From Raillietiella orientalis (Eukaryota), in the NCBI GenBank assembly GCA_036172245.1, contig JAYWIR010000052.1, positions 62,001-126,000 of the forward strand: a stretch of 64,000 bases of DNA. The letters are read 5' to 3'. Shown here piece after piece: positions 1 to 64,000 of the stretch (within the stretch, counting starts at the first letter, position 1; every line of letters starts with the position of its first letter). The translations under genes and the position numbers were made by a program. The notes below the pieces were generated by a model that saw nothing but the letters and a program-made list of their open reading frames with translations, searched no databases and was not told the DNA's origin.

Positions 1-17
1 TCAAATATAAAAAAGAC
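1..17 (-). CDS. SLC12A8: SLC12A8-like exon start (SFLYL), continues beyond the window
   Basis: ttttctctag acceptor at 19-18; the phase-2 join gives AVGSFLYL, as expected for this family. Confidence 0.65.
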
Positions 18-57
18 CTAGAGAAAACATTACTCTCTTGCTTTTTATGCAAATTAC

Positions 58-259
58 CCGACAGCTGTGGCACACAATGTTCCAGCAGGAATATCTTCTG
101 AAGGGTTGCGTAAATCCCCAGACATATTAATCCCAGCCATGATTCCTGTCAGAGTCGGGAAGAACAAACCAAAGACGGTGAACCAATTATTGCCTTCAGT
201 AAAGGCTGTAAAAGTATTATTCCAAAAGACCTCTGCATTCCATCCTTCAAAACCATGTT
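58..259 (-). CDS. SLC12A8: SLC12A8-like exon (EHGFEGW...[33 protein letters not shown]...)
   Basis: FFP..TGIMAGxNMSGDLxNP..IPxGTL SLC12 signature; ctcag acceptor, GTAATT donor. Confidence 0.92.
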
Positions 260-310
260 CTGAGGAGATATATGAGATAATTTGATAATACTTCACATCT
301 GTTATCATAC

Positions 311-542
311 CAACATCAGATTTGACAAAGCTTCCAACTAGAAAGTCCAGAGATGCTAGCAGCAGAACCAAAAGGAGTGCAAACTGCAACTTGACAACCC
401 ATTTCACGCCTGCAAGGTTTATTGCTGCCAAAAGGATCATGACACCAGTGGCAATCGCTTTTTCCATCAATGGATTATCAAATTCGATTAACTGAGCTAT
501 AGATTCAGCAAATCCTGTAACACATAAGGCACAACCCACAGC
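311..542 (-). CDS. SLC12A8: SLC12A8-like exon ([15 protein letters not shown]...[13 protein letters not shown]...SDV)
   Basis: SLC12 transmembrane motifs in ORF 54..539; ttctag acceptor, GTATGA donor. Confidence 0.9.
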
Positions 543-627
543 CTAGAAATGAGATCCAATAAGTAAAAAACAAGGAAACATTAATGCCAATTCTTTGACA
601 TCGATTCTGTTAGTATTATCTGCATAC

Positions 628-773
628 CTGTCCAAAACAATAAATAAGTCCAACAGCACCTCCCATCTGAGATCCCAGGACATGGCTCAATAAAAAGTAC
701 ACACCTCCAGATTCAACCTGACATCGTTCACAAATTCCAATAGCAGATAATACAGGTGTCAGCACAATTGTAA
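628..773 (-). CDS. SLC12A8: SLC12A8-like exon (VTIVLTPVLSAIGICERCQVESGGVYFLLSHVLGSQMGGAVGLIYCFGQ)
   Basis: Manual translation gives the SLC12 GGxYFLLSxxLG motif; ttttag acceptor, GTATGC donor. Confidence 0.92.
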
Positions 774-1541
774 CTAAAACATGTACTCTCAGAATATTCC
801 GAAACGTACAAAGGAATCAATTACGAGAAAAAAAAAAAAAAAATCAAAACACAGATATACTCTTATGTGCCTGACTAAACCAAGGTGTCATGCATGCCAA
901 AAACACGTAAACATTAGCTTATGGTAGAAAATTACACTTTAGTATATAATTAATCCAAATGACTGCATACTCAATTATTATATTCAACTTCACAACATAA
1001 CATGCTTGCAACTACAAAGAAAGGTAAAAAAGCGACTCAAGTTTGTAGATTTGCCTAACCAAATTTGCTTGGATTTTCAGCTGAAAAAGGTTTCTGATGC
1101 CATAGCAATAATGCTTGATCAATGTGTACATAACCTGACTAAAAATGACAAAATCATCTTCAGCTGACTATCAATACCTTAAAAAAGTTCTATTGCTTAC
1201 TTTTACAATTAATCAAGTTTTAATTATCAACTTCCACCTACAAACATGGATGTTTTTCAAACCGTAGTAATCAGCATTATATCAACAAGCACACAAAAAG
1301 CAACAGCTACAGACAGCGACTTGAAGCACTGCTCGATAAAATTTGGCTATCTAGAATCCATTCTGATAGTTTGGCAAGAATACAATGACAAACGGAAACT
1401 AATTTTCCTTCCATGTCGGCCGGCCCACCTATTTGTATTGTAATCAAATTCTTAACAGTATGACTTTTTGATACGTTTAACAGATGCCACATCTTACATA
1501 AAATAGTTCAAAGAAGAAGTACATTGCTGCACATAACATAC

Positions 1542-1722
1542 CTGCTACGAAGACTATTAAAACTGCACTTCCAATCCCTGCTTGGGCAACTATCCAGCCA
1601 CTTCTCAAAAATACAATGACTCCAAGTATGTTGATTAAACATGATGTGAAGACACCGTCCCACGTTCCAAACAACACCGGTTCAGAAATAAAGAACTGTG
1701 CCTTCCACCACGGCTTCTCTTG
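1542..1722 (-). CDS. SLC12A8: SLC12A8-like exon ([49 protein letters not shown]...)
   Basis: [21 protein letters not shown] is characteristic of SLC12A8/CCC9; tttcag acceptor and GTATGT donor; phases consistent. Confidence 0.93.
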
Positions 1723-1832
1723 CTGAAACAAGAGGTCACCATAAACACAGTATCCTGAACGCCCTTAAGGTTATGCACATACCTCCTTACTGCTTGAAAA
1801 AAAAAAAAAAAAGAATTACGTTAATTTCCTAC

Positions 1833-2021
1833 TTTTTCGCTCGAAAACAGCTCATCCTCCAGCCCAGCTGCATCGCCATATGTATCATTCATGCAAGTGT
1901 TGTTGTCATTGCCATCTGCACATTGATTCATTGATAATTCATATTTGCTGAAGTTCAGTAACCTGCTCGCACCTGACGCCGTACGACCCTCCGGTCCACC
2001 GTGCAGGGGCGCACCTTCCAT
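1833..2021 (-). CDS. SLC12A8: SLC12A8-like cation-chloride cotransporter, probable first coding exon (MEGAPLHGG...ELFSSEK)
   Basis: ATG at 2021-2019, 63 codons, GT donor at 1832-1831, joins the next exon in phase 0. The N-terminus is poorly conserved, so the start codon is uncertain. Confidence 0.6.
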
Positions 2022-5000
2022 TCCAATTATGAAGTCATGTGTGCCAACGATGACGAAAAATGCAAACAGGGGTGACGGAGATCCGTGTTTGCCTTCGAGA
2101 AAACAGTCATCATTACACGAAATTAGCACAGAATCACGTGTCCCTCCCAGTGTGGTTACACGGATATTACTTGGGAAGCGTTCAAGTATTCCCGAGAACG
2201 CTGAAAAACTTTGAAGGCCGCGGTGTAAGCAAAGGAAAGAAAGGGGAAGAAGATGCAATCCCTCAAGATCGAAAAATTGGATGACCTATGAATATTTTGA
2301 AACATTCGTTCCTTGTGTGTGTGTGTGTGTGTGTGTGTCTGTTTGATTCCCTGACATTCCAGTTTTCGTAATGAAAATTCCATCTCTGCCTCTGAATGAA
2401 CTACGTTTATGCACCTTGAGATGCGCGTTCTACTTTCTCTCTTGTGAAGTGAATTGGATCGGAAATTTTCCGTTCATTTGTTTACATCAAACATGATTAG
2501 ATGTGAGTAAACACATGAACAGGTGCATGTATCCTTATGATCCCAACAGTTTAAAACGGGATTTTTTCCAGCCGATATGTTTATGGAACTTCAATTTCCT
2601 AATGAATTCAAATGAAATTCTCTCTTCTACTCTTCATTCGAAAACTATCCCTAGTGTTTCCACGTTCATGCAGCTGTTGCATTAAGAAAAATAAATTACA
2701 ACTAAATCTGTTACTGATCTATTACTGTCATCTATTACTGATAGCCTAATAGACGAAGCACAGTTTGTCCGCTCAATTCTTTATCTAAGAGAACACTGTG
2801 CACGGCTCAGCAAACGAATCGCTAAACTGTAATGTTTCGTTTTTATGTCTCTACGCAAAGGGATCATTGATCATTAATCACTCTTCCAGTGATTTTCATA
2901 TTTCTGTTCGATTCGGCTTAAAATGACATCGATTAGCTGCAATGCAGTGATAGTAGTTTCTTCCCTATAATAAGCTATCGAGATTCTTTTCACCTAGTCT
3001 TGGGTTATAATTAATGATCAGTGAAATAAATTCCGAGTTGTTAATTTGTTTGCTGAATACAAAAACTTCAGCTTCTGCTCAACGATTTTGCACGAAGAAG
3101 AAGAATACGGAGCAGGCGACACTGCATAGATGTGTTCTTTAATATGGTGACGACATCGCATTGATGACACAGTGTGCTGATTCAAAAAATGCAGTCAACT
3201 TGTTCGGATTCATTTTATGTTTTTCCCTTAATGTAGATCATAATCCGAAAGGAGTATAAGTAATGTGACTCGTTCTCGTTTACAGCTTTCAGGTTTACTT
3301 CCCCTTTTTGCTAAATCAGAAGGGTGCTATGCTTGGGATTGAAAGTTGGATAGTTTAAGATAGTTTTCCCATTTTCAAATTTATGAACTACTAAAGTTTT
3401 CAAAGTCAGTTTTTTTTTTGGTTTTTAGTTTTAAAAATGCATGTTACAATCCTTATTTTTGCGAAGCAAGACTTGCTGAAATTCTTGGTTCGTTGTTTAG
3501 TGCTATGTGCAGTTTCCTCCCCCGTTCAAACAAATCTTCACACTGCTTGTCTCATAATATGTGTGTGTATATATATATATAATAAGAAAATAAGAAATAA
3601 GAAATACGATATATATATATATATATATATCCTACGTATTTCTTATTATGCTAAGTATTTACAAACAAACGGTGGATAATAACATCCAACCGAACATCTC
3701 ATACGCAATGCACAGCATCCACTCGAAAAAGATTATTGCTTCTCATGATGCCATAGGATCAACTTACGCTCAGTCCTAGAAATCTATTCATTACTTGAAA
3801 AATATCAAATACCTCTTCGTCTATACTCGATATCCTTCGGGATTACTCTCACCTATTTTGTTTTCCTTGCAATAACAAATTTTTAGTGCACCTTTTTTTT
3901 TTTCTCGTGATCTGTCTGTGAAATATCCTCTTTTCCCCCCCCCCCCTTCCCCCCAAAGGCTGCGGTAAATAAAACCGTAAAACATACTACGATCGGAAGA
4001 GTGAACCAAACATGGAAAAAGTAACCTTGATCAGTCGGATGGGTTTTTTGTTGTTGTTTTTTCCATGTTTTCTCCACTTTCATGCTCGATCTGTACACCA
4101 ACAACCCGTTCGTTCCGTTCTTGGTACCCCTGACATTCTCGGCCATTTACCATCGTTGGTTTCGCTGAACATAAATTCATACTTTTACGGAATCCATTGA
4201 TCAGGAATGTGCTTTTCTCAAGGCACTTCCAAAAGCCTTTTCCCCTTTTGTGTGTGCCACATGGGCTTGGGTTCCGTAACCACGACATCATTTTTTCACT
4301 TTAATCAGCGAATTCCCGAGCGTGGTGGCAGAACCGCGTTCCTCCAGGTGCATCGGCGGTGCGGGAATCCACCCTCGGTATCCTGGAGAGGGAGGGACTT
4401 TGCTTTTAGCTAAGAAGGAAATGGGCGTCTCAACATTCAGGCTTGAGATTCGGCATGGATACAACGTTTTGTGGCTCACGATCTTCATACATTGTAGAAT
4501 TTTGTAGGTGCCCTCGCCTTGAAGTATTCAAAACAAAAAATCACTCAAAACGAGCTGGTTCAGTTCTGCAAATGAGTTCTCCATCAGCGGTGACAGTGCA
4601 AAAATTAAGGAACATCGAATCGAAAAGAAATACAAGATAGCTCCGGTCTTCGTGTTCAGATTTTTTTTTGTTCTTTTTGAAAAAAAAAAAAAAGAACACA
4701 TCAACATGCAATTACATCTTGTTCCTTTTGAAGATGGTTCGTTCGAAAAGCATACAGGTAAACAGACGGCAGCTTGTAAGCAAAAACAGGTCGGTGCAGG
4801 AACCTCGACGTAAGGTGATGACGACGTCTTGGTCCAGCCGCGGAGACCGAGTCCCAGCAACCCAAGCTGCAAGGAAATCTTCGGTAACATCGCCCACGTA
4901 TCTTTTTTGCTTGCAGATTGTTCACAATCTGCAAGCAAAAAAGTTTGGAACAATTTTGTTCGGAACAATCGCTCCGAGAATCTCTGATTACTCCAGAAGG

Positions 5001-5742
5001 ATAATCTCTTCAGCTGTCGGACTCCGTATATGGTGGCTGTACAAAAAAGCACAACAAAAGAGGTGTGCTCAGGCATTCAGAAAATTTTGCAAGCTTAAAT
5101 GTGTTTTGGAGAGAACCCAACTTTTACTTTGGATTCGCAGATGATTGCGATAGGAAAGTTTTTTGGTTTGGGGTCTTTTTCTGAAAGGCTGACGAAAAAT
5201 CCGGGACTTTGCGATCCTCATGGAAACTAAAATAAAATGAGAACGGTGTGTAAACGAATGCGCTCGGAGGGGGGGGGGGGGATCCGAAACCTTCGAACCT
5301 TCGCTTCCACGGATGCCCGCAATCTCAAGGCAAAAGGAAAGCGGACTCTTTTATCATGTTCAGATAAGCCAACTGGGAATTTCTGACAAAATGCTCTCTT
5401 TCGTTTGAAGCATCACCTCCTATCATTTATCTTGGTTGGTAGCCCTGCAGTATCTTCACGCTGCCAGCGGCATCCTGGAACGAAAGATACGTCTTTCTTT
5501 CTAACGATTCGACAGTGAACTCTTGGAAATGCAATCAAAACACTTTGGGGGACACTTTCGTCATCCAAAGTGATCATCCGCCTTGTTTCCAGGCTTACTT
5601 TTATGCCGCTGCGCGATGAAACTGTTGGAATCATTACTCGATTGTGCGATTGCGTTAATCAAGCGCGCCTCCCCATTATGACCTCAATTGGCACTTGAGC
5701 CGAGCACGCAAAAAGCCGACAGGCACCACAAAGTCTTAAGAG

Positions 5743-6044
5743 GCTGCTGCTGCTGCTGCTGCTGCCGGCCGCCGGAAAGCGCTGCTCCCCCGCGGCCTCC
5801 CACCCTCGCGGCCTGCCCACTTGTTAAGCGCAGCACCCATTCGTGCGTTTCCGCCACTTTGGGTCCCTCTTCAGGATGTGGGTCTCGCGCGTTAGGGTTT
5901 CCCGGTGACGTTCGGCGGCCTCGCTGGGCTCCGTGCGACCCGTCGAAGAACACGGAGCTGACTTTCCCCCCCTCCCCCCCACTTTCGCGTGTCACGAGGG
6001 CACGCGCTTCGCGGACGGAGCAGCAGCAGCAGCAGCAGCAGCAG
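5743..6044. repeat. (CTG)n tract at 5743-5765 and (CAG)8 tract at 6021-6044
   Basis: Directly visible trinucleotide runs in opposite orientation. Confidence 0.9.
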
Positions 6045-7309
6045 AAAAACAAAAAGGAAAAGATCAATGAAATGAAAGTGAATTTCGGGAGGCAAAGCGC
6101 TGGGGGGGTTGCTTGCTGGCTTCGGACGGAACCAGCTCCGGATGCTGCAGGACTCTGCGAGCAGAATCCAGATGCTCCCTGGCACTCTCTCTACGCGTGG
6201 AATTTTGCGGGAACGGCTTTTCTGGGAGGAGAAATCTCCTCGTATTATGCGATTTTTCATCCTTCCTTATGGGGGCCTCGGTAATTTGTAGGGCTGTCAG
6301 CAGGTTACGGATGACGTCACTCGGAGAGAATGCCCGACGAAATACGCCATTGCAATTTACGTTTTCTTCCCGTGGAATGCAAAAGGCTGCATTGATAGGA
6401 TAGCCTTGGTAAAGTTTTCGCACGAAAATTCTCCGATGTATGTTATCAAGGATAATAAAAAAAAGCAACAACATAGGAGCATCGAGGATAACTTGAAGTA
6501 AGCAATGAAACTCTCTTTCGGTTTAATCAGCTCGACGCCTTAAACTCGTCTATAAAAGTTGCAAAGCTAATAGAACGAAACGTGGACATGAAACAGTGAG
6601 TTGTGGCAAATTGTCTCGAGAATCTCCTTTTCAGCATAGAGGGTTAGCCGAGATCCTTCGGGAACTCGGCGCCACTCCTGCGCCAGTCCTTCCCCCCTCC
6701 CGTTACTGGTTTGGTTATGTCGCGAAAACACGTGCCGTTTTTCATGAAGCGGACCTTACCCAGAAAAGAGGGTGGCCAAAATCCGCTTGTCCTCTTCAAT
6801 ATCCTTTTCATCCGTTTTGGGTATTTGTCTGGTGAGTTTCGTGGGGACTCCCGTTCTTCTAGAGCACGCTTTGATCCCTATTTACATTTCCGAGTATCGT
6901 GCCATGTATCCCCTTTTTTGCTGTTGTTTCCCTGCTCGGCAGATTCAAGGCACTGGTCGCGAACAATTTCTCGACTCAACGCCGGGAAGACGTCGAAGCT
7001 TCTCGCTGCTCCTTCGCCGCAGCGTCGACTTGCAAATCGCTTTGCAGGCACTCCTTCGGCGCCCGGAACTTCTTCGCAGCAACAGGGACGCCCGGCGTTC
7101 CTCACCTCCCGGGGACAACTTTGCGAAGAGAATCCAGCCGAAAGATCTCCGACGCTGCATCCCGCGTGCGTTTCAGGGTTGCCACCCGACGTCGGGTCTT
7201 CCGCGACGTGGCCGAGCGGCGCCGGACGAAGCGCTCCTCAGGGAGGAGCGCTTCGTCCCAGGGTCGTCGCCTGTCGACCGCAACCGCGCTGCCTCCGGAG
7301 CGAGCGTGT

Positions 7310-7550
7310 CACTTTGGGGCGGAACTCCGAGTTCCCCCCATATCTCGAGTTTCCCGTACCTCGCCCTCGCGAAGACCGCGGCAACGACGACGGAGATACC
7401 GGATATTTGCTCTCTGAGCACGCCCATAGGAAGCGCGCGGATCGTTTCAGTAGAGAGCGGAACATTCCACAACGGAGTTGCTGGCCTTGCCGCGATAGAG
7501 CGAGCAGCCCTGCCGTGGAAACCCCAAGAGCTGTATCGTTTGCAACGGGA
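7310..7550 (+). mobile_element. Possible degenerate hAT transposase C-terminal (dimerisation domain) remnant
   Basis: Across frames: FPYLALAK...LSTPIGSA..VE..F...RDRASSPAVETPRAVSF resembles the hATC consensus; frameshifted. Confidence 0.3.
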
Positions 7551-10500
7551 GATCGTGCCAGGAGCAAGCGAGGAAACTGATACACACACACACACTTTAT
7601 CGCAGACGCTGAGGCCAATGATTCACCAAGGGCCCGACACTTGCGAAAAACCACAGGATTCGCAGGACCGCCTCTATTCGAGACACATGGCAACGGATGA
7701 AGGAAAAGAGGAGGAGGAGAAAAAATCGAAAGCAATCCATATATCTTTGAGATAACTTCCAATCACCCGCACTTATCTAGGAAACCGACTGCCTGTTGGC
7801 ACGGGCGTGAGTCTCCGACCAACCTTCAAAGGCTCGCCATTTTCTCGAGAGGCGAGGAGGCGCGTCCGCCCGTCCTCGCGCGGTTCGAGCGCGGGCGCTT
7901 TTGCCGCCCGGCCCGTGCACGACAGCCAGAAAGTGAAAGGTCACGTCACTCGAACAGCTTGCCGCCTCGTGTACAGCAGCCAAGGAAGAGTAGCACACAA
8001 CCTGCGTTTCCGTTCCTTCGGGGGGCATCTTAAGGAGGTGGTCGTCGCGTCGGGCGCAGAATTTGTTCCTGGCAACGAAGAATGGACCGGCAGCCTGAAT
8101 CATCGTCATCCATCATTGCTGGCGGTTCAGAGCAAAAAGCGCGTGGCTCGCTGCATGCGTTCCGTTCGCGAACAAGCAGCAGCGCGGGGCAGGCAGCTGG
8201 AAGTCGGGGGCGAAGGAGACGTGGGCGAGTGGGGGTCACCCCTATGCGTTCGCGTCTCAGCGGGGACGTCGCCACCGCGAATCTTCAGCTTGCGGAGGCG
8301 GCGAGGAACCGTTGGAGCGCAGCACCCCGAAATGCCGAGAGGTGGCGAGATGGAAAGGAATGCGCATCCCTCGAAATCAACGCTCCCACAGCAAGAATTC
8401 TTCGGACGAATCCACGGCTGACGGACAGTTCCAAGTTGCGGATTTATATTTCTTTTCCTCTAAAAGAAAAAAAGTCCCGTCAAGAGGCTTTGATTTATCA
8501 CACGTCCACCTGACCAAGGGACAGAGTTTTGACGCGGCGTCGCCTAACATCTCCACGGAATCCTTGACGACTTTCGCTCCCCGACTCCCGCCGGACGTCG
8601 GCGTTTCAAACCATCGGCATCCCTGGAGAACGGGGGGTGGGGGTGACCAACCCTCCGTCCTTTTTAGAGCCCTTGCACCCTTCCGCCCCCTTCCTTTTCG
8701 TTGGCACGGAATTCTCTGCTCGGCATCGAAAAGTCACCGGCGCATCCCAAATTCAGGTTACCTGCAACTGTCGTAGAAACGTGCCTGAAATTGCTGCTGC
8801 TGCTGCTGCTGCTGGGCGGAGGAGGGCGTGGAGATTCATTCCGAGTTCAACGAGAAAAATTCAGCTGGGCGCACCACAAACTTCGAACCTCTCGATCTTT
8901 TCTCGACAGTGGCGGCGTGGCGCAGAGAGGAGCCAACTCGCGGCTGTCGAGGGTTTGGAAAAGAGAACCGTTCCTCCTCTTCGGGCGTGGGCGAAACCGC
9001 AAAGCCGAAGAAAGGTTCCATCTTCCTCCTGGGCTCTTTCGGAAACCACCTCTGCTGGCCGGAAGGATTCCCGTAATTACTTTTATTCGGAAATTGCTTT
9101 CGACCTGATAAGCTGGAGGAGTGCTGCAGCAGCCCGGCGCCAAGGATGCACCATCCGCTCCTCGGCGTCGTCAAGGCGAAACGTCAGGAGGGGGAAGGCT
9201 TCGTTTCATCTTCGCTGTGAAGAATACATTACAGTTGCATCACTACGGTCAGCATGACATTCTGAAAAGGTGCACACAAAAGGGAATTGGAAAACACCGC
9301 ATAACCCGCATGCATATCTAAGAAACGAACGCGAGGCTTTTTTAATAGGTGTATCCAGGCAACGCACATTTCGACAGCGTCTTTCTTTACTCAGCCAACA
9401 CTGAGCAAATGATGAAACGCGCGCGATTCAGAAAAATAAATTGCTGGACGCACACGATTTAGAAATGGAAATGATTTTGTTTTTTTTGTTTTTCTTTTTT
9501 TTTTTTAAAAAAAAAAAAAAAGGGTTATAGCTCACGTGAAATTATGAATAAATTTGGAATAAAGTTCGGAGTGTTTAGCTCTAAGGACACGGATGAAGTC
9601 ACGAAATGCATTCAAGACTGGCACATGCCCATACGAAGTGCCAAAGCAGAACAAAACTTCGGTTTCCTATCGGTTTTCGTGTTTTCTGGAAATTCACACG
9701 CGCACACACACATACACACACACATACAGACAGATGTATATATATATATATATATATATGTATATAGCGCGTTGGAAAAACCGCGCAACAATGCAACTTG
9801 TGTGTTGCATGTGGAGGTGAAAAGCGTATCGCGATAACCTCTGCGTGTGTTTAATGGTAGGCCTGCTGTGGCGATTGCCAAGCTCTTCATTCAAATAAGG
9901 TTTTAAATATTCATGCGAAAGCTTAAACAGATTCATTCACAAAATATAAACATATTCTTCACGGAATTTATTCCTGCTTTCGGAAATACCGATGGAAAAT
10001 TTCCATAAACACGAACAAGTACCAGCAATTCAGAATCTTTCTTGCCGTTTTGCATTCAATTGGTTTTCCGCCTTTTGAAGCTACTTTATTTCTACAAGGA
10101 TTTCTGCTTGTATTTCCAGTTGTACTGATTTGAAATACACCTCCTTTTTGTGTGTGTGTGTGTGTAGAACTCAGCTTTTTCCGAAAGCAGCATTTCTTTC
10201 AGATGGCCCACGCGTTGTAAAGTGCACCGTAAATATCTCTCATTTCGTAAATATTGTATTTTGTGCATGGGAATAGTTGTGCTTATATCCCTTTCCTCGT
10301 GTTGTTTATAGAGAAAAAATCTCTACATTTCCCGTTTCCGAGAACGAATGAAAAATGCCTCAGTCCACGGCCAGACAAACAGATGAAAGCTCCTGGATCT
10401 GAAATTTATCGGGAGTTTTTACCACAAGAAAAATAAAAGGATTCAATAAAAGTGCGGAACGTTCTCCTGCGCTTTTTTGCAGCTCACAACAGGAAACAGG

Positions 10501-12652
10501 GAGAGGGCAGGCTCCCCGAAAGAAAAGGAAAATTCCTGGAAGGCTGATAACCGGGACGGTTCTCGAGCACCGAAAACAAGAAGCAGAGGAATCCAAGTTG
10601 TCGATGAGGAACGTCCTCTTTTACGTTTCGGGGGAAGATGGAATCTGCATGGGCAGCGTGGCGCCGACTTGCGTGACTAAACTGACGGAAAAGGAGCGCG
10701 CGTGATTTCAATCTTCACATCCCGCAACAGGCAGAAACCATGGCGGTCATCCAATAAATAATTCCTGAGGTTGCGTTAGGCTACGGAGTCAGGCGCTCCC
10801 CTCGCACGGTCAGCGAGATCCCCCTCGGGAGGAGGAACCTGGTCGCAACCCAAGCAGGAATCTCTTCGCGGCGGCGCCACGAGGCTCCACGAGCAGCAGC
10901 ACTTCCCTCGCAACCTGCAGGCTGCGCTGTTTTTATTCTTCGTCCACACGTGTCTCCCCCCCCCCCCACTTTTCCTTGCTTTCATGGTCACGAAATTCCT
11001 CTCTGACCAGCGTATTCTCTTTGGGGATCTTTCTCGAAGTGTTCACTGAGAATAGCCAGCCGGCCAAAGAGAACTTTGAGAAAAAAAAAAGGAAAAAAAA
11101 AAAAAAAAAGGCGAGACCTAAGAAGCTCTGGCCTACTCTGCGAAAGGGAAGCACTTGCCCCCCACCGCCTATCGGAGGGGGGACCCAGTCGATCTCCTCA
11201 GAAGAAGCCAAAATCTCGAATTCTTTCTTCGCATTATCACGGATGTTCCACGTCTTTCACTCTGCGATGGGGAAGCGGTTCGGTTCACTGCGAGCTCCTT
11301 CACTCTCGCGGCCTCTCTGGTCCAGATCAACCTTCCTTTTTGCGCGTGCGTTTCGTTTTCCTACGGGACACTTCTCGCTTTCCCTCGAGCGTGTTCTCGA
11401 GCAGAGTCTCGAAAAAATATATGCCCACCGTCGCTCTCGGAAGGACGCACGGGATCGCGAATCGTGGCCATCCGTCCGGGGTGATGGATGCTGCGGCCGT
11501 ACCGCCGCAACCGTGCAACCAGTTTCCCTTTCTGTGGAAATTTCGGAGCGAGTTTGGAAAGCGTCCCTCTGCCGCCACGATCATCCCGAAAACCGTTTCC
11601 TCCTCCTTCTTGCACGTGGACCTGAATGCTAACGTGCGTTCATTCCGAATCGGGCGGCTCAAGGATGCTTTGGGAGCTGGGGCAACCATCTTGCAGCTCA
11701 AAGGCAATCAACAGAAGCACCTACCACAAATGGTTGAATGGCCATGAGTTCTCGTAGGGTGATGATAAAGAAGCTTTCGTTCTCCGTCCTCCGACTTCAA
11801 ACCATTGGGAACGATCGATTAATAGCGCGCAGTAATTACTTCGCTGCTTCAGTTGGTTGACTGCATTTAAAAAAAAAAAAAAAAAAAGAAAAAGACGGGG
11901 GAGGCGGAGGGAAGACACAAAAGAAAAGAAAGGAAGTTTGAAAACACACAAAGATAGTTCTTGCTTAGCGACTTCCACCTGTCTTCGAGTCCTGTTTATT
12001 AGCGGCAGCCAAAGATATTTGCAATTTAAATTGGAAAATTGGCAGGTTGCTTTTGGTCTGGGCGTATGCGCGCGGGTGCGACCACATCCATAATGAGATG
12101 AGGCTACTCTTGTGCTTTGCGTATCCCTTTGGTTGTGTACCATCCGAGTACACGGGCTGACGGCGGGGCATGGAGATAAATGGCAGCACAAAACCCGTGA
12201 GCCATGTAAATAAAAATCCATCAACGTGTCACGTTAGGGAAACATGTACATCATCATCATCTCCGATTTCGGTCAACGCATATGAGCACGCACGCCCCTG
12301 CGTTCTGCGGCTGCGAGTGTACGGTAGAATCCCCCCCCCCCCGCATGGCGCGCGGATTCGTATTTCTCGATGCAAAAAAAAAGAAAAAAGATGGTGGCAA
12401 CCCTTTGTTATATGGCGGTAAATCAGCCGCGTGCGACACGCTACGTGTAGGCTTTGATTTTGCGGCGTGGTGTCAGCTCGGCCGCTTTCAACCAGAACAC
12501 GAACACGGGATCCAAGTAGGTTGGCTTTCTGTTCCATTCCGACTTTCTTCAGGGAAATGGAGCAAGTGGCTGCTGCATCTTTGAACAAAGAGCTGAAAAC
12601 TGCGGCAACTCGTTGCGATTCGTTAGCCATATCGGCAAAGCTCTCTCTCTCT

Positions 12653-12688
<36 letters not shown>

Positions 12689-14919
12689 AAAAAAAAAAAA
12701 GATCTTTTCACTTCGGCTTAAGCGGTGAAGGGACGCTTTTCGTTTGCTTTATGTTTTTTCGCTCTGAAACGGAGCTATTTGGAGTTGGACTGCCGTTGAC
12801 GTCTCGAGAAGTACGCTGTCTTTCTAGCCGCCCGGCTCGTAGCACATCATCCCCCGCGCTGTACGAGTGTGCTTCTCGGATGCGTGTACCGTACGGCGCA
12901 CTCAACCGTACATGCATGGGAGCTTCTGGCGTGAGCTTTTCGTCCTCTGGGCGAGCGGAACGTATAGCCAGATCTGTTGCACCCGTGCACGGGGAGAGAG
13001 AGAGGGAAAAGGAAAAAGAAAAAAAAAAACCAAAACACGCAGCCAGGCGTTTCGTGTCCATAATTACCGAAAGTGTAAGACGGCTTCTGAAACGGGGAAG
13101 AATTCCTGATGCTCAGGGGGAGGGATGCTGAAGCTCCCGTCTCGTGCAAACGGGAATTGGATCCTCTTACGTGCCCGGGTCGCAGGTGAAGACGCTGGCA
13201 AAAGTAACGAGGAAAATTTTTACAAATCAAACAAACGATGTTCTTCCACGCATCTGCTTTCCCTCCCTCTCTCATTTTTCTCCCCTCTCCCTTTTACCCC
13301 CCTAATTTCTTCGTTTCCTAATTTTTTTTTTTAGTGCGGTTTTATATCTGCGCCAGTTCTGAACCGGCAATATTTCATAATAGATTAATGCTTCTTCGCA
13401 CGAGAGATAGTCTTAAATTCAAAAGTTCCTCCCTCCCTCCCCTTTCTCAAAAAGGAAAGAAAAAACTCCTTATGCAAATTTTGCTGGCCCCATAACTGAA
13501 GATTGGCAGAAAATGCTACCAATTTCATCTTCCACAGTTCTTTCGCGGACGACCACGGGCTTCGAGCCCCCCATCTTGCTACGTGGGTAGGCTGTTGCAA
13601 CTAATGAATAGGCAAATTGTGGTTGGGGTGATTCCGAAGGGGGGAAGGCGTGAACGTTTTCACATGGGGTGTCGTTGGGGATGCCGCGAAGCATTTAGGA
13701 GCCAGTGCAGACCTCCTTTTAGAAGCCAGCGGCTGCAATAGTGGGGGGGGGGGGGGATGCTGAGAGAGAACAGGCACCCACCCAGTCGCCGGAGGTGACT
13801 TGGGGTTGGGCAGAAGCACGGGCAACTTCTTTGACAGGGACCAGTATTCAGTTTTCGACCGCTGCATCTTTCGGCCAAACAGAATTCCTCCCCGTGGGCT
13901 CCCCTCTATGCAGGGCGTGAACTTGACCTCGGACACCCATGGGCATCGATTTCCTTCTCCTTTCGAAGGATCTCGGAGTTCCGAAAACCCGCGAGTGCCT
14001 TATCTTAGAAAGATTTTCCATCCCCAGTGTCTTCACATCGAAACACCACGCACGTTTCAGAATCCATGGGCACTCGCCCATGTGACTCCATTTTTAGGAT
14101 GTTTTCGTGATGCCTCCACCTGTGGACTGCGTTCTTGCAGTGAGAACGGATTTCGATTTCGTTTCGCTCAACCACCCGAAAAGCAAAGAAAAGAAGAAGA
14201 ACAAAAAAAACATGGAATTAATGGGAACCATCTTATTCGTCACCCACAAAAGTCGGCTCCTGAGCGTGTCCTTGACTGACGTCAACACGTCCCACAACGG
14301 TGGACACATTTGCATGCAGTGTGCTCCTTCCATCAGCACGTTGTCTGAAAAATCCTTGTCATCCTTGAGCCCTCCGCTGCTTGACGAGCGACGGGGGAAC
14401 TTTAAAAGTCTATTCGTCTCATCAGGACGAATGGAATACGGCAGCACAGTCTCCGTGCAAAATAGCCAGGGTCCACAGACGCCGGCGTCTGAAAGCCCAT
14501 GGAACCATCGAAGCCACGGAGGTGATGATTTGGAGGAGACGAATGGAAAAAAAAAAGGTTCCCCAACGTCTCCGAAATTCGGCTTTGACATGCCGTTTGC
14601 CAGGGGGTATGAGATTCTCACGAAGGAGCCCCGCACAAACCCGCTCCCGTGTGCCCGCTCGAATCAGAGAAGAGGGGAACCAGATGAAATGCAGCCAGAG
14701 AAACGCAGGAGGACGTCGGGTCCAGAGAGGATGCTGATGCGATTTTCCGCTCTAGCGCAGTACGAACTCCATGCAAAACGTCCGGAGTAATGGAATCCTC
14801 CCGAAATAAACTGATAAGAGAGCTCCGCAATGAATTACCTCTTACATGGCTAAATAACATGTAATCTATGACTTGCGGTAATTCATCTCTGAGCCCGCGC
14901 TGGCGGCCGTGCAGCCACC

Positions 14920-15057
14920 GTTTCCGTCCGTCGTACCGGGGGTTCGAATCCCGCCCAGGGGGGAGGTTCGACGCCGAGGACGGAGGATTCGTGGGTTTCG
15001 AGTCCCCCATCTCAGGATGACGCTGGTTGGCCTATTCGGGTGCGGTGCTGGTTCACA
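14920..15057 (+). mobile_element. L1/Tx1-like ORF1 C-terminal tail fragment (left part of a host copy)
   Basis: Homologous to 23650-23790 (gggttcgaatcc...ctcaggatgrcgctg); appears to resume near 16660. Confidence 0.5.
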
Positions 15058-16650
15058 CCCGGTCACGTCGGGGAGTCTGTTTATAAAAAATAAACGTCTG
15101 TAGCAGGACGTCTGATCCTGCCACGTTGCTTGTGAAAACGAGAAGGAACCTGCCGGGAACCGGCACGCAGCCCAGAAGGGTTCGCTTCGGCAGCAGAGGG
15201 GAAGAGGGGACAAGCAAAAGGAAAACAAAATGAAACAAAAAACATACAGTCAAAAAATGGGGAGGGGGTTCGGGAAGGGATCACTGTGTGCTGGAAGGTG
15301 TCCTCTGCATCCCTGTAAGCATGCCGGAAAGTTCCCGTTTTATGGTTCCCAGATGGGGCCAACTTGATGCCGTCCTCATGAAGAGGATAGCAAAATAGAT
15401 GGTGTCCTCGTCGTTCCTCCCTCCTATGGATCGCTCCACGTCTCCACGATCCCGCGTGGGCAGCAAAGTGCTGCTGGGGATGCTGCTGACTGCAGGGTGT
15501 CCCCACGCAAAGAGGAGACGCATTGCGTCTCTGGCGTTGCCACCGGGGGACCCAAGGGTCGTGGCAAAGAGTGCCCAAAGAGGCCGAAGGACAATACGGT
15601 CCACTTGGAGGTGTGGGAGGGATTCCCGCTGCCCCGCACCTTGCACAGTTCGGGTCCACACACCTCCTGTTCAATGATGCTGGCGGGCGTTGCATGGGAG
15701 GCTCCAGTGCAGCTGCATCAATGTCGACTCCTGCCACTTCAAGGCTCATGAACACCTGCACGAGGGTGCGGGTGTTCATGAGCACCGGGGACCACTGCAA
15801 GTCTTCCGCCGGAAGTCCCAGTAGCACTCTCCAGCGCAACAGTCCACGAGGTCGAGCACTCGCGGTCGCAGTCCCGGTGAGCAGGTCCGTCGTCCACTCG
15901 CCCGGTGCTCTTCTCGTTCCGGAGATTTGCACGGTAACCTTTCGTCTAGCCATAAGGCTGTTCCCTGAGGGAGGGTAGCGCGGGGCGGCAAGGGAGATTC
16001 TGATCGCCCACGCACTCTTCACGGCATCTTCCAGGATCTCCCGGAGCGTGCAGCTGTTGTTGAGTGCGTGCAGGAAGGGTCGCACCTGTTCCGCTCTTGG
16101 CTCCTGGATCCCCGCCCACGTGGGAACGGTTTCCTGCAACCAGGCACCACCGCTCGCGGGGCGGCACGAGATCCATCCGTTCTTCCTAGCCAGCGTAGCC
16201 ACCCGCCGAATGTGCAGTCCTCAGCGGATGAGGCTGCGTGGACGGCGCACGAGGAAGGACGCGAATCCCACGCTGCCGGTGGCTTGGGGGCCGAGAAGAG
16301 GTGCGGGCTGGTACCAGGTGGTGCTCCAGAGATTTGCGTCGAGGGCGAGTGTTCGAAAGCTGGAGCTGCAGCTCCTCCAGAGTCAGAAGGAGGCCTAAGC
16401 CGCCGTTCTGGCGCAGAGCACAAAAGCCCTTCAGGTGGACTTGAGGCCTTCCTTCGCCTCATAGAGGGCGATCCGGAGGAGGTCCTTCGTCCGCTTGCTG
16501 ATGCTACATGGCGGGAAGGGCAAACAAAAAGCAGGGGACGGAGAAGGGGGACCACAAACGTGTTCCACATCTGCCTCTTTGGAACGGGCCGAGCTCCTGC
16601 AGTGCTTTTTGGAGACGGCTGGGCCAGGTCAGCAGGACCAGGGCATCAAA
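15058..16650 (-). mobile_element. 5'-truncated L1/Tx1-like copy: ORF2 thumb/C-terminus, zf-RVT, 3' UTR
   Basis: WNTFVVPLLRPLLFVC, PNCARCG..ESLPHLQVD zinc finger, T-rich UTR, terminal ctccccgacgtgaccgg motif; frameshifted. Confidence 0.8.
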
Positions 16651-16659
16651 AAGCTATTC

Positions 16660-17550
16660 GGGGTTCCTTTACGGTTGTGCAAATGGACCTCCCATCGAGT
16701 ACCATGGAGCTGATTGATGCTCCCCTAAGGGAATCGCCTCTCCAGGGTGTAGGAAGCGCCCCTGGGAGAAATTTGGAAGCATCCCTTCCGGGTTCTCTTC
16801 AGAGGAGGGACAAGGAGAGGATCCTTTGCGGGTTCCCTTCGGAGAAGAAAATGGGTGTCCCCCTCCAGGGGACTCCTCTGAAGAGAATGAGGAAGAGATG
16901 GTTCCCTTTGGGGTTGCGCTCCCGAGCGTAAGATCACTGTACCCGGGGGGAGGGGGGATGAACCCGAACTATGCCAGGTGAGGGGAGCGCGAATCTCTTC
17001 CGCACCTGCTTGCGGATTGTGTCGCCCACCGGTCCATCTGTGAACGCTTAGCCTAGGGACTCCGGCGGCAACTCCAGGGAAACGCTCTGAAACTCCTCTT
17101 CGTTCGCGACGCCCTTCGGCCGGCAGCCTCGCCAGCAACCCTGTGCTGCCTACGCGGGATCGTCTCTGCCTGGAACCATGCAAGAGGAGGACCGAGCGAC
17201 AGGGGTGCCATATCCAATTTGCTTCATGTGGCTGGCAACAAGATGGCCCTACCTGAAGGATTGTATGCAGCAAAGCTTGCCGGCATCTTCGAAAGGATGC
17301 AGAGACGTGACCCCTTCCTGCAACCCCCTCCCCCAAAAGTTTATCTATGTTTATTTTATTTGCTTTTGTGTGTCCCCTCCCCTCTGCTGCTGTTACCGAT
17401 TGGCAGACCTCACCGGTCTGCGAATCGGTAACCCGGCCGGCTCCCGGTAAAACGAACGTGGCTGGACCACTGGTCGAGCCACAGTCCTTTGTAAATGTTT
17501 CTTTTTGTTTAAACCACCCACCCACCCACCCCGGGTGGCGTGGACGGGCT
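16660..17550 (+). mobile_element. L1/Tx1-like fragment: ORF1 tail (MELIDAP...) joined to zf-RVT and 3' UTR
   Basis: atggagctgattgatgc motif shared with other ORF1 tails; RESLPHLLADCV at about 16990; UTR hairpin at 17458-17482. Confidence 0.7.
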
Positions 17551-20500
17551 TAAAGAGCTTTGTGAGCTCTTCCCTAAGGAGAGAGAACGGTTTCTTCAGC
17601 GCTTGGCAAATCGAAAAAACCAAAGGAATTCAGTGGTACTTCGGTCATCGTTTGTGGAGAAGGCGTATTGAAAGATACGTTCGCAGGGAGGGATGCACGG
17701 CTTCCCGGTACATCGCTGCTGCAGCGAGATAAGCTGAACAAACAAGCTTGATCCCACTCGATCCCTTCGGTGAAGCAGTGGTCCGCGTTGTGGAAATTCG
17801 TTCGTTTCCCCCCTCAATTAAGGGGGAGCGTTTGCCTCATGCCGCAAACGGCGGTCTGGATTCTGGCTTTCGGGCAAGACGAATTCTCTGCCGTTGGGGA
17901 CGAGAAATTCGGAACGGCGAGATGCGGCGTCTTCCTTTTGTTTTCTGCTGGAGCCGAGATGGTGCAGCACGATGGAAGAGCAGAATCACTTTTGCCGCCA
18001 CCGTCCCGATAATAAATTGGAGCGGAATGCGATCGTTTGCAGGAGCGCTGGGCTGCAAGTGCGCTGCGAGACGAAGTCTTTTATTTGGGAATTTACTGCC
18101 TTAATGAATAGAAGTTTGAAAAGACGGTAGACAAGGAGCAAGTGATCTGTGCATCATAAACGGGGGCCGTAATTCTCCATCAAGCGCGCTATAAACAGAT
18201 ATCCGCGAATTTGTTTTCATTATTCCGGACAATAAATAATAGTAGTAGAATTCCCGGATGTACTGGAAGTGGGGGGGGGGAGGACAATACGATGGCAAAA
18301 AGGCGTTCCCTTGAAGAGTGCCCTTTTTTTTTTTTTTTTTTTTTTCTGTACGATTTTGCGAATGAAGGTATGTCACAAATTACCACTACAAGTGGGCTAA
18401 ATGATCCGGAATACATACATACATATGCATATATGTACATAAATTTCAGTGCTGGGAAATTGCTTTCACGTGGGGGCATGGTTACGGCATCCTTCCGTGC
18501 GACGCGAATTTGTCGGATGACATTCTTCGCTGCGCGCCTGGGAAACGACCGACGCGTCTTGGAGCTCGGCGCTCCTCCTGAAGAGCGTCGCGGCAGCCAT
18601 CGGAGGATTCGTGATTCCCTTCCGCACCCAGGCCACGAGGAGGACGCGTCCATGGCGACGGTCTCCCGAGCTCCCGAATCCTCGAAACGCGGCGGAAATC
18701 GAGGGAAGGGAAGGGATGCGGGGAGGGAAACCCCGTCGGCGCGCAAGCAGATGGAAATCTCCGTTCAGAGAAGTCGAGATGCAGCTATCGACGTTCTTTT
18801 CGCTACGAATCGCCTCTTTTAGCCGCAGTGCGAGATCGCCTTCCCAGTCGCAAAGAGCGCAGCAGACGGACACTTCGTCTTTCCCCCCACCCGCGGCTTC
18901 CGAGGCGCATCTCTCCTCTCGACCCTCGTTGCCTTTATGAGGACCTCGCGCACACGTACACGCGCGCTCCAGCACACGGATGCTGGGGGGATGGTGGGAG
19001 CTGGGCGAGCGCGTGGATCCCAGACCAACGGACCCTTTCGATCGGAAGTGGACATCCATCACCATTTCCCCGAGTACTGCTGAAATAAAACGCTCGCTTG
19101 CGTCCGTAAATAATTCGCAAGAGTTTCCTCGACAAATTGACCTGTTTGGAGTCGAGGCGCGGACACGTTTGGCGGGAGGGGGAGGAGGCCCGTCGAAGGA
19201 AAACGATGCCCGCCTCTATTTTCTTGCACTTTTAGCAGTCGAATTTATGGGAGATTCTCCCGTCAGCGAGAGCTTTGTGCTCGCTAAATAGGGGAACGTC
19301 TTTGGACAAATGCGGTATGGCAATAAAAGCCAGGGAGGAGTTGATTTAGAGATCAAGTGCAAGTGCGTTTTGGGAAAGGGGACGAGCGCGCCCGGGGTAG
19401 ATGCATTCCCTTGCGGTGCCTTCCGGGTCCCGAGGAGAAAAGGGCGCGCGCGCTACCCCACTGGCGGCAGGTTCAAGATCGATCTCCGAGGCAGTTTGGA
19501 TCTCTTCCTGACGGTCCAGGGAAACGGAAACGCGGGCCTGCCGAAGAGGGCCTCCTGTCCTTCTCACCCTGTACGAAAGGGGTGAGGAGGAGGCGCTCCT
19601 CTCTCGCACTGCTACTTTTCGCGTTCAGATTCCCTGCCGAAGAGGCTGCGGTGAGTGACGTGGCGGTGGTGGAATGAGCACCGCACACTCCCGTGCGGTG
19701 GGCAAACGGAAGCCGCCAAAAAGGAAGGAGGTCTTTCTCCGTGCTGCTCACCACGGAGGGGTTCGGCTACCTTCTGCGGGCGGAAGGTGTGCAAAAGGCG
19801 AAGCGATCTGCGTTGTCCCCCAAGTCGAACCGATGAGCCTGGGGGCTGCGTCCGAGTCCGAAGTACCACCGAGAGGTGGATAAACAAGCGATAAGATACG
19901 TACCGAAAAGGAACGAGTCTTTCGAGTGTCCCGGGACAAAAATATACAGAAACGTTTCGAGGGCGCGCACGTCGCCCCGCGCTACGTTCGCGCGGACGTC
20001 TTTTTATCTATTAATCCCCCGTTGACTTTGTCGCTTATCTATTTTCCCGGCTTTTGGTTCGTCGGTCAAGTGGAAAACAATTGTTCCTGGACGATAAGCT
20101 CCTTATTTGCATCCTCGCCCAGCGTGTTTTGACTTCCTGTTTCGATTGTTTTCGTGTATTTTTATTGATGCAAAATTGGTAAACAAATACGTTGGAGAAA
20201 GCGAAAACTGTTTGCCGAGGAATCCCTCCCCGGGAGCGTTCCAATAGCCTCTTGTACACAGCCAGGTTGGCCCTCCCCGTGCCCCCCTCCCCCCTCTGTC
20301 CGCTCCGCAGAGAGAGAGAGAGAGAGGGAGGGAGAGAGAGAAGGATGGACGTGGTGGGCACCTCGACGCTGTGCTGCCGCCTCCCTTCGTCCGTTTCCTT
20401 CTTCGGCGTGCGAGCGAGCGGTGCACGCTGCTGCGATGATGGCCCCTTTGATCACCGCGTGACCTTCTTCCCGAACTTCCCCCGCGCAACTGGACTCGGG

Positions 20501-22079
20501 GTCACCCGCTGAGAGGCGCGCGCCTGCATGAGCGAGGCTCTTGTGGTCCACAGCGCATCTGGGATTTCGGATCGCTGGCTCCGGAGCGGCTTGGCATCGG
20601 CGACGTTCCCTTTCGCTTCCCGGCCGTCCCGTTCCCGAACGCCTCGCCGGACGCGGCTGGGATGGGCTCCTGCACTCGCGAACCTTCCTCCCTCCGCAAC
20701 GCGAGTCCCATAACTTTGGTTTCCTTCATCTCAGCATTTTCTTTTCTTCTCCTCTGCGTTTTTTTTTTTTTTTGTTTGTTTGTTTGTTTCGGACGGGTCG
20801 CCGCCCATGAGGAACCTCCGCAGGGAGAGTTGGAAGGGAGGAGGAGAAGAGAGCTTGCGGGAGGGAATCCCTTCTTCCCTTCTCGTCACGTTTTTTGTTC
20901 CCCCATTCCTGTTGTTGTTCCCTTCCCCCATCTCGAGGACAACAGACAGCTGTTGTTTATTGTCCTCATCGATGATATCCATCAAGTCAATTAGATCCAA
21001 TTTAATTATACCAATTATATCGGCACCATTTGCTTATTTTTGCTCCGGGCAAACCCGCTCCCTGCGAGGAGATCTGAAATTTTCCTCTTCCCGCTGTGGC
21101 ACGGGGACGATCCGGCTCTTCCCCCCCCCCCCCCCCGTCCCCTTCTCCTTTTCCGAGAACCTCACGCTCTCCTGCCGAAGTGCTCTTTGTTTTGCTTTCG
21201 CGCGCGACCTCTCCTCCTCGATCTTCGGAGGAACGCAGCGGCCGAAGATTCTTCCGGGAAACCCCCCCTTGTGGATGTGCCTCTTCCTCCCCTTCCCCGC
21301 TGCCCGTCCGGGACTTCTCCTCCTCCGATGGCTGGTCCCGCGGATGGTTGCGAGGAAGATCGTCCCGTTCCAAACCCTGGCGATGTTTGCCCAGTGTTGA
21401 CGAACCCGCTAAGCCCATGATGACGGACGCTCCTTCCCCGGATTTCGTTTCGTCCGAGATCCTCCTCCTTATTGACTCAAGAAGCGAAAGAGGGGCGTAG
21501 GAAGGGCAGCGCTTACAATCGCCCTTCTCCCCACCCCCACCCCCCCATCGGGATCAGTGGACACAGCTGGATGGAATTCCTCTGGGTCGTCCCTCGTTCC
21601 CCGTAGGTGATGGGATGATCGATCGACGTCCCACGTGGAGGGATAGCTGGAGACACTGCGCGTCTCGCCCTTCGAGGTGCGGCAGCAGCCGAACGAGGTC
21701 TGCGCAGATGCGTCAAGATCCGCGAAGACTCCTTTTGGTCTCCTCTTCTTCATCCCCTCCTCCACCCCCCCCCCCCCCTCTTCCCTTACTCCTTCTCCTC
21801 GTCTTCCTCCAGTCCAGCCAGCCCGCATCTTCGCGGGAACTTCGTCGCCCGCGATGAGGGCGCGATCCTCCCCCACTTCGGCACGGTGCCTTTCACGACC
21901 GGAGGCCCGGTGCCGACCTCTCGGAACGGCTGCTTGGCCCCAATCGTCGTCATCACCTCTGGAGAGACGGGGGGACCGCGCCTCCGATGGCGTCGTGATC
22001 GGAGGCGCAGCTGAAGATTGCGTGCGCAACCTCCAGCCCAGGAAGACAGCCAGGTCGGGGGAGAAAGGCATCTTGCGAT

Positions 22080-23010
22080 TGCGCCAGGGGGTTTCTTTAA
22101 AGAAAATAAATAAGTCGGTGGCAGAACGCTTGGTCCTGCCAAGTTACAGATGTAACCATGGGAACCTGTAGAGGACCGCCACGCAGGCCGGCGAGGTTCG
22201 CCTCGGCAGCAGAGGGGAAAGGGGAAGGTGACAAAAAAGAATAAATAAAACAAAAAAATATATATGCAAAAAAAAATTAGGAGGGTCCGAGAAGGGGTCA
22301 CCGAGTGCTGGAGGGCGTCCTCTGCATCCTTTCCAGGATGCCTGTGTCATCATTTCCAGATGTAGCCATCTTGACGCTGTCCTCAGGAAAAGGACCGCGA
22401 AATGGATAGCGTCCCTTTCGTCCTGGCCTACCCTTGCTGCACGCAGTCACGGTCCCGCCGTGTAGGCAGCAAAGAGCTGCTCGGGGTGCGGCCTGCGCGG
22501 GGGCGTCGCGCGGGAAGAGGCGCTCCAGAACGTCTCTGCGATTGTCCTCGGAGATCTGCAGAACGCGGCAAAGACGTCTTCCCGCAGGGGGCGGAGGGCG
22601 ACACAATCCACAAGCAGGTGCGGGAGGGACTCTCTTTCGCGGACCTGCCCAGTCTGGCCTTGTCCAGCTTCTAGCTGCTGTAGGAGCAGGTCCAGCACCT
22701 TCTTCGAATGCTGACCTCAGGGGAGGTAGCGGCTGGCAGCCTCCGCTGGGGTAAAGGGGCGTGAGTGGGCACGGAGAACTCCCTCTCCAGCACATCTCGC
22801 CGGACTGTGATGTAGTTGAAGAGGACGGGAGCGCGGACCTGGTGAAACTGAGAAACCAGTGGACGCTCTGGGGTGCGCTGAGGGAACCCCTGAGCAACCA
22901 GACCCTTCTCCAGTAACCACCAGAGAGCTCTGGAAGCCGCCTCCTTCCTCAGTGGTTCGCCCGTCTCGGTGCGGAACTTTCGTTGCCTCGGACAAACGCT
23001 GCCGAGTACC
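22080..23010 (-). mobile_element. L1/Tx1-like ORF2 C-terminus, zf-RVT and 3' UTR
   Basis: RERESLPHLLVDCVALRPL, conserved UTR fold, T-rich tract. Confidence 0.8.
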
Positions 23011-23049
23011 CGCCGGTCAACGAGGGGGATTCGCGTCGAGGACCGGGCG

Positions 23050-23500
23050 GGAGGGGAGGGCAGAGAGCGAAGTGCGCCGACCAAGCTCTGACCCGTGGGC
23101 GATCGAGGTCAGCAGGGAGTCGGAAACAGTCAGGTCAGGTTTCCTCAACCGCGGGCTCCGCGGGCCGCGCGAGGAGAGCCTTCCGGCCGGCCGGCAAATC
23201 CTCGGCAGCGTCCGTCCGAGGCAACGAAAGTTCCAAACGAAAATGCCCGGGATCTTCCATGAGGATGGGGCGCTGCATCGAAAGCAACCTCCTCCTTTCC
23301 TCCTCCCCCTCTCTTCCTTCTCCTCCCGCTCTCTTCTTCCTGAGAGAGCAAGAAGCTCCTTTTTCGAGCCCAGATGCGGGGTTCCTGCCCATCCCGACCA
23401 AGAGACCTCCGCGAGTGATTCCCAGGCGGGCGCATGGGAAATCTCGAGGGTGACGCTGACGGTGCCGTCATCGACGGTCGCTCCTTTTGCGTGCGCGCGC
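23050..23500 (+). mobile_element. Probable L1/Tx1-like ORF2 linker fragment (between EN and RT)
   Basis: RGLRGPREESLPAGRQILGSVRPRQRKFQTKMPGIFHEDG resembles the RSR..W.EEGE....F...K......I..L..EDG linker. Confidence 0.4.
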
Positions 23501-23627
23501 ACATGCGCTTAGGAAGCGGGCTGGGTAACGACGGATATCACGCATTTGGAGAGTCGAAGATGTAACGACCCACATCTGAAAGAGTTGCTGAGGTCGCCCG
23601 CGTCGGCGGCCGCCTTGAGGCTGCGGC

Positions 23628-24700
23628 CTCCTCCCGGCTCGGCTCCAAGCGTCGCGGGTTTGAATCCCTCACGGGGGGGAAGGATCGACGCCCCGCGAAC
23701 GGAGGGTGCGTCGTCGCCGTCGGTTTGTAGCTCCCCTCAGGATGGCGCTGATTGGCTCACATTCGGGCGCGGCGGTTCCGGCGGAAGCTGGAAACTCCCG
23801 GATGCCCCCGTCGAGAGACCAATATCCTGGAACAACCCCGGAGGATCGGAAGTCGACACTCCGGGGTTCTTCCAAGATGGCAAGGAGCCCTTCCGGGTTT
23901 CCCCCCCTCCGAGGGTAAAGAAGAAGCCGTTATCATGGAGCTGGTCGATGCTTCCCTGAGGGGGGGGTAGCCTCTGCAGAGTCGAGAAGCGCGATGCTGC
24001 CTTCGGGGAGCGCCCTCCAGAGGAGTTGGGAAGCATCCCTCTGGGATCCCCATCAGAGAAGGGGTAAACAAGGAGTGGAACCTTCCAGGGGGTCCCTCCG
24101 GAGAAGAAAACGAGGACGACGAAGAGGTTCCCTTCGGAGGCAACCAGGGCGAGGAAGCGTTCCCTCCGCGGTTCCCTAACGAGCGCGAGAGGAGCGGAGT
24201 CCCACCTTCCTCGCGAACCTTCCTGGATTCATGGGGTGACCCCTCCGGGGAGCGACCCCCTAACCTGAAGAGTCACTCGTACCCTCAGGTGACGCCGAAT
24301 GGCGTCAAAGAGCTTGGACCTCCCCTCTAAGGAGGCAGACGGCTCTTCGGCACTTGGCGACCCCCTTTCGTAAAAAAAAAGAGTCCTCCAAAATAGGCAG
24401 AGCTGTTCTTCGTTTCCTGGGGCGCTGGTCCGCACGGAGCCTGGAAACTTCCCTCCTGGAGCATGCGCGCACGGAGGCGAACTGCACTGTGGAAGCGGCC
24501 AATGCCCGACCCGACCCTGACTGCCCAAGAGCCGCACCCGCGTAGCTTTCAGGTCGGCCGGCTGTGTTGCTCCTGGAAAAGCCATGAAATCCTGGGAGGA
24601 GGAGGAGGAACGCGCCGCGTGTCCCGAGACCTCACTGCGCCTGGTGATCCAGCAGACTGAGAGGTCAGGCTTGGCGCTCGGCCCCCGGGGGTCCTCGTCT
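23628..24700 (+). mobile_element. L1/Tx1-like ORF1 acidic tail (GEENEDDEEVPFGGNQGEE) running into a degenerate ORF2 piece (GPHGAWKL)
   Basis: Homologous to 36849-37512, 46320-46900 and 47770-48090. Confidence 0.6.
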
Positions 24701-25610
24701 TCGGGCGTGTCCGTGCGCTCTTTCGTCACAACCCCCTCCCCGAATCCTCAAACCCATACCGAGAAGCGAATCTCCTCCAGGAACGAACAGGAACGATGGA
24801 CGTCCCCGTGCCTCGGAGGAGGTAGGGAAGGGTCGAGTCAGCGACCTCGCGCGGAAAGTGTGTCCCTGTAGCCATCGTTGGCTGGACCCTGTGGTTCTTC
24901 GCCCACCCGGCCACCCTGCCCTGCGGGAGCAGGGCGCTCTTTGGGAAGCGAGGCGTGGTCTGAAAATCCTCATCCAGAGTGACGGGATGGCGACGCGCGC
25001 CTGAGGTGGACACATGCGGCTCGCCGCTCCTCTTCCAGGAGGCGTCGTGGAAGGGACCGCGGCGAAACCCACGGAAACCCGGCTCTTCTTCGCCGCGTCG
25101 TTTCCACGCGCGAGCGGTCGCGTCGCCGTGGAAACGTGATATCCTCCTTGCGACTGCGGTCGCGGCGCGGCAACCCTCGCCGGACGGGGGCACTGAGCGA
25201 TTCCCCCCGTGCTCCGGATCCGCGAAACCTCCCACCCAGTCCTTTCACAGGAATCCCTGGGTCACCCGCTTCTCGGGAGCAGCGGAGCTCCCCTCCACGT
25301 GAGCAGCGCGTCCACCGCCCAGGAAAAAAAAAACGAGTTCCCCTCGCCCCATACACCCACGCGAATTCCCGAGGTGCTTCGCGCTTCATAACCTCGCGGA
25401 CTGGGCTCGTCTCAGACGCTCGGTCCTAGGGTTCTGAGATCAGCTTCCCCTGCACCATCTGCCCGCGGGATTCGGGGAGGGGGTTTGTGACGGAAGGGTT
25501 GTACTTGCAGGCCCGCCGTTGCACCAGGAGCCCCAACGCTCGTCGGCTGGAGGGACGAGCGCCAAGCCTGGCAGTTCGGGTCGGTCAGCTCGCTGGACGA
25601 CCAGCATTAC

Positions 25611-26500
25611 AACAATAATAAAAGTACATTTCAATTAGTCACGTGGCGAAGCACTTGGGTCACCACGTCCGTCCAACTTGCCGGTCACCGGAATGGTGGA
25701 TGGTGAGGTCCGCTCCAGCAGCGAAGGGGGAGGGAAAACTACATACACACACACCAAAAAAAAAAAAGGGGGGGAAAAAGGGGGTGAGAGGAAACGTTTC
25801 TTGAGGAGGGGAGGGCGGGGAAAGGATCACAACACGCAGGGAAACGTCCTCTGCATCCTGCCCAGGATGCTGACAAGTGGTGTGCTTGTGTTGCCAGGTC
25901 TTCAAAAAGATCCGAGCCCAATGGATGGCGTCCCTGCTGTTGTGACCTCTCCTTCCCGCGTCCCGGACTGCCGCGATCCCGCGGACACAGCAGTGGACTG
26001 CGAGGGACGCGGCTGGCGGCTGAGCGACGCGCGTGAGGAGGCGCCCCCCGAATGTATCTGATCCCCAGGGATTTCTAGGATCGTCGACTGACGGTCTCAA
26101 AAGGGTGGGAGGGCGGCACAGTCCACGAGAAGGGGGTACGGGAGGGTGTCCTTTCTCTCCGCACCGATTCCAGTTGGCATCCCCACTCTCCCGCTGTCTG
26201 GTGGTGGAGGCCCTGCCAATGTTGCATGAGATCCCCCCATGCAACCACCAGATCAGGCAAGGTGCCTCGTGAGATTTTATTTCTATCTTTACGCCAAAGC
26301 ACCTCAGCAGCCGGTCTTCTCGCAGCCACCGATCCCAGAGGTCGCTATTTCGATAGGGGATGAGACGAGTCTCGACGAGCGTTTCAGGATCGGTGAGGCA
26401 ATGACCACCATCGGGAAACCGAAGAGACGGAAAGAGCCAGGGGAGGACGGATGGCCTGCGGAGTTCTGTCAGTGCTTCGTGACAGAGATGACCCCCCATT
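25611..26500 (-). mobile_element. Diverged L1/Tx1-like ORF2 C-terminus and 3' UTR
   Basis: NWNRCGEK zinc-finger remnant, ILGRMQRT terminal motif, UTR hairpin at about 25640-25668. Confidence 0.7.
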
Positions 26501-26534
26501 GATGCAGAAGTTAGCCTTGCTGATCGGTTTTTAT

Positions 26535-27168
26535 CCGGTTACGCTGAGACGTTTATTTTAAAGCAAAGAGCTACAAGGAAGAGGGGAAAAGTACCCCATC
26601 TCCTCAAAAACCAGAAAGACCGGGAAAAAAGTTCTTTCGTGTTAACCACCGGCACGCGGGTGGGCTTCCAAGAAAATTTTACCTGGGTTCTCCTGGTCAT
26701 TTATTTAAAAATAAAATAAACATTTACAGTTTTTTGTGGATGGACCACCGGTCCAACCACGTCCTTTCTGTAGATATCTTGCCGTGTTACCGGTTCGCAG
26801 ATAGCTGAGGTCCATCACGGCAGCAGAGGGGAGGCGGGCAAACAAAAAGAAGAAAAGGAAACAAAAATAAATAAATAAACTCGAAGGAAGAAGGTGTGCA
26901 GGAAGGGGTCACGTCCTGCTGGGGGCGGTCCTCTGCATCCTTTAGAGGATTCCGGCAAGCTCTTGCTGCATACTGTCCCTCCAGATGGGGTCATCTTGTT
27001 GCCATCCTCATGAAGCAAAGTGGATGTGGCACCCCTGTCTCTCGGTCCTCCTTTTGCATGGCTCCAGGAAGAAACGATCTCTCGTAGTCAGCAGGGGACT
27101 GCCGTCGAGGCTGCCTGCCGAAGTGCGTCGCTCAGGAGGAGGGGTCTTAAAGCGTCCCTGGAGTTGCC
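26535..27168 (-). mobile_element. L1/Tx1-like 3' end(s): ORF2 terminus, UTR and terminal motifs
   Basis: 26804-27168 is a near-identical inverted copy of 43602-43965; terminal motif aataaacgtctcagcgtaaccgg at about 26535-26557. Confidence 0.75.
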
Positions 27169-27174
27169 TCGGGA

Positions 27175-27470
27175 CGGACTTGGAGGCGAACAGGGCAAAG
27201 TCGTCGATGGTGCCAGTCGGTGCAACGTGGGCTGGAAGGCCTGACTGGATCCGCTCAGGCATCCCCAGGGGAGGGTGCTTGAAGTATCTTGTCGTTCCTC
27301 TGGGGAACTTCTGCCAAGCAGAAGCACCCTGGTCCAACCGTCTCCAGAAGGTAGGGGTGGCGCTCGACCTGTTACTGGAGGTCAATTTTCACTTGCTGCA
27401 ACTGGCCGTGGCGTGAAACACCTTTGTAGCTCCCCCCTCCATCCCCTGCTTTTTGCTTGCCCCCCCCCCC
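27175..27470 (+). mobile_element. L1/Tx1-like RT domain 6-7/thumb fragment
   Basis: LEANRAKSSMVPVG...CLKYLVVPL...WSNRLQKV matches the L.VN..KS...KYLG.PL...W..+..K+ pattern. Confidence 0.75.
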
Positions 27471-27668
27471 CCCCCCCGTGACGGTCGTATTCTGCCGCTG
27501 TCGATGCAGAGTTGCTTCGGTGGTGGAGGAATCGAAGAATGCCTGAATCCACCACAAAAAAGTGTCAGGGGGAAATCGTAAGATCGTCCCCCGTGCCCAA
27601 GGAGGTGATCATCCCCCGCACCGGCGAGGGAATCCAGCTCCGTGGTCACCGCGCCCTTTGCAGCGGCC

Positions 27669-29665
27669 ATGGCCGAGTCCGAGTTTTGCAAGGCCTACGG
27701 ATACAACCCCAGCCTAAAAATTATGCTTCCGAGTAACCCACGTTTGGGGTTATCGCAGAGGTCAGCCCAATCGCAGTGCAATGATCGAGCCTCACTCTGG
27801 AGGGATCTCCATGGTGACCAAGATCTCCTCGAAGCCAGGTAAGTACCCCAGCCTACTCTACAAGGTAGGCAGTATTTTCGACGATTTTCGCGTTCCTTCG
27901 AGGAGGAGCTGTGCAGATGGAACGTGACGAAGGAAGACCTGATGGGGCTTACAATCAGAAGCGGGAGTCAGCACGTAGAGCTGACCTGCAAGGAGGCGGG
28001 TCTAGCGCAAAGACCGCTGCGAACCACCGTGAAGATCGAGGGCTACCAGGTCTTTTCCGTTCCTGTGGACGACTCCATCGTGGTTCACCTAAGGGGCATC
28101 ACCGTGCGGATTTCACGGAGCGCCATACGGGAAGAACTCGAGAAAATTCGGCACCGTCCACGCGCTGTGGGCAAAGTTCAACAGATTCCGCGTATTTGAC
28201 AGGATCCTTCGTGGGTTCGCCGCGGTGCGCATCACATCCATAAGTCCTTACTTATGGATTCCTTATAAACTGGTGATCCGTGGAGAACCCATCGACCTCT
28301 AGTGCTTAAGGAAGCCCAAGTACTGCGTCAATTGCAAGGCCACGGGGCGCCTCGAAAAAAGATGCCCCAACATCGCATGCCTCCAGTGCCAAGTGTTGGA
28401 GCACCCCCTGGTGCGTTCGTGCACGCCTCTTCGTCACTCTTGTAGCAGGAACCGAAGGACTCGCGTCTCATTTTTTTTGCCCCGTCTGGAAGGTGAGAAG
28501 ATAAGAACTTAGCCATGGTGGTCACCATGGTAAAGGGGAACAGCTGGATGACCTGCTGTCCTTCCAGCTCTAGAGCCTGGCAAGAGGACACTGTTGGTAC
28601 GTGGTAGATGAAGGAGACCAGCCTGGATGCGTGGAACCTCCTGAGACTCGGCCGTTGACGCCCGCTGCTCGCTGCGGAAGATCCTGGGGAGTCCCAGCGT
28701 CAGCACTTGGTCGGAGCGCACACCCCTTGCCGCAGCGCTGTCCTTCCTGAGGGGGGCGAATGGCAGAGAACCATCGGCTGCGGGGTGGGAAGTTTTCTGC
28801 GATCCTGCAGGATGGAAGAAGAGAACGAGTGGACCACGGGGCAACTGACAGACCTGCGACTCCAAGTGCCCTTCCACGACGACTTGAACGCTGAGGAGAG
28901 CTGTTGGGAATCCCAAGCGAAAAGCTGAAGTGTTCGCGGACAGAAGCACTTCCTCGTCCTGAAGGGGCAGCAGTCGGCACTTCTGCTGTTGCTGCACCAA
29001 GGTATTCCCTGCAACGCCCACGCCGGCATCGCTGGATCCGGGCGGAGGGGGGGAGTGAGAGTCCGGACTGCCGCAGGTGCGGGGAACATGAATCCCCCAT
29101 CCCGCACCTGCTTGTGGACCGTGTTGCCCTCCGGCCCCTATGGGAACGTTTCGGGGCGACCCTACGGATTCCGTTTGGCAATCCCAGGGACGTTTCCAAG
29201 GTCCTCTTCGTGCGGGATAGTCCCTGCCGTCAGCTGCAGCCTGGTCTTTGCTGCATCCGCGGGATTGTGTCGGCGTGTAGCGAAGCCAACCAAGGAAGAT
29301 ACGAGAGGGATGCCATCGAGTCTGCACTTCTTTTTCTGCAGATAGAAGCCAGATGGTCCCACCTGGTTCCTTTGCAGACAGACCCAGCCAGCATCCTGGA
29401 AAGGATGCAGAGGACTCCCTCCAGCGGATCGTGACCCCTTCTCGCCCCTCCAGCATTATTTTTCTGTATTTATTCCATCAAGTGTCATTTTATTTTTTAT
29501 TTTGTTTTCCATCCGCTGCCTGGGCGAACCTCGTTGGCCTGCGAACGCACCGGCAGCCCGGTGCAGGTCCCATCTTTAATGTGGACGTGGTAGGACCACG
29601 AGTATCACTTCCACGACGTCGTGGGTTTGTTTGTTTTAATGAACGCCCCGGGGTGGCTGGGCGGG
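27669..29665 (+). mobile_element. Internally deleted L1/Tx1-like element: ORF1 (RRM-like region and CCHC knuckles) joined to ORF2 C-terminus, zf-RVT and 3' UTR
   Basis: IVVHLRGITVRISRSAIREEL, YCVNCKATG..E..CPNIACLQC in ORF1; PDCRRCGEHESPIPHLLVD and ILERMQRT in ORF2; terminal aatgaacgccccgggg. Confidence 0.8.
27716..27845 (-). pseudogene. U1: U1 snRNA processed pseudogene, truncated at the Sm site
   Basis: Reverse complement reads TACTTACCTGG...GAGTGAGGCTCGATCATTGCACT...GACCTCTGCGAT...CATAATTTTT (5' splice-site pairing end, U1A loop ATTGCAC, Sm site). Stem-loop IV is missing. Flanked by ACCCCAGCCTA direct repeats. Confidence 0.92.
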
Positions 29666-30254
29666 CAACACCGCCAGCACCGAGGGAAAACCGCAGAGGA
29701 GAGCGAGCGGATCAAGAAAATGGCCGCCGCTTGGGTTTCCGCTGAAATTTCCGAAATTCGCTGCGAATGCGACCTCGCGACCCGCCGAATTCGGCACGTG
29801 TCGGGAGTGATGAGTGCGAAATTTTGCCTTGGAGCCATCTTCGTTGCTCTTAACAAAATGAAGACGAAACAGCGTTTCCTCCATCCGGGAATCCGCAACA
29901 CAAAAAGAAGAAAAAGTGCGCTTTCCGCGCGTTCGCGACGGCTTTTCCTTTCCGTCTTAGGCAGGGGTGTAGCGCATTCCTTGCTGATAGGCGACTACAT
30001 AATCTGTCAAAAGAGCACGAAGGAACGGAAGCGGATCAAGGTCCGGGCAGTGTTGCCCCGCGCTGAGAGAACGGAGGTGGGCGCGCGTCGCAGAAGAGGA
30101 GCAGCGCGGCACCATTCATTCATTCATGCACTTTTTTTGCCACTGCACCAACACGCGTTCACCAGCCGCGGGAACCCAGGGGATGCAGGGGAGGGGGGGA
30201 AGGAACACAGAGTAGACCTTCCCTCCCCCTGCAGGGCGCTGGCTCGCCTTGCGA

Positions 30255-30420
30255 CGAAGATGGCGGCGCCGGTCCCTCCGCGGCGCGCCGACCCGGCGGC
30301 ACCCGTGCGGAGCCTCGGAGAAACTTCGATCCCGTCTCTTCACCTGCGTCTTTTTTAAAAAAAAAAAAAACACACACACACACACACACACCAACACGTG
30401 ATTTAAGCAGGCTGGATGCC
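30255..30420. repeat. About 165-bp GC-rich repeat with YY1-type core AAGATGGCGGC; inverted copy at 54392-54548
   Basis: Direct comparison of the two segments. Confidence 0.85.
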
Positions 30421-30609
30421 CTTTCATTCAAACTTTCGCGAGTGGAAGAACGCAAGAAGGTAGGTCCTTGAACAACGAGAGCGGTAGATTGGATTAATTA
30501 AGCATCAACGCAATTCTAAGATTTCCTTTTTTGCTTCCATTTAAACAGTACATAAACAACACTTTTACTTTGTCTCTGCTTTTGCTTTCAGTTGAAATAA
30601 TGAACTGTC

Positions 30610-31994
30610 GTAACGTTCCGTGCACCTTTCCGACGTGCTGTCACACAATACCCGTAAGGCCCGTCCAGGGCGGGACGTATCCCCCGCGTCTTACCGCTGA
30701 AGTGCCGCTGCTTCCCTTTCAAAAGGGTTCCAGAGAACCGGTGAGGAGGTCAGCATTTCACCAGGTGCTTTAGGGGAGAGAAATTCAGGGAGAGGCGCCG
30801 AGAGTCCTTCGCGCCCACGATTCCCTATGGCCTGCGATCCGCTCTTTGCATCTTCGTGCCAGTACCGTAGTCGATCCCGTTTCACCAGCCAGCCAACCTC
30901 TTTTATCGAACGGGTGCGCCGGAAGAACGTCCGACGGAAAGCGATTCTCGGACCAAACGGAGGTGGAGCGCGTCGTCAAGACTACGACGCCACTTCCGAC
31001 GGTTCGGAGTTTTTCCAGGCGGCGGGAACGTACGGGAACGCATCCCGGACGTCGGGTCGGCCGCCCGGAGGTCAAAGCGCAACGTCCCGAAGAGATTTCT
31101 CTTCCAAAGAAGCATTCCCCGAGCCCCCCGAGGTCTCCGATTCTCGAGGACGGCCGGGTCCACCTCGGAGGAGACCCCATGCGTTTCCCGCAGGAACCAG
31201 CACCGAGCGGGATGGAGGGCTTCCCAGGGACGCGCCTCCTCCTCGTCTCCCCTGGGGGCGTCTGCACGAAACGCGTGCAGCTGAGACACGGCGGAATCCC
31301 AGCGGCCGCTCGGCTTCGGCTGCAGAGACGCAGGTGGAAGCGGAAACTCACGTGCGTCGCGAGACTGCAGCCGGCGCCGTGGCGCAAGAGAAGAGCGACC
31401 ACGGGTGCTGCTGCCACGCCTTTCCATGGACCTCCCAGGCGGGAATGAGCAGCGGATTCTGATTGGGGCCGCAGAAGTACGCCTGGATCTCCGTCCTCCC
31501 CACTTACTGGACTGCCTGGCTGCAGTAGTCCCGTTTTCTCATGGGGAAGGATCATCGGCACGGACGAGGCGGAATGCATCTGCCTTTGGAACAGCAGATA
31601 TGCTCGTAAGCCGTTGAAGGGAATCCTCGGGAACATCAGGAATCTGCTATAGGTTTCGTTCACCCCCTTCACCCCAGTGCTGCCCTCCCTAAGGGGAGCA
31701 ATGGACAGTCGACTGCCAGCGAGGTAGGAAGTGACCTGCGTGAGAGGGAGCTGGAAAAAACATCTGGGTGCGTGGACATCTCGGGAGCTGGACGACGCCG
31801 CGACCCCGAATGTTCCACCAAAAGGATTGCTACGCTGGGGCGTGCAACTGGGACTTCCGGAAAAAGACTTGTAGTGGTCCCCTGGGCTCATGAACACCCG
31901 CACCCTCCCCTTGAAGTGGCAGGAGTCGACATTGATACAGATGCACTGGAGCCTCTCATGCAACGCCCGCCAGCATCATTGAACACGGTGGTGT
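30610..31994 (+). mobile_element. L1/Tx1-like host copy, left part: degenerate ORF1-like sequence and ORF2 C-terminal region up to the zinc finger
   Basis: 31800-31985 matches 15665-15860 inverted; 31440-31790 is homologous to 40860-41190; the ORF1 assignment of the 5' part is weaker. Confidence 0.6.
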
Positions 31995-33694
31995 TCCCAT
32001 CCGGACACGCCGGGGCGTTTATTTCTAAAGTCTGTACATTTGCGGTACGAGGCCCCGCTGCGGCCAATAGTTCATGGGGCCTGCCGGGAAGCCGGTACGC
32101 AGACCGACTCCACACTCGTCGGCAGCGGAGAGGATGGGGGAGAAAACAAAAATAAAAATAAAAAGGAAAACAAAAAAAAAAGAAAAAAGAAACAGTTGGG
32201 TGGGCCGGGAAGGCATCACTGTCCGCTGGAGGAAGAGACCATCCTTTCCAGGATGTCCTCGAGGTCCCTCCGCATAGCTCCCGGATAGGACCATCCAATC
32301 GCGATCCGCGGGTAGCGACCCGGGTGTACGATGGGGTCCCTCTCGCTGCTTCCTCTGTTGGCTGCGCTCCACGCAGCCACAATCCCCTCGGAGGCAGCAG
32401 AGCGCTGCCAGGGCTGAGGCTGGTTGCAGGGTGTCTCGCACGAAGAGGAGGCGTACAACGTCTCTGGGGGGGGGGGGGGAGGGGGCTGCCGACCGACATC
32501 CGGAGGGTCGTAGCAAAACGTTCCCGCAAAGGCCGGAGGGCAGCGCAGTCCAATAACAGGTGGGAGAGGGATTCCTTTTCCCCGCACACTGCTGCACACT
32601 TCTGTCCCACCATCTCCAACGTCCAGTGGTGGCGGCGCGCGTTGCAGGGAAAACCCCGGTGCAACAGCAGCAGCGCCGATTCCTGCCACTTGAGGGGGAA
32701 GGTGGATGCGTCTCCAAATACCGGGGGTCACTTTAGGTCATCCAGCGGAATGCCCAGAAGCTCGCCCCATCTCTGACTTCCTCGCGGAAGGACACTCGGG
32801 GTCGCGTCGTCAGCCAGTTCCCTCATGGTCCAACAGCTTCTCCTTGCCCGCTCTCCGGCAGGAGACTTGCCACCTCGGCGTTCGGCTGCTGCCGAGCGCC
32901 CTCCTCAAGAAGGGCAGCGCCGTGGTTAGTGGGGTCGTCTCCTCCCACGTGCTTCTGGCAAGACACTCGAGCACGTTCCGCAGCGTGCAGCGGGTGTAGA
33001 TGCCGGGTCGCAGGCGGTTCCAGGATTCACCACTTGACTGGTTCAACTTCGCCAACTGTTTCTTCCAGCTATGCGCTGGAGTTGGCGGGGCTGCAGGCCA
33101 TCCAGCCGTTCTCCTTGGCCACGGTGGCCATGCGTTTGAGGAGAAGGCCGCATCTTCTTATTCTCTGGCCGGGGCACAGAAGAAAAGAGGAGAGCCCTCC
33201 CGCTCTGGATACACGGCTGGCGAGGAGGCGGGTCGGAACGCACCAATGGGTGCTCCAGTACTTCGCCGCGATGGCCAACGTTCGCCATCGCAGCTGAATT
33301 TCCATCCGCTCGAGCGTCAGGAGGCCGAGACCGCCATCCCGACGCGGAGCGCACGAGTCCTGCAGAGGCACACGAAGCCTCCTGCTGCCCCACAGGGCGA
33401 TGCGCAGGAGGTCCTTGGTTCTCTTCTTCATCTCGCGTGGTACGGGGCAAACAAAAAGCAGGGGGTGAAGGAGGGGGGCCGCGAACGCGTTCCACACCGC
33501 GGCCCGTTTCCGCAAGTGAAACTTGCCTTCCAGGAACGGGTCGATCGCCGACTCCACTTTCTGGAGACGACCTGACCAGCCTTCTGACTGGCAGAAGTCC
33601 CTCAACGGAACGCCAAGGTACTTCAAGTACCTCTCCGTGGGGATCCCCAGGCGGATCCAGTCAGGTCGTCCTGCCCACGTTGCATCAACCTGGT
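31995..33694 (-). mobile_element. 5'-truncated L1/Tx1-like insertion (copy X): RT thumb to 3' terminus
   Basis: YLKYLGVPL, CAPRRDGGLGLL, CAAVCGEKESLSHLLLDC, UTR and terminal motif; degenerate TSD at 31984-31994 / 33695-33706. Confidence 0.88.
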
Positions 33695-34313
33695 CACGGG
33701 TTGTGTGGACCCGAACTGTGCAAGGTTCGAGGGAGCAGGAATCCTTGCCGCACCTCCTACTGGACTGTGTTGTCCTTCTGCCCCTTTGGGGACGCTTTGC
33801 CACGACCCTCGGGTCCCCCGGTGGCAACGCCAGAGATGCAATGCGGACCCTCTTTTCGTGGGGACACCCTGCAGCCAGCCGCATCCCCAGCAGCACTTTG
33901 CAGCCCACGCGGGATCGTGGAGACGTGGAGCGACGCCAAAGGAGGGAGGAACGACGAGGACACCATCTATTTTGCTATCCTCTTCATGAGGACGGCATCA
34001 AGTTGGCCCCATCTGGGAACCATAAAACAGGTACTTGCCGGTATGCTTACAGGGATGCAGAGGACACCTTCCAGCACACAGTGATCCCTTCCCGAACCCC
34101 CTCCCCATTTTTTGACTGTATGTTTTTTGTTTCATTTTGTTTTCCTTTTGCTTGTTTCCGCTTCCCCTGTGCTGCCGGCGCGAACCTCGCCGGCTTGCAC
34201 GCTGGTTCTCGGCAGGTTCTTTCTGTACATTTTGTAACGTGGCAGGATCATGCATCTTGCAACTGACCTCTATTTTATTTTATTTTTAACAAATTAGCGC
34301 CCCGGCGTGACCG
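33695..34313 (+). mobile_element. L1/Tx1-like host copy, right part: zf-RVT, ORF2 end, 3' UTR
   Basis: DPNCAR..EQESLPHLLLDCV, MLTGMQRT, terminal cgccccggcgtgaccg. Confidence 0.85.
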
Positions 34314-35079
34314 CATGTCAAGTCTTAGACCTCTGGAGGCCACCTCCCGGAAGGAAACGAGCAGTGGATTCCCTCTTGGGGCAGTAGGAAAGCGGCCGGC
34401 CTGCTCTTTCCTGAAGACCGGGTCGCCTTGCGGATTGGCTGGCGCGGGAACGGAAGGAAGAAGCAGGTGGTGCCTGCCGGCCCGGGTAAGCGACGTGGGT
34501 GGTGTCGCGCCGAGTTCGGCGGGGAGTCGCTGCCGTTTAACGCGGTGGCTGCTTTCAGGAGAGCAAACTGCGGCCGTGGGTGAGTCCCCGGCCCTTGGGG
34601 CTCGTGCGGCACCTTCTTCGCTCTTTGACGACGCTCTTCCGGCCTTTGGAGGTTGATCCCTCTTGAGTCCAAAGCTCGGAGCTCCGACGTCCCCTCCGTC
34701 TTGATCCTGCTGGTCGCGGGTCACGGTCAGAGGATCTGCATCGTACACCTCAGGTTTGGCAGCTCTCGGAGTCCTTCGTACAGCCCAGTGCCCCTTCCCT
34801 CGCTGCCTGAATGTCTCTTGCCAAGATCCAAGAACTGGTCCATAAGGAACAGTGGCAGGGGGGGCTCTTGCGGCGCTTCTTCGCGCGCGCGGCTCGATGT
34901 CGCCTGCGGCTTCCTTTGCTGCCCTGCCCGCTGCCTCCGTAGGATCGCGGCGGAGAGGAACCGCGCCGAAAGTGGCCCAGTCGAAAGGCAAGGCGCCACC
35001 GCAGTCGTCTGCTCCTTCGTAAGGAAGGCGGCAAGACGGCCGCGTCTCCGCCCAGCAGGAGAAGGAAGCTGCCGACATC

Positions 35080-36395
35080 CTCCAGAGGATGCCGAGGGCG
35101 CCAGGGAGAAATCTGCGGACCCCGGTTGGTACCTCCAGGGACGTTGCCAAGCTCCTCTTCGTGCGGAAGAAGCTCCTCCTTCCGGCTGCAGCCCCAGCAG
35201 CCCTTTGTTGGGTTCGTGATGGCCTGGAGCGACACGGAAGGAGGAGGAAGAAACGAGCGGGACACGGTCCAGCTTGCACTTCCGCTTCCTGCGGATGGCA
35301 ACCAGACGGACCCATCCGGATGGCATGCCGATGGACTAGCCGGCATCCCGAACAGGATGCAGGGGACTCCCTCCCTCCAGCGGGCAGTGATCCCTTCCCG
35401 ACACTCCAGAGTGTTTTCGTTTACAGTCGTACCTCGGTACTCGATGGTTTCAGAACTCGTCCAACTCTGTGCTGGTCTCATTCCTACGAGGAAAAAATGT
35501 TTCCACACGGCGGCTCATGCTCGGAACTCGACACTCCACCCTCATGATGAAACTAGTGAACGCTTCCGTCTCATGGTAGCTCTCGAAAACTGCCGACGAA
35601 CACTTCCATAGAGTGCCTCCCGAATCGTTCCTTTTTGTGTGCTTTCTGCTCATCTTAAGCATTAATCAAGGATCCTAACATTGTAAAAAAGGGTACCAGG
35701 AAGTCTAGAAAGGAATTCGTTTGGTACTCGTCGGTTTCGGCACTCGTCACGAGTTCCGGAACGAATTGCCGACGAGTACGGAGGTACCACTGTATTTATT
35801 TTTATTTTCTTTTTGTTTTTCTCCCTCTCCTATGCTGTCTAGGTGACCCTCATAACAGAGCTGGGGGCGAACTGCTCGATATTCCATCAGGAGACCTGGA
35901 GTGACCCCCGGTGCTCAAGAACAGCAGCGCCCTCCCCCCTGAAATGGTATGGATTGGCACTTCTGCTGTCGGGAAGGTCTTCCCTGTAACTCCCACTCCG
36001 ACATCGGTGGACCCGGGAGGGTAGGGAGAGAGGATGAGACTGGATTGTCGCAGGTTCGGGGAATGGGAATCTTCCCTCCCTCACCTGCTTGTGGACCGCG
36101 TTGCCCTCCGGCCCCTGTGGGGACGTTTCGGGATGACCCGGTTGGCATCCCCAGGGACGTTTCCAGGCTCCTCCTCATGCGGGAGATTCCCAGTTCGTCA
36201 TAGGACGGGATTTTCGTATTTTCTCCTTCTTTTACATCCGCCTCCTCCCCCACCTCTCCTGTGCGGACCCTGTCTGGGGAGCGGTGCCGCCAGGAAGGTT
36301 CCCTTCGCGGTGGCAGCCCCTGCGAAACCACCGCGAAGGAAGGCGTTTCCTCTTGTGAATTTCTTCTCAAGAAACGCCTCGGCGTGACCGGGTGA
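35080..36395 (+). mobile_element. Two tandem L1/Tx1-like 3' fragments, the first interrupted by a MITE
   Basis: IPNRMQGT end and T-rich UTR; second zinc finger DCRRFGEWESSLPHLLVD; hairpin at 36302-36339; terminal aagaaacgcctcggcgtgaccgg. Confidence 0.7.
35424..35792. mobile_element. Tc1/mariner (pogo/Tigger-like) MITE, 369 bp
   Basis: TIRs CAGTCGTACCTCGGTACTCG / CAGTGGTACCTCCGTACTCG (18/20 match), TA on both sides (35422-23, 35793-94), no coding capacity. Confidence 0.85.
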
Positions 36396-36848
36396 AAGCG
36401 ACCCTGACCGGGTGAAAGTGACCCTGCCCGTTTGGGTATCACGACCGCGGCCGATGCAGGCGAGCAGACGCGCACGAGCGGGTGGGAGGCTTAGCGAGGT
36501 CCCGCCGCCTGTAAACACGCCTCTTCTGCCGACGCACCGTCGGCCGAAGAGGAGAGTCAAAAGCACCCAGGTCGAGAGAGGGTTGCCCCGAAATGTTGGG
36601 GTGGACCGTTCCTGGGGGGAGGGAGAGGAAGAAAACTCACTCCTCCCCGGTTTTCCAGGACAAGGTGTGGAGCTGTCCCTGAAACACTCGCGTGTCCCCC
36701 TCCTCCTCGATTAGCGGTGAAGGATCTCTTCCTCTGAGTCATGCATGACCTTTCCCACCCTGCGGCACGTTTCGGGTCAGCCGGGATCCTGCCGAGACCC
36801 CGCGCAGAGCCGCGGTGAAGGTGGAGGCTCTTCAGGAGCCATCCACGC

Positions 36849-37950
36849 CACCCGAGGGTGCGTATGACGCTTCAGGTTAGAGGGTCGCTCCCCGGAGCGG
36901 TCACCTCATGAATCCAGGAAGGTTCGCGAGGAAGGTGGGACTCCGCTCCTCTCGCGCTCGTTAGGAAACCGCGGAGGGAACGCTTCCTCGCCCTGGTTGT
37001 CGCCGAAGGGAACCTCTTCGTCGTCCTCGTTTTCTTCTCCGGAGGGACCCCCTGGAAGGTTCCACTCCTTGTTTACCCCTTCTCTGATGGGGATCCCAGA
37101 GGGATGCTTCCCAACTCCTCTGGAGGGCGCTCCCCGAAGGCAGCATCGCGCTTCTCGACTCTGCAGAGGCTACCCCCCCCTCAGGGAAGCATCGACCAGC
37201 TCCATGATAACGGCTTCTTCTTCACCCTCGGAGGGGGGGAAACCCGGAAGGGCTCCTTGACATCTTGGAAGAACCCCGGAGTGTCGACTTCCGATCCTCC
37301 GGGGCTGTTCCAAGATATTGGTCTCTCGACGGGGGCATCCGGGCGTTTCCAGCTTCCGCCGGAACCGCCGCGCCCGAATGTGAGCCAATCAGCGCCATCC
37401 TGAGGGGAGCTACAAACCGACGGCGACGACGCACCCTCCGTTCGCGAGGCTTCGATTCTTCCCCCCCGTGCGGGAGTCGAACCCGCGACGTCTGGCTCCG
37501 AGCCGGGAGGAGACTGTCAACGGGGACGCTCGCACACTACCCTTGCCCGGGGCTTCGCTCGAACTCATGCGGAAGAAGGGAAGACCCCAGCTCGGGCTCA
37601 CAGCTGGTGGGCACCCTCATGCGGTCCGACCGAGGAGCTTGCTTATTGGCGCGATGTTTCTCCCCTCAGCTAGCCAGCTCCGTCCATCGGGCGGGAACAG
37701 AGGGATTGCATAGGGGATGGTCCTTTCGCGCCTCAGGCTCGCGCTGAATTTCGGGATGTTCCAGTGGTGGTGGGCTACTTCAGATTTGCATAAATGCGGG
37801 CACCAAGGGACCGTCGGACAAAGGGTCGTCGCGCGACCCTGCAGGTGTCGTCCCCTTCCCAGTTCCGGTCAGCATTCGCGGAGCGGTGCGCGGTCCGCCC
37901 GAGCTCGAAACTCCGGAGGAAACTCCCCGAGCTGGGAGTCTGCCCTGACT
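36849..37950 (-). mobile_element. L1/Tx1-like ORF1 fragment including the acidic tail
   Basis: 36849-37512 is an inverted near-copy of 23628-24291; upstream LRRERTIPYAIPL is ORF1-like. Confidence 0.65.
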
Positions 37951-38499
37951 CCCGGCTGCCTCTGTCGACGTCTTCCGGTCCTCCATGGTTCATCGTGTCC
38001 CGCTCACGGTTGCCGGGGCGACGTCTGCGGACGAAGACGCTTCGCAAAGATGCGCTCAGCCACTTCCTTCTGCCGCTCTGCTTTAGGAGCTGCGGCGCCG
38101 CCGCCGCCACCTCCGCCGCGCGTCTCCGAGACAGGTCATCACCCCATGAACCGACCCGGGTTTCCCACGGCACGCGTCAGCGGCTTCCGGATACCACGGA
38201 TCGGAAGGAAGAAGAGGCGCTCGCATGCAGTCATTGGAAAGGATCGTCGTCGCCTTGACACGACAGTGCTGATGAGGGTCATCGGTGTCCGTCGTTCCTT
38301 CGTTTCAAATCCGACGCTGGACGCCCCCCATCTCCTTCTTGGCTTCCTTTTGCAGGTACATCCACCTTGCAGCCCGTCCTCGCATGGGCGGCTGCCATCT
38401 CGGAGACCACTCTTCGCTGTCAACGGTTGCATCAGAGCATATGCGTGCCGTGACGAACGGCACTGCGATGGTTGTGCCATCCCACCCGTCAAGAGTCCT

Positions 38500-39290
38500 C
38501 CCGGTGCGAAGAACCGCCGCAGCAGGTCGCGGGCGGTGTCTTCCTGGCGCAGGAGTGCTGCTGCCCAGCCTCCTCCACCACGGTTCCCGGAGGGCACCGC
38601 TGTCCCAAAGCAGGTGCGGCGACGACCCTACCGACCTGCACCAGGAACGGCAGTTCGGGGATGCACCCCCTGCGGAAGCGAGGTTGCAGGCGCTCGTTGC
38701 ACTGGAATCTCCCGTGGAAGAAGAGCAGCAGGGCCTGTTTCCAGGGCAGAGGGAACGCAGAAGTGCCCAGGCACTGGGAGGGGGAGGAAGGGCCGCAAGT
38801 TCTTCAGGGGGCAGCACTGAGAAGTGGAATCCTCGTCTCTAGGGCATGCGGAGTGGCAGCATCCGCCAGCTCGCGCGCGTCCTCCGACCTCCAAGGAGTT
38901 TCGTCCTTCCCGCGATGGCTCAGGACGAAAACTTCCACCTCGCCGGTCGGCGACTGCCGTCGCTTGCCCTGAAGGTTGCCCTGCAAAGAGGGGTGTGGCT
39001 GCCAGGGTCGACCAGTTCGCCGCATCCTCCATCGCCACTTCCAGTGGTCGTGGCAACAGATTTCGCAGGCGGTGAAGATGTTCAGGGTGCATTCCCTGGA
39101 ATGCAGCCCAGGACCCAACAGCCTCCTGCCGCTAGGCGTTAAAGTTCGTCAGGTAACGAGATGGTTGGTTACCACCACTAGGGAGGATTGCTTCAGGGGG
39201 GAAGCCAAATCCCCGCATTCCGCAGCGGGTGCCCTGCAGCAATGAAAACAGTCCTTCGCTTCCAGAACATCTCCTCAGGATGAGGCAGTC
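38500..39290 (-). mobile_element. Strongly diverged L1/Tx1-like ORF2 C-terminal fragment
   Basis: PNCRSWCRSVGSSPHLLWDSGALREPW zinc-finger remnant. Confidence 0.5.
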
Positions 39291-39539
39291 GGGGAGGGTC
39301 ACGCTGGGTCACTCGGGGGCGTTTCCTTTATAAAAAATAAAGCAATCGGGAACATGCTGACTCCCAACCAAAGGCAAAAGAATTTCAAAGGGAGGGTTTA
39401 CCAACGTGCGGGGATGAAGAAAAGTCCGGAGCGGGAGAGGGGATCGGGGGGCAACAAAAAATAAAAATAAAATAAATCCACTGGGATAGGAGAGGGATTT
39501 TTAGGTCCGCTCCGTGTGCACCCTGAACGGTCGGGGAGG

Positions 39540-40300
39540 TTTGTCACCCGGATATGCAGAAGCATTTATTATAAAAATTATAATAAAAGTCGATATTTTT
39601 TACAATACTGTGGTAGAACACGTGGTTGTTGTACCCGCCTTTTCCCGCTTTCGATGCGGCAGGACGCTTCCTACCTTGCGGAAAGGCCCTTGCGTCCTTA
39701 ATGGAGGACAGCACTGGGACAAAAGGGGCGAACGACACTCGCAGCAGTTTGGGTGGGCTGCACGCGATCTTCCACGGGCGAACACTTGTTGGGACCGGCG
39801 CGCAGACCGGCGAGGTCCATTGCCGCAGCGAAAGGGGAGGGAAAACTCCAAAACAAACAAAAAAAAAGATGGGGAAAATGTTTCTTCGGGGGAGGAGAGG
39901 AGGGAAGGGATCACGGTACGCAGGGAGACGTCAATTGCATCCTGTCCAGGATGCTGACAAGTTCTGTGCTTGTTTGTCCTAGGTGGAGCCATCGGGAAGC
40001 GGTCTTAAAGGAGATCCCCCCCCAGTGGATGACGTCTCTATCGTTCCTCCCTCCTTTGGCGTCGCTCCACGTCTCCACGATCCCGCGTGGGCTGCAAAGT
40101 GCTGCTGGGGATGCGGCTGGCTGCAGGGTGTCCCCACGAAAAGAGGGTCCGCATTGCATCTCTGGCGTTGCCACCGGGGGACCCGAGGGTCGTGGCAAAG
40201 CGTCCCCAAAGGGGCAGAAGGACAACACAGTCCAGTAGGAGGTGCGGCAAGGATTCCTGCTCCCTCGAACCTTGCACAGTTCGGGTCCACACAACCCGTG
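39540..40300 (-). mobile_element. L1/Tx1-like zf-RVT, ORF2 end and 3' UTR (3' part of a second host copy)
   Basis: ESLPHLLLDCV, ILDRMQLT, UTR fold. Confidence 0.8.
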
Positions 40301-41986
40301 ACCAGGTTGATGCAACGTGGGCAGGACGACCTGACTGGATCCGCCTGGGGATCCCCACGGAGAGGTACTTGAAGTACCTTGGCGTTCCGTTGAGGGACTT
40401 CTGCCAGTCAGAAGGCTGGTCAGGTCGTCTCCAGAAAGTGGAGTCGGCGATCGACCCGTTCCTGGAAGGCAAGTTTCACTTGCGGAAACGGGCCGCGGTG
40501 TGGAACGCGTTCGCGGCCCCCCTCCTTCACCCCCTGCTTTTTGTTTGCCCCGTACCACGCGAGATGAAGAAGAGAACCAAGGACCTCCTGCGCATCGCCC
40601 TGTGGGGCAGCAGGAGGCTTCGTGTGCCTCTGCAGGACTCGTGCGCTCCGCGTCGGGATGGCAGTCTCGGCCTCCTGACGCTCGAGCGGATGGAAATTCA
40701 GCTGCGATGGCGAACGTTGGCCATCGCGGCGAAGTACTGGAGCACCCATTGGTGCGTTCCGACCCGCCTCCTCGCCAGCCGTGTATCCAGAGCGGGAGGG
40801 CTCTCCTCTTTTCTTCTGTGCCCCGGCCAGAGAATAAGAAGATGCGGCCTTCTCCTCAAACGCATGGCCACCGTGGCCAAGGAGAACGGCTGGATGGCCT
40901 GCAGCCCCGCCAACTCCAGCGCATAGCTGGAAGAAACAGTTGGCGAAGTTGAACCAGTCAAGTGGTGAATCCTGGAACCGCCTGCGACCCGGCATCTACA
41001 CCCGCTGCACGCTGCGGAACGTGCTCGAGTGTCTTGCCAGAAGCACGTGGGAGGAGACGACCCCACTAACCACGGCGCTGCCCTTCTTGAGGAGGGCGCT
41101 CGGCAGCAGCCGAACGCCGAGGTGGCAAGTCTCCTGCCGGAGAGCGGGCAAGGAGAAGCTGTTGGACCATGAGGGAACTGGCTGACGACGCGACCCCGAG
41201 TGTCCTTCCGCGAGGAAGTCAGAGATGGGGCGAGCTTCTGGGCATTCCGCTGGATGACCTAAAGTGACCCCCGGTATTTGGAGACGCATCCACCTTCCCC
41301 CTCAAGTGGCAGGAATCGGCGCTGCTGCTGTTGCACCGGGGTTTTCCCTGCAACGCGCGCCGCCACCACTGGACGTTGGAGATGGTGGGACAGAAGTGTG
41401 CAGCAGTGTGCGGGGAAAAGGAATCCCTCTCCCACCTGTTATTGGACTGCGCTGCCCTCCGGCCTTTGCGGGAACGTTTTGCTACGACCCTCCGGATGTC
41501 GGTCGGCAGCCCCCCAGAGACGTTGTACGCCTCCTCTTCGTGCGAGACACCCTGCAACCAGCCTCAGCCCTGGCAGCGCTCTGCTGCCTCCGAGGGGATT
41601 GTGGCTGCGTGGAGCGCAGCCAACAGAGGAAGCAGCGAGAGGGACCCCATCGTACACCCGGGTCGCTACCCGCGGATCGCGATTGGATGGTCCTATCCGG
41701 GAGCTATGCGGAGGGACCTCGAGGACATCCTGGAAAGGATGGTCTCTTCCTCCAGCGGACAGTGATGCCTTCCCGGCCCACCCAACTGTTTCTTTTTTCT
41801 TTTTTTTTTGTTTTCCTTTTTATTTTTATTTTTGTTTTCTCCCCCATCCTCTCCGCTGCCGACGAGTGTGGAGTCGGTCTGCGTACCGGCTTCCCGGCAG
41901 GCCCCATGAACTATTGGCCGCAGCGGGGCCTCGTACCGCAAATGTACAGACTTTAGAAATAAACGCCCCGGCGTGACCGGATGGGA
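40301..41986 (+). mobile_element. Copy X', inverted duplicate of 31995-33694
   Basis: ORF translations are identical to the X ORFs except isolated residues (GGLG vs GSLG). Confidence 0.9.
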
Positions 41987-41988
41987 AC

Positions 41989-42690
41989 TCCCTCGCTTTG
42001 CAGTGGTGGAGGTGCGCTTTGCATGGGGATTCCCCCACGCAACACCGGCAGCGCCAACTCCCGATACTTGAGAGGGAGGGCTCCACTGTTCCAGCACGCT
42101 GGGGGACATCCCACCTCCTCCGGAGGGATGGCGAGGCAGCTCACCCCTTAGGCGCGACACTCGGTGTCGCAGCGTCCGTGAGCTGCTCAGTTGTCCACGC
42201 TCTCTGCCTCGCTCGCTCAGTGGATCTTCTCCCGTGTGGAAACTGACTTCTGTAGCCAGGCAGTGCAGTTCGTGGAAAAGCAGGAAATCCAGGTACACCA
42301 AGGCAAGCAACCATCCGACGACCTCCCTGTGTTTCACAGGGGGGTCCCGAATCAGGTTCACAGGGCTTTCTTCAGGAGGTCCTCGGTTCGCTTCCTGATG
42401 TTGGGTGGGACGGGGTAAACAAAAAACAGGGGGCGGAGGAGGGGAGCCGCGAACGCGTTCCACACCGCGGTTCGTTCCTGCAAGTAGGACCTGCTGTTAC
42501 GGAACGGACCTAGCGCTATGTCCACTTTTCAGAGACGGCTGGACCAGGGTGCTTCTGCAACGCAGAATTCCCCCAGCGGAACGCCAAGGTACTTGATTTA
42601 CCCGCCCTTGGGGATCCGCAAGTGGATCCAGTCCAACCTACGCTGCACCAACTAGCACCAGTGACGACTTCGCCTTGTTCAGCTCAAGTG
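41989..42690 (-). mobile_element. L1/Tx1-like RT thumb/C-terminal fragment (5' part of the second host copy)
   Basis: KYLGVP and WNAFAAPLLRPLFFV motifs on the minus strand. Confidence 0.7.
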
Positions 42691-43059
42691 GTCGGGGAGG
42701 TCGGTTTATGCGGACGTGCGCATTCCGAACTGCACGGCTGTCCGTGGCCGCGTCTTCCTTATCGCCACCTGCCTACTGCCTCTTCTTGCGCTGTTTCCAA
42801 CGGCGTCCCAAAGCGCCGGGGGCAAGACTCCCGAACGTGCCGTTTCCGTTCAGCAACGCCCTTCTCGAAAGCGGCTTCCCCTCCCGTCACATGACCACCC
42901 CGTATCTTTGCACGAGCCCCACGTTCGAGCGCGGCAGAACGCGAGCCACGCCGACTCGGCTGGTTTTGTTTTGCGGGCGTTTCGATGCGCCGCCGGGTGA
43001 TCCGGCGATCGCTTCGCTTGGGCGTGCTCCAGCTCGCTCTTGTCTTTGGAGCTCATGTA

Positions 43060-44030
43060 GGTCAACCCGTGAGCAGAATTCGCATCTTCCCTTTGTGGCC
43101 CTGGCAACCAGAAGACGAGACTCGTCCGGAGCACGCGGCACGCAAGGCCGCGTACCCTGTTTTCCCGAAATACCCTCCCTGAGGGAGCACATAGGCAGCA
43201 GCATTCCGGCAAGGTGGGAGGTTACTATGGAGATCTCTGGCAGGAAAAAAGGACTGGGCGAGTGGATGATGGGCAAGCTTACAGACACTGTGACCGCAGG
43301 TGTCCCACCTCGTGGACATTTTCTCTGGAGCGAGCTTGTGGATATTCCGAAGGAAGACCTGCAGTGGTCCCCAGCGTGTTGGGACAGTGGCACTCTCCCA
43401 TGAAAGTGGCGGGAGTCAGTGCTGATGCTGCTGCACTGGGGACTCCTGTGCTACGCCAGCCGACATCATTGAAGCCGGGTGTGTGTGGACCCCAACTGTG
43501 GCAGGTGCGGGGAACGGGAATCCCTCCCGCACCTGCTGGTGGACTTTGTCATTCCCTGGCCCCTCTGGGAACTCTTCGCCGCGACCCTAGGAACCCCCGG
43601 CGGCAACTCCAGGGACGATTTAAGGCCCCTCCTCCTAAGCGACGCACTTCGTCAGGCAGCCTCGACGGCAGTCCCCTGCTGACTACGAGAGATCGTTTCT
43701 TCCTGGAGCCATGCAAAAGGAGGACCGAGAGACAGGGGTGCCAAATCCACTTTGCTTCATGAGGATGGCAACAAGATGACCCCATCTGGAGGGACAGTAT
43801 GCAGCAAGAGCTTGCCGGAATCCTCTAAAGGATGCAGAGGACCGCCCCCAGCAGGACGTGACCCCTTCCTGCACACCTTCTTCCTTCGAGTTTCTTTATT
43901 TATTTTTGTTTCCTTTTCTTCTTTTTGTTTGCCCCCTCCCCTCTGCTGCCGTGATGGATCTCAGCGGTCTGAGAACCGGCAATCCGGCAGACTCCCGTTG
44001 GAATGGACGTGGTATTTCACCCGGTTCTGC
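43060..44030 (+). mobile_element. L1/Tx1-like ORF2 C-terminus, zf-RVT and 3' UTR
   Basis: DPNCGRCGERESLPHLLVDF; UTR fold. Confidence 0.85.
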
Positions 44031-44049
44031 CAGGACATTTCTCATTATT

Positions 44050-44720
44050 AAGGTCACAATTAAAGCGTACAGGTTTACAACAACGTGGTAGAACACTTGG
44101 TTCTACCACGTGCGTGAAACTTGCCAAGACCGGTATGTGGATCGGCGAGGTCCGTTTCCACGGCGACAGGAAGGGAAAAACCGAAGCAAGAAGACAAACA
44201 ATCAAAAAACCAAAAAAGGGGGAGAAAATGCTTCCTGAGGAGGGGGGTGGGTTTATCGTCCGGATGTGCAGGGTGATAAACCCATAACTCATAACAATAA
44301 TAAAAGTACATTTCAATTAGTCACGTAGCGAAGCACTTGGGTCACCACGTCCGTCCAACTTGCCCGTCACCGGAATGGTGGATGGTGAGGTCCGCTCCAG
44401 CAGCGAAGGGGGAGGGAAAACCACATACACACACACCAAAAAAAAGGGGGGGAAAAAAAGGGGGTGGGAGGAAACGTTTCTTGAGGAGGGGAGGGCGGGG
44501 AAGGGATCCCATTTCGCCGGGGGACATCCTCTGCATCCTGCCCAGGATGCTGACAAGTGGTGTTCCTGTGTTGCCCAGGTGGGACCATCTCGTGGCGGTC
44601 ATCAGGAAGAATTGTTGCCCAGTGGATGGCGTCATTGAATGCACGTGGTTGGGCCACCGGTCCAACCAGAATGTTTGCAAGCGTTTATTTTTCACATTAA
44701 ATAAACGCCCCTCTGGCGCG
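44050..44720. mobile_element. Cluster of short L1/Tx1-like 3' UTR fragments (two minus, one plus)
   Basis: Hairpin at 44083-44111; 44293-44575 is a direct copy of 25611-25895; aataaacgcccc at about 44700. Confidence 0.7.
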
Positions 44721-45357
44721 CCCCGCGCGGCAACTGTTTTCCCGAACGGGGGATTCCTCTGAAATGCTCCCCCCCCCATCCCCATCCCCATCCAGGTGGC
44801 TCGGTCGGCAGCCTCCGCTCGTTCCTGTTGGCGCGCGCGTCTCCGCTGCCACCATCTCCGGTCGACCGAGTGGGGGTTCCATGCGTCTGCGGACCTCCGC
44901 GACGCGGCTCTCAAGCTGCGGAAGGAGGAAACGCGCAGGGCAACCGCCCTCCCGCCACTTCCGGCCAGCCCGGTCGCCGAGAACCACCGAACCGTTGCCT
45001 GCCGACCGTCGAACGTTCAGGATCGCCGCCACCGGATCTCGCGGTACTTCTACGCGCTTTCTCCCCCAGAGGCGTAAGAGGTCATCACCTCGGCGTATGC
45101 GCTCCGTGTCGAAGAAGGACAGCTCCCGAAGGAACAGCGAAGCCCTGAGAGAAAGCGGCGGCAGGTTGTCCCAGGAGCGCAAGATCCGTGAGGACCACCG
45201 CCTTCCACTTCGCTGCCTTCCTCCCACCTCTTCTATGTCTTTTTTTTTTCTTTTCCTTTTTTAAGGGGTTCGGCAAGTGCTGAAGAAACGCCCACCTCCT
45301 TAGGGGAGGGGTCACTGTCCACGACACCTGAGGATACGTGTGACCCTTCAGGTTAGG

Positions 45358-46308
45358 TTTAACAACCGGTAACACCGGGGCATTTATTATAAAAATGAAC
45401 ATACAAGTGTAGGGCGATCAGCCCTACATCGTCCGAAAACGTTCGGAGCTGGCAGAGCGACCGGCACGCAGGCCGGAGAGGTTCACCTCGGCAGCGGAGG
45501 GGCAAGGGACAAACAAAAAGAAAAAGAAAAGAAAACACTATTTACAAAAAGAATAGGAGGATTGGGGAAGGGATCACTGTCCGCTGGGGGCCGTCCTCTG
45601 CTTCTTTTCCAGGATGCCGTCAAGTTCCATCCGAGTATGTCTCAGGTGGGACCATCTTGCTGCCGTCCTCAGGAAGCGCAGGGTGAAGCAGATGGCGTCC
45701 CTGTCGCGCCGCCCTCCTCTCGCGTAACTCCAGGCCGCCACGGTCTTACGTAGGCAGCAGCAAAGAGCTGCTGGGGATGCGGCTGGCGGTAGGGCATCAT
45801 CCCGCGTGAAGAAGAGTTTTACAACGTCCCCGGGGTTGTCCGTCGGTGCACCAAGGGCCGTTGCGAAACGCAACCATAGAAGCCGGAGGGCAACACAGTC
45901 TACAAGCAAGTGCGGGAGCTGGGATTCCTGTTCCCCGCACCTGCAACAGTTGGGGTCCACAGCCCCCCGGCCCCCCGTGAGACCGGTGGGCATTGCACAG
46001 GAAGCCCAGTGCAACAAGAGAAGTGCCGACTCCTGTCAGTTCAGGGAGAGGGTCCGTTTGTTCTTCAGCGCTGGGGGCCAATAGAGGTCTTCATGTGGGA
46101 TTCCCAGAAGCTCACCCCAGAGCAATAGTCCTTTCGGTAGAGCACTTGGGGTCACAACGCCCGTGATCTGACCCGTGGTCCAACAACCTAGTTCCTTCGT
46201 CTTTGGCCAGCTGGTTACTGCCCAGGTGCTCCCTGAAGGGCAACGCGGCGGCTAGGGGGGTTCTTTGCCCGCATACACACGTGGTGGGCTGCATAATGAC
46301 GTCCTGTT
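45358..46308 (-). mobile_element. 5'-truncated L1/Tx1-like insertion with 13-bp TSD
   Basis: DPNCCRCGEQESQLPHLLVDCVALR; TSD ccttcaggttagg (45345-45357) / ccttcatgttagg (46309-46321). Confidence 0.88.
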
Positions 46309-47310
46309 CCTTCATGTTAGGGGGTCATCCCCGGAGGGACCACCCCATGAATCCGTGAAAGCTTCCGAGAAAGGACGGAGTCCGTTCCTCTCTTACTCCT
46401 GGTAGAGGAACTCTGGAGGGAACACATCTTCTCCCTGGTTGTCGCCGAAGGGAATCTCTTCGTCGTCGTCGTTTTCTTCTCCGGAGGAAACCCCCGGAAA
46501 GGGTCCGCCCCTCTGGAGAGAGCCCCAGAGGGACGCTTCCTGATATTGTCTGAAGGGTCGCTCCCGTAGGGAGCGGCGCGCATCTTGACACTCTGGAGAG
46601 GGGACGGCTCCCTCTTCACAACCAGAGGGGAATCCCCGAAGGATTCCTTGATGTCCTGGAAAGTCAACTTGCAATCCGAGCCAGCCAACCGGGGCATCCG
46701 GGTTTTCCACCAGTGCGGTCGCACCCGAACGGGCCAACCAGCGCCACCCTGCGGCGGAGGTGGGAGGGAACTGGAAAACGAAAGACGCACCCCCCATTTC
46801 TCGGAGCGCAGACCCTTCCCCCGATGGAATTCGAACCCGTGATGACGCTTTGGTGCCACGCCGGCGGAGGCCGTCGCTATGGCAAAACTCGAGAACTCGG
46901 GAACTTGAAGCAGGTCATCCTCGGTCATGATGTGCATCGAAAGCCCGGAGCTGCTCGAGGCGCACAAAGTGGTCCTGAGAGGTTTCGGAAGCCTCCGCTG
47001 TGGTGCCGCACCCTGAAACAGGCCGACGCACCAACATGCGAAAACACAAAAACACCTCAGTGATTCTCAGGTGAGATTAGAAGAACGGGCGGTGGCCTTT
47101 CGGTGTCCAGGTAGATGGTGGAATACATCAACGCGAAGGTTCAGTTGAGAGCGCGCACCAGAGGGGAGGGGGGGGGGATGGCGACCTCGAATTTCAGTCG
47201 GGTGCGGGTCCGAGCGTCACTCACGTTCAGCGCGATTTGCCAAAACACATCGGCGAGCCGTCGATATGAATTTGTTGGGACCACGTGGACGAGACAAGTC
47301 GTGTCGAAGA
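46309..47310 (-). mobile_element. L1/Tx1-like ORF1 (RRM-like region, knuckle remnant, acidic tail); host continues below 45357
   Basis: DTTCLVHVVP...IYLDTERPPPVLLI...ACFR followed by GEENDDDEEIPFGDNQGEDV. Confidence 0.65.
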
Positions 47311-47769
47311 AGTGAAGAAAAAAAAATGCTTGCAGCCAATGGCAGCTTGATTTTTTTATTTTTATCTTATGTTCTCCATCCCCCCCCCCCCCCCCAATGC
47401 TCTTCATCGTGGTCGTGACCTCCGAAAACAAAAGTTCAATGCAAGAAGAGGCAGAAAGGATACCTCCTTCCTCCCGCTCGCCTCCTCGGTAAAGGGGGGC
47501 GCGTGCTCTCTGAGCCTCCAGGAAGGCGAGCGTGGCCCTGGCAAGCCCGCGCGAGGGTGCGGAATCCCCAAAGGTCACGCGCGCTCGCTGGCGGCACAAT
47601 GACCAATCATACTGCAGCTGCTGCGCATTTCGCGTTCCCGCCTCCCGGCCCAGCCGTCCCGACGAGACGTCCCAGCGCGGCGAAGGTCCGCCAGACTCCC
47701 CTCCTCTCCCTCTTTCCCTTGGAGCAAAGAGCGGACTCTTCGTCCCGCGTCAGCGCTTCAAATTATGGA

Positions 47770-48900
47770 GGGAATAGCCCGTGAATCCAGGAAGGCTCCC
47801 GAGGAAGGAGGGAGTCCGTTCTTTTCACGCTCGGTAGGGAGCCCCAGAGGGAACACATCCTCGCCCTGGTTGCCTCCGAAGGGAATCTCTTCGTCGTCGT
47901 CGTTTTCTTCTCCGGAGGGAACCTCCGGAAAGGGTCCGATCCCTGTTCTCCCCTCCTCTGAAGGGGATCCCAGAGTGACGCTTCCCGATTCCTCTGGAGA
48001 GCACTCCTCGAAGGCAGCAGCGCGCTTCTCGACACTCTGCAGAGGAGACCCCCCCGATGGGGGCATCGATCAGCTCCGTGGTACTCGGTGGAGGGTCCAT
48101 CATCACCACCGGAGAGGTGGACCCGGAAGGGAATCGGCGCTCCCTGCTTCTTGGAAGAACCCCAGAAGGTCCACCTCCGGAGTCCTTCCAGGAACCGGAT
48201 GTCCCCGTTGATCGCAGAAGGTCAGAACCCTTCTTTCGCCTGCGAAAGAAGCATTCCGACGTCTTGACGCACGTTCCGACGTCGCCTCGACCCGAGTTCC
48301 GACGTCTTGACCTGCGACGTCTGCCTTCTAGCCAGAGCCTGCGTCACTTTGCACCAACAGTCGGAACTCGGGAAGGTGAAACCGAGAGTCATCAGCAAGA
48401 AGCAGTGAATGCGTTGCTCTTGGCCTTAATACAGCGGGCAAGATTCACTCGTGCTGACTGCACGGGAAGTCGAAGCTTGCTGCCAGTCCGGTGAAACTTG
48501 AAGGGCACCTCGCCCGGATGCATTTCCTGAGCCCTACTCACCGCCGCCACCAGCGCGTCCGGTTTGGTTTCGCTCCTTCGGTCGGGCTCGCGTCACGGAA
48601 GAGCTCTCCGCCCGCCCAACCTTCCGGCTCGCGCACCGCAGGCGCCACCCGTGCAAGTAGTGGCTCGTGCGACCGCTCAGGGGCCAAAAGCAAACCGACG
48701 GATCCTGGCGAAGCGCTGGGCGCCACCATCCGTGCTGCGGGGCAGCTTCGAGCCGTGCCGGAGACCAAGTCGTGCTCTTGCGCGTGACGCGCTGGCCACT
48801 CGGCGGAGGAAACGGGCCGGGCGTCTTTTGCTTTCAGTCGACGTCAGGAGGTGCGTAATTTATAGTCAAGCTTCCTCGCGTGCTCTTTAGGAATAATCGC
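47770..48900 (-). mobile_element. Further L1/Tx1-like ORF1 fragment with acidic tail
   Basis: MELIDAP-type motif and GEENDDDEEIPFGGNQGEDV at 47770-48090; upstream limit uncertain. Confidence 0.6.
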
Positions 48901-51380
48901 AAAAGGAAGATGAATGAGACCGGAGACTGAAAGTTTTTGCACTCCTGAGAAATGAAGGGGGGAGGGGAGGGGAGGGTGGCTTCGAAATCCGTAAGGAAGA
49001 TTCAAATCTTCCTCCTCACCGTCTTGCCTTTCCATTTTTTATTTTTACATCGGAGAGTCCCCCGCAAAAAAAAAAAAAAAAATCGAAGAAAATTACAAAC
49101 GCACGCGCATTCAGATGCGACAGTTCACTGCTGAACGTTATGATTCTGGAAAGAGAAGGAAACGTGAAGAGAGACCTCAACCGTTGCTATCCTTGAGGAG
49201 AGGATGGATGAATTCCTGGGCAGGGGGAAGCTGATTGAAACGAACGAAACGAAACCACGTACTATCCTGCATCCCACTGCGCTTTCCAGATAAGGAACAC
49301 AAGGCAGTCTGGTTTCCACGGAAACGTGCTCGGTTTGACTTGGAAGTTCGAGTTGCACGTTGCCGCAAGCGTTGCGCGTCTTTCGGATCCCATCTTCTGT
49401 GGATCCATCCCCCCCCCCCCCCCGAGAACGGGGAGAGAAAGGAAGAAAAAAAAGAGCTCAATTTACGTTTCGCGAACGCTCTGCGCGCGATATATATATT
49501 TTATAACCGCCTGCTCGTCCGCCGCTCGCGTGCTTTCGTCACGTCACGTCGTCACGTCTCCGCTCGTTTTCCCGAAGACAGCTCGCTTGATTTGCGCCTA
49601 TGAAATTCCAAAAATTTCATTTGAGACGGAGGCACCGTGCCATCGCTTTGGCTGTTGACTTGCGTCTTCGCTTGGAGGCTTCAAGAGCAGAACGCACGTG
49701 ACGGCCGGGGCTTCGTTAAGGCTCCGAAGCAATTAGCAGCAGCGCCGGATTGACAAGAACAGAAAGCGCGGCGCAATTAGTCCGACGAGGATTTCGGGGT
49801 TACCACGTCGGATGTCGGGGAATCCCGGAAACGGCGACGCCGAGCACCGAGCTTCGGACAACCTGCTTCTGGAAAAGGACAAACACGGAAGCACTTGAGA
49901 AAGGAGACTTCATGACTTCGTGGTCGATTCATTAGCTCAGTCACCAGCACCCGTAAAAACGTCCAGGCCAACTATTTCCATTATCCGCGATTACCTTTTT
50001 TTCAGTTGCTACGGACAGTTACTCGAAAAAAACGAACAGTAATTGCTTGGAGTGGGGATCCCCCTCGGTCGGGCTGCGCCGGGACCGAGCTCGGGCCCCG
50101 CCCCCAGTTGGTCACTCGCGGCTTTCGAACGCAGAAAGCCGGTTCCCGGAACATCCGGTGCACGAAGCGATCAGCAAGGGTTTGCCGACCCACGCTCGCC
50201 CCCCCCCCCCCTTTTCCTCCCGCGCCACCCTTCCCCCCGCCTGATCTTCTGCTTGCCTCCTTGCGGGTTCGCCTCCTCCTCCTTCTCGTCTTCTCGTGGT
50301 CCTTCGACTCCACCCGAGGACTTCGCACAGGCGGAGGGATCCTTCGCCGCAGCAACTTCCCGACGTTCATTCACGCGTCATGGCGGAGTCCCGTCGTCCT
50401 TGCGTAAATGAATAAAAATAAACCTCGTAAAAAATATGCAAAAAACAATAATATATATATTTATTTTTCAAAAAAGGAATTTACTGGCTCATAAGAGGAT
50501 GATCCATGGCAGGTGCATCAAAGACAGGTGTGCAGGCGGTCGGATTATCACAGTAGGGAGGAAGGAACGCAGTTTCCAGCAGTGAATGGGAGCCCTTGAC
50601 ACGGCCCGCAAAAGGACAAAGGTTCGGGACCCCGGTCTTGGAAAAATTACGCTCGGTTGAGTCGCTGTCTCCACAGTTCCTTCTCTGGAAACGGAACCCA
50701 AACAGAATGCCGGCGAGGGAAGAATCGGCCGGTTGCATCCCTCCTCTCGTCGGCAAAGCGGTGGTTACGCGCGCCTGCACACCGGGGGATGTTCGGTTCG
50801 CATGCATCCACCACACTTGGCTGATTTCAGGGCCCCCGCGGCCGAGGAGCCGCCCGCCGCCGACGGAGGAGGCAGAAACGCTCGCTCTTCCCGGCAAGGT
50901 CGCGGAGCCACTTGCCTCCCTCCCCTCGCCCGACGGAGGATCGATCGGGGCGCGGACGGCATCCATCCCGCCCTTCCGCGAGGGGGGGAGAAACCCTCCG
51001 TTGTCTCCCGAACGAGAGGAAAAGTCCTCCGCTGGCGCCCGCAGGCTCGCGCGGCTGCTGCGCGTCCCGGGCCGCCCGGACCGCCTCGGACGCCTGCAGC
51101 TGGGCGAGAGGGTCGCCGCCGGTGACGAGGCTGCCCTTGCGTGCCCGTGGACCCGTCCCCCGACAGGTGCGCTCCCCCTCGGGCGCGCGCGGCACGGCCT
51201 CCGCCCGCTGGGCCACGTAGGCCAACCCGATCCGACTGAAGCGGAGTGCGTGTGAACACGTACGGTGTACAGCGTACCTATGTGTGTGTGCGTGCGCACG
51301 TACAGCTTTATGAGGACCGACTCGAAGTCAGCCGACTGAAAGACACACACACACACAATGTTCAAGTGAGTTTGCAGCGG

Positions 51381-51411
<31 letters not shown>

Positions 51412-51509
51412 TAAATCTGTTTGAGTTGAGAACCTCCTGTCAGCTTCTCAGAATACCTATTTCGTGCTGGCTGTAGGAGGTGAATCTGTGACCATCTCGG
51501 TCGCGGCGG

Positions 51510-51901
<392 letters not shown>

Positions 51902-53054
51902 TAATGGAAAAAGAGAGCAGCTCTTTTTTGACAACACCCGCGTACATACGCATGCATGTGTGTACGTATGCGCGCACACAGTGTACTTAGTTTGTGCGGA
52001 TGCGCCGTTGTGAGCATCTCGGTACGCACCACATACATATATCTAAGTGGGTGGTGTGCACACAGCGATGCATTTGCTTGTACACGTACGCAAACATGTG
52101 TGCAAGCATGCATGCATGTGTATTTTCAACACACATGCGCATGTACACGACTTTGTGCCTGTGCATATAAATATATATATATATATATATATAAATGAAC
52201 AGATGTACGTACATTTTCCGTGTACATGCAGAGGAGCAGCCACCCTCGAACTGCAACTCTGGGGCATAACTTTTTTGCGTGCCTTTTCTTATCGCTTCAG
52301 AAAGGATGGGAGCGCCGTAGTGCAATTTTTTCGCGTGTGTTCCTTTTTTTTTTTTTTGTTTCGCACCGTTATGGTATGACGTCTCCGCGGCTACCGGTTT
52401 CGATTCATCTGCGAAGGGTCGCGCGGGAAAACGCCCTAGGTGCAACGCAGACTGGACGTCGGATGCCCGAGGTCTCCGCGGTCGTGAAGTCTTTCGATAC
52501 GTGTCGTGTGGGCTGCTTGCCGTGCCGCCGCCAGCGGCTCGCGTGACTTCGTGCAGGTACAGTTCGGACACGTCGCCCTCGTTTCTGCGTGTGTGCCCCC
52601 TCCCTTCTCCCACGAGAGAGTTCTGCCGCTGCGGCAAAACAAGGCTCTGGGAGGGGGGGCGGGGCGAACCGGCAGGGTCCACGAGGCGCGCGCACCCCGT
52701 TCGGTCACTGCCGGTGGCACTGTAGCCCTCCGGCCGGCAACACGAACGGAGGAAGGCTTACGACGGACTTCCTATCGAGAACGGAACGGTTCGCTTCCTG
52801 ACTTCCTCTGCCGCCAGCCTCCGCCGTGTTCCGGCAAACCTCCCTCTCAGAATCCAAACAAAGAATTCCAACGGGACGGATTTTTTTTTTTTTTTTTGTT
52901 GGCTTCCACCCGTTATTACACTGCGTAGAAAGCCACTTCGGTAGCTTTGGAGTGCTGAAGGCACAAAAAAGTTCCTCGACACGGTGTCTCCGAAGCGCAG
53001 CGCTGCGTAGGGGAGCTGCCGTCGCGGCGACAAAGGCCTTGCAGGATTCCCAGG

Positions 53055-53101
<47 letters not shown>

Positions 53102-54030
53102 TTTGAATTTTCAGCAGCGCTCGGTTTGGGCGCGACTGCGTTGGCCGGGCTGCAGTCTCATGAAGAAGAAACCGAACTGCGAGTTTTCGAGGCTTGGCGT
53201 GGGAAGGCAAAATCACCTGTGGAAGTTTTTCCTTCCTTTCCTTCTTCCCCTCCTCCGCCACCCCGATCGGAATAACGGAAAGTTCGTTCTGCGGATGCCT
53301 CGAGCAAACACGTCGATGCTTCGGAGCGCCTAGGAAAACGGGAGGAGGCGAAAAGTTGCTGGAGCGTACAAAATTTCAAAAGTGATGGGGGGGAGGAGGG
53401 GCTTGATAGGACATGATATGCCCCGGCAACACCACCTTGCATTGGGCATCAGTGATCCGTACGTTCGGTACACGTCAGAGTTAGCTGATAGGCATTCAGG
53501 ATCGAAGAAGGGAGCTGGAAAAAGAGAAAAAACGAGTGTTTCAGACGACGACGGAAGCGAGCAAGAGCCGATAAGATTCTCCTACCACAATTAGTGCTTG
53601 CGGGGGAGGAAATCGTGAATTCTGCTCGAGGATGCAAACGGTGCCCCGGCAGCCAGGACAGGGTAAGTTAGGAATGTGTCCAAGCACCGAAGAAACCCTA
53701 AGATGGTGATGAAACTGTGGGAAGGGTTAGGCATCCCGAGACAGACTTTAGAGAGGGAAAGATGTTAGGGGGGATCGCAGGCGCAGTATGACCCTTTGGA
53801 TTCTTAAACGTGAGACTTTTATCTTCCACAGGTGGTGATTTCCTGCCTCGTTCGAGGCAGTTTCTGGCAGATTCCCTTCTTCATCACCTGCCAGTGCCTC
53901 CCAGAAATTCGTTTAAAACGAATTTATTGGAGATCGATGAGAGGAGGCATGGTATTTCGGGCACGTGCACGCCGGAATTCAGCCTATAGAAATGCTCAAA
54001 TAGATGGAATTGAGTATTTCTAACTTCAAG

Positions 54031-54082
54031 CGGTAGCCCCTCGTATAACGCGGGGGGGATTCTTTCCGCCGCGTTATACGAG
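54031..54082. repeat. 14-bp perfect hairpin, likely a pogo/Tigger-like MITE end remnant
   Basis: ctcgtataacgcgg (54040-54053) / ccgcgttatacgag (54069-54082), preceded by cggtagccc. Confidence 0.55.
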
Positions 54083-54391
54083 CCCTATGAGTCGTGCATG
54101 GAAAATAAAAGACATAAAATGTATCTTAAAACGTTCTGGCAGTCGAATGTTTATTAATTCGCTTTGAAACAAAAATACAAAGAAAATGAAAGCGTTTATT
54201 TATTGTTTAAACTGAATAAAAAAAAAAAAAATTTTTTTTCTTCTTTTTTTTTTTTTTTCCTTTTGAGTTTCGTTGACCGTTCCCTCGTCAAGACGACGCT
54301 CTCGAGCTCCGCAGCTCTCGTTGTCCAGGAAACCACCTTCTCGCGCTATCCCATTCACGAAATTTTTTTTTTTTTTTCAAAAGCAAAAAGC

Positions 54392-54548
54392 GGCATCCAG
54401 CCTGCTCACATCACGTGTTGGTGTCCTTTCTTTTTTAAAAGAGAAGAAAAGAAACGCAGGTGAAGAGACGGGGTCGAAGTTTCTCCGAGGCGCCGCACGG
54501 GTGCCGCCGGGTCGGCGCGCCGCGGAGGGGCCGGCGCCGCCATCTTCG
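54392..54548. repeat. Inverted copy of the 30255-30420 repeat
   Basis: Direct comparison. Confidence 0.85.
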
Positions 54549-57253
54549 CCGGCCGGCGCCCTACGGGGGTATCCCGCGCGTCTCCGAGCCCACGTAGGCG
54601 AGTACGGCGCTATGTAGCTGTACAGTTCCATTGCATCGGGGGGCCGACGCCAATGCAGTCGTACGCAATTCCGGCGGTTGCGCAATTTCCGATCGCAGCA
54701 CGTGAGAAAAATGACAACGAAGCAGCGTACAAACGTTACCTTTAAATGGCTGCGTTTCGAGATAAAAAAAAAAAAAAAAAGGAAAAAAAAAAAAGATTCG
54801 TCAGCGGCGAAAAGCCCACGACGCGCGCGCATCCAAGTTGGGAGGGGGGGCGCAGGTCAAACTTTGCTCTCCTGATCTCGCGTACGACTTGGGAACCTTT
54901 CACCTTTGCATTCGGTCGGCATGCTGTCCACCTTGTTTGCTCAGCGCGGCTCTTCTTGATCACCTTCCGAAGAAAACATCCGATTCTTTTTTCTTCTTCT
55001 TCTTCTTCTTCTCCTGCTAGAAGAAGACTTCGTGGGCTCTCCGCGGGCAGCTTTCGACCTTTGGCAACACCCCCGTTGCTCAGCCTGGTAGCCACGGTGG
55101 TCTCCAGGTCGAAGCTGTCGGTTGCCGAACCGAAAGCCCATCCTTAGGAGGCACGTCCTTAGGAGGGTGGTTCGGTGGTTGAACGCCGAAGGGTGCGCCG
55201 CCGCCGGGGCTGACTTTGGTGGCGGTGGTGACCCGCACGACGCGCACGAGACCGCCGTCACTCGGTGTTCCGCTCCGGAGCGGATCGCTTCCGTTTCCCC
55301 TCTGCAAGTCATTCCTTCCTTCGGATTCTTTCATGCCTTAACGCACGTGGCTTAATTTATCCGTACACATTTCGTAAATGAAACGTACCTTTTGTTTTCC
55401 GCGTGTACCTGCGCGTGTCTTTTCAGGAGATCGAGACGGAACGAGGTCGAAAGGAACTCATCGCACACTCGTTAGCCGATTACACAGTACGAACCCGTAC
55501 GAGCGCCGCGCGTTTGCGTACGCAAAGCCAATTAAACGACAAAAACAAAAAGGGGGGAGGGGGGAGGTGAACTTACGGTATTTTCGGAGGAGGGAAAGGT
55601 ATACGAAGGCGCTGAAATCTTCCTCCCAAGAACGGCGGAAAAAGAAGCGGAAGCGACCGCTTTCCCGCCATCTTCTGCATCCGAAAAAAAATCCCTGCAA
55701 GGAAGGCATTCCCTCCCAGAAGTTGCTCGCTCTCCTCCCTCTTCCCTTCGTTAACGTGTTATTGATTCCTCTGGGAGGCGACGGATGGGAAAAGATGGCG
55801 AACGACCAGAGGATGAAATCACGAAGTCACTTAACGTCCTCTGGGAGGCGGAAGCGGAAGCGCTGCAGCCGGCAGTGGTGCTCGGAGAAGCGTACGGAAG
55901 GGGCGGGGGGGATGCTGGGGCCGCGCGTACACTCGAGGATCCCAGCCCGCTCGCTTGCCCTTGGTAGTCTTTTTTTTTTTTCTTTGCCTTCCCCTTTCGA
56001 ATCCTACAGCAGACCGGCGGCAGGGCAAAAGTCACCGCGCGTACCGTCCGTCCCGCACAGCGTGTACAGACAGCTGCCACACGTCGCCCGCGGCCATGGG
56101 GGCCGGGCGGGAGAAGGACGGACTTTCCCTATGGCTGCTGCACCACGTTGGTCCCGATTCGAGGGATCCGTGCACGAAGAAGTGCGGGGGAATTTTTTTC
56201 CTTCTTTTTTTTTTTTTCTTTTTGGCTTGAAAAACAAAAAAAACACACACACGCCAAAAGGGAGGAAAGCAAAACCGAGGCTCCCGTTGGGCTGCATGGG
56301 GCGGAATGTCGCTTGCGCGCGCGTTCCCCCTCCCGACACATCCAGCATGACGAGCACATCCATCCGTGCCCGCAAGGGCGGAGGGCACGCGCGCATGCTC
56401 CGTCTCCAGGAGCCGGGATGCAGCCTCCCTTCTTCGGACTGGCGTCGCTCCTTCCGCCTTCCGCGCACACACAAGTCGCTGCCGCGGACCGGGAAGCATC
56501 TCCTTCCTTCCCCGAAGTGCGAAAGCATCCGATCCCCCTCTTCATCTCCTGTGCAGCCGCAGGCTGGTGAATTGGGCGCTTTTCCGTGGAGGTTTCTCCT
56601 TTTTTTTCTTTTTTTTTTTTGGGGGGGGGGGGGGGAGGGAGGGAAAGGGGGGGGGACGCTTCGCGTCTTCCGTGCGCATGAGGTATGGCTTATCAAAATG
56701 ACAAATGAATGTAATTAAGCACGTGGCGAAAGAGAAAGAACACCCAGAGTTCGGTGCTAAGTGTTGTCGTCAATAGGGGGAGGCTCGCGCCGCGCCAAAG
56801 TACTGAATTGGCGCAGGTCGACGGATGGACGTTTGATTGCCGACAGAAAGGATTAAGGCAGGAATTGCGTTGCGTGGCGCCGCCCGTCCGTTCCCTCTCC
56901 CCGTCCGCGCGCGCGTGGGGGATTTTCGGAGCCGCCGCCGAGCACGCTCGAAGCGGCCCGCCATCTTCCAGCCGACCTGACTGACGTGCCGTGTTCGTGT
57001 CGAAGGACTCGCATCCGAACGGGAAAAGACAGATGAAAGCTCCGGAAGCCCACGAGCGCGTCGCCGCCACGAGACACGGCTGAGCGCAACTCGGCGGAAA
57101 GAAAGAGTCAGTTCCCGGGGTGCACGAGTGTTCCGTTTCGTCCGCAAGAGCTGCAAGAGCGTCGTCGGTGACCCGGTGGTTTACTCGTCCGTTCAGAAAG
57201 GGAAGGGAAAAAGGAAGCAGGAAGAATGCACCCGACCGCGCTCGAGATGGGAA

Positions 57254-57256
<3 letters not shown>

Positions 57257-57288
<32 letters not shown>

Positions 57289-57331
57289 CCACCACCACCA
57301 CCACCACCATCACCACCACCACCACCACCAC
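57257..57331. repeat. Compound microsatellite (CAG)10(CAC/CAT)15
   Basis: Directly visible. Confidence 0.95.
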
Positions 57332-60300
57332 CTCGCTGCCACAACTCTTTCCTCGCAGGTATGAAAATTCGCTTCTCGAGTGGATGGGCAGCTCGGAAGG
57401 ACACCTCGGAGTGTCGCGCGCGGAAGGAGCGCTTCTTTCCCGGAGGGCTGTCGGGATTTCCAGACACAGAACACGGATGCACGGCAGCTGGGTGGGGGGT
57501 GGGGGACCGGACCGAGCGTCGGCCCAGCTCGGCGTGCGCCAAAGTGTGCTCCGCCGAACGCGGAGCACACTTTGGTGGAAGGTCCGTGAAAAATAGAGTT
57601 CCGCTTTGCTTCCTCAGCTCTTCTATTTACTCGCTCAGTCTGTCTATCGCGAACGCCTTACCCACCCTATAAAGCAACCGAGGTGTTCCGTCCAAATTTC
57701 GGGGTTCGCGAAGTGCTTCCGTCACGGGAAAAGTTCGGGAAACGCCGGCCGGGAGAATCCCGGAGAGTTTTTTTTTCTTTTTTTTTTTCAGGCGCGGGAA
57801 CGAAAGGGATGCCATTCCAGATCTATTTCCCTTTCTTCCTTTTGCAGATCGCGTTCTCCACCTACTTTGAAACACCTTTTTTCTTCTTTTTTTTCTTTTT
57901 GAATGTTTGCCCATGTCTAAAATAATTCAAACACAAACGGGAATGGGATGCCATCGAGTGGTTACCGAGGCTACCGAGGGAGTGTACGGCACGTAACGAA
58001 GTGCACGTTATGTCCTGCGGGGCATTTCTCTTCAAATCGGACACGAAGGACATTTCTCGAAACGAAGCACACACACGAGGCATGCAGAAGGAGAAGAAGA
58101 AGGAGAAGAAGAAGGAGAAGAAGAAGAAGACTGGGAAGGAGGAGTGAGTGAGTGAGTGGGGGGGGGGGGGGACCGAGAAGCAGGATCCTCGTGGGATCCC
58201 GGAAAAATTTCGCCTGAGGAAGAACGTAGGTCCGAAGGTGCTGCTGCTCCTCGGATTCGTTCCCGCGACCACACGTGCCACACACGCATCCTCTCCTTCC
58301 ACGTGGGATGATGGGGCGGACATTTCCCCGCATTTCTCGCGCACGCGCGGATGCGAGCCTCGCGGCCTTGGCTCGCGCCGCAGCCGATGCTGGTCACCGG
58401 ACAGCCCGCGACCTGAGCGGATGGTTGCCCGGAAACCCGCGCACGGCTGCGCGCTTGTGCGCAGGGAGGGACGACGTCGCCGCAGGTTGAGACTCCCATT
58501 CGTTCGTTCGAATGCCGAATCTGCAAAAGTAAGTAAGAAGAGCCGACGAAAGTCGCTCAGAGGTCATGCCAGAGTCTGCTCCCGACAGGACAGGAGGACC
58601 AGGACCCTCGGGGTCAGGACGCCGAACGCGTTGTTCAAGCAGGCGACACGGTCATCGCAACCGTAATCAGAAAAGATTCGACTGGGAAAAGAAGAAACTG
58701 CAAGCGCCGATCCGAAAGTAATTGGCGTCGCCATCAGAATGCGGTCGGTGCACGGGTCGTGCACGGCATATCTTCGCAGATGCATCGGGGAGGGAGGCGG
58801 GGGGGGGGGGAGGGAGGGAAAGTAAAGTGTAAGAGAAGATTGTAGAGCTCTATGTGTATTCCTTGCGTCCGGAAACCCCAACGTCACTTCCTTTGGGGAT
58901 GGCGCTCGGAGCGGCCAGAAGCGGAAGCGTAGGAGTCCGGCAAGATGGGACCGAAATTCCAAAAACCTCGTTGCTAGCAACGCCCGGGTTGCCACGCAGC
59001 TCCCAGGTCGAGGTCCGAATCCAAGAGCCCATCGCAGATTGCTCATCCGGACGGCTTTCCAGCAGCATCAGCACCGCGAGGAGCGAACCTTCTGTAAGCG
59101 CGCGCAAGCAGGAGCCGTACGCCAAGATCGGTGGGGTGCGTCGGAGACGAAAAGATTTCCTTATTCGCCCGCAGATCCGTAGGAGGCCTCGGTCCGCGTC
59201 GTGATGGATGACCCCATGATCCGAGGTATATGGGAAACTGGATGTGGCATGCACTTGATGACCCGACGTGTGCCACGAAGGCAAACGAGCGACGCATGCA
59301 GCAGCAGCAGCAGCTCTTCGTTTCGAAGTGATATTGGAAATTCCTGCAGTCATATAAAAAAGCAAATTTCTTCCCCCCCCCCCCCCCCCGCCCGCCCGCC
59401 CGCCCTCCCCTTTTTCTTTCTTTCTTTCTTTCTTTTTTTTTTTTTTTTCTTTCCACTGTGGAAATGGATTTTCGAAGGAGGTATGACGCGCGGAACCGAC
59501 CTCCTATTTGAATGGGCGACGCCGACACGCCCGCCCGCCACCCGGACACCGGCGTGCTGAGGGAGTTGCCGGGACGACCGCTCTCCGTCTGATGAATGGA
59601 GGAATCGTTCGTCTCACCCCGAGTGGGCGAAGAGCTTTTCGGCTCCCCCACTTTGCATGTGCGAGCGGACCGATCCCGTGGACGTTCGGCTTTTCGATAA
59701 GCTGATTCCCGCGACCGGAAATCCACCGCTTTCATCTCCAGGTGATCTTCCGTTTTCCCCCCCCCCCCCCCTTTCCTCCTCCGGCACGGGAGCGTCGGTG
59801 GGGAAGCGGCGGCGAGCGTTCAGGAATTCCTCCCACTCTCCTCCGTCCAGCGGTGGCGACGAATCTGCCACGGACGTGCGCGTAGAGAGCTGGACCGGAA
59901 TCCCCGGACGTCCCCCGTGATGGGCATCACCCCATCGAACTTCCCCTCGCCACACTCGGGGAGAGCCCCCGCGACGGCGCGCGCCGCGCGTTTCGCAGCG
60001 ACGCCGCGAAAATAAAAAAAAAAAAATAAAAAAGCAGAAGCACAGCCTCAAGATCATACCTCGCGAACACGTGTTTGTGCAACACTTTCCACCGATGACA
60101 CAGATGGAAAAAGAGAATCATTGCAGTTGTTTCCATCCCGCTAATAACTCCCCGGTCACATGTTTATCCTATGGCTACGCCGTAATCTACGCGTTGCCTG
60201 GCTACCAAATTGCGTCTCCGCGCACGATTTGCCAACAGCCATTTCTTTCCCGGAGCCGTGATCGAGAGCGGGCGATGTGTTGGAAGTGCACGGGATCCGT

Positions 60301-61500
60301 GGAGATGGGGGGGGGGGGGAAGGGCGACCTGCAGGTAGAGAGAGAGGGAGGGAGGGAGACGCGCGGAACCGCCGAGAGAGAGTTCTCTCCTTCTTCTTCT
60401 GCCCCACCGGTGGTGGCGGTGGTGGTGGCGGGGAGTCTTTCAGCCGCGCGCGCGCGCGCACACACACTTTCCCATCAAAACCGATTCGAGTGTGTGTTCC
60501 TCTTCGGAAGCAGAAGTGGTGTGTCTCTTCGGCCCTGCAGCATGAGGGAGGAGGGGGCGGGGGAGGAGGAAGAACCCCCGACGAGCGGAGCGCTCGGCAC
60601 GCGTGGTGTTCCCTCTGCGTGCGTTGCGTGGCTTCGTTTCCTCTCTCTCTCCTCCTGGACCCATTCAGTCGGAGTGGGTCGGTTGTCGTTTCGCGCGCAG
60701 CGGCGAGAGTCCTCCCGCAGAAACCCCCCGTGGCATCGGATGCGGAGGCTCTTCGTGTGTGCAGACGGGCAGATTACCGTTTTTTTTTTTTTTTTTCTTT
60801 CCCTTTTTTCCGTTTTGTTTGTTCGATTCAGTTGACCCGGCCGAGGAAGGAGCCGCAAGTACGCGTCGGGCTGCGTACATCTGTACGCTTCGCGTGGTTC
60901 GAGCGCGCGTTTCCATGGGTCCTTTTCCGATGACCCCACGATGGGTTCGTCCTCCAGCCGCGCGCGCGTACTGCGGAGCTGTACATCGGAAAACGTACGT
61001 CCCCCCCCCCCGCCCCCTCGCCTTCCGTGATGATGCTTAGAGGAGAGCGGCGAACACTGCGTGCGAGCCGTGTCTCTGCCATCTTGTAACACGTTGCCAA
61101 AGCACTCCTCCGTTTCGTTGCGTAAGAGCGGCTTTGTTCATTCATATATTATAGAAACCGTCGGCATGGAAAATGCTTACGAAATGTGGAATTCCATGCC
61201 GTTGCGATGTAATGTAGCAAGGGAGGCTGCGGACGCGCCGTTCACATGGAAACGCATGGAACACACACGTAAGCGCGCGCTACACGTGCATGTGTGTGTG
61301 TGTGTGTGTGTGTGCTGCACGTTTTTTTCAGAGAGGAGGATGACGACTTTTTTTTTTTTTTTTTTTTTTTTTAGTAACTCGGAGAGATCGTTAACACTTT
61401 AACAAGTGTGTGCGCGGTTAATTTTGTCACAGCCGATTCGTAATGCCGAGTATTTTTAACGTTCAAATTTTATTTACGAAAATTCCGCGTGCATGGCGCC

Positions 61501-61539
<39 letters not shown>

Positions 61540-63175
61540 CTTTTTTTTTTTTGGGAACAAGGGAAGAACAAAAACGCGCGCACGCACACAAACACACAGG
61601 TAGACACACACATTGCATGGATTTTCGTCTCGTACAACTTTGCGAAAAGAAAAAAAAAAAAAATGTACACACGGAGAGTACGCTGGTGCATCGCACATTA
61701 TAAAACGACTGCGTAAAACGCATTTCCCGACGTAAGCACTCCAACAAATTTTTAATGGGAAAAAATCAAAAGTGCAGTGCATTTTTTTTTTTTTGTTTAA
61801 TTTGAAAATTCCTTATCCTTCCTTCCTCTTCTCTCTCCGTCCCTCTCCTTCTCTCCCTTCCCACCCTCCCTCCTCCTCCCCCTCTCTCCCCTGTGTATGT
61901 GTGCGGGCTTATGGATTCCATATATGTGCGTGTGTGTGTGTTTTTACATGTAGCCGTGTGCACACACACACACACATGTACGTTCGTCGGTGGCCGTGTG
62001 TGCGCGTCTCCTCGAAACCGTGAAATGGTGTGCATTTTTTTTTTTTTTTTTCGTTCCCTCTCCTCCTCCTCTTTTTTTTTTTTCTTTCCTCTCTCCCTTC
62101 CTTCCCCCCCCCCCCTGAAGAATATGTAATACGATGTGGGGTGCCTTAAGGCATGAGCGATAGTTTCTATGCAGGTGGAAAACGACGACGTTCAGTAAAT
62201 CTGTCGTAGATTAGTATGCTTATGTCATATCCCGTAAGGATTGAGATATACATCTAAAACATTTACTTTGCATTGCTGGAAATGTTTTTCGTGAATCCGT
62301 AATGTGTTGGGGCCGTAGCAGGAACGTGTGTGTGTGTGTGTGTGTATATGTGTGGAATGGAGGAGGGAATTTTTTTTTTTTTTTTTTCCTTTTCCTTTTT
62401 CCTCTGGCCGAGATGTTGCAGTGAAACTTGGGGAAACGGATTGTACACTGGTAATACGGCCCCAGCATTGTTCCTCCCTTTGCCCCTGTTTGGTATGTAC
62501 GTAATTTTTGCTTACAGTTTCGTAGAATAATGTGGGGGAGGAAAAAGAAAAAGAGGGGGAAAAAAAAAAAAAAAAAATCGATAGATTGCATTGCTTATCA
62601 AACCGTGTTTAAAAATTTGATTTCGAAAATGTTCGGCAACCTTGGCATCGGTTTTTGCTAACAAAAAAACATTAGTTTGGGATGCCTGTAAACATTGAGT
62701 AGCTCTTGCATGCAACCGTATTGAAAATGTTTTTTTTCCACTCTTTTATGTTGTGTACATGCAGGTGGCATTTTCACAGAGTGAACAGAAACGTACAGCT
62801 TCCATGAAGAAAGGGTATGAGATTGTATATTATTTTTTCCTCCTGTGGGTGTGCACATTTTCTGAAATACTCACTGTAAGACAAAATAACGCAATTATTC
62901 AAATACCAAGTGCGGAGAATAGAATAAAATATACTGTGGCCTTTTTTTTTTTCTTTTTTTTGAAAAAAAAAAACATCCAGTGAGTATGATTGTTTGAAAA
63001 GTAATAGGAGAAAAATATTTAAAGTGCCTGTTATTCCTGTGTGCATCAATTTTTTCCCAAAGTGATTCGTTATTTTGGACATCATACGCCGTTTGCAAGT
63101 CAATCAAGTTTGCAATTCCCCTGTTTATTTTTGTTTTCTTTTTTTGTATCTTTGTGCGTATTTCTGTAAGCTGCT

Positions 63176-63454
63176 ATGGATTCTGAATTAGTAAGAAATG
63201 CACATATCTTTGTCAACAAAGTCGATTCATTTGTTGTAAAGGCACCTGTTTTGCCATCACTTCCATCTGATCTCAAATTCATACTAGGCTTTGTCACCTC
63301 TTTTGCAGTGTATTTGTGTTTGCATAGACATTATTTCCAAAAAGACCTTTCCACTAAAACTGCATTTCATTTACTGTTGCATGATGCTTGGCACTATGTT
63401 TTGTTATTTACTATCTTGTCAGCTTTGCTGATGGTTGTTTTAGTGCTATGGTGA
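63176..63454 (+). CDS. Candidate 92-aa small membrane protein (two hydrophobic segments), unrecognised
   Basis: ATG-to-stop ORF in AT-rich, CpG-poor DNA; I recognise no homology. Confidence 0.25.
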   Translation: MDSELVRNAHIFVNKVDSFVVKAPVLPSLPSDLKFILGFVTSFAVYLCLHRHYFQKDLSTKTAFHLLLHDAWHYVLLFTILSALLMVVLVLW

Positions 63455-64000
63455 TTGTGTTGTGATTTTCTCTGATTTTCATGTGCCCCATTTTAGTGGA
63501 TGAAAAACTTTGGTGATCTTACGGAGCCATTTTGTAATTAATTTCCAAATGAAAATATATCCTGCTGCAAGTTTGCACAAAAATCTCAAAATATTTTAGA
63601 AGGTGCTGCTTGTGCTCGTATTCCAAACTGTTATATTGATGCTCAGAGGCTTGTTAGTTGCTTGTATGCACCACATGAATCATGTACTTTTTCGTGTTTT
63701 TCTCAATATAGGTGGTAAAATTACGTTTAATAAGTAGCTGGTCTTTTATACAGTTTGGCATAAAGCTGAGCATCAACTGTTTGTAGTGAATGCATGTGTG
63801 TGTGTGTGTGTGATAACAACTGTAGTCACTCTTAAATACTAGTATAGTGTCATTGCTGGTGATTGATGGATCAGAAAGAATATCTTGAGAAAAAAAAGCA
63901 TTCTTTGTAGCAGAAATGGAGTGGAAACAGATTCAGTCATGTCAAAACATGTGAATTTAAATAAATTTGAAAACTGAATGTAAAGCTTTAAAATGTATTT

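What the first reader, a model, noticed from the sequence alone, without database searches (positions are those of the whole stretch)
14920..48900. 34-kb nest of one L1/Tx1-like retroelement group: candidate self-insertion hotspot or small-RNA silencing locus
Seen: roughly 20 fragments of related elements in both orientations, nested in one another, with no copy recognised elsewhere in the window, plus several near-identical inverted pairs. Known: Tx1-clade elements often show target preference, and piRNA clusters and hairpin-RNA loci consist of TE fragments. Inference: either the family preferentially inserts into its own copies, or this locus is a family-specific trap whose read-through transcript folds into long dsRNA.
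Basis: partly seen in the sequence, partly recalled or inferred. Interest (0 to 1): 0.75.

Follow-up and report, generated by a model that had tools for sequence, protein, structure and literature searches.

The report
LINE jumping genes targeting their relatives
This 34-kb stretch of an arthropod genome is one of many old pile-ups formed because several sister lineages of a LINE jumping gene each land at one fixed spot inside their relatives or inside a short SINE repeat, and its near-identical mirror-image patches look like later copy-to-copy repair rather than a dedicated silencing hairpin.

Summary
The cluster is real. About 21 decayed L1/Tx1-like LINE pieces, both strands, cover 48% of 14,920-48,900, against 0% of the flanks and 0.6% of 20 spread genome samples. 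It is several small nests plus four tRNA-headed SINEs and a U1 retrocopy, not one nest.

It is not a unique locus: the family has thousands of copies. Of 60 3' junctions taken in genome order, 35 lie in the family itself and 4 in the SINE; 30 fall on seven recurrent sites. Sites track subfamily clades. Of 20 chosen loci, 13 show the target on both sides and 8 have target-site duplications. Three window insertions use the same sites.

Best reading (0.8): Tx1-type sequence-directed insertion, each subfamily aimed at a site in sister elements (mostly antisense) or in the SINE, so nests feed themselves. The inverted pairs (best 1,962 bp, 99.2%) look like local gene-conversion tracts. The small-RNA trap idea is untested (no RNA run listed) and not needed. 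The scan reported this behaviour earlier on other DNA of this genome.

The parts
14891..15052 (+). SINE1 head (tRNA-like, B-box-like motif recalled), cut at profile position ~178 by an E-type LINE
15053..16630 (-). E-type LINE, 5'-truncated (ORF2 aa ~766 to 3' hairpin), antisense in SINE1 at the recurrent E site; about 65 nt of SINE missing at its 5' side, no TSD seen
   Evidence: E clade 100/99
16638..16933 (+). SINE1 body (profile 241-576)
16933..17520 (+). F-type LINE 3' piece (aa ~1067 to end), sense inside SINE1; end approximate
17529..17599 (+). SINE1 tail (profile 667-736)
17600..22078 (.). single-copy spacer, no family match, no Pfam hit in ORFs of 120 aa or more
22079..22950 (-). E-like LINE 3' piece; 5' end approximate
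23596..24350 (+). SINE2, full length; 96.6% to SINE3 over 648 bp
25264..26500 (+). old ORF2 piece (aa ~278-365 and ~377-456), interrupted by a G-type copy
25605..26250 (-). G-type LINE 3' piece, antisense at ORF2 aa ~366-376; hairpin lost; 92% to 44,293-44,580
26680..27174 (-). F-type LINE 3' piece; 97% tract shared with 43,602-43,979
27166..27527 (+). ORF2 piece aa ~713-829
27560..29663 (+). internally deleted LINE: ORF1 aa 1-210 joined to ORF2 aa ~867 to 3' hairpin; 5' start approximate
27707..27845 (-). U1 snRNA retrocopy, 3'-truncated just after the Sm site, antisense in ORF1, 10-11 bp TSD that overlaps 9 nt of U1's own sequence
31284..34313 (+). E-type LINE, host of C copy 1 (aa ~864-1090 left, aa ~1094 to 3' hairpin right)
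31994..33700 (-). C-type LINE copy 1, 5'-truncated at aa ~721, antisense at the recurrent aa-1094 site; TSD degenerate at best
34884..36394 (+). two tandem old LINE 3' pieces; hairpin at 36,394
35424..35791 (.). MITE-like insert with short imperfect terminal inverted repeats and TA on both sides (Tc1/pogo-like by recall); 78% copies in 2 of 20 spread samples
36827..37514 (-). SINE3
38308..39296 (-). old LINE piece aa ~879-1211
39300..43070 (-). old LINE 3' piece (39,300-39,540 and ~42,702-43,070), host of the G copy; the upstream part is inferred
39545..42690 (-). G-type LINE, 5'-truncated at aa ~717, sense in its host, 12-bp TSD; itself host of C copy 2
40300..41987 (+). C-type LINE copy 2, antisense at the aa-1094 site of the G copy; 99.2% to copy 1 including the truncation point and ~260 bp of flank
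43089..44081 (+). F-type LINE 3' piece aa ~961 to end
44081..44710 (.). short UTR scraps, including a G-type piece 44,293-44,633 (-) and an F-like end ~44,634-44,710 (+)
45359..46308 (-). H-type LINE, 5'-truncated, sense in the tail of SINE4, 13-bp TSD with one mismatch
45280..46878 (-). SINE4 (46,302-46,878 and tail 45,280-45,358), split by the H copy
47745..48186 (-). SINE5, partial (profile 211-664); fourth SINE copy besides the split SINE1

Best explanation
The region is an old, self-feeding cluster of one L1/Tx1-like LINE group. SHOWN: intact relatives elsewhere have a CCHC-knuckle ORF1 and an APE-endonuclease/RT/zf ORF2, and end in AATAAA plus a GC hairpin with no poly(A). Subfamilies insert at their own recurrent sites: C at ORF2 codon ~1094, B at ~509, A at ~318 (all antisense), E at nt ~178 of a tRNA-headed SINE (antisense). 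Insertions there are independent, with 10-24 bp TSDs and different 5' truncations. The window holds three such events (15,052; 31,994; 41,987). INFERRED: target-primed reverse transcription is steered mainly by subfamily-specific endonucleases, possibly helped by pairing of the RNA 3' end with the nicked DNA. Each new copy adds landing sites; the C site lies in the 3' part that survives 5' truncation. So SINEs and a few LINEs in a gene-free gap seed a growing pile. INFERRED: the near-identical inverted patches are later local gene-conversion tracts.
For: Clustering 48% vs 0.6%. 35 of 60 genome-order junctions in the family, 4 of 60 in the SINE, 30 of 60 at seven recurrent sites; P about 4e-20 even if the family were 10% of the genome. 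Each site label is confined to one clade: aa1094 12 of 21 rows in C (100/93), aa509 8 of 10 in B (100/100), SINE site 13 of 19 in E (100/99); 39 label changes vs 82 shuffled, 0 of 200 as low. Target on both sides in 13 of 20 chosen loci, TSD in 8 of 20; further TSDs. Donor copies are more alike than their targets at aa509 (0.94 vs 0.73) and aa1094 (0.76 vs 0.54). Endonuclease domains of A, B and C are 70-75% identical. Pair tracts are 97-100% in the core and fall to 57-60% in still-homologous flanks. For the three pairs searched the partner is the best genome-wide hit.
Against: 21 of 60 junctions are unassigned and several family junctions are off-site. F-type copies, about a fifth of the window pieces, show no shared target in 8 other loci. 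The D (ORF1 aa378) and aa79 classes include shared composites and showed no TSD in 7 of 7 loci; D flanks are as alike as the donors (0.92/0.92). The identity medians come from regex classes that held some misassigned rows. The E count is inflated because I searched with the SINE. Only 7 of about 21 window pieces show both host sides, and the two C copies have no clean TSD. The 60 junctions carry exact end motifs, so they are young copies. No biochemical test. The spread sample is only 200 kb.
Confidence: 0.8

Rival explanations
1. A dedicated small-RNA locus (piRNA-cluster-like trap or hairpin-RNA gene) for this family: a read-through transcript folds on the 2-kb inverted pair and selection keeps the arms identical.
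For: A 1,962-bp 99.2% inverted pair about 6 kb apart and two smaller pairs exist; both strands are represented; no Pfam-recognised gene lies inside.
Against: Many contigs carry similar nests. The pairs cross each other. Similar inverted pairs occur in 2 of 32 other nest loci. A trap would be expected to collect diverse transposons (recall), whereas I recognised one LINE group, one SINE and one MITE.
Confidence: 0.07
2. Neutral pile-up: random insertions survive in a gene-free, tolerant gap; no targeting.
For: No recognised gene between the SLC12A8 exon at 57-542 and the window end. F-type copies look untargeted. It probably explains where the seeds lie.
Against: It cannot give codon-exact recurrent junctions tied to clades, and 30 kb of equally gene-free flank in the window holds no copy.
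Confidence: 0.05
3. Recurrent junctions are inherited: a few ancestral chimeras were spread by 3' transduction or segmental duplication.
For: True for part of the data: identical composites in L157, L158 and L012, and in L148 and L150; duplicated loci such as L112/L113. The window's C pair may itself be one insertion copied with its flank.
Against: Copy-specific TSDs, different 5' truncations, and targets from different subfamilies for B, C and E. The two window C copies abut different hosts at their 3' ends.
Confidence: 0.08

Closest known systems
Tx1-clade LINEs that target other transposons: Tx1 in Tx1D (Xenopus); Tx1-Mar in Mariner-N4_AMi, Tx1-9_AMi in Harbinger, Tx1-8_Crp and Tx1-4_AMi in LTR elements (Kojima 2015, PMC4494074; passages and section 15 read)
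   Same: APE-type LINE, fixed site inside an interspersed repeat, TSDs, tandem re-use of one site, snRNA passengers.
   Different: The targets here are coding sites in sister LINE subfamilies and a tRNA-headed SINE, a different site per subfamily. Neither is listed in the passages I read; the paper's supplementary figures S3-S5 were not seen. The RT region is only 24-30% identical to the 18 public proteins found.
Zepp (Coccomyxa C-169, PMC3446292, passages) and ZeppL (Chlamydomonas, bioRxiv 10.1101/2025.03.28.645958, passages)
   Same: L1-type LINEs in nested clusters of tens of kb (Zepp clusters 1.5-42.3 kb).
   Different: Zepp forms one cluster per chromosome and ZeppL clusters are centromeric. 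Here there are many interstitial sites per contig, several subfamilies with distinct sites, and an arthropod host.
piRNA clusters and hairpin-RNA loci (recalled)
   Same: TE fragments on both strands; long inverted repeats.
   Different: Content is nearly one LINE group with sequence-determined junctions; no RNA evidence available.
Tailless, internally primed snRNA retropseudogenes (recalled from mammals)
   Same: The U1 copy is truncated at a microhomology with its target and has a TSD.
   Different: It sits inside the LINE's own ORF1.

Membership tests
L1 group non-LTR retrotransposon | ORF2 with APE endonuclease, RT and C-terminal zinc motif; separate ORF1 | tested here: met
   PF03372, PF00078, weak PF13966, ORF1 zf-CCHC in intact relatives; best PDB sequence match human LINE-1 ORF2p E 4e-45 vs R2 3e-11
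L1 group non-LTR retrotransposon | TPRT hallmarks: 5' truncation and TSD | tested here: met
   window TSDs at 39,529/42,690 and 45,345/46,309
Tx1 clade | RT phylogeny groups with named Tx1 elements | not tested
   No labelled Tx1 references were in hand. Top hits are fish and amphibian proteins, one being BAC82609.1 'pol-like protein' of Danio; its link to the Kojima-Fujiwara Tx1 series is recalled and was not confirmed
Target-specific Tx1-type family (Kojima 2015 rule: over 20% of flanks share the target) | Recurrent target in over 20% of flanks | tested here: met
   Among the 60 genome-order junctions: B 3 of 5, C 4 of 8, E 3 of 5, aa79 type 4 of 4, A/D group 7 of 30 at the aa318 site (4 direct, 3 tandem) and 7 of 30 at ORF1 aa378; small n
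Target-specific Tx1-type family (Kojima 2015 rule: over 20% of flanks share the target) | Same rule for the F subfamily | tested here: not met
   no shared flank in 8 loci
Target-specific Tx1-type family (Kojima 2015 rule: over 20% of flanks share the target) | Endonuclease cleaves the site in vitro | not testable with these tools
   Tx1L endonuclease does so (PMC1950540 passages); untested here
Zepp-type cluster | One cluster per chromosome | tested here: not met
   end-motif matches at many distant places per contig, e.g. 15 on C5 and 12 on C1
Zepp-type cluster | Centromeric (CENH3-bound) | not testable with these tools
   no chromatin data
piRNA cluster | Uniquely mapping 24-31 nt RNAs, 1U bias, ping-pong | not testable with these tools
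   no run was listed
hairpin-RNA locus | Long inverted repeat within one transcript | tested here: inconclusive
   repeat present, transcript unknown

The most novel reading that the evidence does not exclude
The subfamilies form a guild of mutual parasites. Each has evolved to cut a conserved coding site of its competitors, disabling them and, through antisense read-through, making RNA against them. New targets can be inherited quickly because read-through 3' flank RNA pairs with the nicked site (A and D endonucleases are about 90% identical yet use different sites). The nests, helped by conversion-maintained inverted arms, would then double as self-built small-RNA sources.
Probability: 0.2. 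Interest if true: 0.82.

Novelty: new variant of a known kind. Interest (0 to 1): 0.57.

Why it matters
Known repeat-targeting LINEs aim at DNA transposons, LTR elements, RNA genes or microsatellites. Here a set of close sister subfamilies (endonucleases 70-90% identical) divide up distinct sites inside one another and inside a SINE. That gives a natural series with intact copies for asking how LINE target specificity changes, and whether endonuclease or RNA-DNA pairing decides it. It also shows how TE-only islands can form without a host trap. This window itself is an old, partly scrambled example; younger nests elsewhere in the genome are cleaner.

Tried and rejected
Expression and small RNA: no run was listed, so nothing was learned either way. 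A first host-gene search found nothing; a second gave arthropod SLC12A8 at 50-60% with no close relative. No tRNA gene by ARAGORN: the tRNA-like motif is a SINE head. I first guessed that the G copy at 39,545 sat at ORF2 aa ~375 antisense; the sequence shows it sense in an old LINE end. I first read the U1 3' flank as pure TSD; true U1 genes carry the same 9 nt. Regex site classes misfiled at least L084-2082, L037, L064, L085, W-39545, L061, L071 and L017+6547; I used alignment-based labels for counts, which dropped 31 of 167 ends as duplicates or too short. One palindrome over the region: rejected, the pair centres differ and cross. Assembly artefact for the pairs: unlikely, tracts end inside diverged homologous DNA, but reads were not available. 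A labelled L1-versus-Tx1 tree could not be built. Literature searches listed no paper on sister LINE subfamilies targeting one another in an arthropod; most listings were seen as titles and abstract starts only, and Repbase Reports and subscription papers are not covered.
Full report
Setting. The window is G000:C52:62001-126000 of a 210.5-Mb assembly in 491 contigs. The only Pfam-recognised host exon in 179 ORFs scanned is an amino-acid permease piece at 57-542 (-), whose best hits are arthropod SLC12A8 proteins at 50-60%. ORFs under 120 aa were not scanned.

The observation. Self-comparison shows a web of 65-97% matches on both strands between 15.0 and 48.2 kb. With libraries from other loci, LINE sequence covers 48% and SINE 8.5% of 14,920-48,900, and neither appears in the rest of the window or in 40 kb of flank. 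In 20 stretches of 10 kb taken at round-number positions the figures are 0.6% and 2.2%. I count about 21 LINE pieces, roughly half per strand. The region is several small nests, not one: 17,600-22,078 is single-copy, and 7 pieces show host sequence on both sides.

The element. Intact relatives have a ~540-aa ORF1 with CCHC knuckles and a ~1,220-aa ORF2 with APE endonuclease, RT and a weak zf-RVT match. Human L1 ORF2p is the best solved match; public proteins are 24-30% identical over the RT region. The 3' end is AATAAA, a GC hairpin and about four bases, without poly(A). A 140-aa piece has 6,598 first-look candidates, the best 150 spread over many contigs. Two exact end motifs match 330 and 153 times, against 0 for the controls. 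The locus is therefore one of many.

Where copies land. I classified the first 30 matches of each end motif in genome order (60 of 483). Thirty-five are followed by the family itself, 4 by the SINE, 21 by nothing I could assign. Thirty fall on seven recurrent sites: ORF2 antisense at codon ~79 (4), ~318 (4, plus 3 tandem re-uses), ~509 (3) and ~1094 (4); ORF1 sense at ~378 (7); ORF2 sense at ~138 (2); SINE antisense at ~178 (3). On a tree of 136 ends each site is confined to one clade, with 39 label changes against 82 in shuffles (bootstrap not fully settled; near-copies help such clustering). Ten of 29 other SINE loci are cut at the same base by the E subfamily, two of them duplicates; the query ended at that site, which may bias the share.

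Independence. I fetched both ends for 20 junctions chosen from these classes. B (3 of 3) and C (4 of 4) have TSDs of about 10-24 bp, the same host on both sides and different truncation points. E (3 of 3) has SINE on both sides with three different truncations. A has host on both sides in 3 of 3 and a TSD in 1. The aa79 (0 of 3) and D (0 of 4) classes gave no TSD and include shared composites, so they are partly inherited junctions. The F subfamily shows no common target in 8 loci. Targeting is thus shown for B, C, E and probably A, not for all.

The window in this light. At 15,052 an E copy sits at the SINE site. At 31,994 and 41,987 C copies sit at codon ~1094 of two different hosts, an E and a G copy. 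A G copy (12-bp TSD) and an H copy (13-bp TSD, in a SINE tail) are further clean insertions. A U1 retrocopy (Rfam 110.9 bits; 99% to true U1 genes) lies antisense in ORF1; it stops where U1 shares 9 nt with the target, which suggests that this machinery can prime by RNA-DNA pairing (inference).

Mechanism. Endonucleases of A, B and C are 70-75% identical, A and D about 90%, with differences in short segments including the stretch before the IDH motif; that this is the hairpin-loop region is my reading. For human L1 and Tx1L, that loop affects specificity and RNA-target pairing is mentioned as a possible added factor (PMC1950540, passages). I infer endonuclease-led site choice with possible help from pairing. 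Every insertion adds targets, and the C site lies in the part that 5' truncation keeps, so clusters grow.

The inverted pairs. The large pair is 99.2% over 1,962 bp, includes the shared truncation point and ~260 bp of flank, and drops to 57-60% in homologous DNA on both sides; the SINE, F, G and E pairs show similar short tracts. For the C, SINE and F pairs the partner is the best genome-wide hit. Comparable inverted pairs occur in 2 of 32 other nest loci and 0 of 24 non-nest loci. Local gene conversion is the simplest reading; local re-insertion of the C copy with its flank is an alternative for the large pair. The pair could form dsRNA if transcribed through, but no RNA run was listed.

Comparison and novelty. 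It works like Tx1-type elements that target other transposons (PMC4494074) and builds clusters like Zepp (PMC3446292), but fails Zepp's one-per-chromosome feature, and strict Tx1 membership was not tested by tree. My searches listed no account of sister subfamilies with separate sites in one another; supplements and Repbase were not seen. I formed this reading before consulting the scan's notes, which report the same nesting, SINE site and conversion pattern elsewhere in this genome; they are not independent evidence. Verdict: new variant of a known kind, interest 0.57.

Noticed in passing
L172-L174, L178-L183, L193 (contigs C51, C71, C188, C220, C3): U1 gene arrays with ~5.5-kb period: a full U1, then ORF1- and ORF2-like sequence, a hairpin end, then U1 from position ~22; looks like a U1-targeting LINE that keeps a whole U1 in front. 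Already in the scan's notes.
   Followed up: partly
L177, L184/L185, L175, L176: Further U1 retrocopies cut at the Sm site; L177 and L184/185 have TSDs.
   Followed up: partly
contig C52 (L166-L168, L170 and one more hit): 5 of the 38 best non-window relatives of the F piece lie on C52, 0.5% of the genome (0.18 expected): same-contig homogenisation or local spread.
   Followed up: no
window 30252-30482 and 54314-54551: A different 230-bp repeat, inverted, 75% identical, with one copy outside the cluster.
   Followed up: no
window 22973-23006 / 23201-23234: Short inverted repeat (34 bp, 94%) in unassigned DNA.
   Followed up: no
window 57-542 (-): SLC12A8-like exon; the gene's 5' end lies to the right, so the cluster may be upstream or intronic.
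   Followed up: partly
L025 3747-6689 (+), just right of the window: Long S/Q-rich ORFs, probably exons of a large regulatory protein.
   Followed up: no
L112/L113, L093/L098, L068/L069, L063/L064: Near-identical local duplicates including flanks, 45-130 kb apart, some inverted: segmental duplication or conversion seems common in this genome.
   Followed up: no
L110, about 200 bp after the SINE: A stretch resembling U2 snRNA (by recall).
   Followed up: no
L043, L017: C-type ends also abut the SINE near profile position ~577-595, a possible second C site.
   Followed up: no
whole window and spread samples: GC varies from 32% to 64% between 10-kb samples; in the window CpG is depleted only in the AT-rich ends.
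   Followed up: no

Follow-up and report, generated by a model that had tools for sequence, protein, structure and literature searches.

Homing of group I introns and homing-endonuclease genes copies an insert into its cognate site, and flanking sequence is co-converted. Among transposable elements, conversion between copies is known to depend on distance (PMC6598467; PMC8230782), and for neighbouring Alu copies a range of about 10 kb was reported (Aleshin and Zhi 2010, cited in PMC6598467 and PMC8230782). An SDSA-type origin was proposed for repair-mediated duplications (Pace et al. 2009, PMC2671141). Target-specific LINEs of the Tx1 clade include Tx1, which is found in Tx1D, Tx1-Mar in Mariner-N4_AMi and Keno in U2 (PMC4494074).

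The locus described here lies in a window of 64,000 nucleotides, i.e. the whole stretch of Raillietiella orientalis DNA that was analysed. It consists of two inverted, near-identical arms that carry the same insert, X, within two LINE hosts, H1 on the left and H2 on the right. The preliminary description had proposed a recent homology-directed copying of the insert into a paralogue. On the basis of an empty sister of H1 (H0), of the flanks and of changes private to one arm, this was upheld as a one-way, registered, non-crossover event.

The inverted repeat, its insert and its hosts

Alignment of the left arm to the reverse complement of the right arm confirmed the two arms and the spacer of about 6.1 kb (Table 1). 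The arms are 1,962 and 1,948 bp long, respectively, and differ by two base substitutions and by 14 nt inserted in the left arm; their substitution divergence is 0.10%. The substitutions earlier called scattered are thus exactly two, and the expansion described as poly-G has the expected length, although it is not pure. The change at 32005 is left-derived, as all 22 scored relatives have the base of the right arm, and that at 40663 is right-derived, the base of the left arm being present in 26 of 26. A third genomic copy more than 90% identical to an arm was not found among 40 scored candidates of 3,879. The inverted repeat is young and made of dead sequence, and no function is indicated.

Table 1 Features of the inverted repeat, its insert and its hosts (positions in the window)
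Feature	Position	Strand	Description and basis
Left arm	31993..33954	.	Donor: X, 260 bp of H1 and 2 nt of target site; alignment and donor-status comparisons
Right arm	40041..41988	.	Recipient tract, reverse complement of left arm; alignment
Spacer	33955..40040	.	6,086 bp; contains the 3' ends of both hosts, further decayed LINE pieces and repeats; ancestral orientation
14-nt G-rich expansion	32467..32480	+	13 G and one A; private to left arm
Substitution	32005	+	T in left arm, A in right arm at 41976; 10 nt from X terminus
Substitution	40663	+	CpG-type, right-derived; left counterpart 33332 is C
X, left copy	31995..33690	-	By sequence a 5'-truncated L1/Tx1-type LINE that runs from the end of RT through the zinc knuckle into the 3' UTR
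X, right copy	40305..41986	+	3' end falls exactly on the hot spot of the subfamily in H2
TSD copy at X 3' end	31984..31994	+	Left locus only; comparison with empty sister site
TSD copy at X 5' end	33695..33704	+	Degenerate, 9/11 positions; carried into right arm
H1 upstream of X	31662..31994	+	Sister and subfamily comparison
H1 3' part and terminus	33955..34320	+	Sister and subfamily comparison
Co-copied H1 flank	33695..33954	+	260 bp, zinc-knuckle region of H1 ORF2; 89% to H0
H1-type flank in right arm	40041..40300	-	Took the place of H2's own sequence; meets H2 in register at 40040/40041
H2 upstream of site	41987..42679	-	Internally deleted
H2 3' part and terminus	39540..40040	-	Terminus of another subfamily
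H0	15056..16569	-	Sister copy of H1 with an empty site; serves as the unfilled reference

Insert X lies antisense in the older LINE H1 and is, judging from its sequence, a decayed, 5'-truncated L1/Tx1-type LINE; its frames are broken by stops and frameshifts, a poly(A) is absent, and it matches positions 3941-5619 of a 5.6-kb copy in locus L138 at 83%. This X-type reference has an ORF1 and an ORF2 with APE, RT and a C-terminal zinc knuckle. Its ORF2 matches PF03372 (4e-11), PF00078 (1e-22) and PF13966 (3e-4, below the curated cut-off), and the upstream 577-aa ORF has no Pfam match. A search gave four matches, three at 27-32% identity and one, unnamed, at 67%. A fixed 5' end of X was considered, as most matches began at one base, and was rejected because most relatives extend further upstream. 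A stem-loop noticed by eye at the LINE terminus was also discarded, folding having given z values of 0.70, 1.24 and -1.38. The left locus retains both TSD copies and the right locus has the 5' copy only.

H1 and H2 are 56-59% identical and belong to different LINE subfamilies; a first look across the genome gave 1,737 candidates for the 3' part of H1 and 966 for that of H2. H0 and H1 have a 98% patch in common. The right-hand flanks had been regarded as collinear parts of one diverged host. They do belong to one subfamily group, but H2 is not a clean element: it lacks about 430 bp between 42147 and 42359, and the piece at 39640-39768 is located elsewhere in sister copies. The best sister of H2 is 87% identical upstream and only 69% downstream, and other H2-like 3' parts reach at most 71-77% over the main stretch. 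The overwritten 260 bp are therefore not recoverable from the sisters, and microhomology at the junction is unreadable.

The window also holds a U1 snRNA retrocopy with a 10-bp TSD. The spacer ORFs tested gave no Pfam family at E<=0.01, and 52 ORFs searched for host genes at the same threshold gave one weak zf-RVT match and otherwise no Pfam family; 20 further ORFs gave a single Pfam match (E 0.024), and no tRNA was found by the tRNA search.

Direction of copying, neighbouring copies and the insertion hot spot

Comparison with H0 showed that its similarity to H1 is continuous across 33954/33955, and that its similarity to H2 falls to about 60% at 40040. The tract is near-identical and sharp-ended inside homologous sequence, and it includes X with about 260 bp of left-host flank, as had been described. 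According to these sequence comparisons, the left copy is the donor, the transfer having run from left to right with the donor left intact. The flanks at both junctions resemble each other far more than shuffled sequences do (z = 8.7 and 21), i.e. the tract lies in register with the homeologous host.

In order to score H1-like versus H2-like preference part by part, 98 intact LINE copies were used. Preference for the upstream part of H2 tracks that for its downstream part (Spearman 0.67), and the 260-bp flank correlates with H1 (+0.59) and not with H2 (-0.62); as the 98 copies are related, these correlations show subfamily membership only. Rank correlations were 0.52 (A1-C1) and 0.45 (A2-C2) within the same host, against -0.05 (A1-C2) and -0.02 (A2-C1) across hosts. 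Judged over these copies, the flanking markers of the two hosts were not exchanged; there was no crossover, and the orientation of the spacer was not inverted. The 6-kb segment had been called invertible, which is possible in principle, but its flanks show the ancestral orientation. The long hairpin RNA that had also been suggested is hypothetical.

Near-identical tracts were also found between LINE copies elsewhere in the genome. When 73 LINE termini were taken in genome order, tracts of at least 300 bp at >=98% identity were present in 4 of 34 pairs within 300 kb and in 0 of 2,594 other pairs, the pairs not being independent. Over all loci examined, 16 same-contig tracts of at least 150 bp at >=96% were observed, 11 of them inverted and all within 250 kb; tracts at 96-100% occur on seven contigs. 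A further 18 near-identical tracts connect different contigs, 69 pairs among young, mostly contig-end loci having been excluded. One inverted pair (C2) extends at least 4.55 kb, and one 100% tract (C16/C8) lies at a contig end. The ends of 14 tracts were examined: five, X among them, end at the LINE terminus, five stop 8-54 nt short of it, and four have no recognised terminus within 160 nt. Tracts of the latter two kinds are not producible by target-primed reverse transcription. In locus L204, two independent copies are about 95% alike but 98-100% over the last 600 bp through the terminus, which indicates that overwriting of a resident likewise gives an exact 3' boundary. Copy-repair between neighbouring repeats is common in this genome.

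The site of X corresponds to one fixed position within the ORF2 of sister LINE subfamilies, where insertions are mostly antisense. Five of 18 sampled ends of X's subfamily lie at this one site, more than the 20% of flanks in one target class used in PMC4494074, and other insertions there have TSDs of 11-26 bp. Of 44 sites, in loci chosen by their upstream sequence, 40 were empty and four unclassified, one of which shows a terminus on inspection. Since the site is a natural hot spot of the subfamily, its occurrence in both hosts is weak evidence for homing, and H2 may earlier have carried a family copy that was later overwritten. The transfer had been called homing-like, which was not established: with the hot spot and the frequent local overwriting, H2 may have had a prior resident. 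Flank co-conversion of the homing kind is present, albeit one-sided, as it covers 260 bp on one flank of X but no more than 2 nt on the opposite flank. However, a homing unit encodes its own site-specific endonuclease, and X begins at position 3941 of the 5.6-kb copy, downstream of APE, with broken frames; nor is the donor a cognate, near-identical allele, the hosts being as diverged as given above. An endonuclease acting in trans is possible, as is true homing into an empty site. As in target-primed reverse transcription, the 3' junction of the right copy coincides with the element terminus at a preferred site, but that process leaves a TSD and recipient sequence at either flank, and the 5' side here is H1-type.

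Explanations of the transfer

Local, DNA-templated, non-crossover, non-allelic gene conversion from the left locus to H2 is the probable explanation. The inverted left locus, 6-8 kb off on the same chromosome, would have served as template for the repair of a break in or at H2, in an SDSA-like manner without crossover; we infer both the repair pathway and the DNA template. The low identity of the hosts counts against conversion, since the junction at 40040 would need very lenient, microhomology-type pairing, and the optimum of 89-100% identity quoted in PMC8230782 is far higher. The one-sided tract ending within 2 nt of the X terminus also resembles RNA-templated insertion, and the 18 tracts between different contigs likewise count against this explanation.

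Within gene conversion, it is marginally favoured that a member of X's subfamily already occupied the hot spot in H2. Homology to X would have nucleated the repair, with a tract running from the LINE terminus through the 5' junction of X into 260 bp of host; the low occupancy of the site weighs against such a resident. Somewhat short of an even chance is given to the alternative that an empty H2 was cut at the hot spot by the family endonuclease in trans and gained the insert as in homing. A rough likelihood weighing of the position of 32005 against the terminal variant common to both arms gave almost equal odds and is not used as evidence. One of the 22 relatives scored has this variant, which is consistent with the very end having been copied. 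A passive form of homing is more doubtful: the endonuclease of an active subfamily would cut the empty hot spot, reverse transcription would fail and the filled neighbouring paralogue would template the repair. A dead, truncated insert could then spread in a nested cluster via DNA alone, even between hosts less than 60% identical; it would leave no TSD, and a co-conversion tract on one side only.

It is improbable that RNA was the template, i.e. that a read-through transcript started in the spacer (260 nt or more of H1, then X) was reverse-transcribed by the family ORF2 protein at the hot spot of H2, the cDNA end pairing in register with homeologous H2 sequence on the 5' side and replacing it. 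This would account for the 3' junction exactly at the hot spot, the absent TSD and co-copying on the 5' side only; one-sided co-conversion is likewise found in yeast group II intron retrohoming, and the U1 snRNA retrocopy indicates that foreign RNAs have been inserted here. However, with thousands of host copies to choose from, the insert came to lie just 6 kb away from its source, near-identical pairs are local, and other insertions at the site carry TSDs. In R1 elements, the transcript carries upstream target sequence that pairs with the target site, and the 5' junctions are precise as a result (PMC2718515). This favours the RNA route, but the precedent concerns 6-27 identical nt and not 260 nt at less than 60%.

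Slightly less credit still is given to a replication template switch or repair-mediated duplication without a real homology search, in which a stalled or broken end would have copied 1.95 kb of the inverted locus close by before rejoining through microhomology. The proximal donor and the absence of TSD and poly(A) are the signature of such duplications (PMC2671141), and a fold-back switch would favour the inverted orientation seen in 11 of the 16 local tracts; nevertheless, both junctions keep the register of the homeologous host, and the replaced sequence amounts to 260 bp, compared to deletions of 1-15 nt in the table of PMC2671141. An assembly or polishing artefact, whereby a single real copy was doubled or two diverged copies were merged in the consensus, is very unlikely. 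The near-identity of the arms, long homopolymer runs in the window and the C16/C8 tract could suggest it, but each arm has private changes whose polarity is known, a CpG transition among them, a collapse would not set an in-register junction inside a 57% identical host, and comparable tracts recur on the seven contigs. Inverted duplications around a segment are typical of staggered-break inversions, but inversion of the spacer with duplicated breakpoints, by staggered breaks or crossover, was rejected with hardly any residual chance, as it predicts H1 upstream joined to the 3' part of H2, the opposite of the flank rank correlations over the 98 intact copies.

As it stands, the case is a clean example of a known process. 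For this genome, near-identity of LINE copies is not proof of recent retrotransposition, and the same insertion site in two hosts need not mean two independent events. Taken as gene conversion, the locus also demonstrates in-register repair between sequences less than 60% alike. Should H2 have been empty, the endonucleases of target-specific LINEs would cause dead passengers to home from one paralogue to another, a process of which no description was found in the literature searched; if passive homing were true, LINE clusters would gain a second, RNA-free growth route.

Comparison with known systems

As in group I intron homing, the insert lies at a cognate site with flank co-conversion, and a site-specific endonuclease break is plausible; unlike there, X has no endonuclease gene, and donor and recipient are diverged paralogues rather than alleles. 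The X subfamily resembles Tx1-clade LINEs in its APE-RT-zinc-knuckle ORF2, its TSDs and a share of over 20% of flanks in a single target class (PMC4494074); its target differs from those of the named elements, being inside ORF2 of sister LINEs and mostly antisense. The Zepp clusters of Coccomyxa are likewise GC-rich, with LINEs nested in one another, but Zepp forms one cluster per chromosome, whereas many clusters per contig occur here, from several subfamilies with a site each (PMC3446292).

The repair-mediated duplications of Pace et al. (2009, PMC2671141) have in common with this locus a proximal donor (6 kb here), an acceptor within a transposable element and the absence of TSD and poly(A) at the acceptor; there, an arbitrary break is filled with loss of just 1-15 nt, whereas here the tract landed in register at a homologous site and replaced 260 bp. 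The conversion between Alu neighbours described in PMC6598467 and PMC8230782 is similar in its one-way partial replacement, its rate falling with distance and its hybrid elements. Unlike Alu conversion as described there, the 1.95-kb tract runs across the junction of a nested insertion and stops within a host of 56-59% identity, and partners in this genome are up to 250 kb apart.

The inverted repeat and its nested insert

The window occupies G000:C52:62001-126000 of a 210-Mb eukaryotic assembly. Compared with itself, it shows clustered, mutually related repeats between about 15 and 48 kb, among which one inverted match is dominant. Alignment confirmed it as the inverted repeat claimed in the preliminary description, with the arms separated by 6,086 bp. 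The arms differ by exactly two substitutions (0.10% substitution divergence), not by scattered ones, and by a 14-nt insertion in the left arm, which had been called a poly-G expansion and is G-rich. After the arms, the next-best genome copy is 90% identical (40 scored of 3,879 candidates). Private changes are present in each arm: at position 40663 the left arm's base was found in 26/26 scored relatives, at 32005 the right arm's in 22/22, and the long G-run of the left arm in none of 15. A hairpin RNA and inversion of the spacer are possibilities common to any young inverted repeat.

The insert nested in both arms (X) is a dead, 5'-truncated LINE, probably of L1/Tx1 type. Upstream of its 5' end, the sequence runs on in most relatives. 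A 5.6-kb copy in L138 has an upstream ORF of 577 aa and a fragmented ORF2, which matches APE, RT and, weakly, zf-RVT. X corresponds to positions 3941-5619 of this copy at 83-84% identity, contains stops and frameshifts and has a GC-rich terminus with no poly(A); a protein search gave one unnamed match at 67% and three at 27-32%. X sits antisense in an older LINE (H1), within its zinc-knuckle region; the empty sister of H1, H0 (15056-16569), marks out the site and a degenerate TSD.

GC content is 34-40% at the window edges (1-4000, 62001-64000) compared with 53-64% across the LINE cluster (15000-49000). A fragment of LINE ORF1 harbours a U1 snRNA retrocopy in antisense orientation, flanked by a TSD of 10 bp (27707-27716, 27846-27855).

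Features in the window and repeated targets on the L138 copy
Feature	Position	Strand	Remarks
Left arm	window 31993-33954		alignment with right arm
Right arm	window 40041-41988		alignment with left arm
U1 snRNA retrocopy	window 27717-27845	-	ends in Sm site, without last stem-loop
Preferred sites	L138 copy 1992, 3280, 5036	antisense	
Preferred site	L138 copy 2287	sense	
Fifth repeated target			did not map to L138 copy

Direction of copying and the target site

H0 and H1 maintain 89-98% identity across the tract boundary at 33954, whereas identity between H0 and the host of the right arm (H2) drops to about 60% at 40040. When flanks were aligned as separate fragments against 98 intact copies, the downstream part of H2 went with its upstream part, the parts of H1 likewise with each other, and the 260-bp flank with H1. 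H1 and H2 are 56-59% identical. The earlier claim of a different, diverged host carrying about 260 bp of left-host flank is borne out. The junction 40040/40041 is in register; at the other end, arm identity extends 2 nt beyond the terminus of X, and both target sites share those 2 nt. From the H0 comparison, the flank groupings and the in-register junction, it was concluded that the left locus is the donor, that the copied flank took the place of 260 bp of H2, and that the spacer orientation is ancestral. The arms probably arose by intrachromosomal, non-crossover copying with the left locus as template; the tract is distinctive in passing the donor's insertion junction and bringing host flank along.

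Matches to an exact 25-nt terminus pattern number 368. Those on contigs C1-C9, taken in genome order, served as the sample of sites (73 termini, 71 after two with duplicated flanks were dropped). Five in-register target classes hold 28 of the 71 flanks, and four of them map to fixed positions of LINE ORF2. Target class tracks subfamily: 38 of 70 same-target pairs belong to the same subfamily (shuffled mean 6.7, maximum 23, 2,000 shuffles), some contig-end pairs possibly duplicating one insertion. The site of X holds 5/18 ends of its subfamily, and these are independent insertions since their hosts are diverged and their TSDs measure 11-26 bp; the subfamily motif fits better at H2's site than at H1's. 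As this is a hot spot of the subfamily, finding it filled by X in two hosts is expected even without homing. Several LINE subfamilies (window 15000-46300, loci L141-L210) have a conserved terminus in common, of which only the last four bases vary between them, and each subfamily has its own preferred site.

Near-identical tracts elsewhere in the genome

All loci examined, whose choice depended in part on resemblance to the window, were surveyed for tracts of ≥150 bp with an identity of ≥96%. Sixteen join places on one contig, never more than 250 kb apart and in 11 cases inverted; 87 join different contigs, of which 69, among young, mostly contig-end loci, were set aside. In a terminus-only sample, tracts of ≥300 bp with an identity of ≥98% were shared in 4/34 pairs within 300 kb and in 0/2,594 remaining pairs (Fisher p 2e-8; the pairs are not independent of one another). 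Tract ends were inspected for 13 of the 16 same-contig tracts and the H0/H1 patch: five extend exactly to the LINE terminus, five halt 8-54 nt before it, the copies retaining different ends, and four have no recognised terminus inside 160 nt. Several terminate in register within flanks only 52-59% alike (gaps counted). At L204, two independently inserted copies, about 95% alike, reach 98-100% in their final 600 bp, terminus included. Local, patchy tracts that often spare the terminus are the pattern expected from DNA-templated conversion, and match that reported for neighbouring Alus (PMC6598467, PMC8230782).

Four further local near-identical patches occur in the window (23628-24294 with 36846-37512, 26780-27168 with 43602-43989, 25611-25899 with 44293-44580, 15211-15424 with 33941-34155; 92-98%, three inverted). 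The repeat of the first recurs at 46310-46614 and 47767-48179, and gave no mapping to the LINE reference and no Pfam match. Elsewhere, L211/L212 (G000:C2:3846949 onward, 3868421 backward) are inverted copies of each other over at least 4.55 kb, 99.9% identical and for the most part without match to the LINE reference. L088 (G000:C52:227589-229616) is a perfect 819-bp inverted repeat that encloses a spacer of 391 bp and ends at LINE termini; the middle of the locus is rearranged and akin to H2, and one flank holds repeats like TTAGG, the arthropod telomere unit. Near G000:C5:5443060 (L189), a 42-bp insert resembling a bare LINE terminus plus duplicated target lies within a tract common to L132. 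L068/L069 (G000:C16:1-1345, C8:2974644-2975988) are 100% identical for 1,345 bp where one contig ends, which probably reflects overlap in the assembly.

Alternative routes and known systems

Copying from the left locus could have proceeded in two ways, which give the same product. In one, a family copy already present at the hot spot of H2 would have been overwritten, as favoured by the analogous local tracts, including L204, and by the consensus base retained at 41976, a position 10 nt away from the end. Alternatively, an empty H2 site would have been cut by the family endonuclease; this is favoured by low occupancy (40/44 sites empty, 4 unclassified) and by a terminal variant common to both arms that occurs in 1/22 relatives. 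Passive homing of a dead LINE insert into an empty H2 site is put forward only tentatively. An RNA route is unlikely: polarity fits, and R1 elements offer a partial precedent (PMC2718515), but the proximity of the copies does not fit. Proximity does suit a homology-blind repair duplication (PMC2671141), which does not fit the register and seems slightly more doubtful still. An assembly artefact is improbable.

Searches of open-access papers, in part by title or start of abstract, turned up no account of target-specific LINE inserts that home from one paralogous copy to another. Of the homing-like conversion first proposed, the copying itself is supported, from left to right and without crossover. 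The process is not homing in the strict sense, as X lacks an endonuclease and donor and recipient are only distantly related paralogues. It resembles non-allelic gene conversion between neighbouring TE copies in the way it works, and all four features tested for that process were found here.
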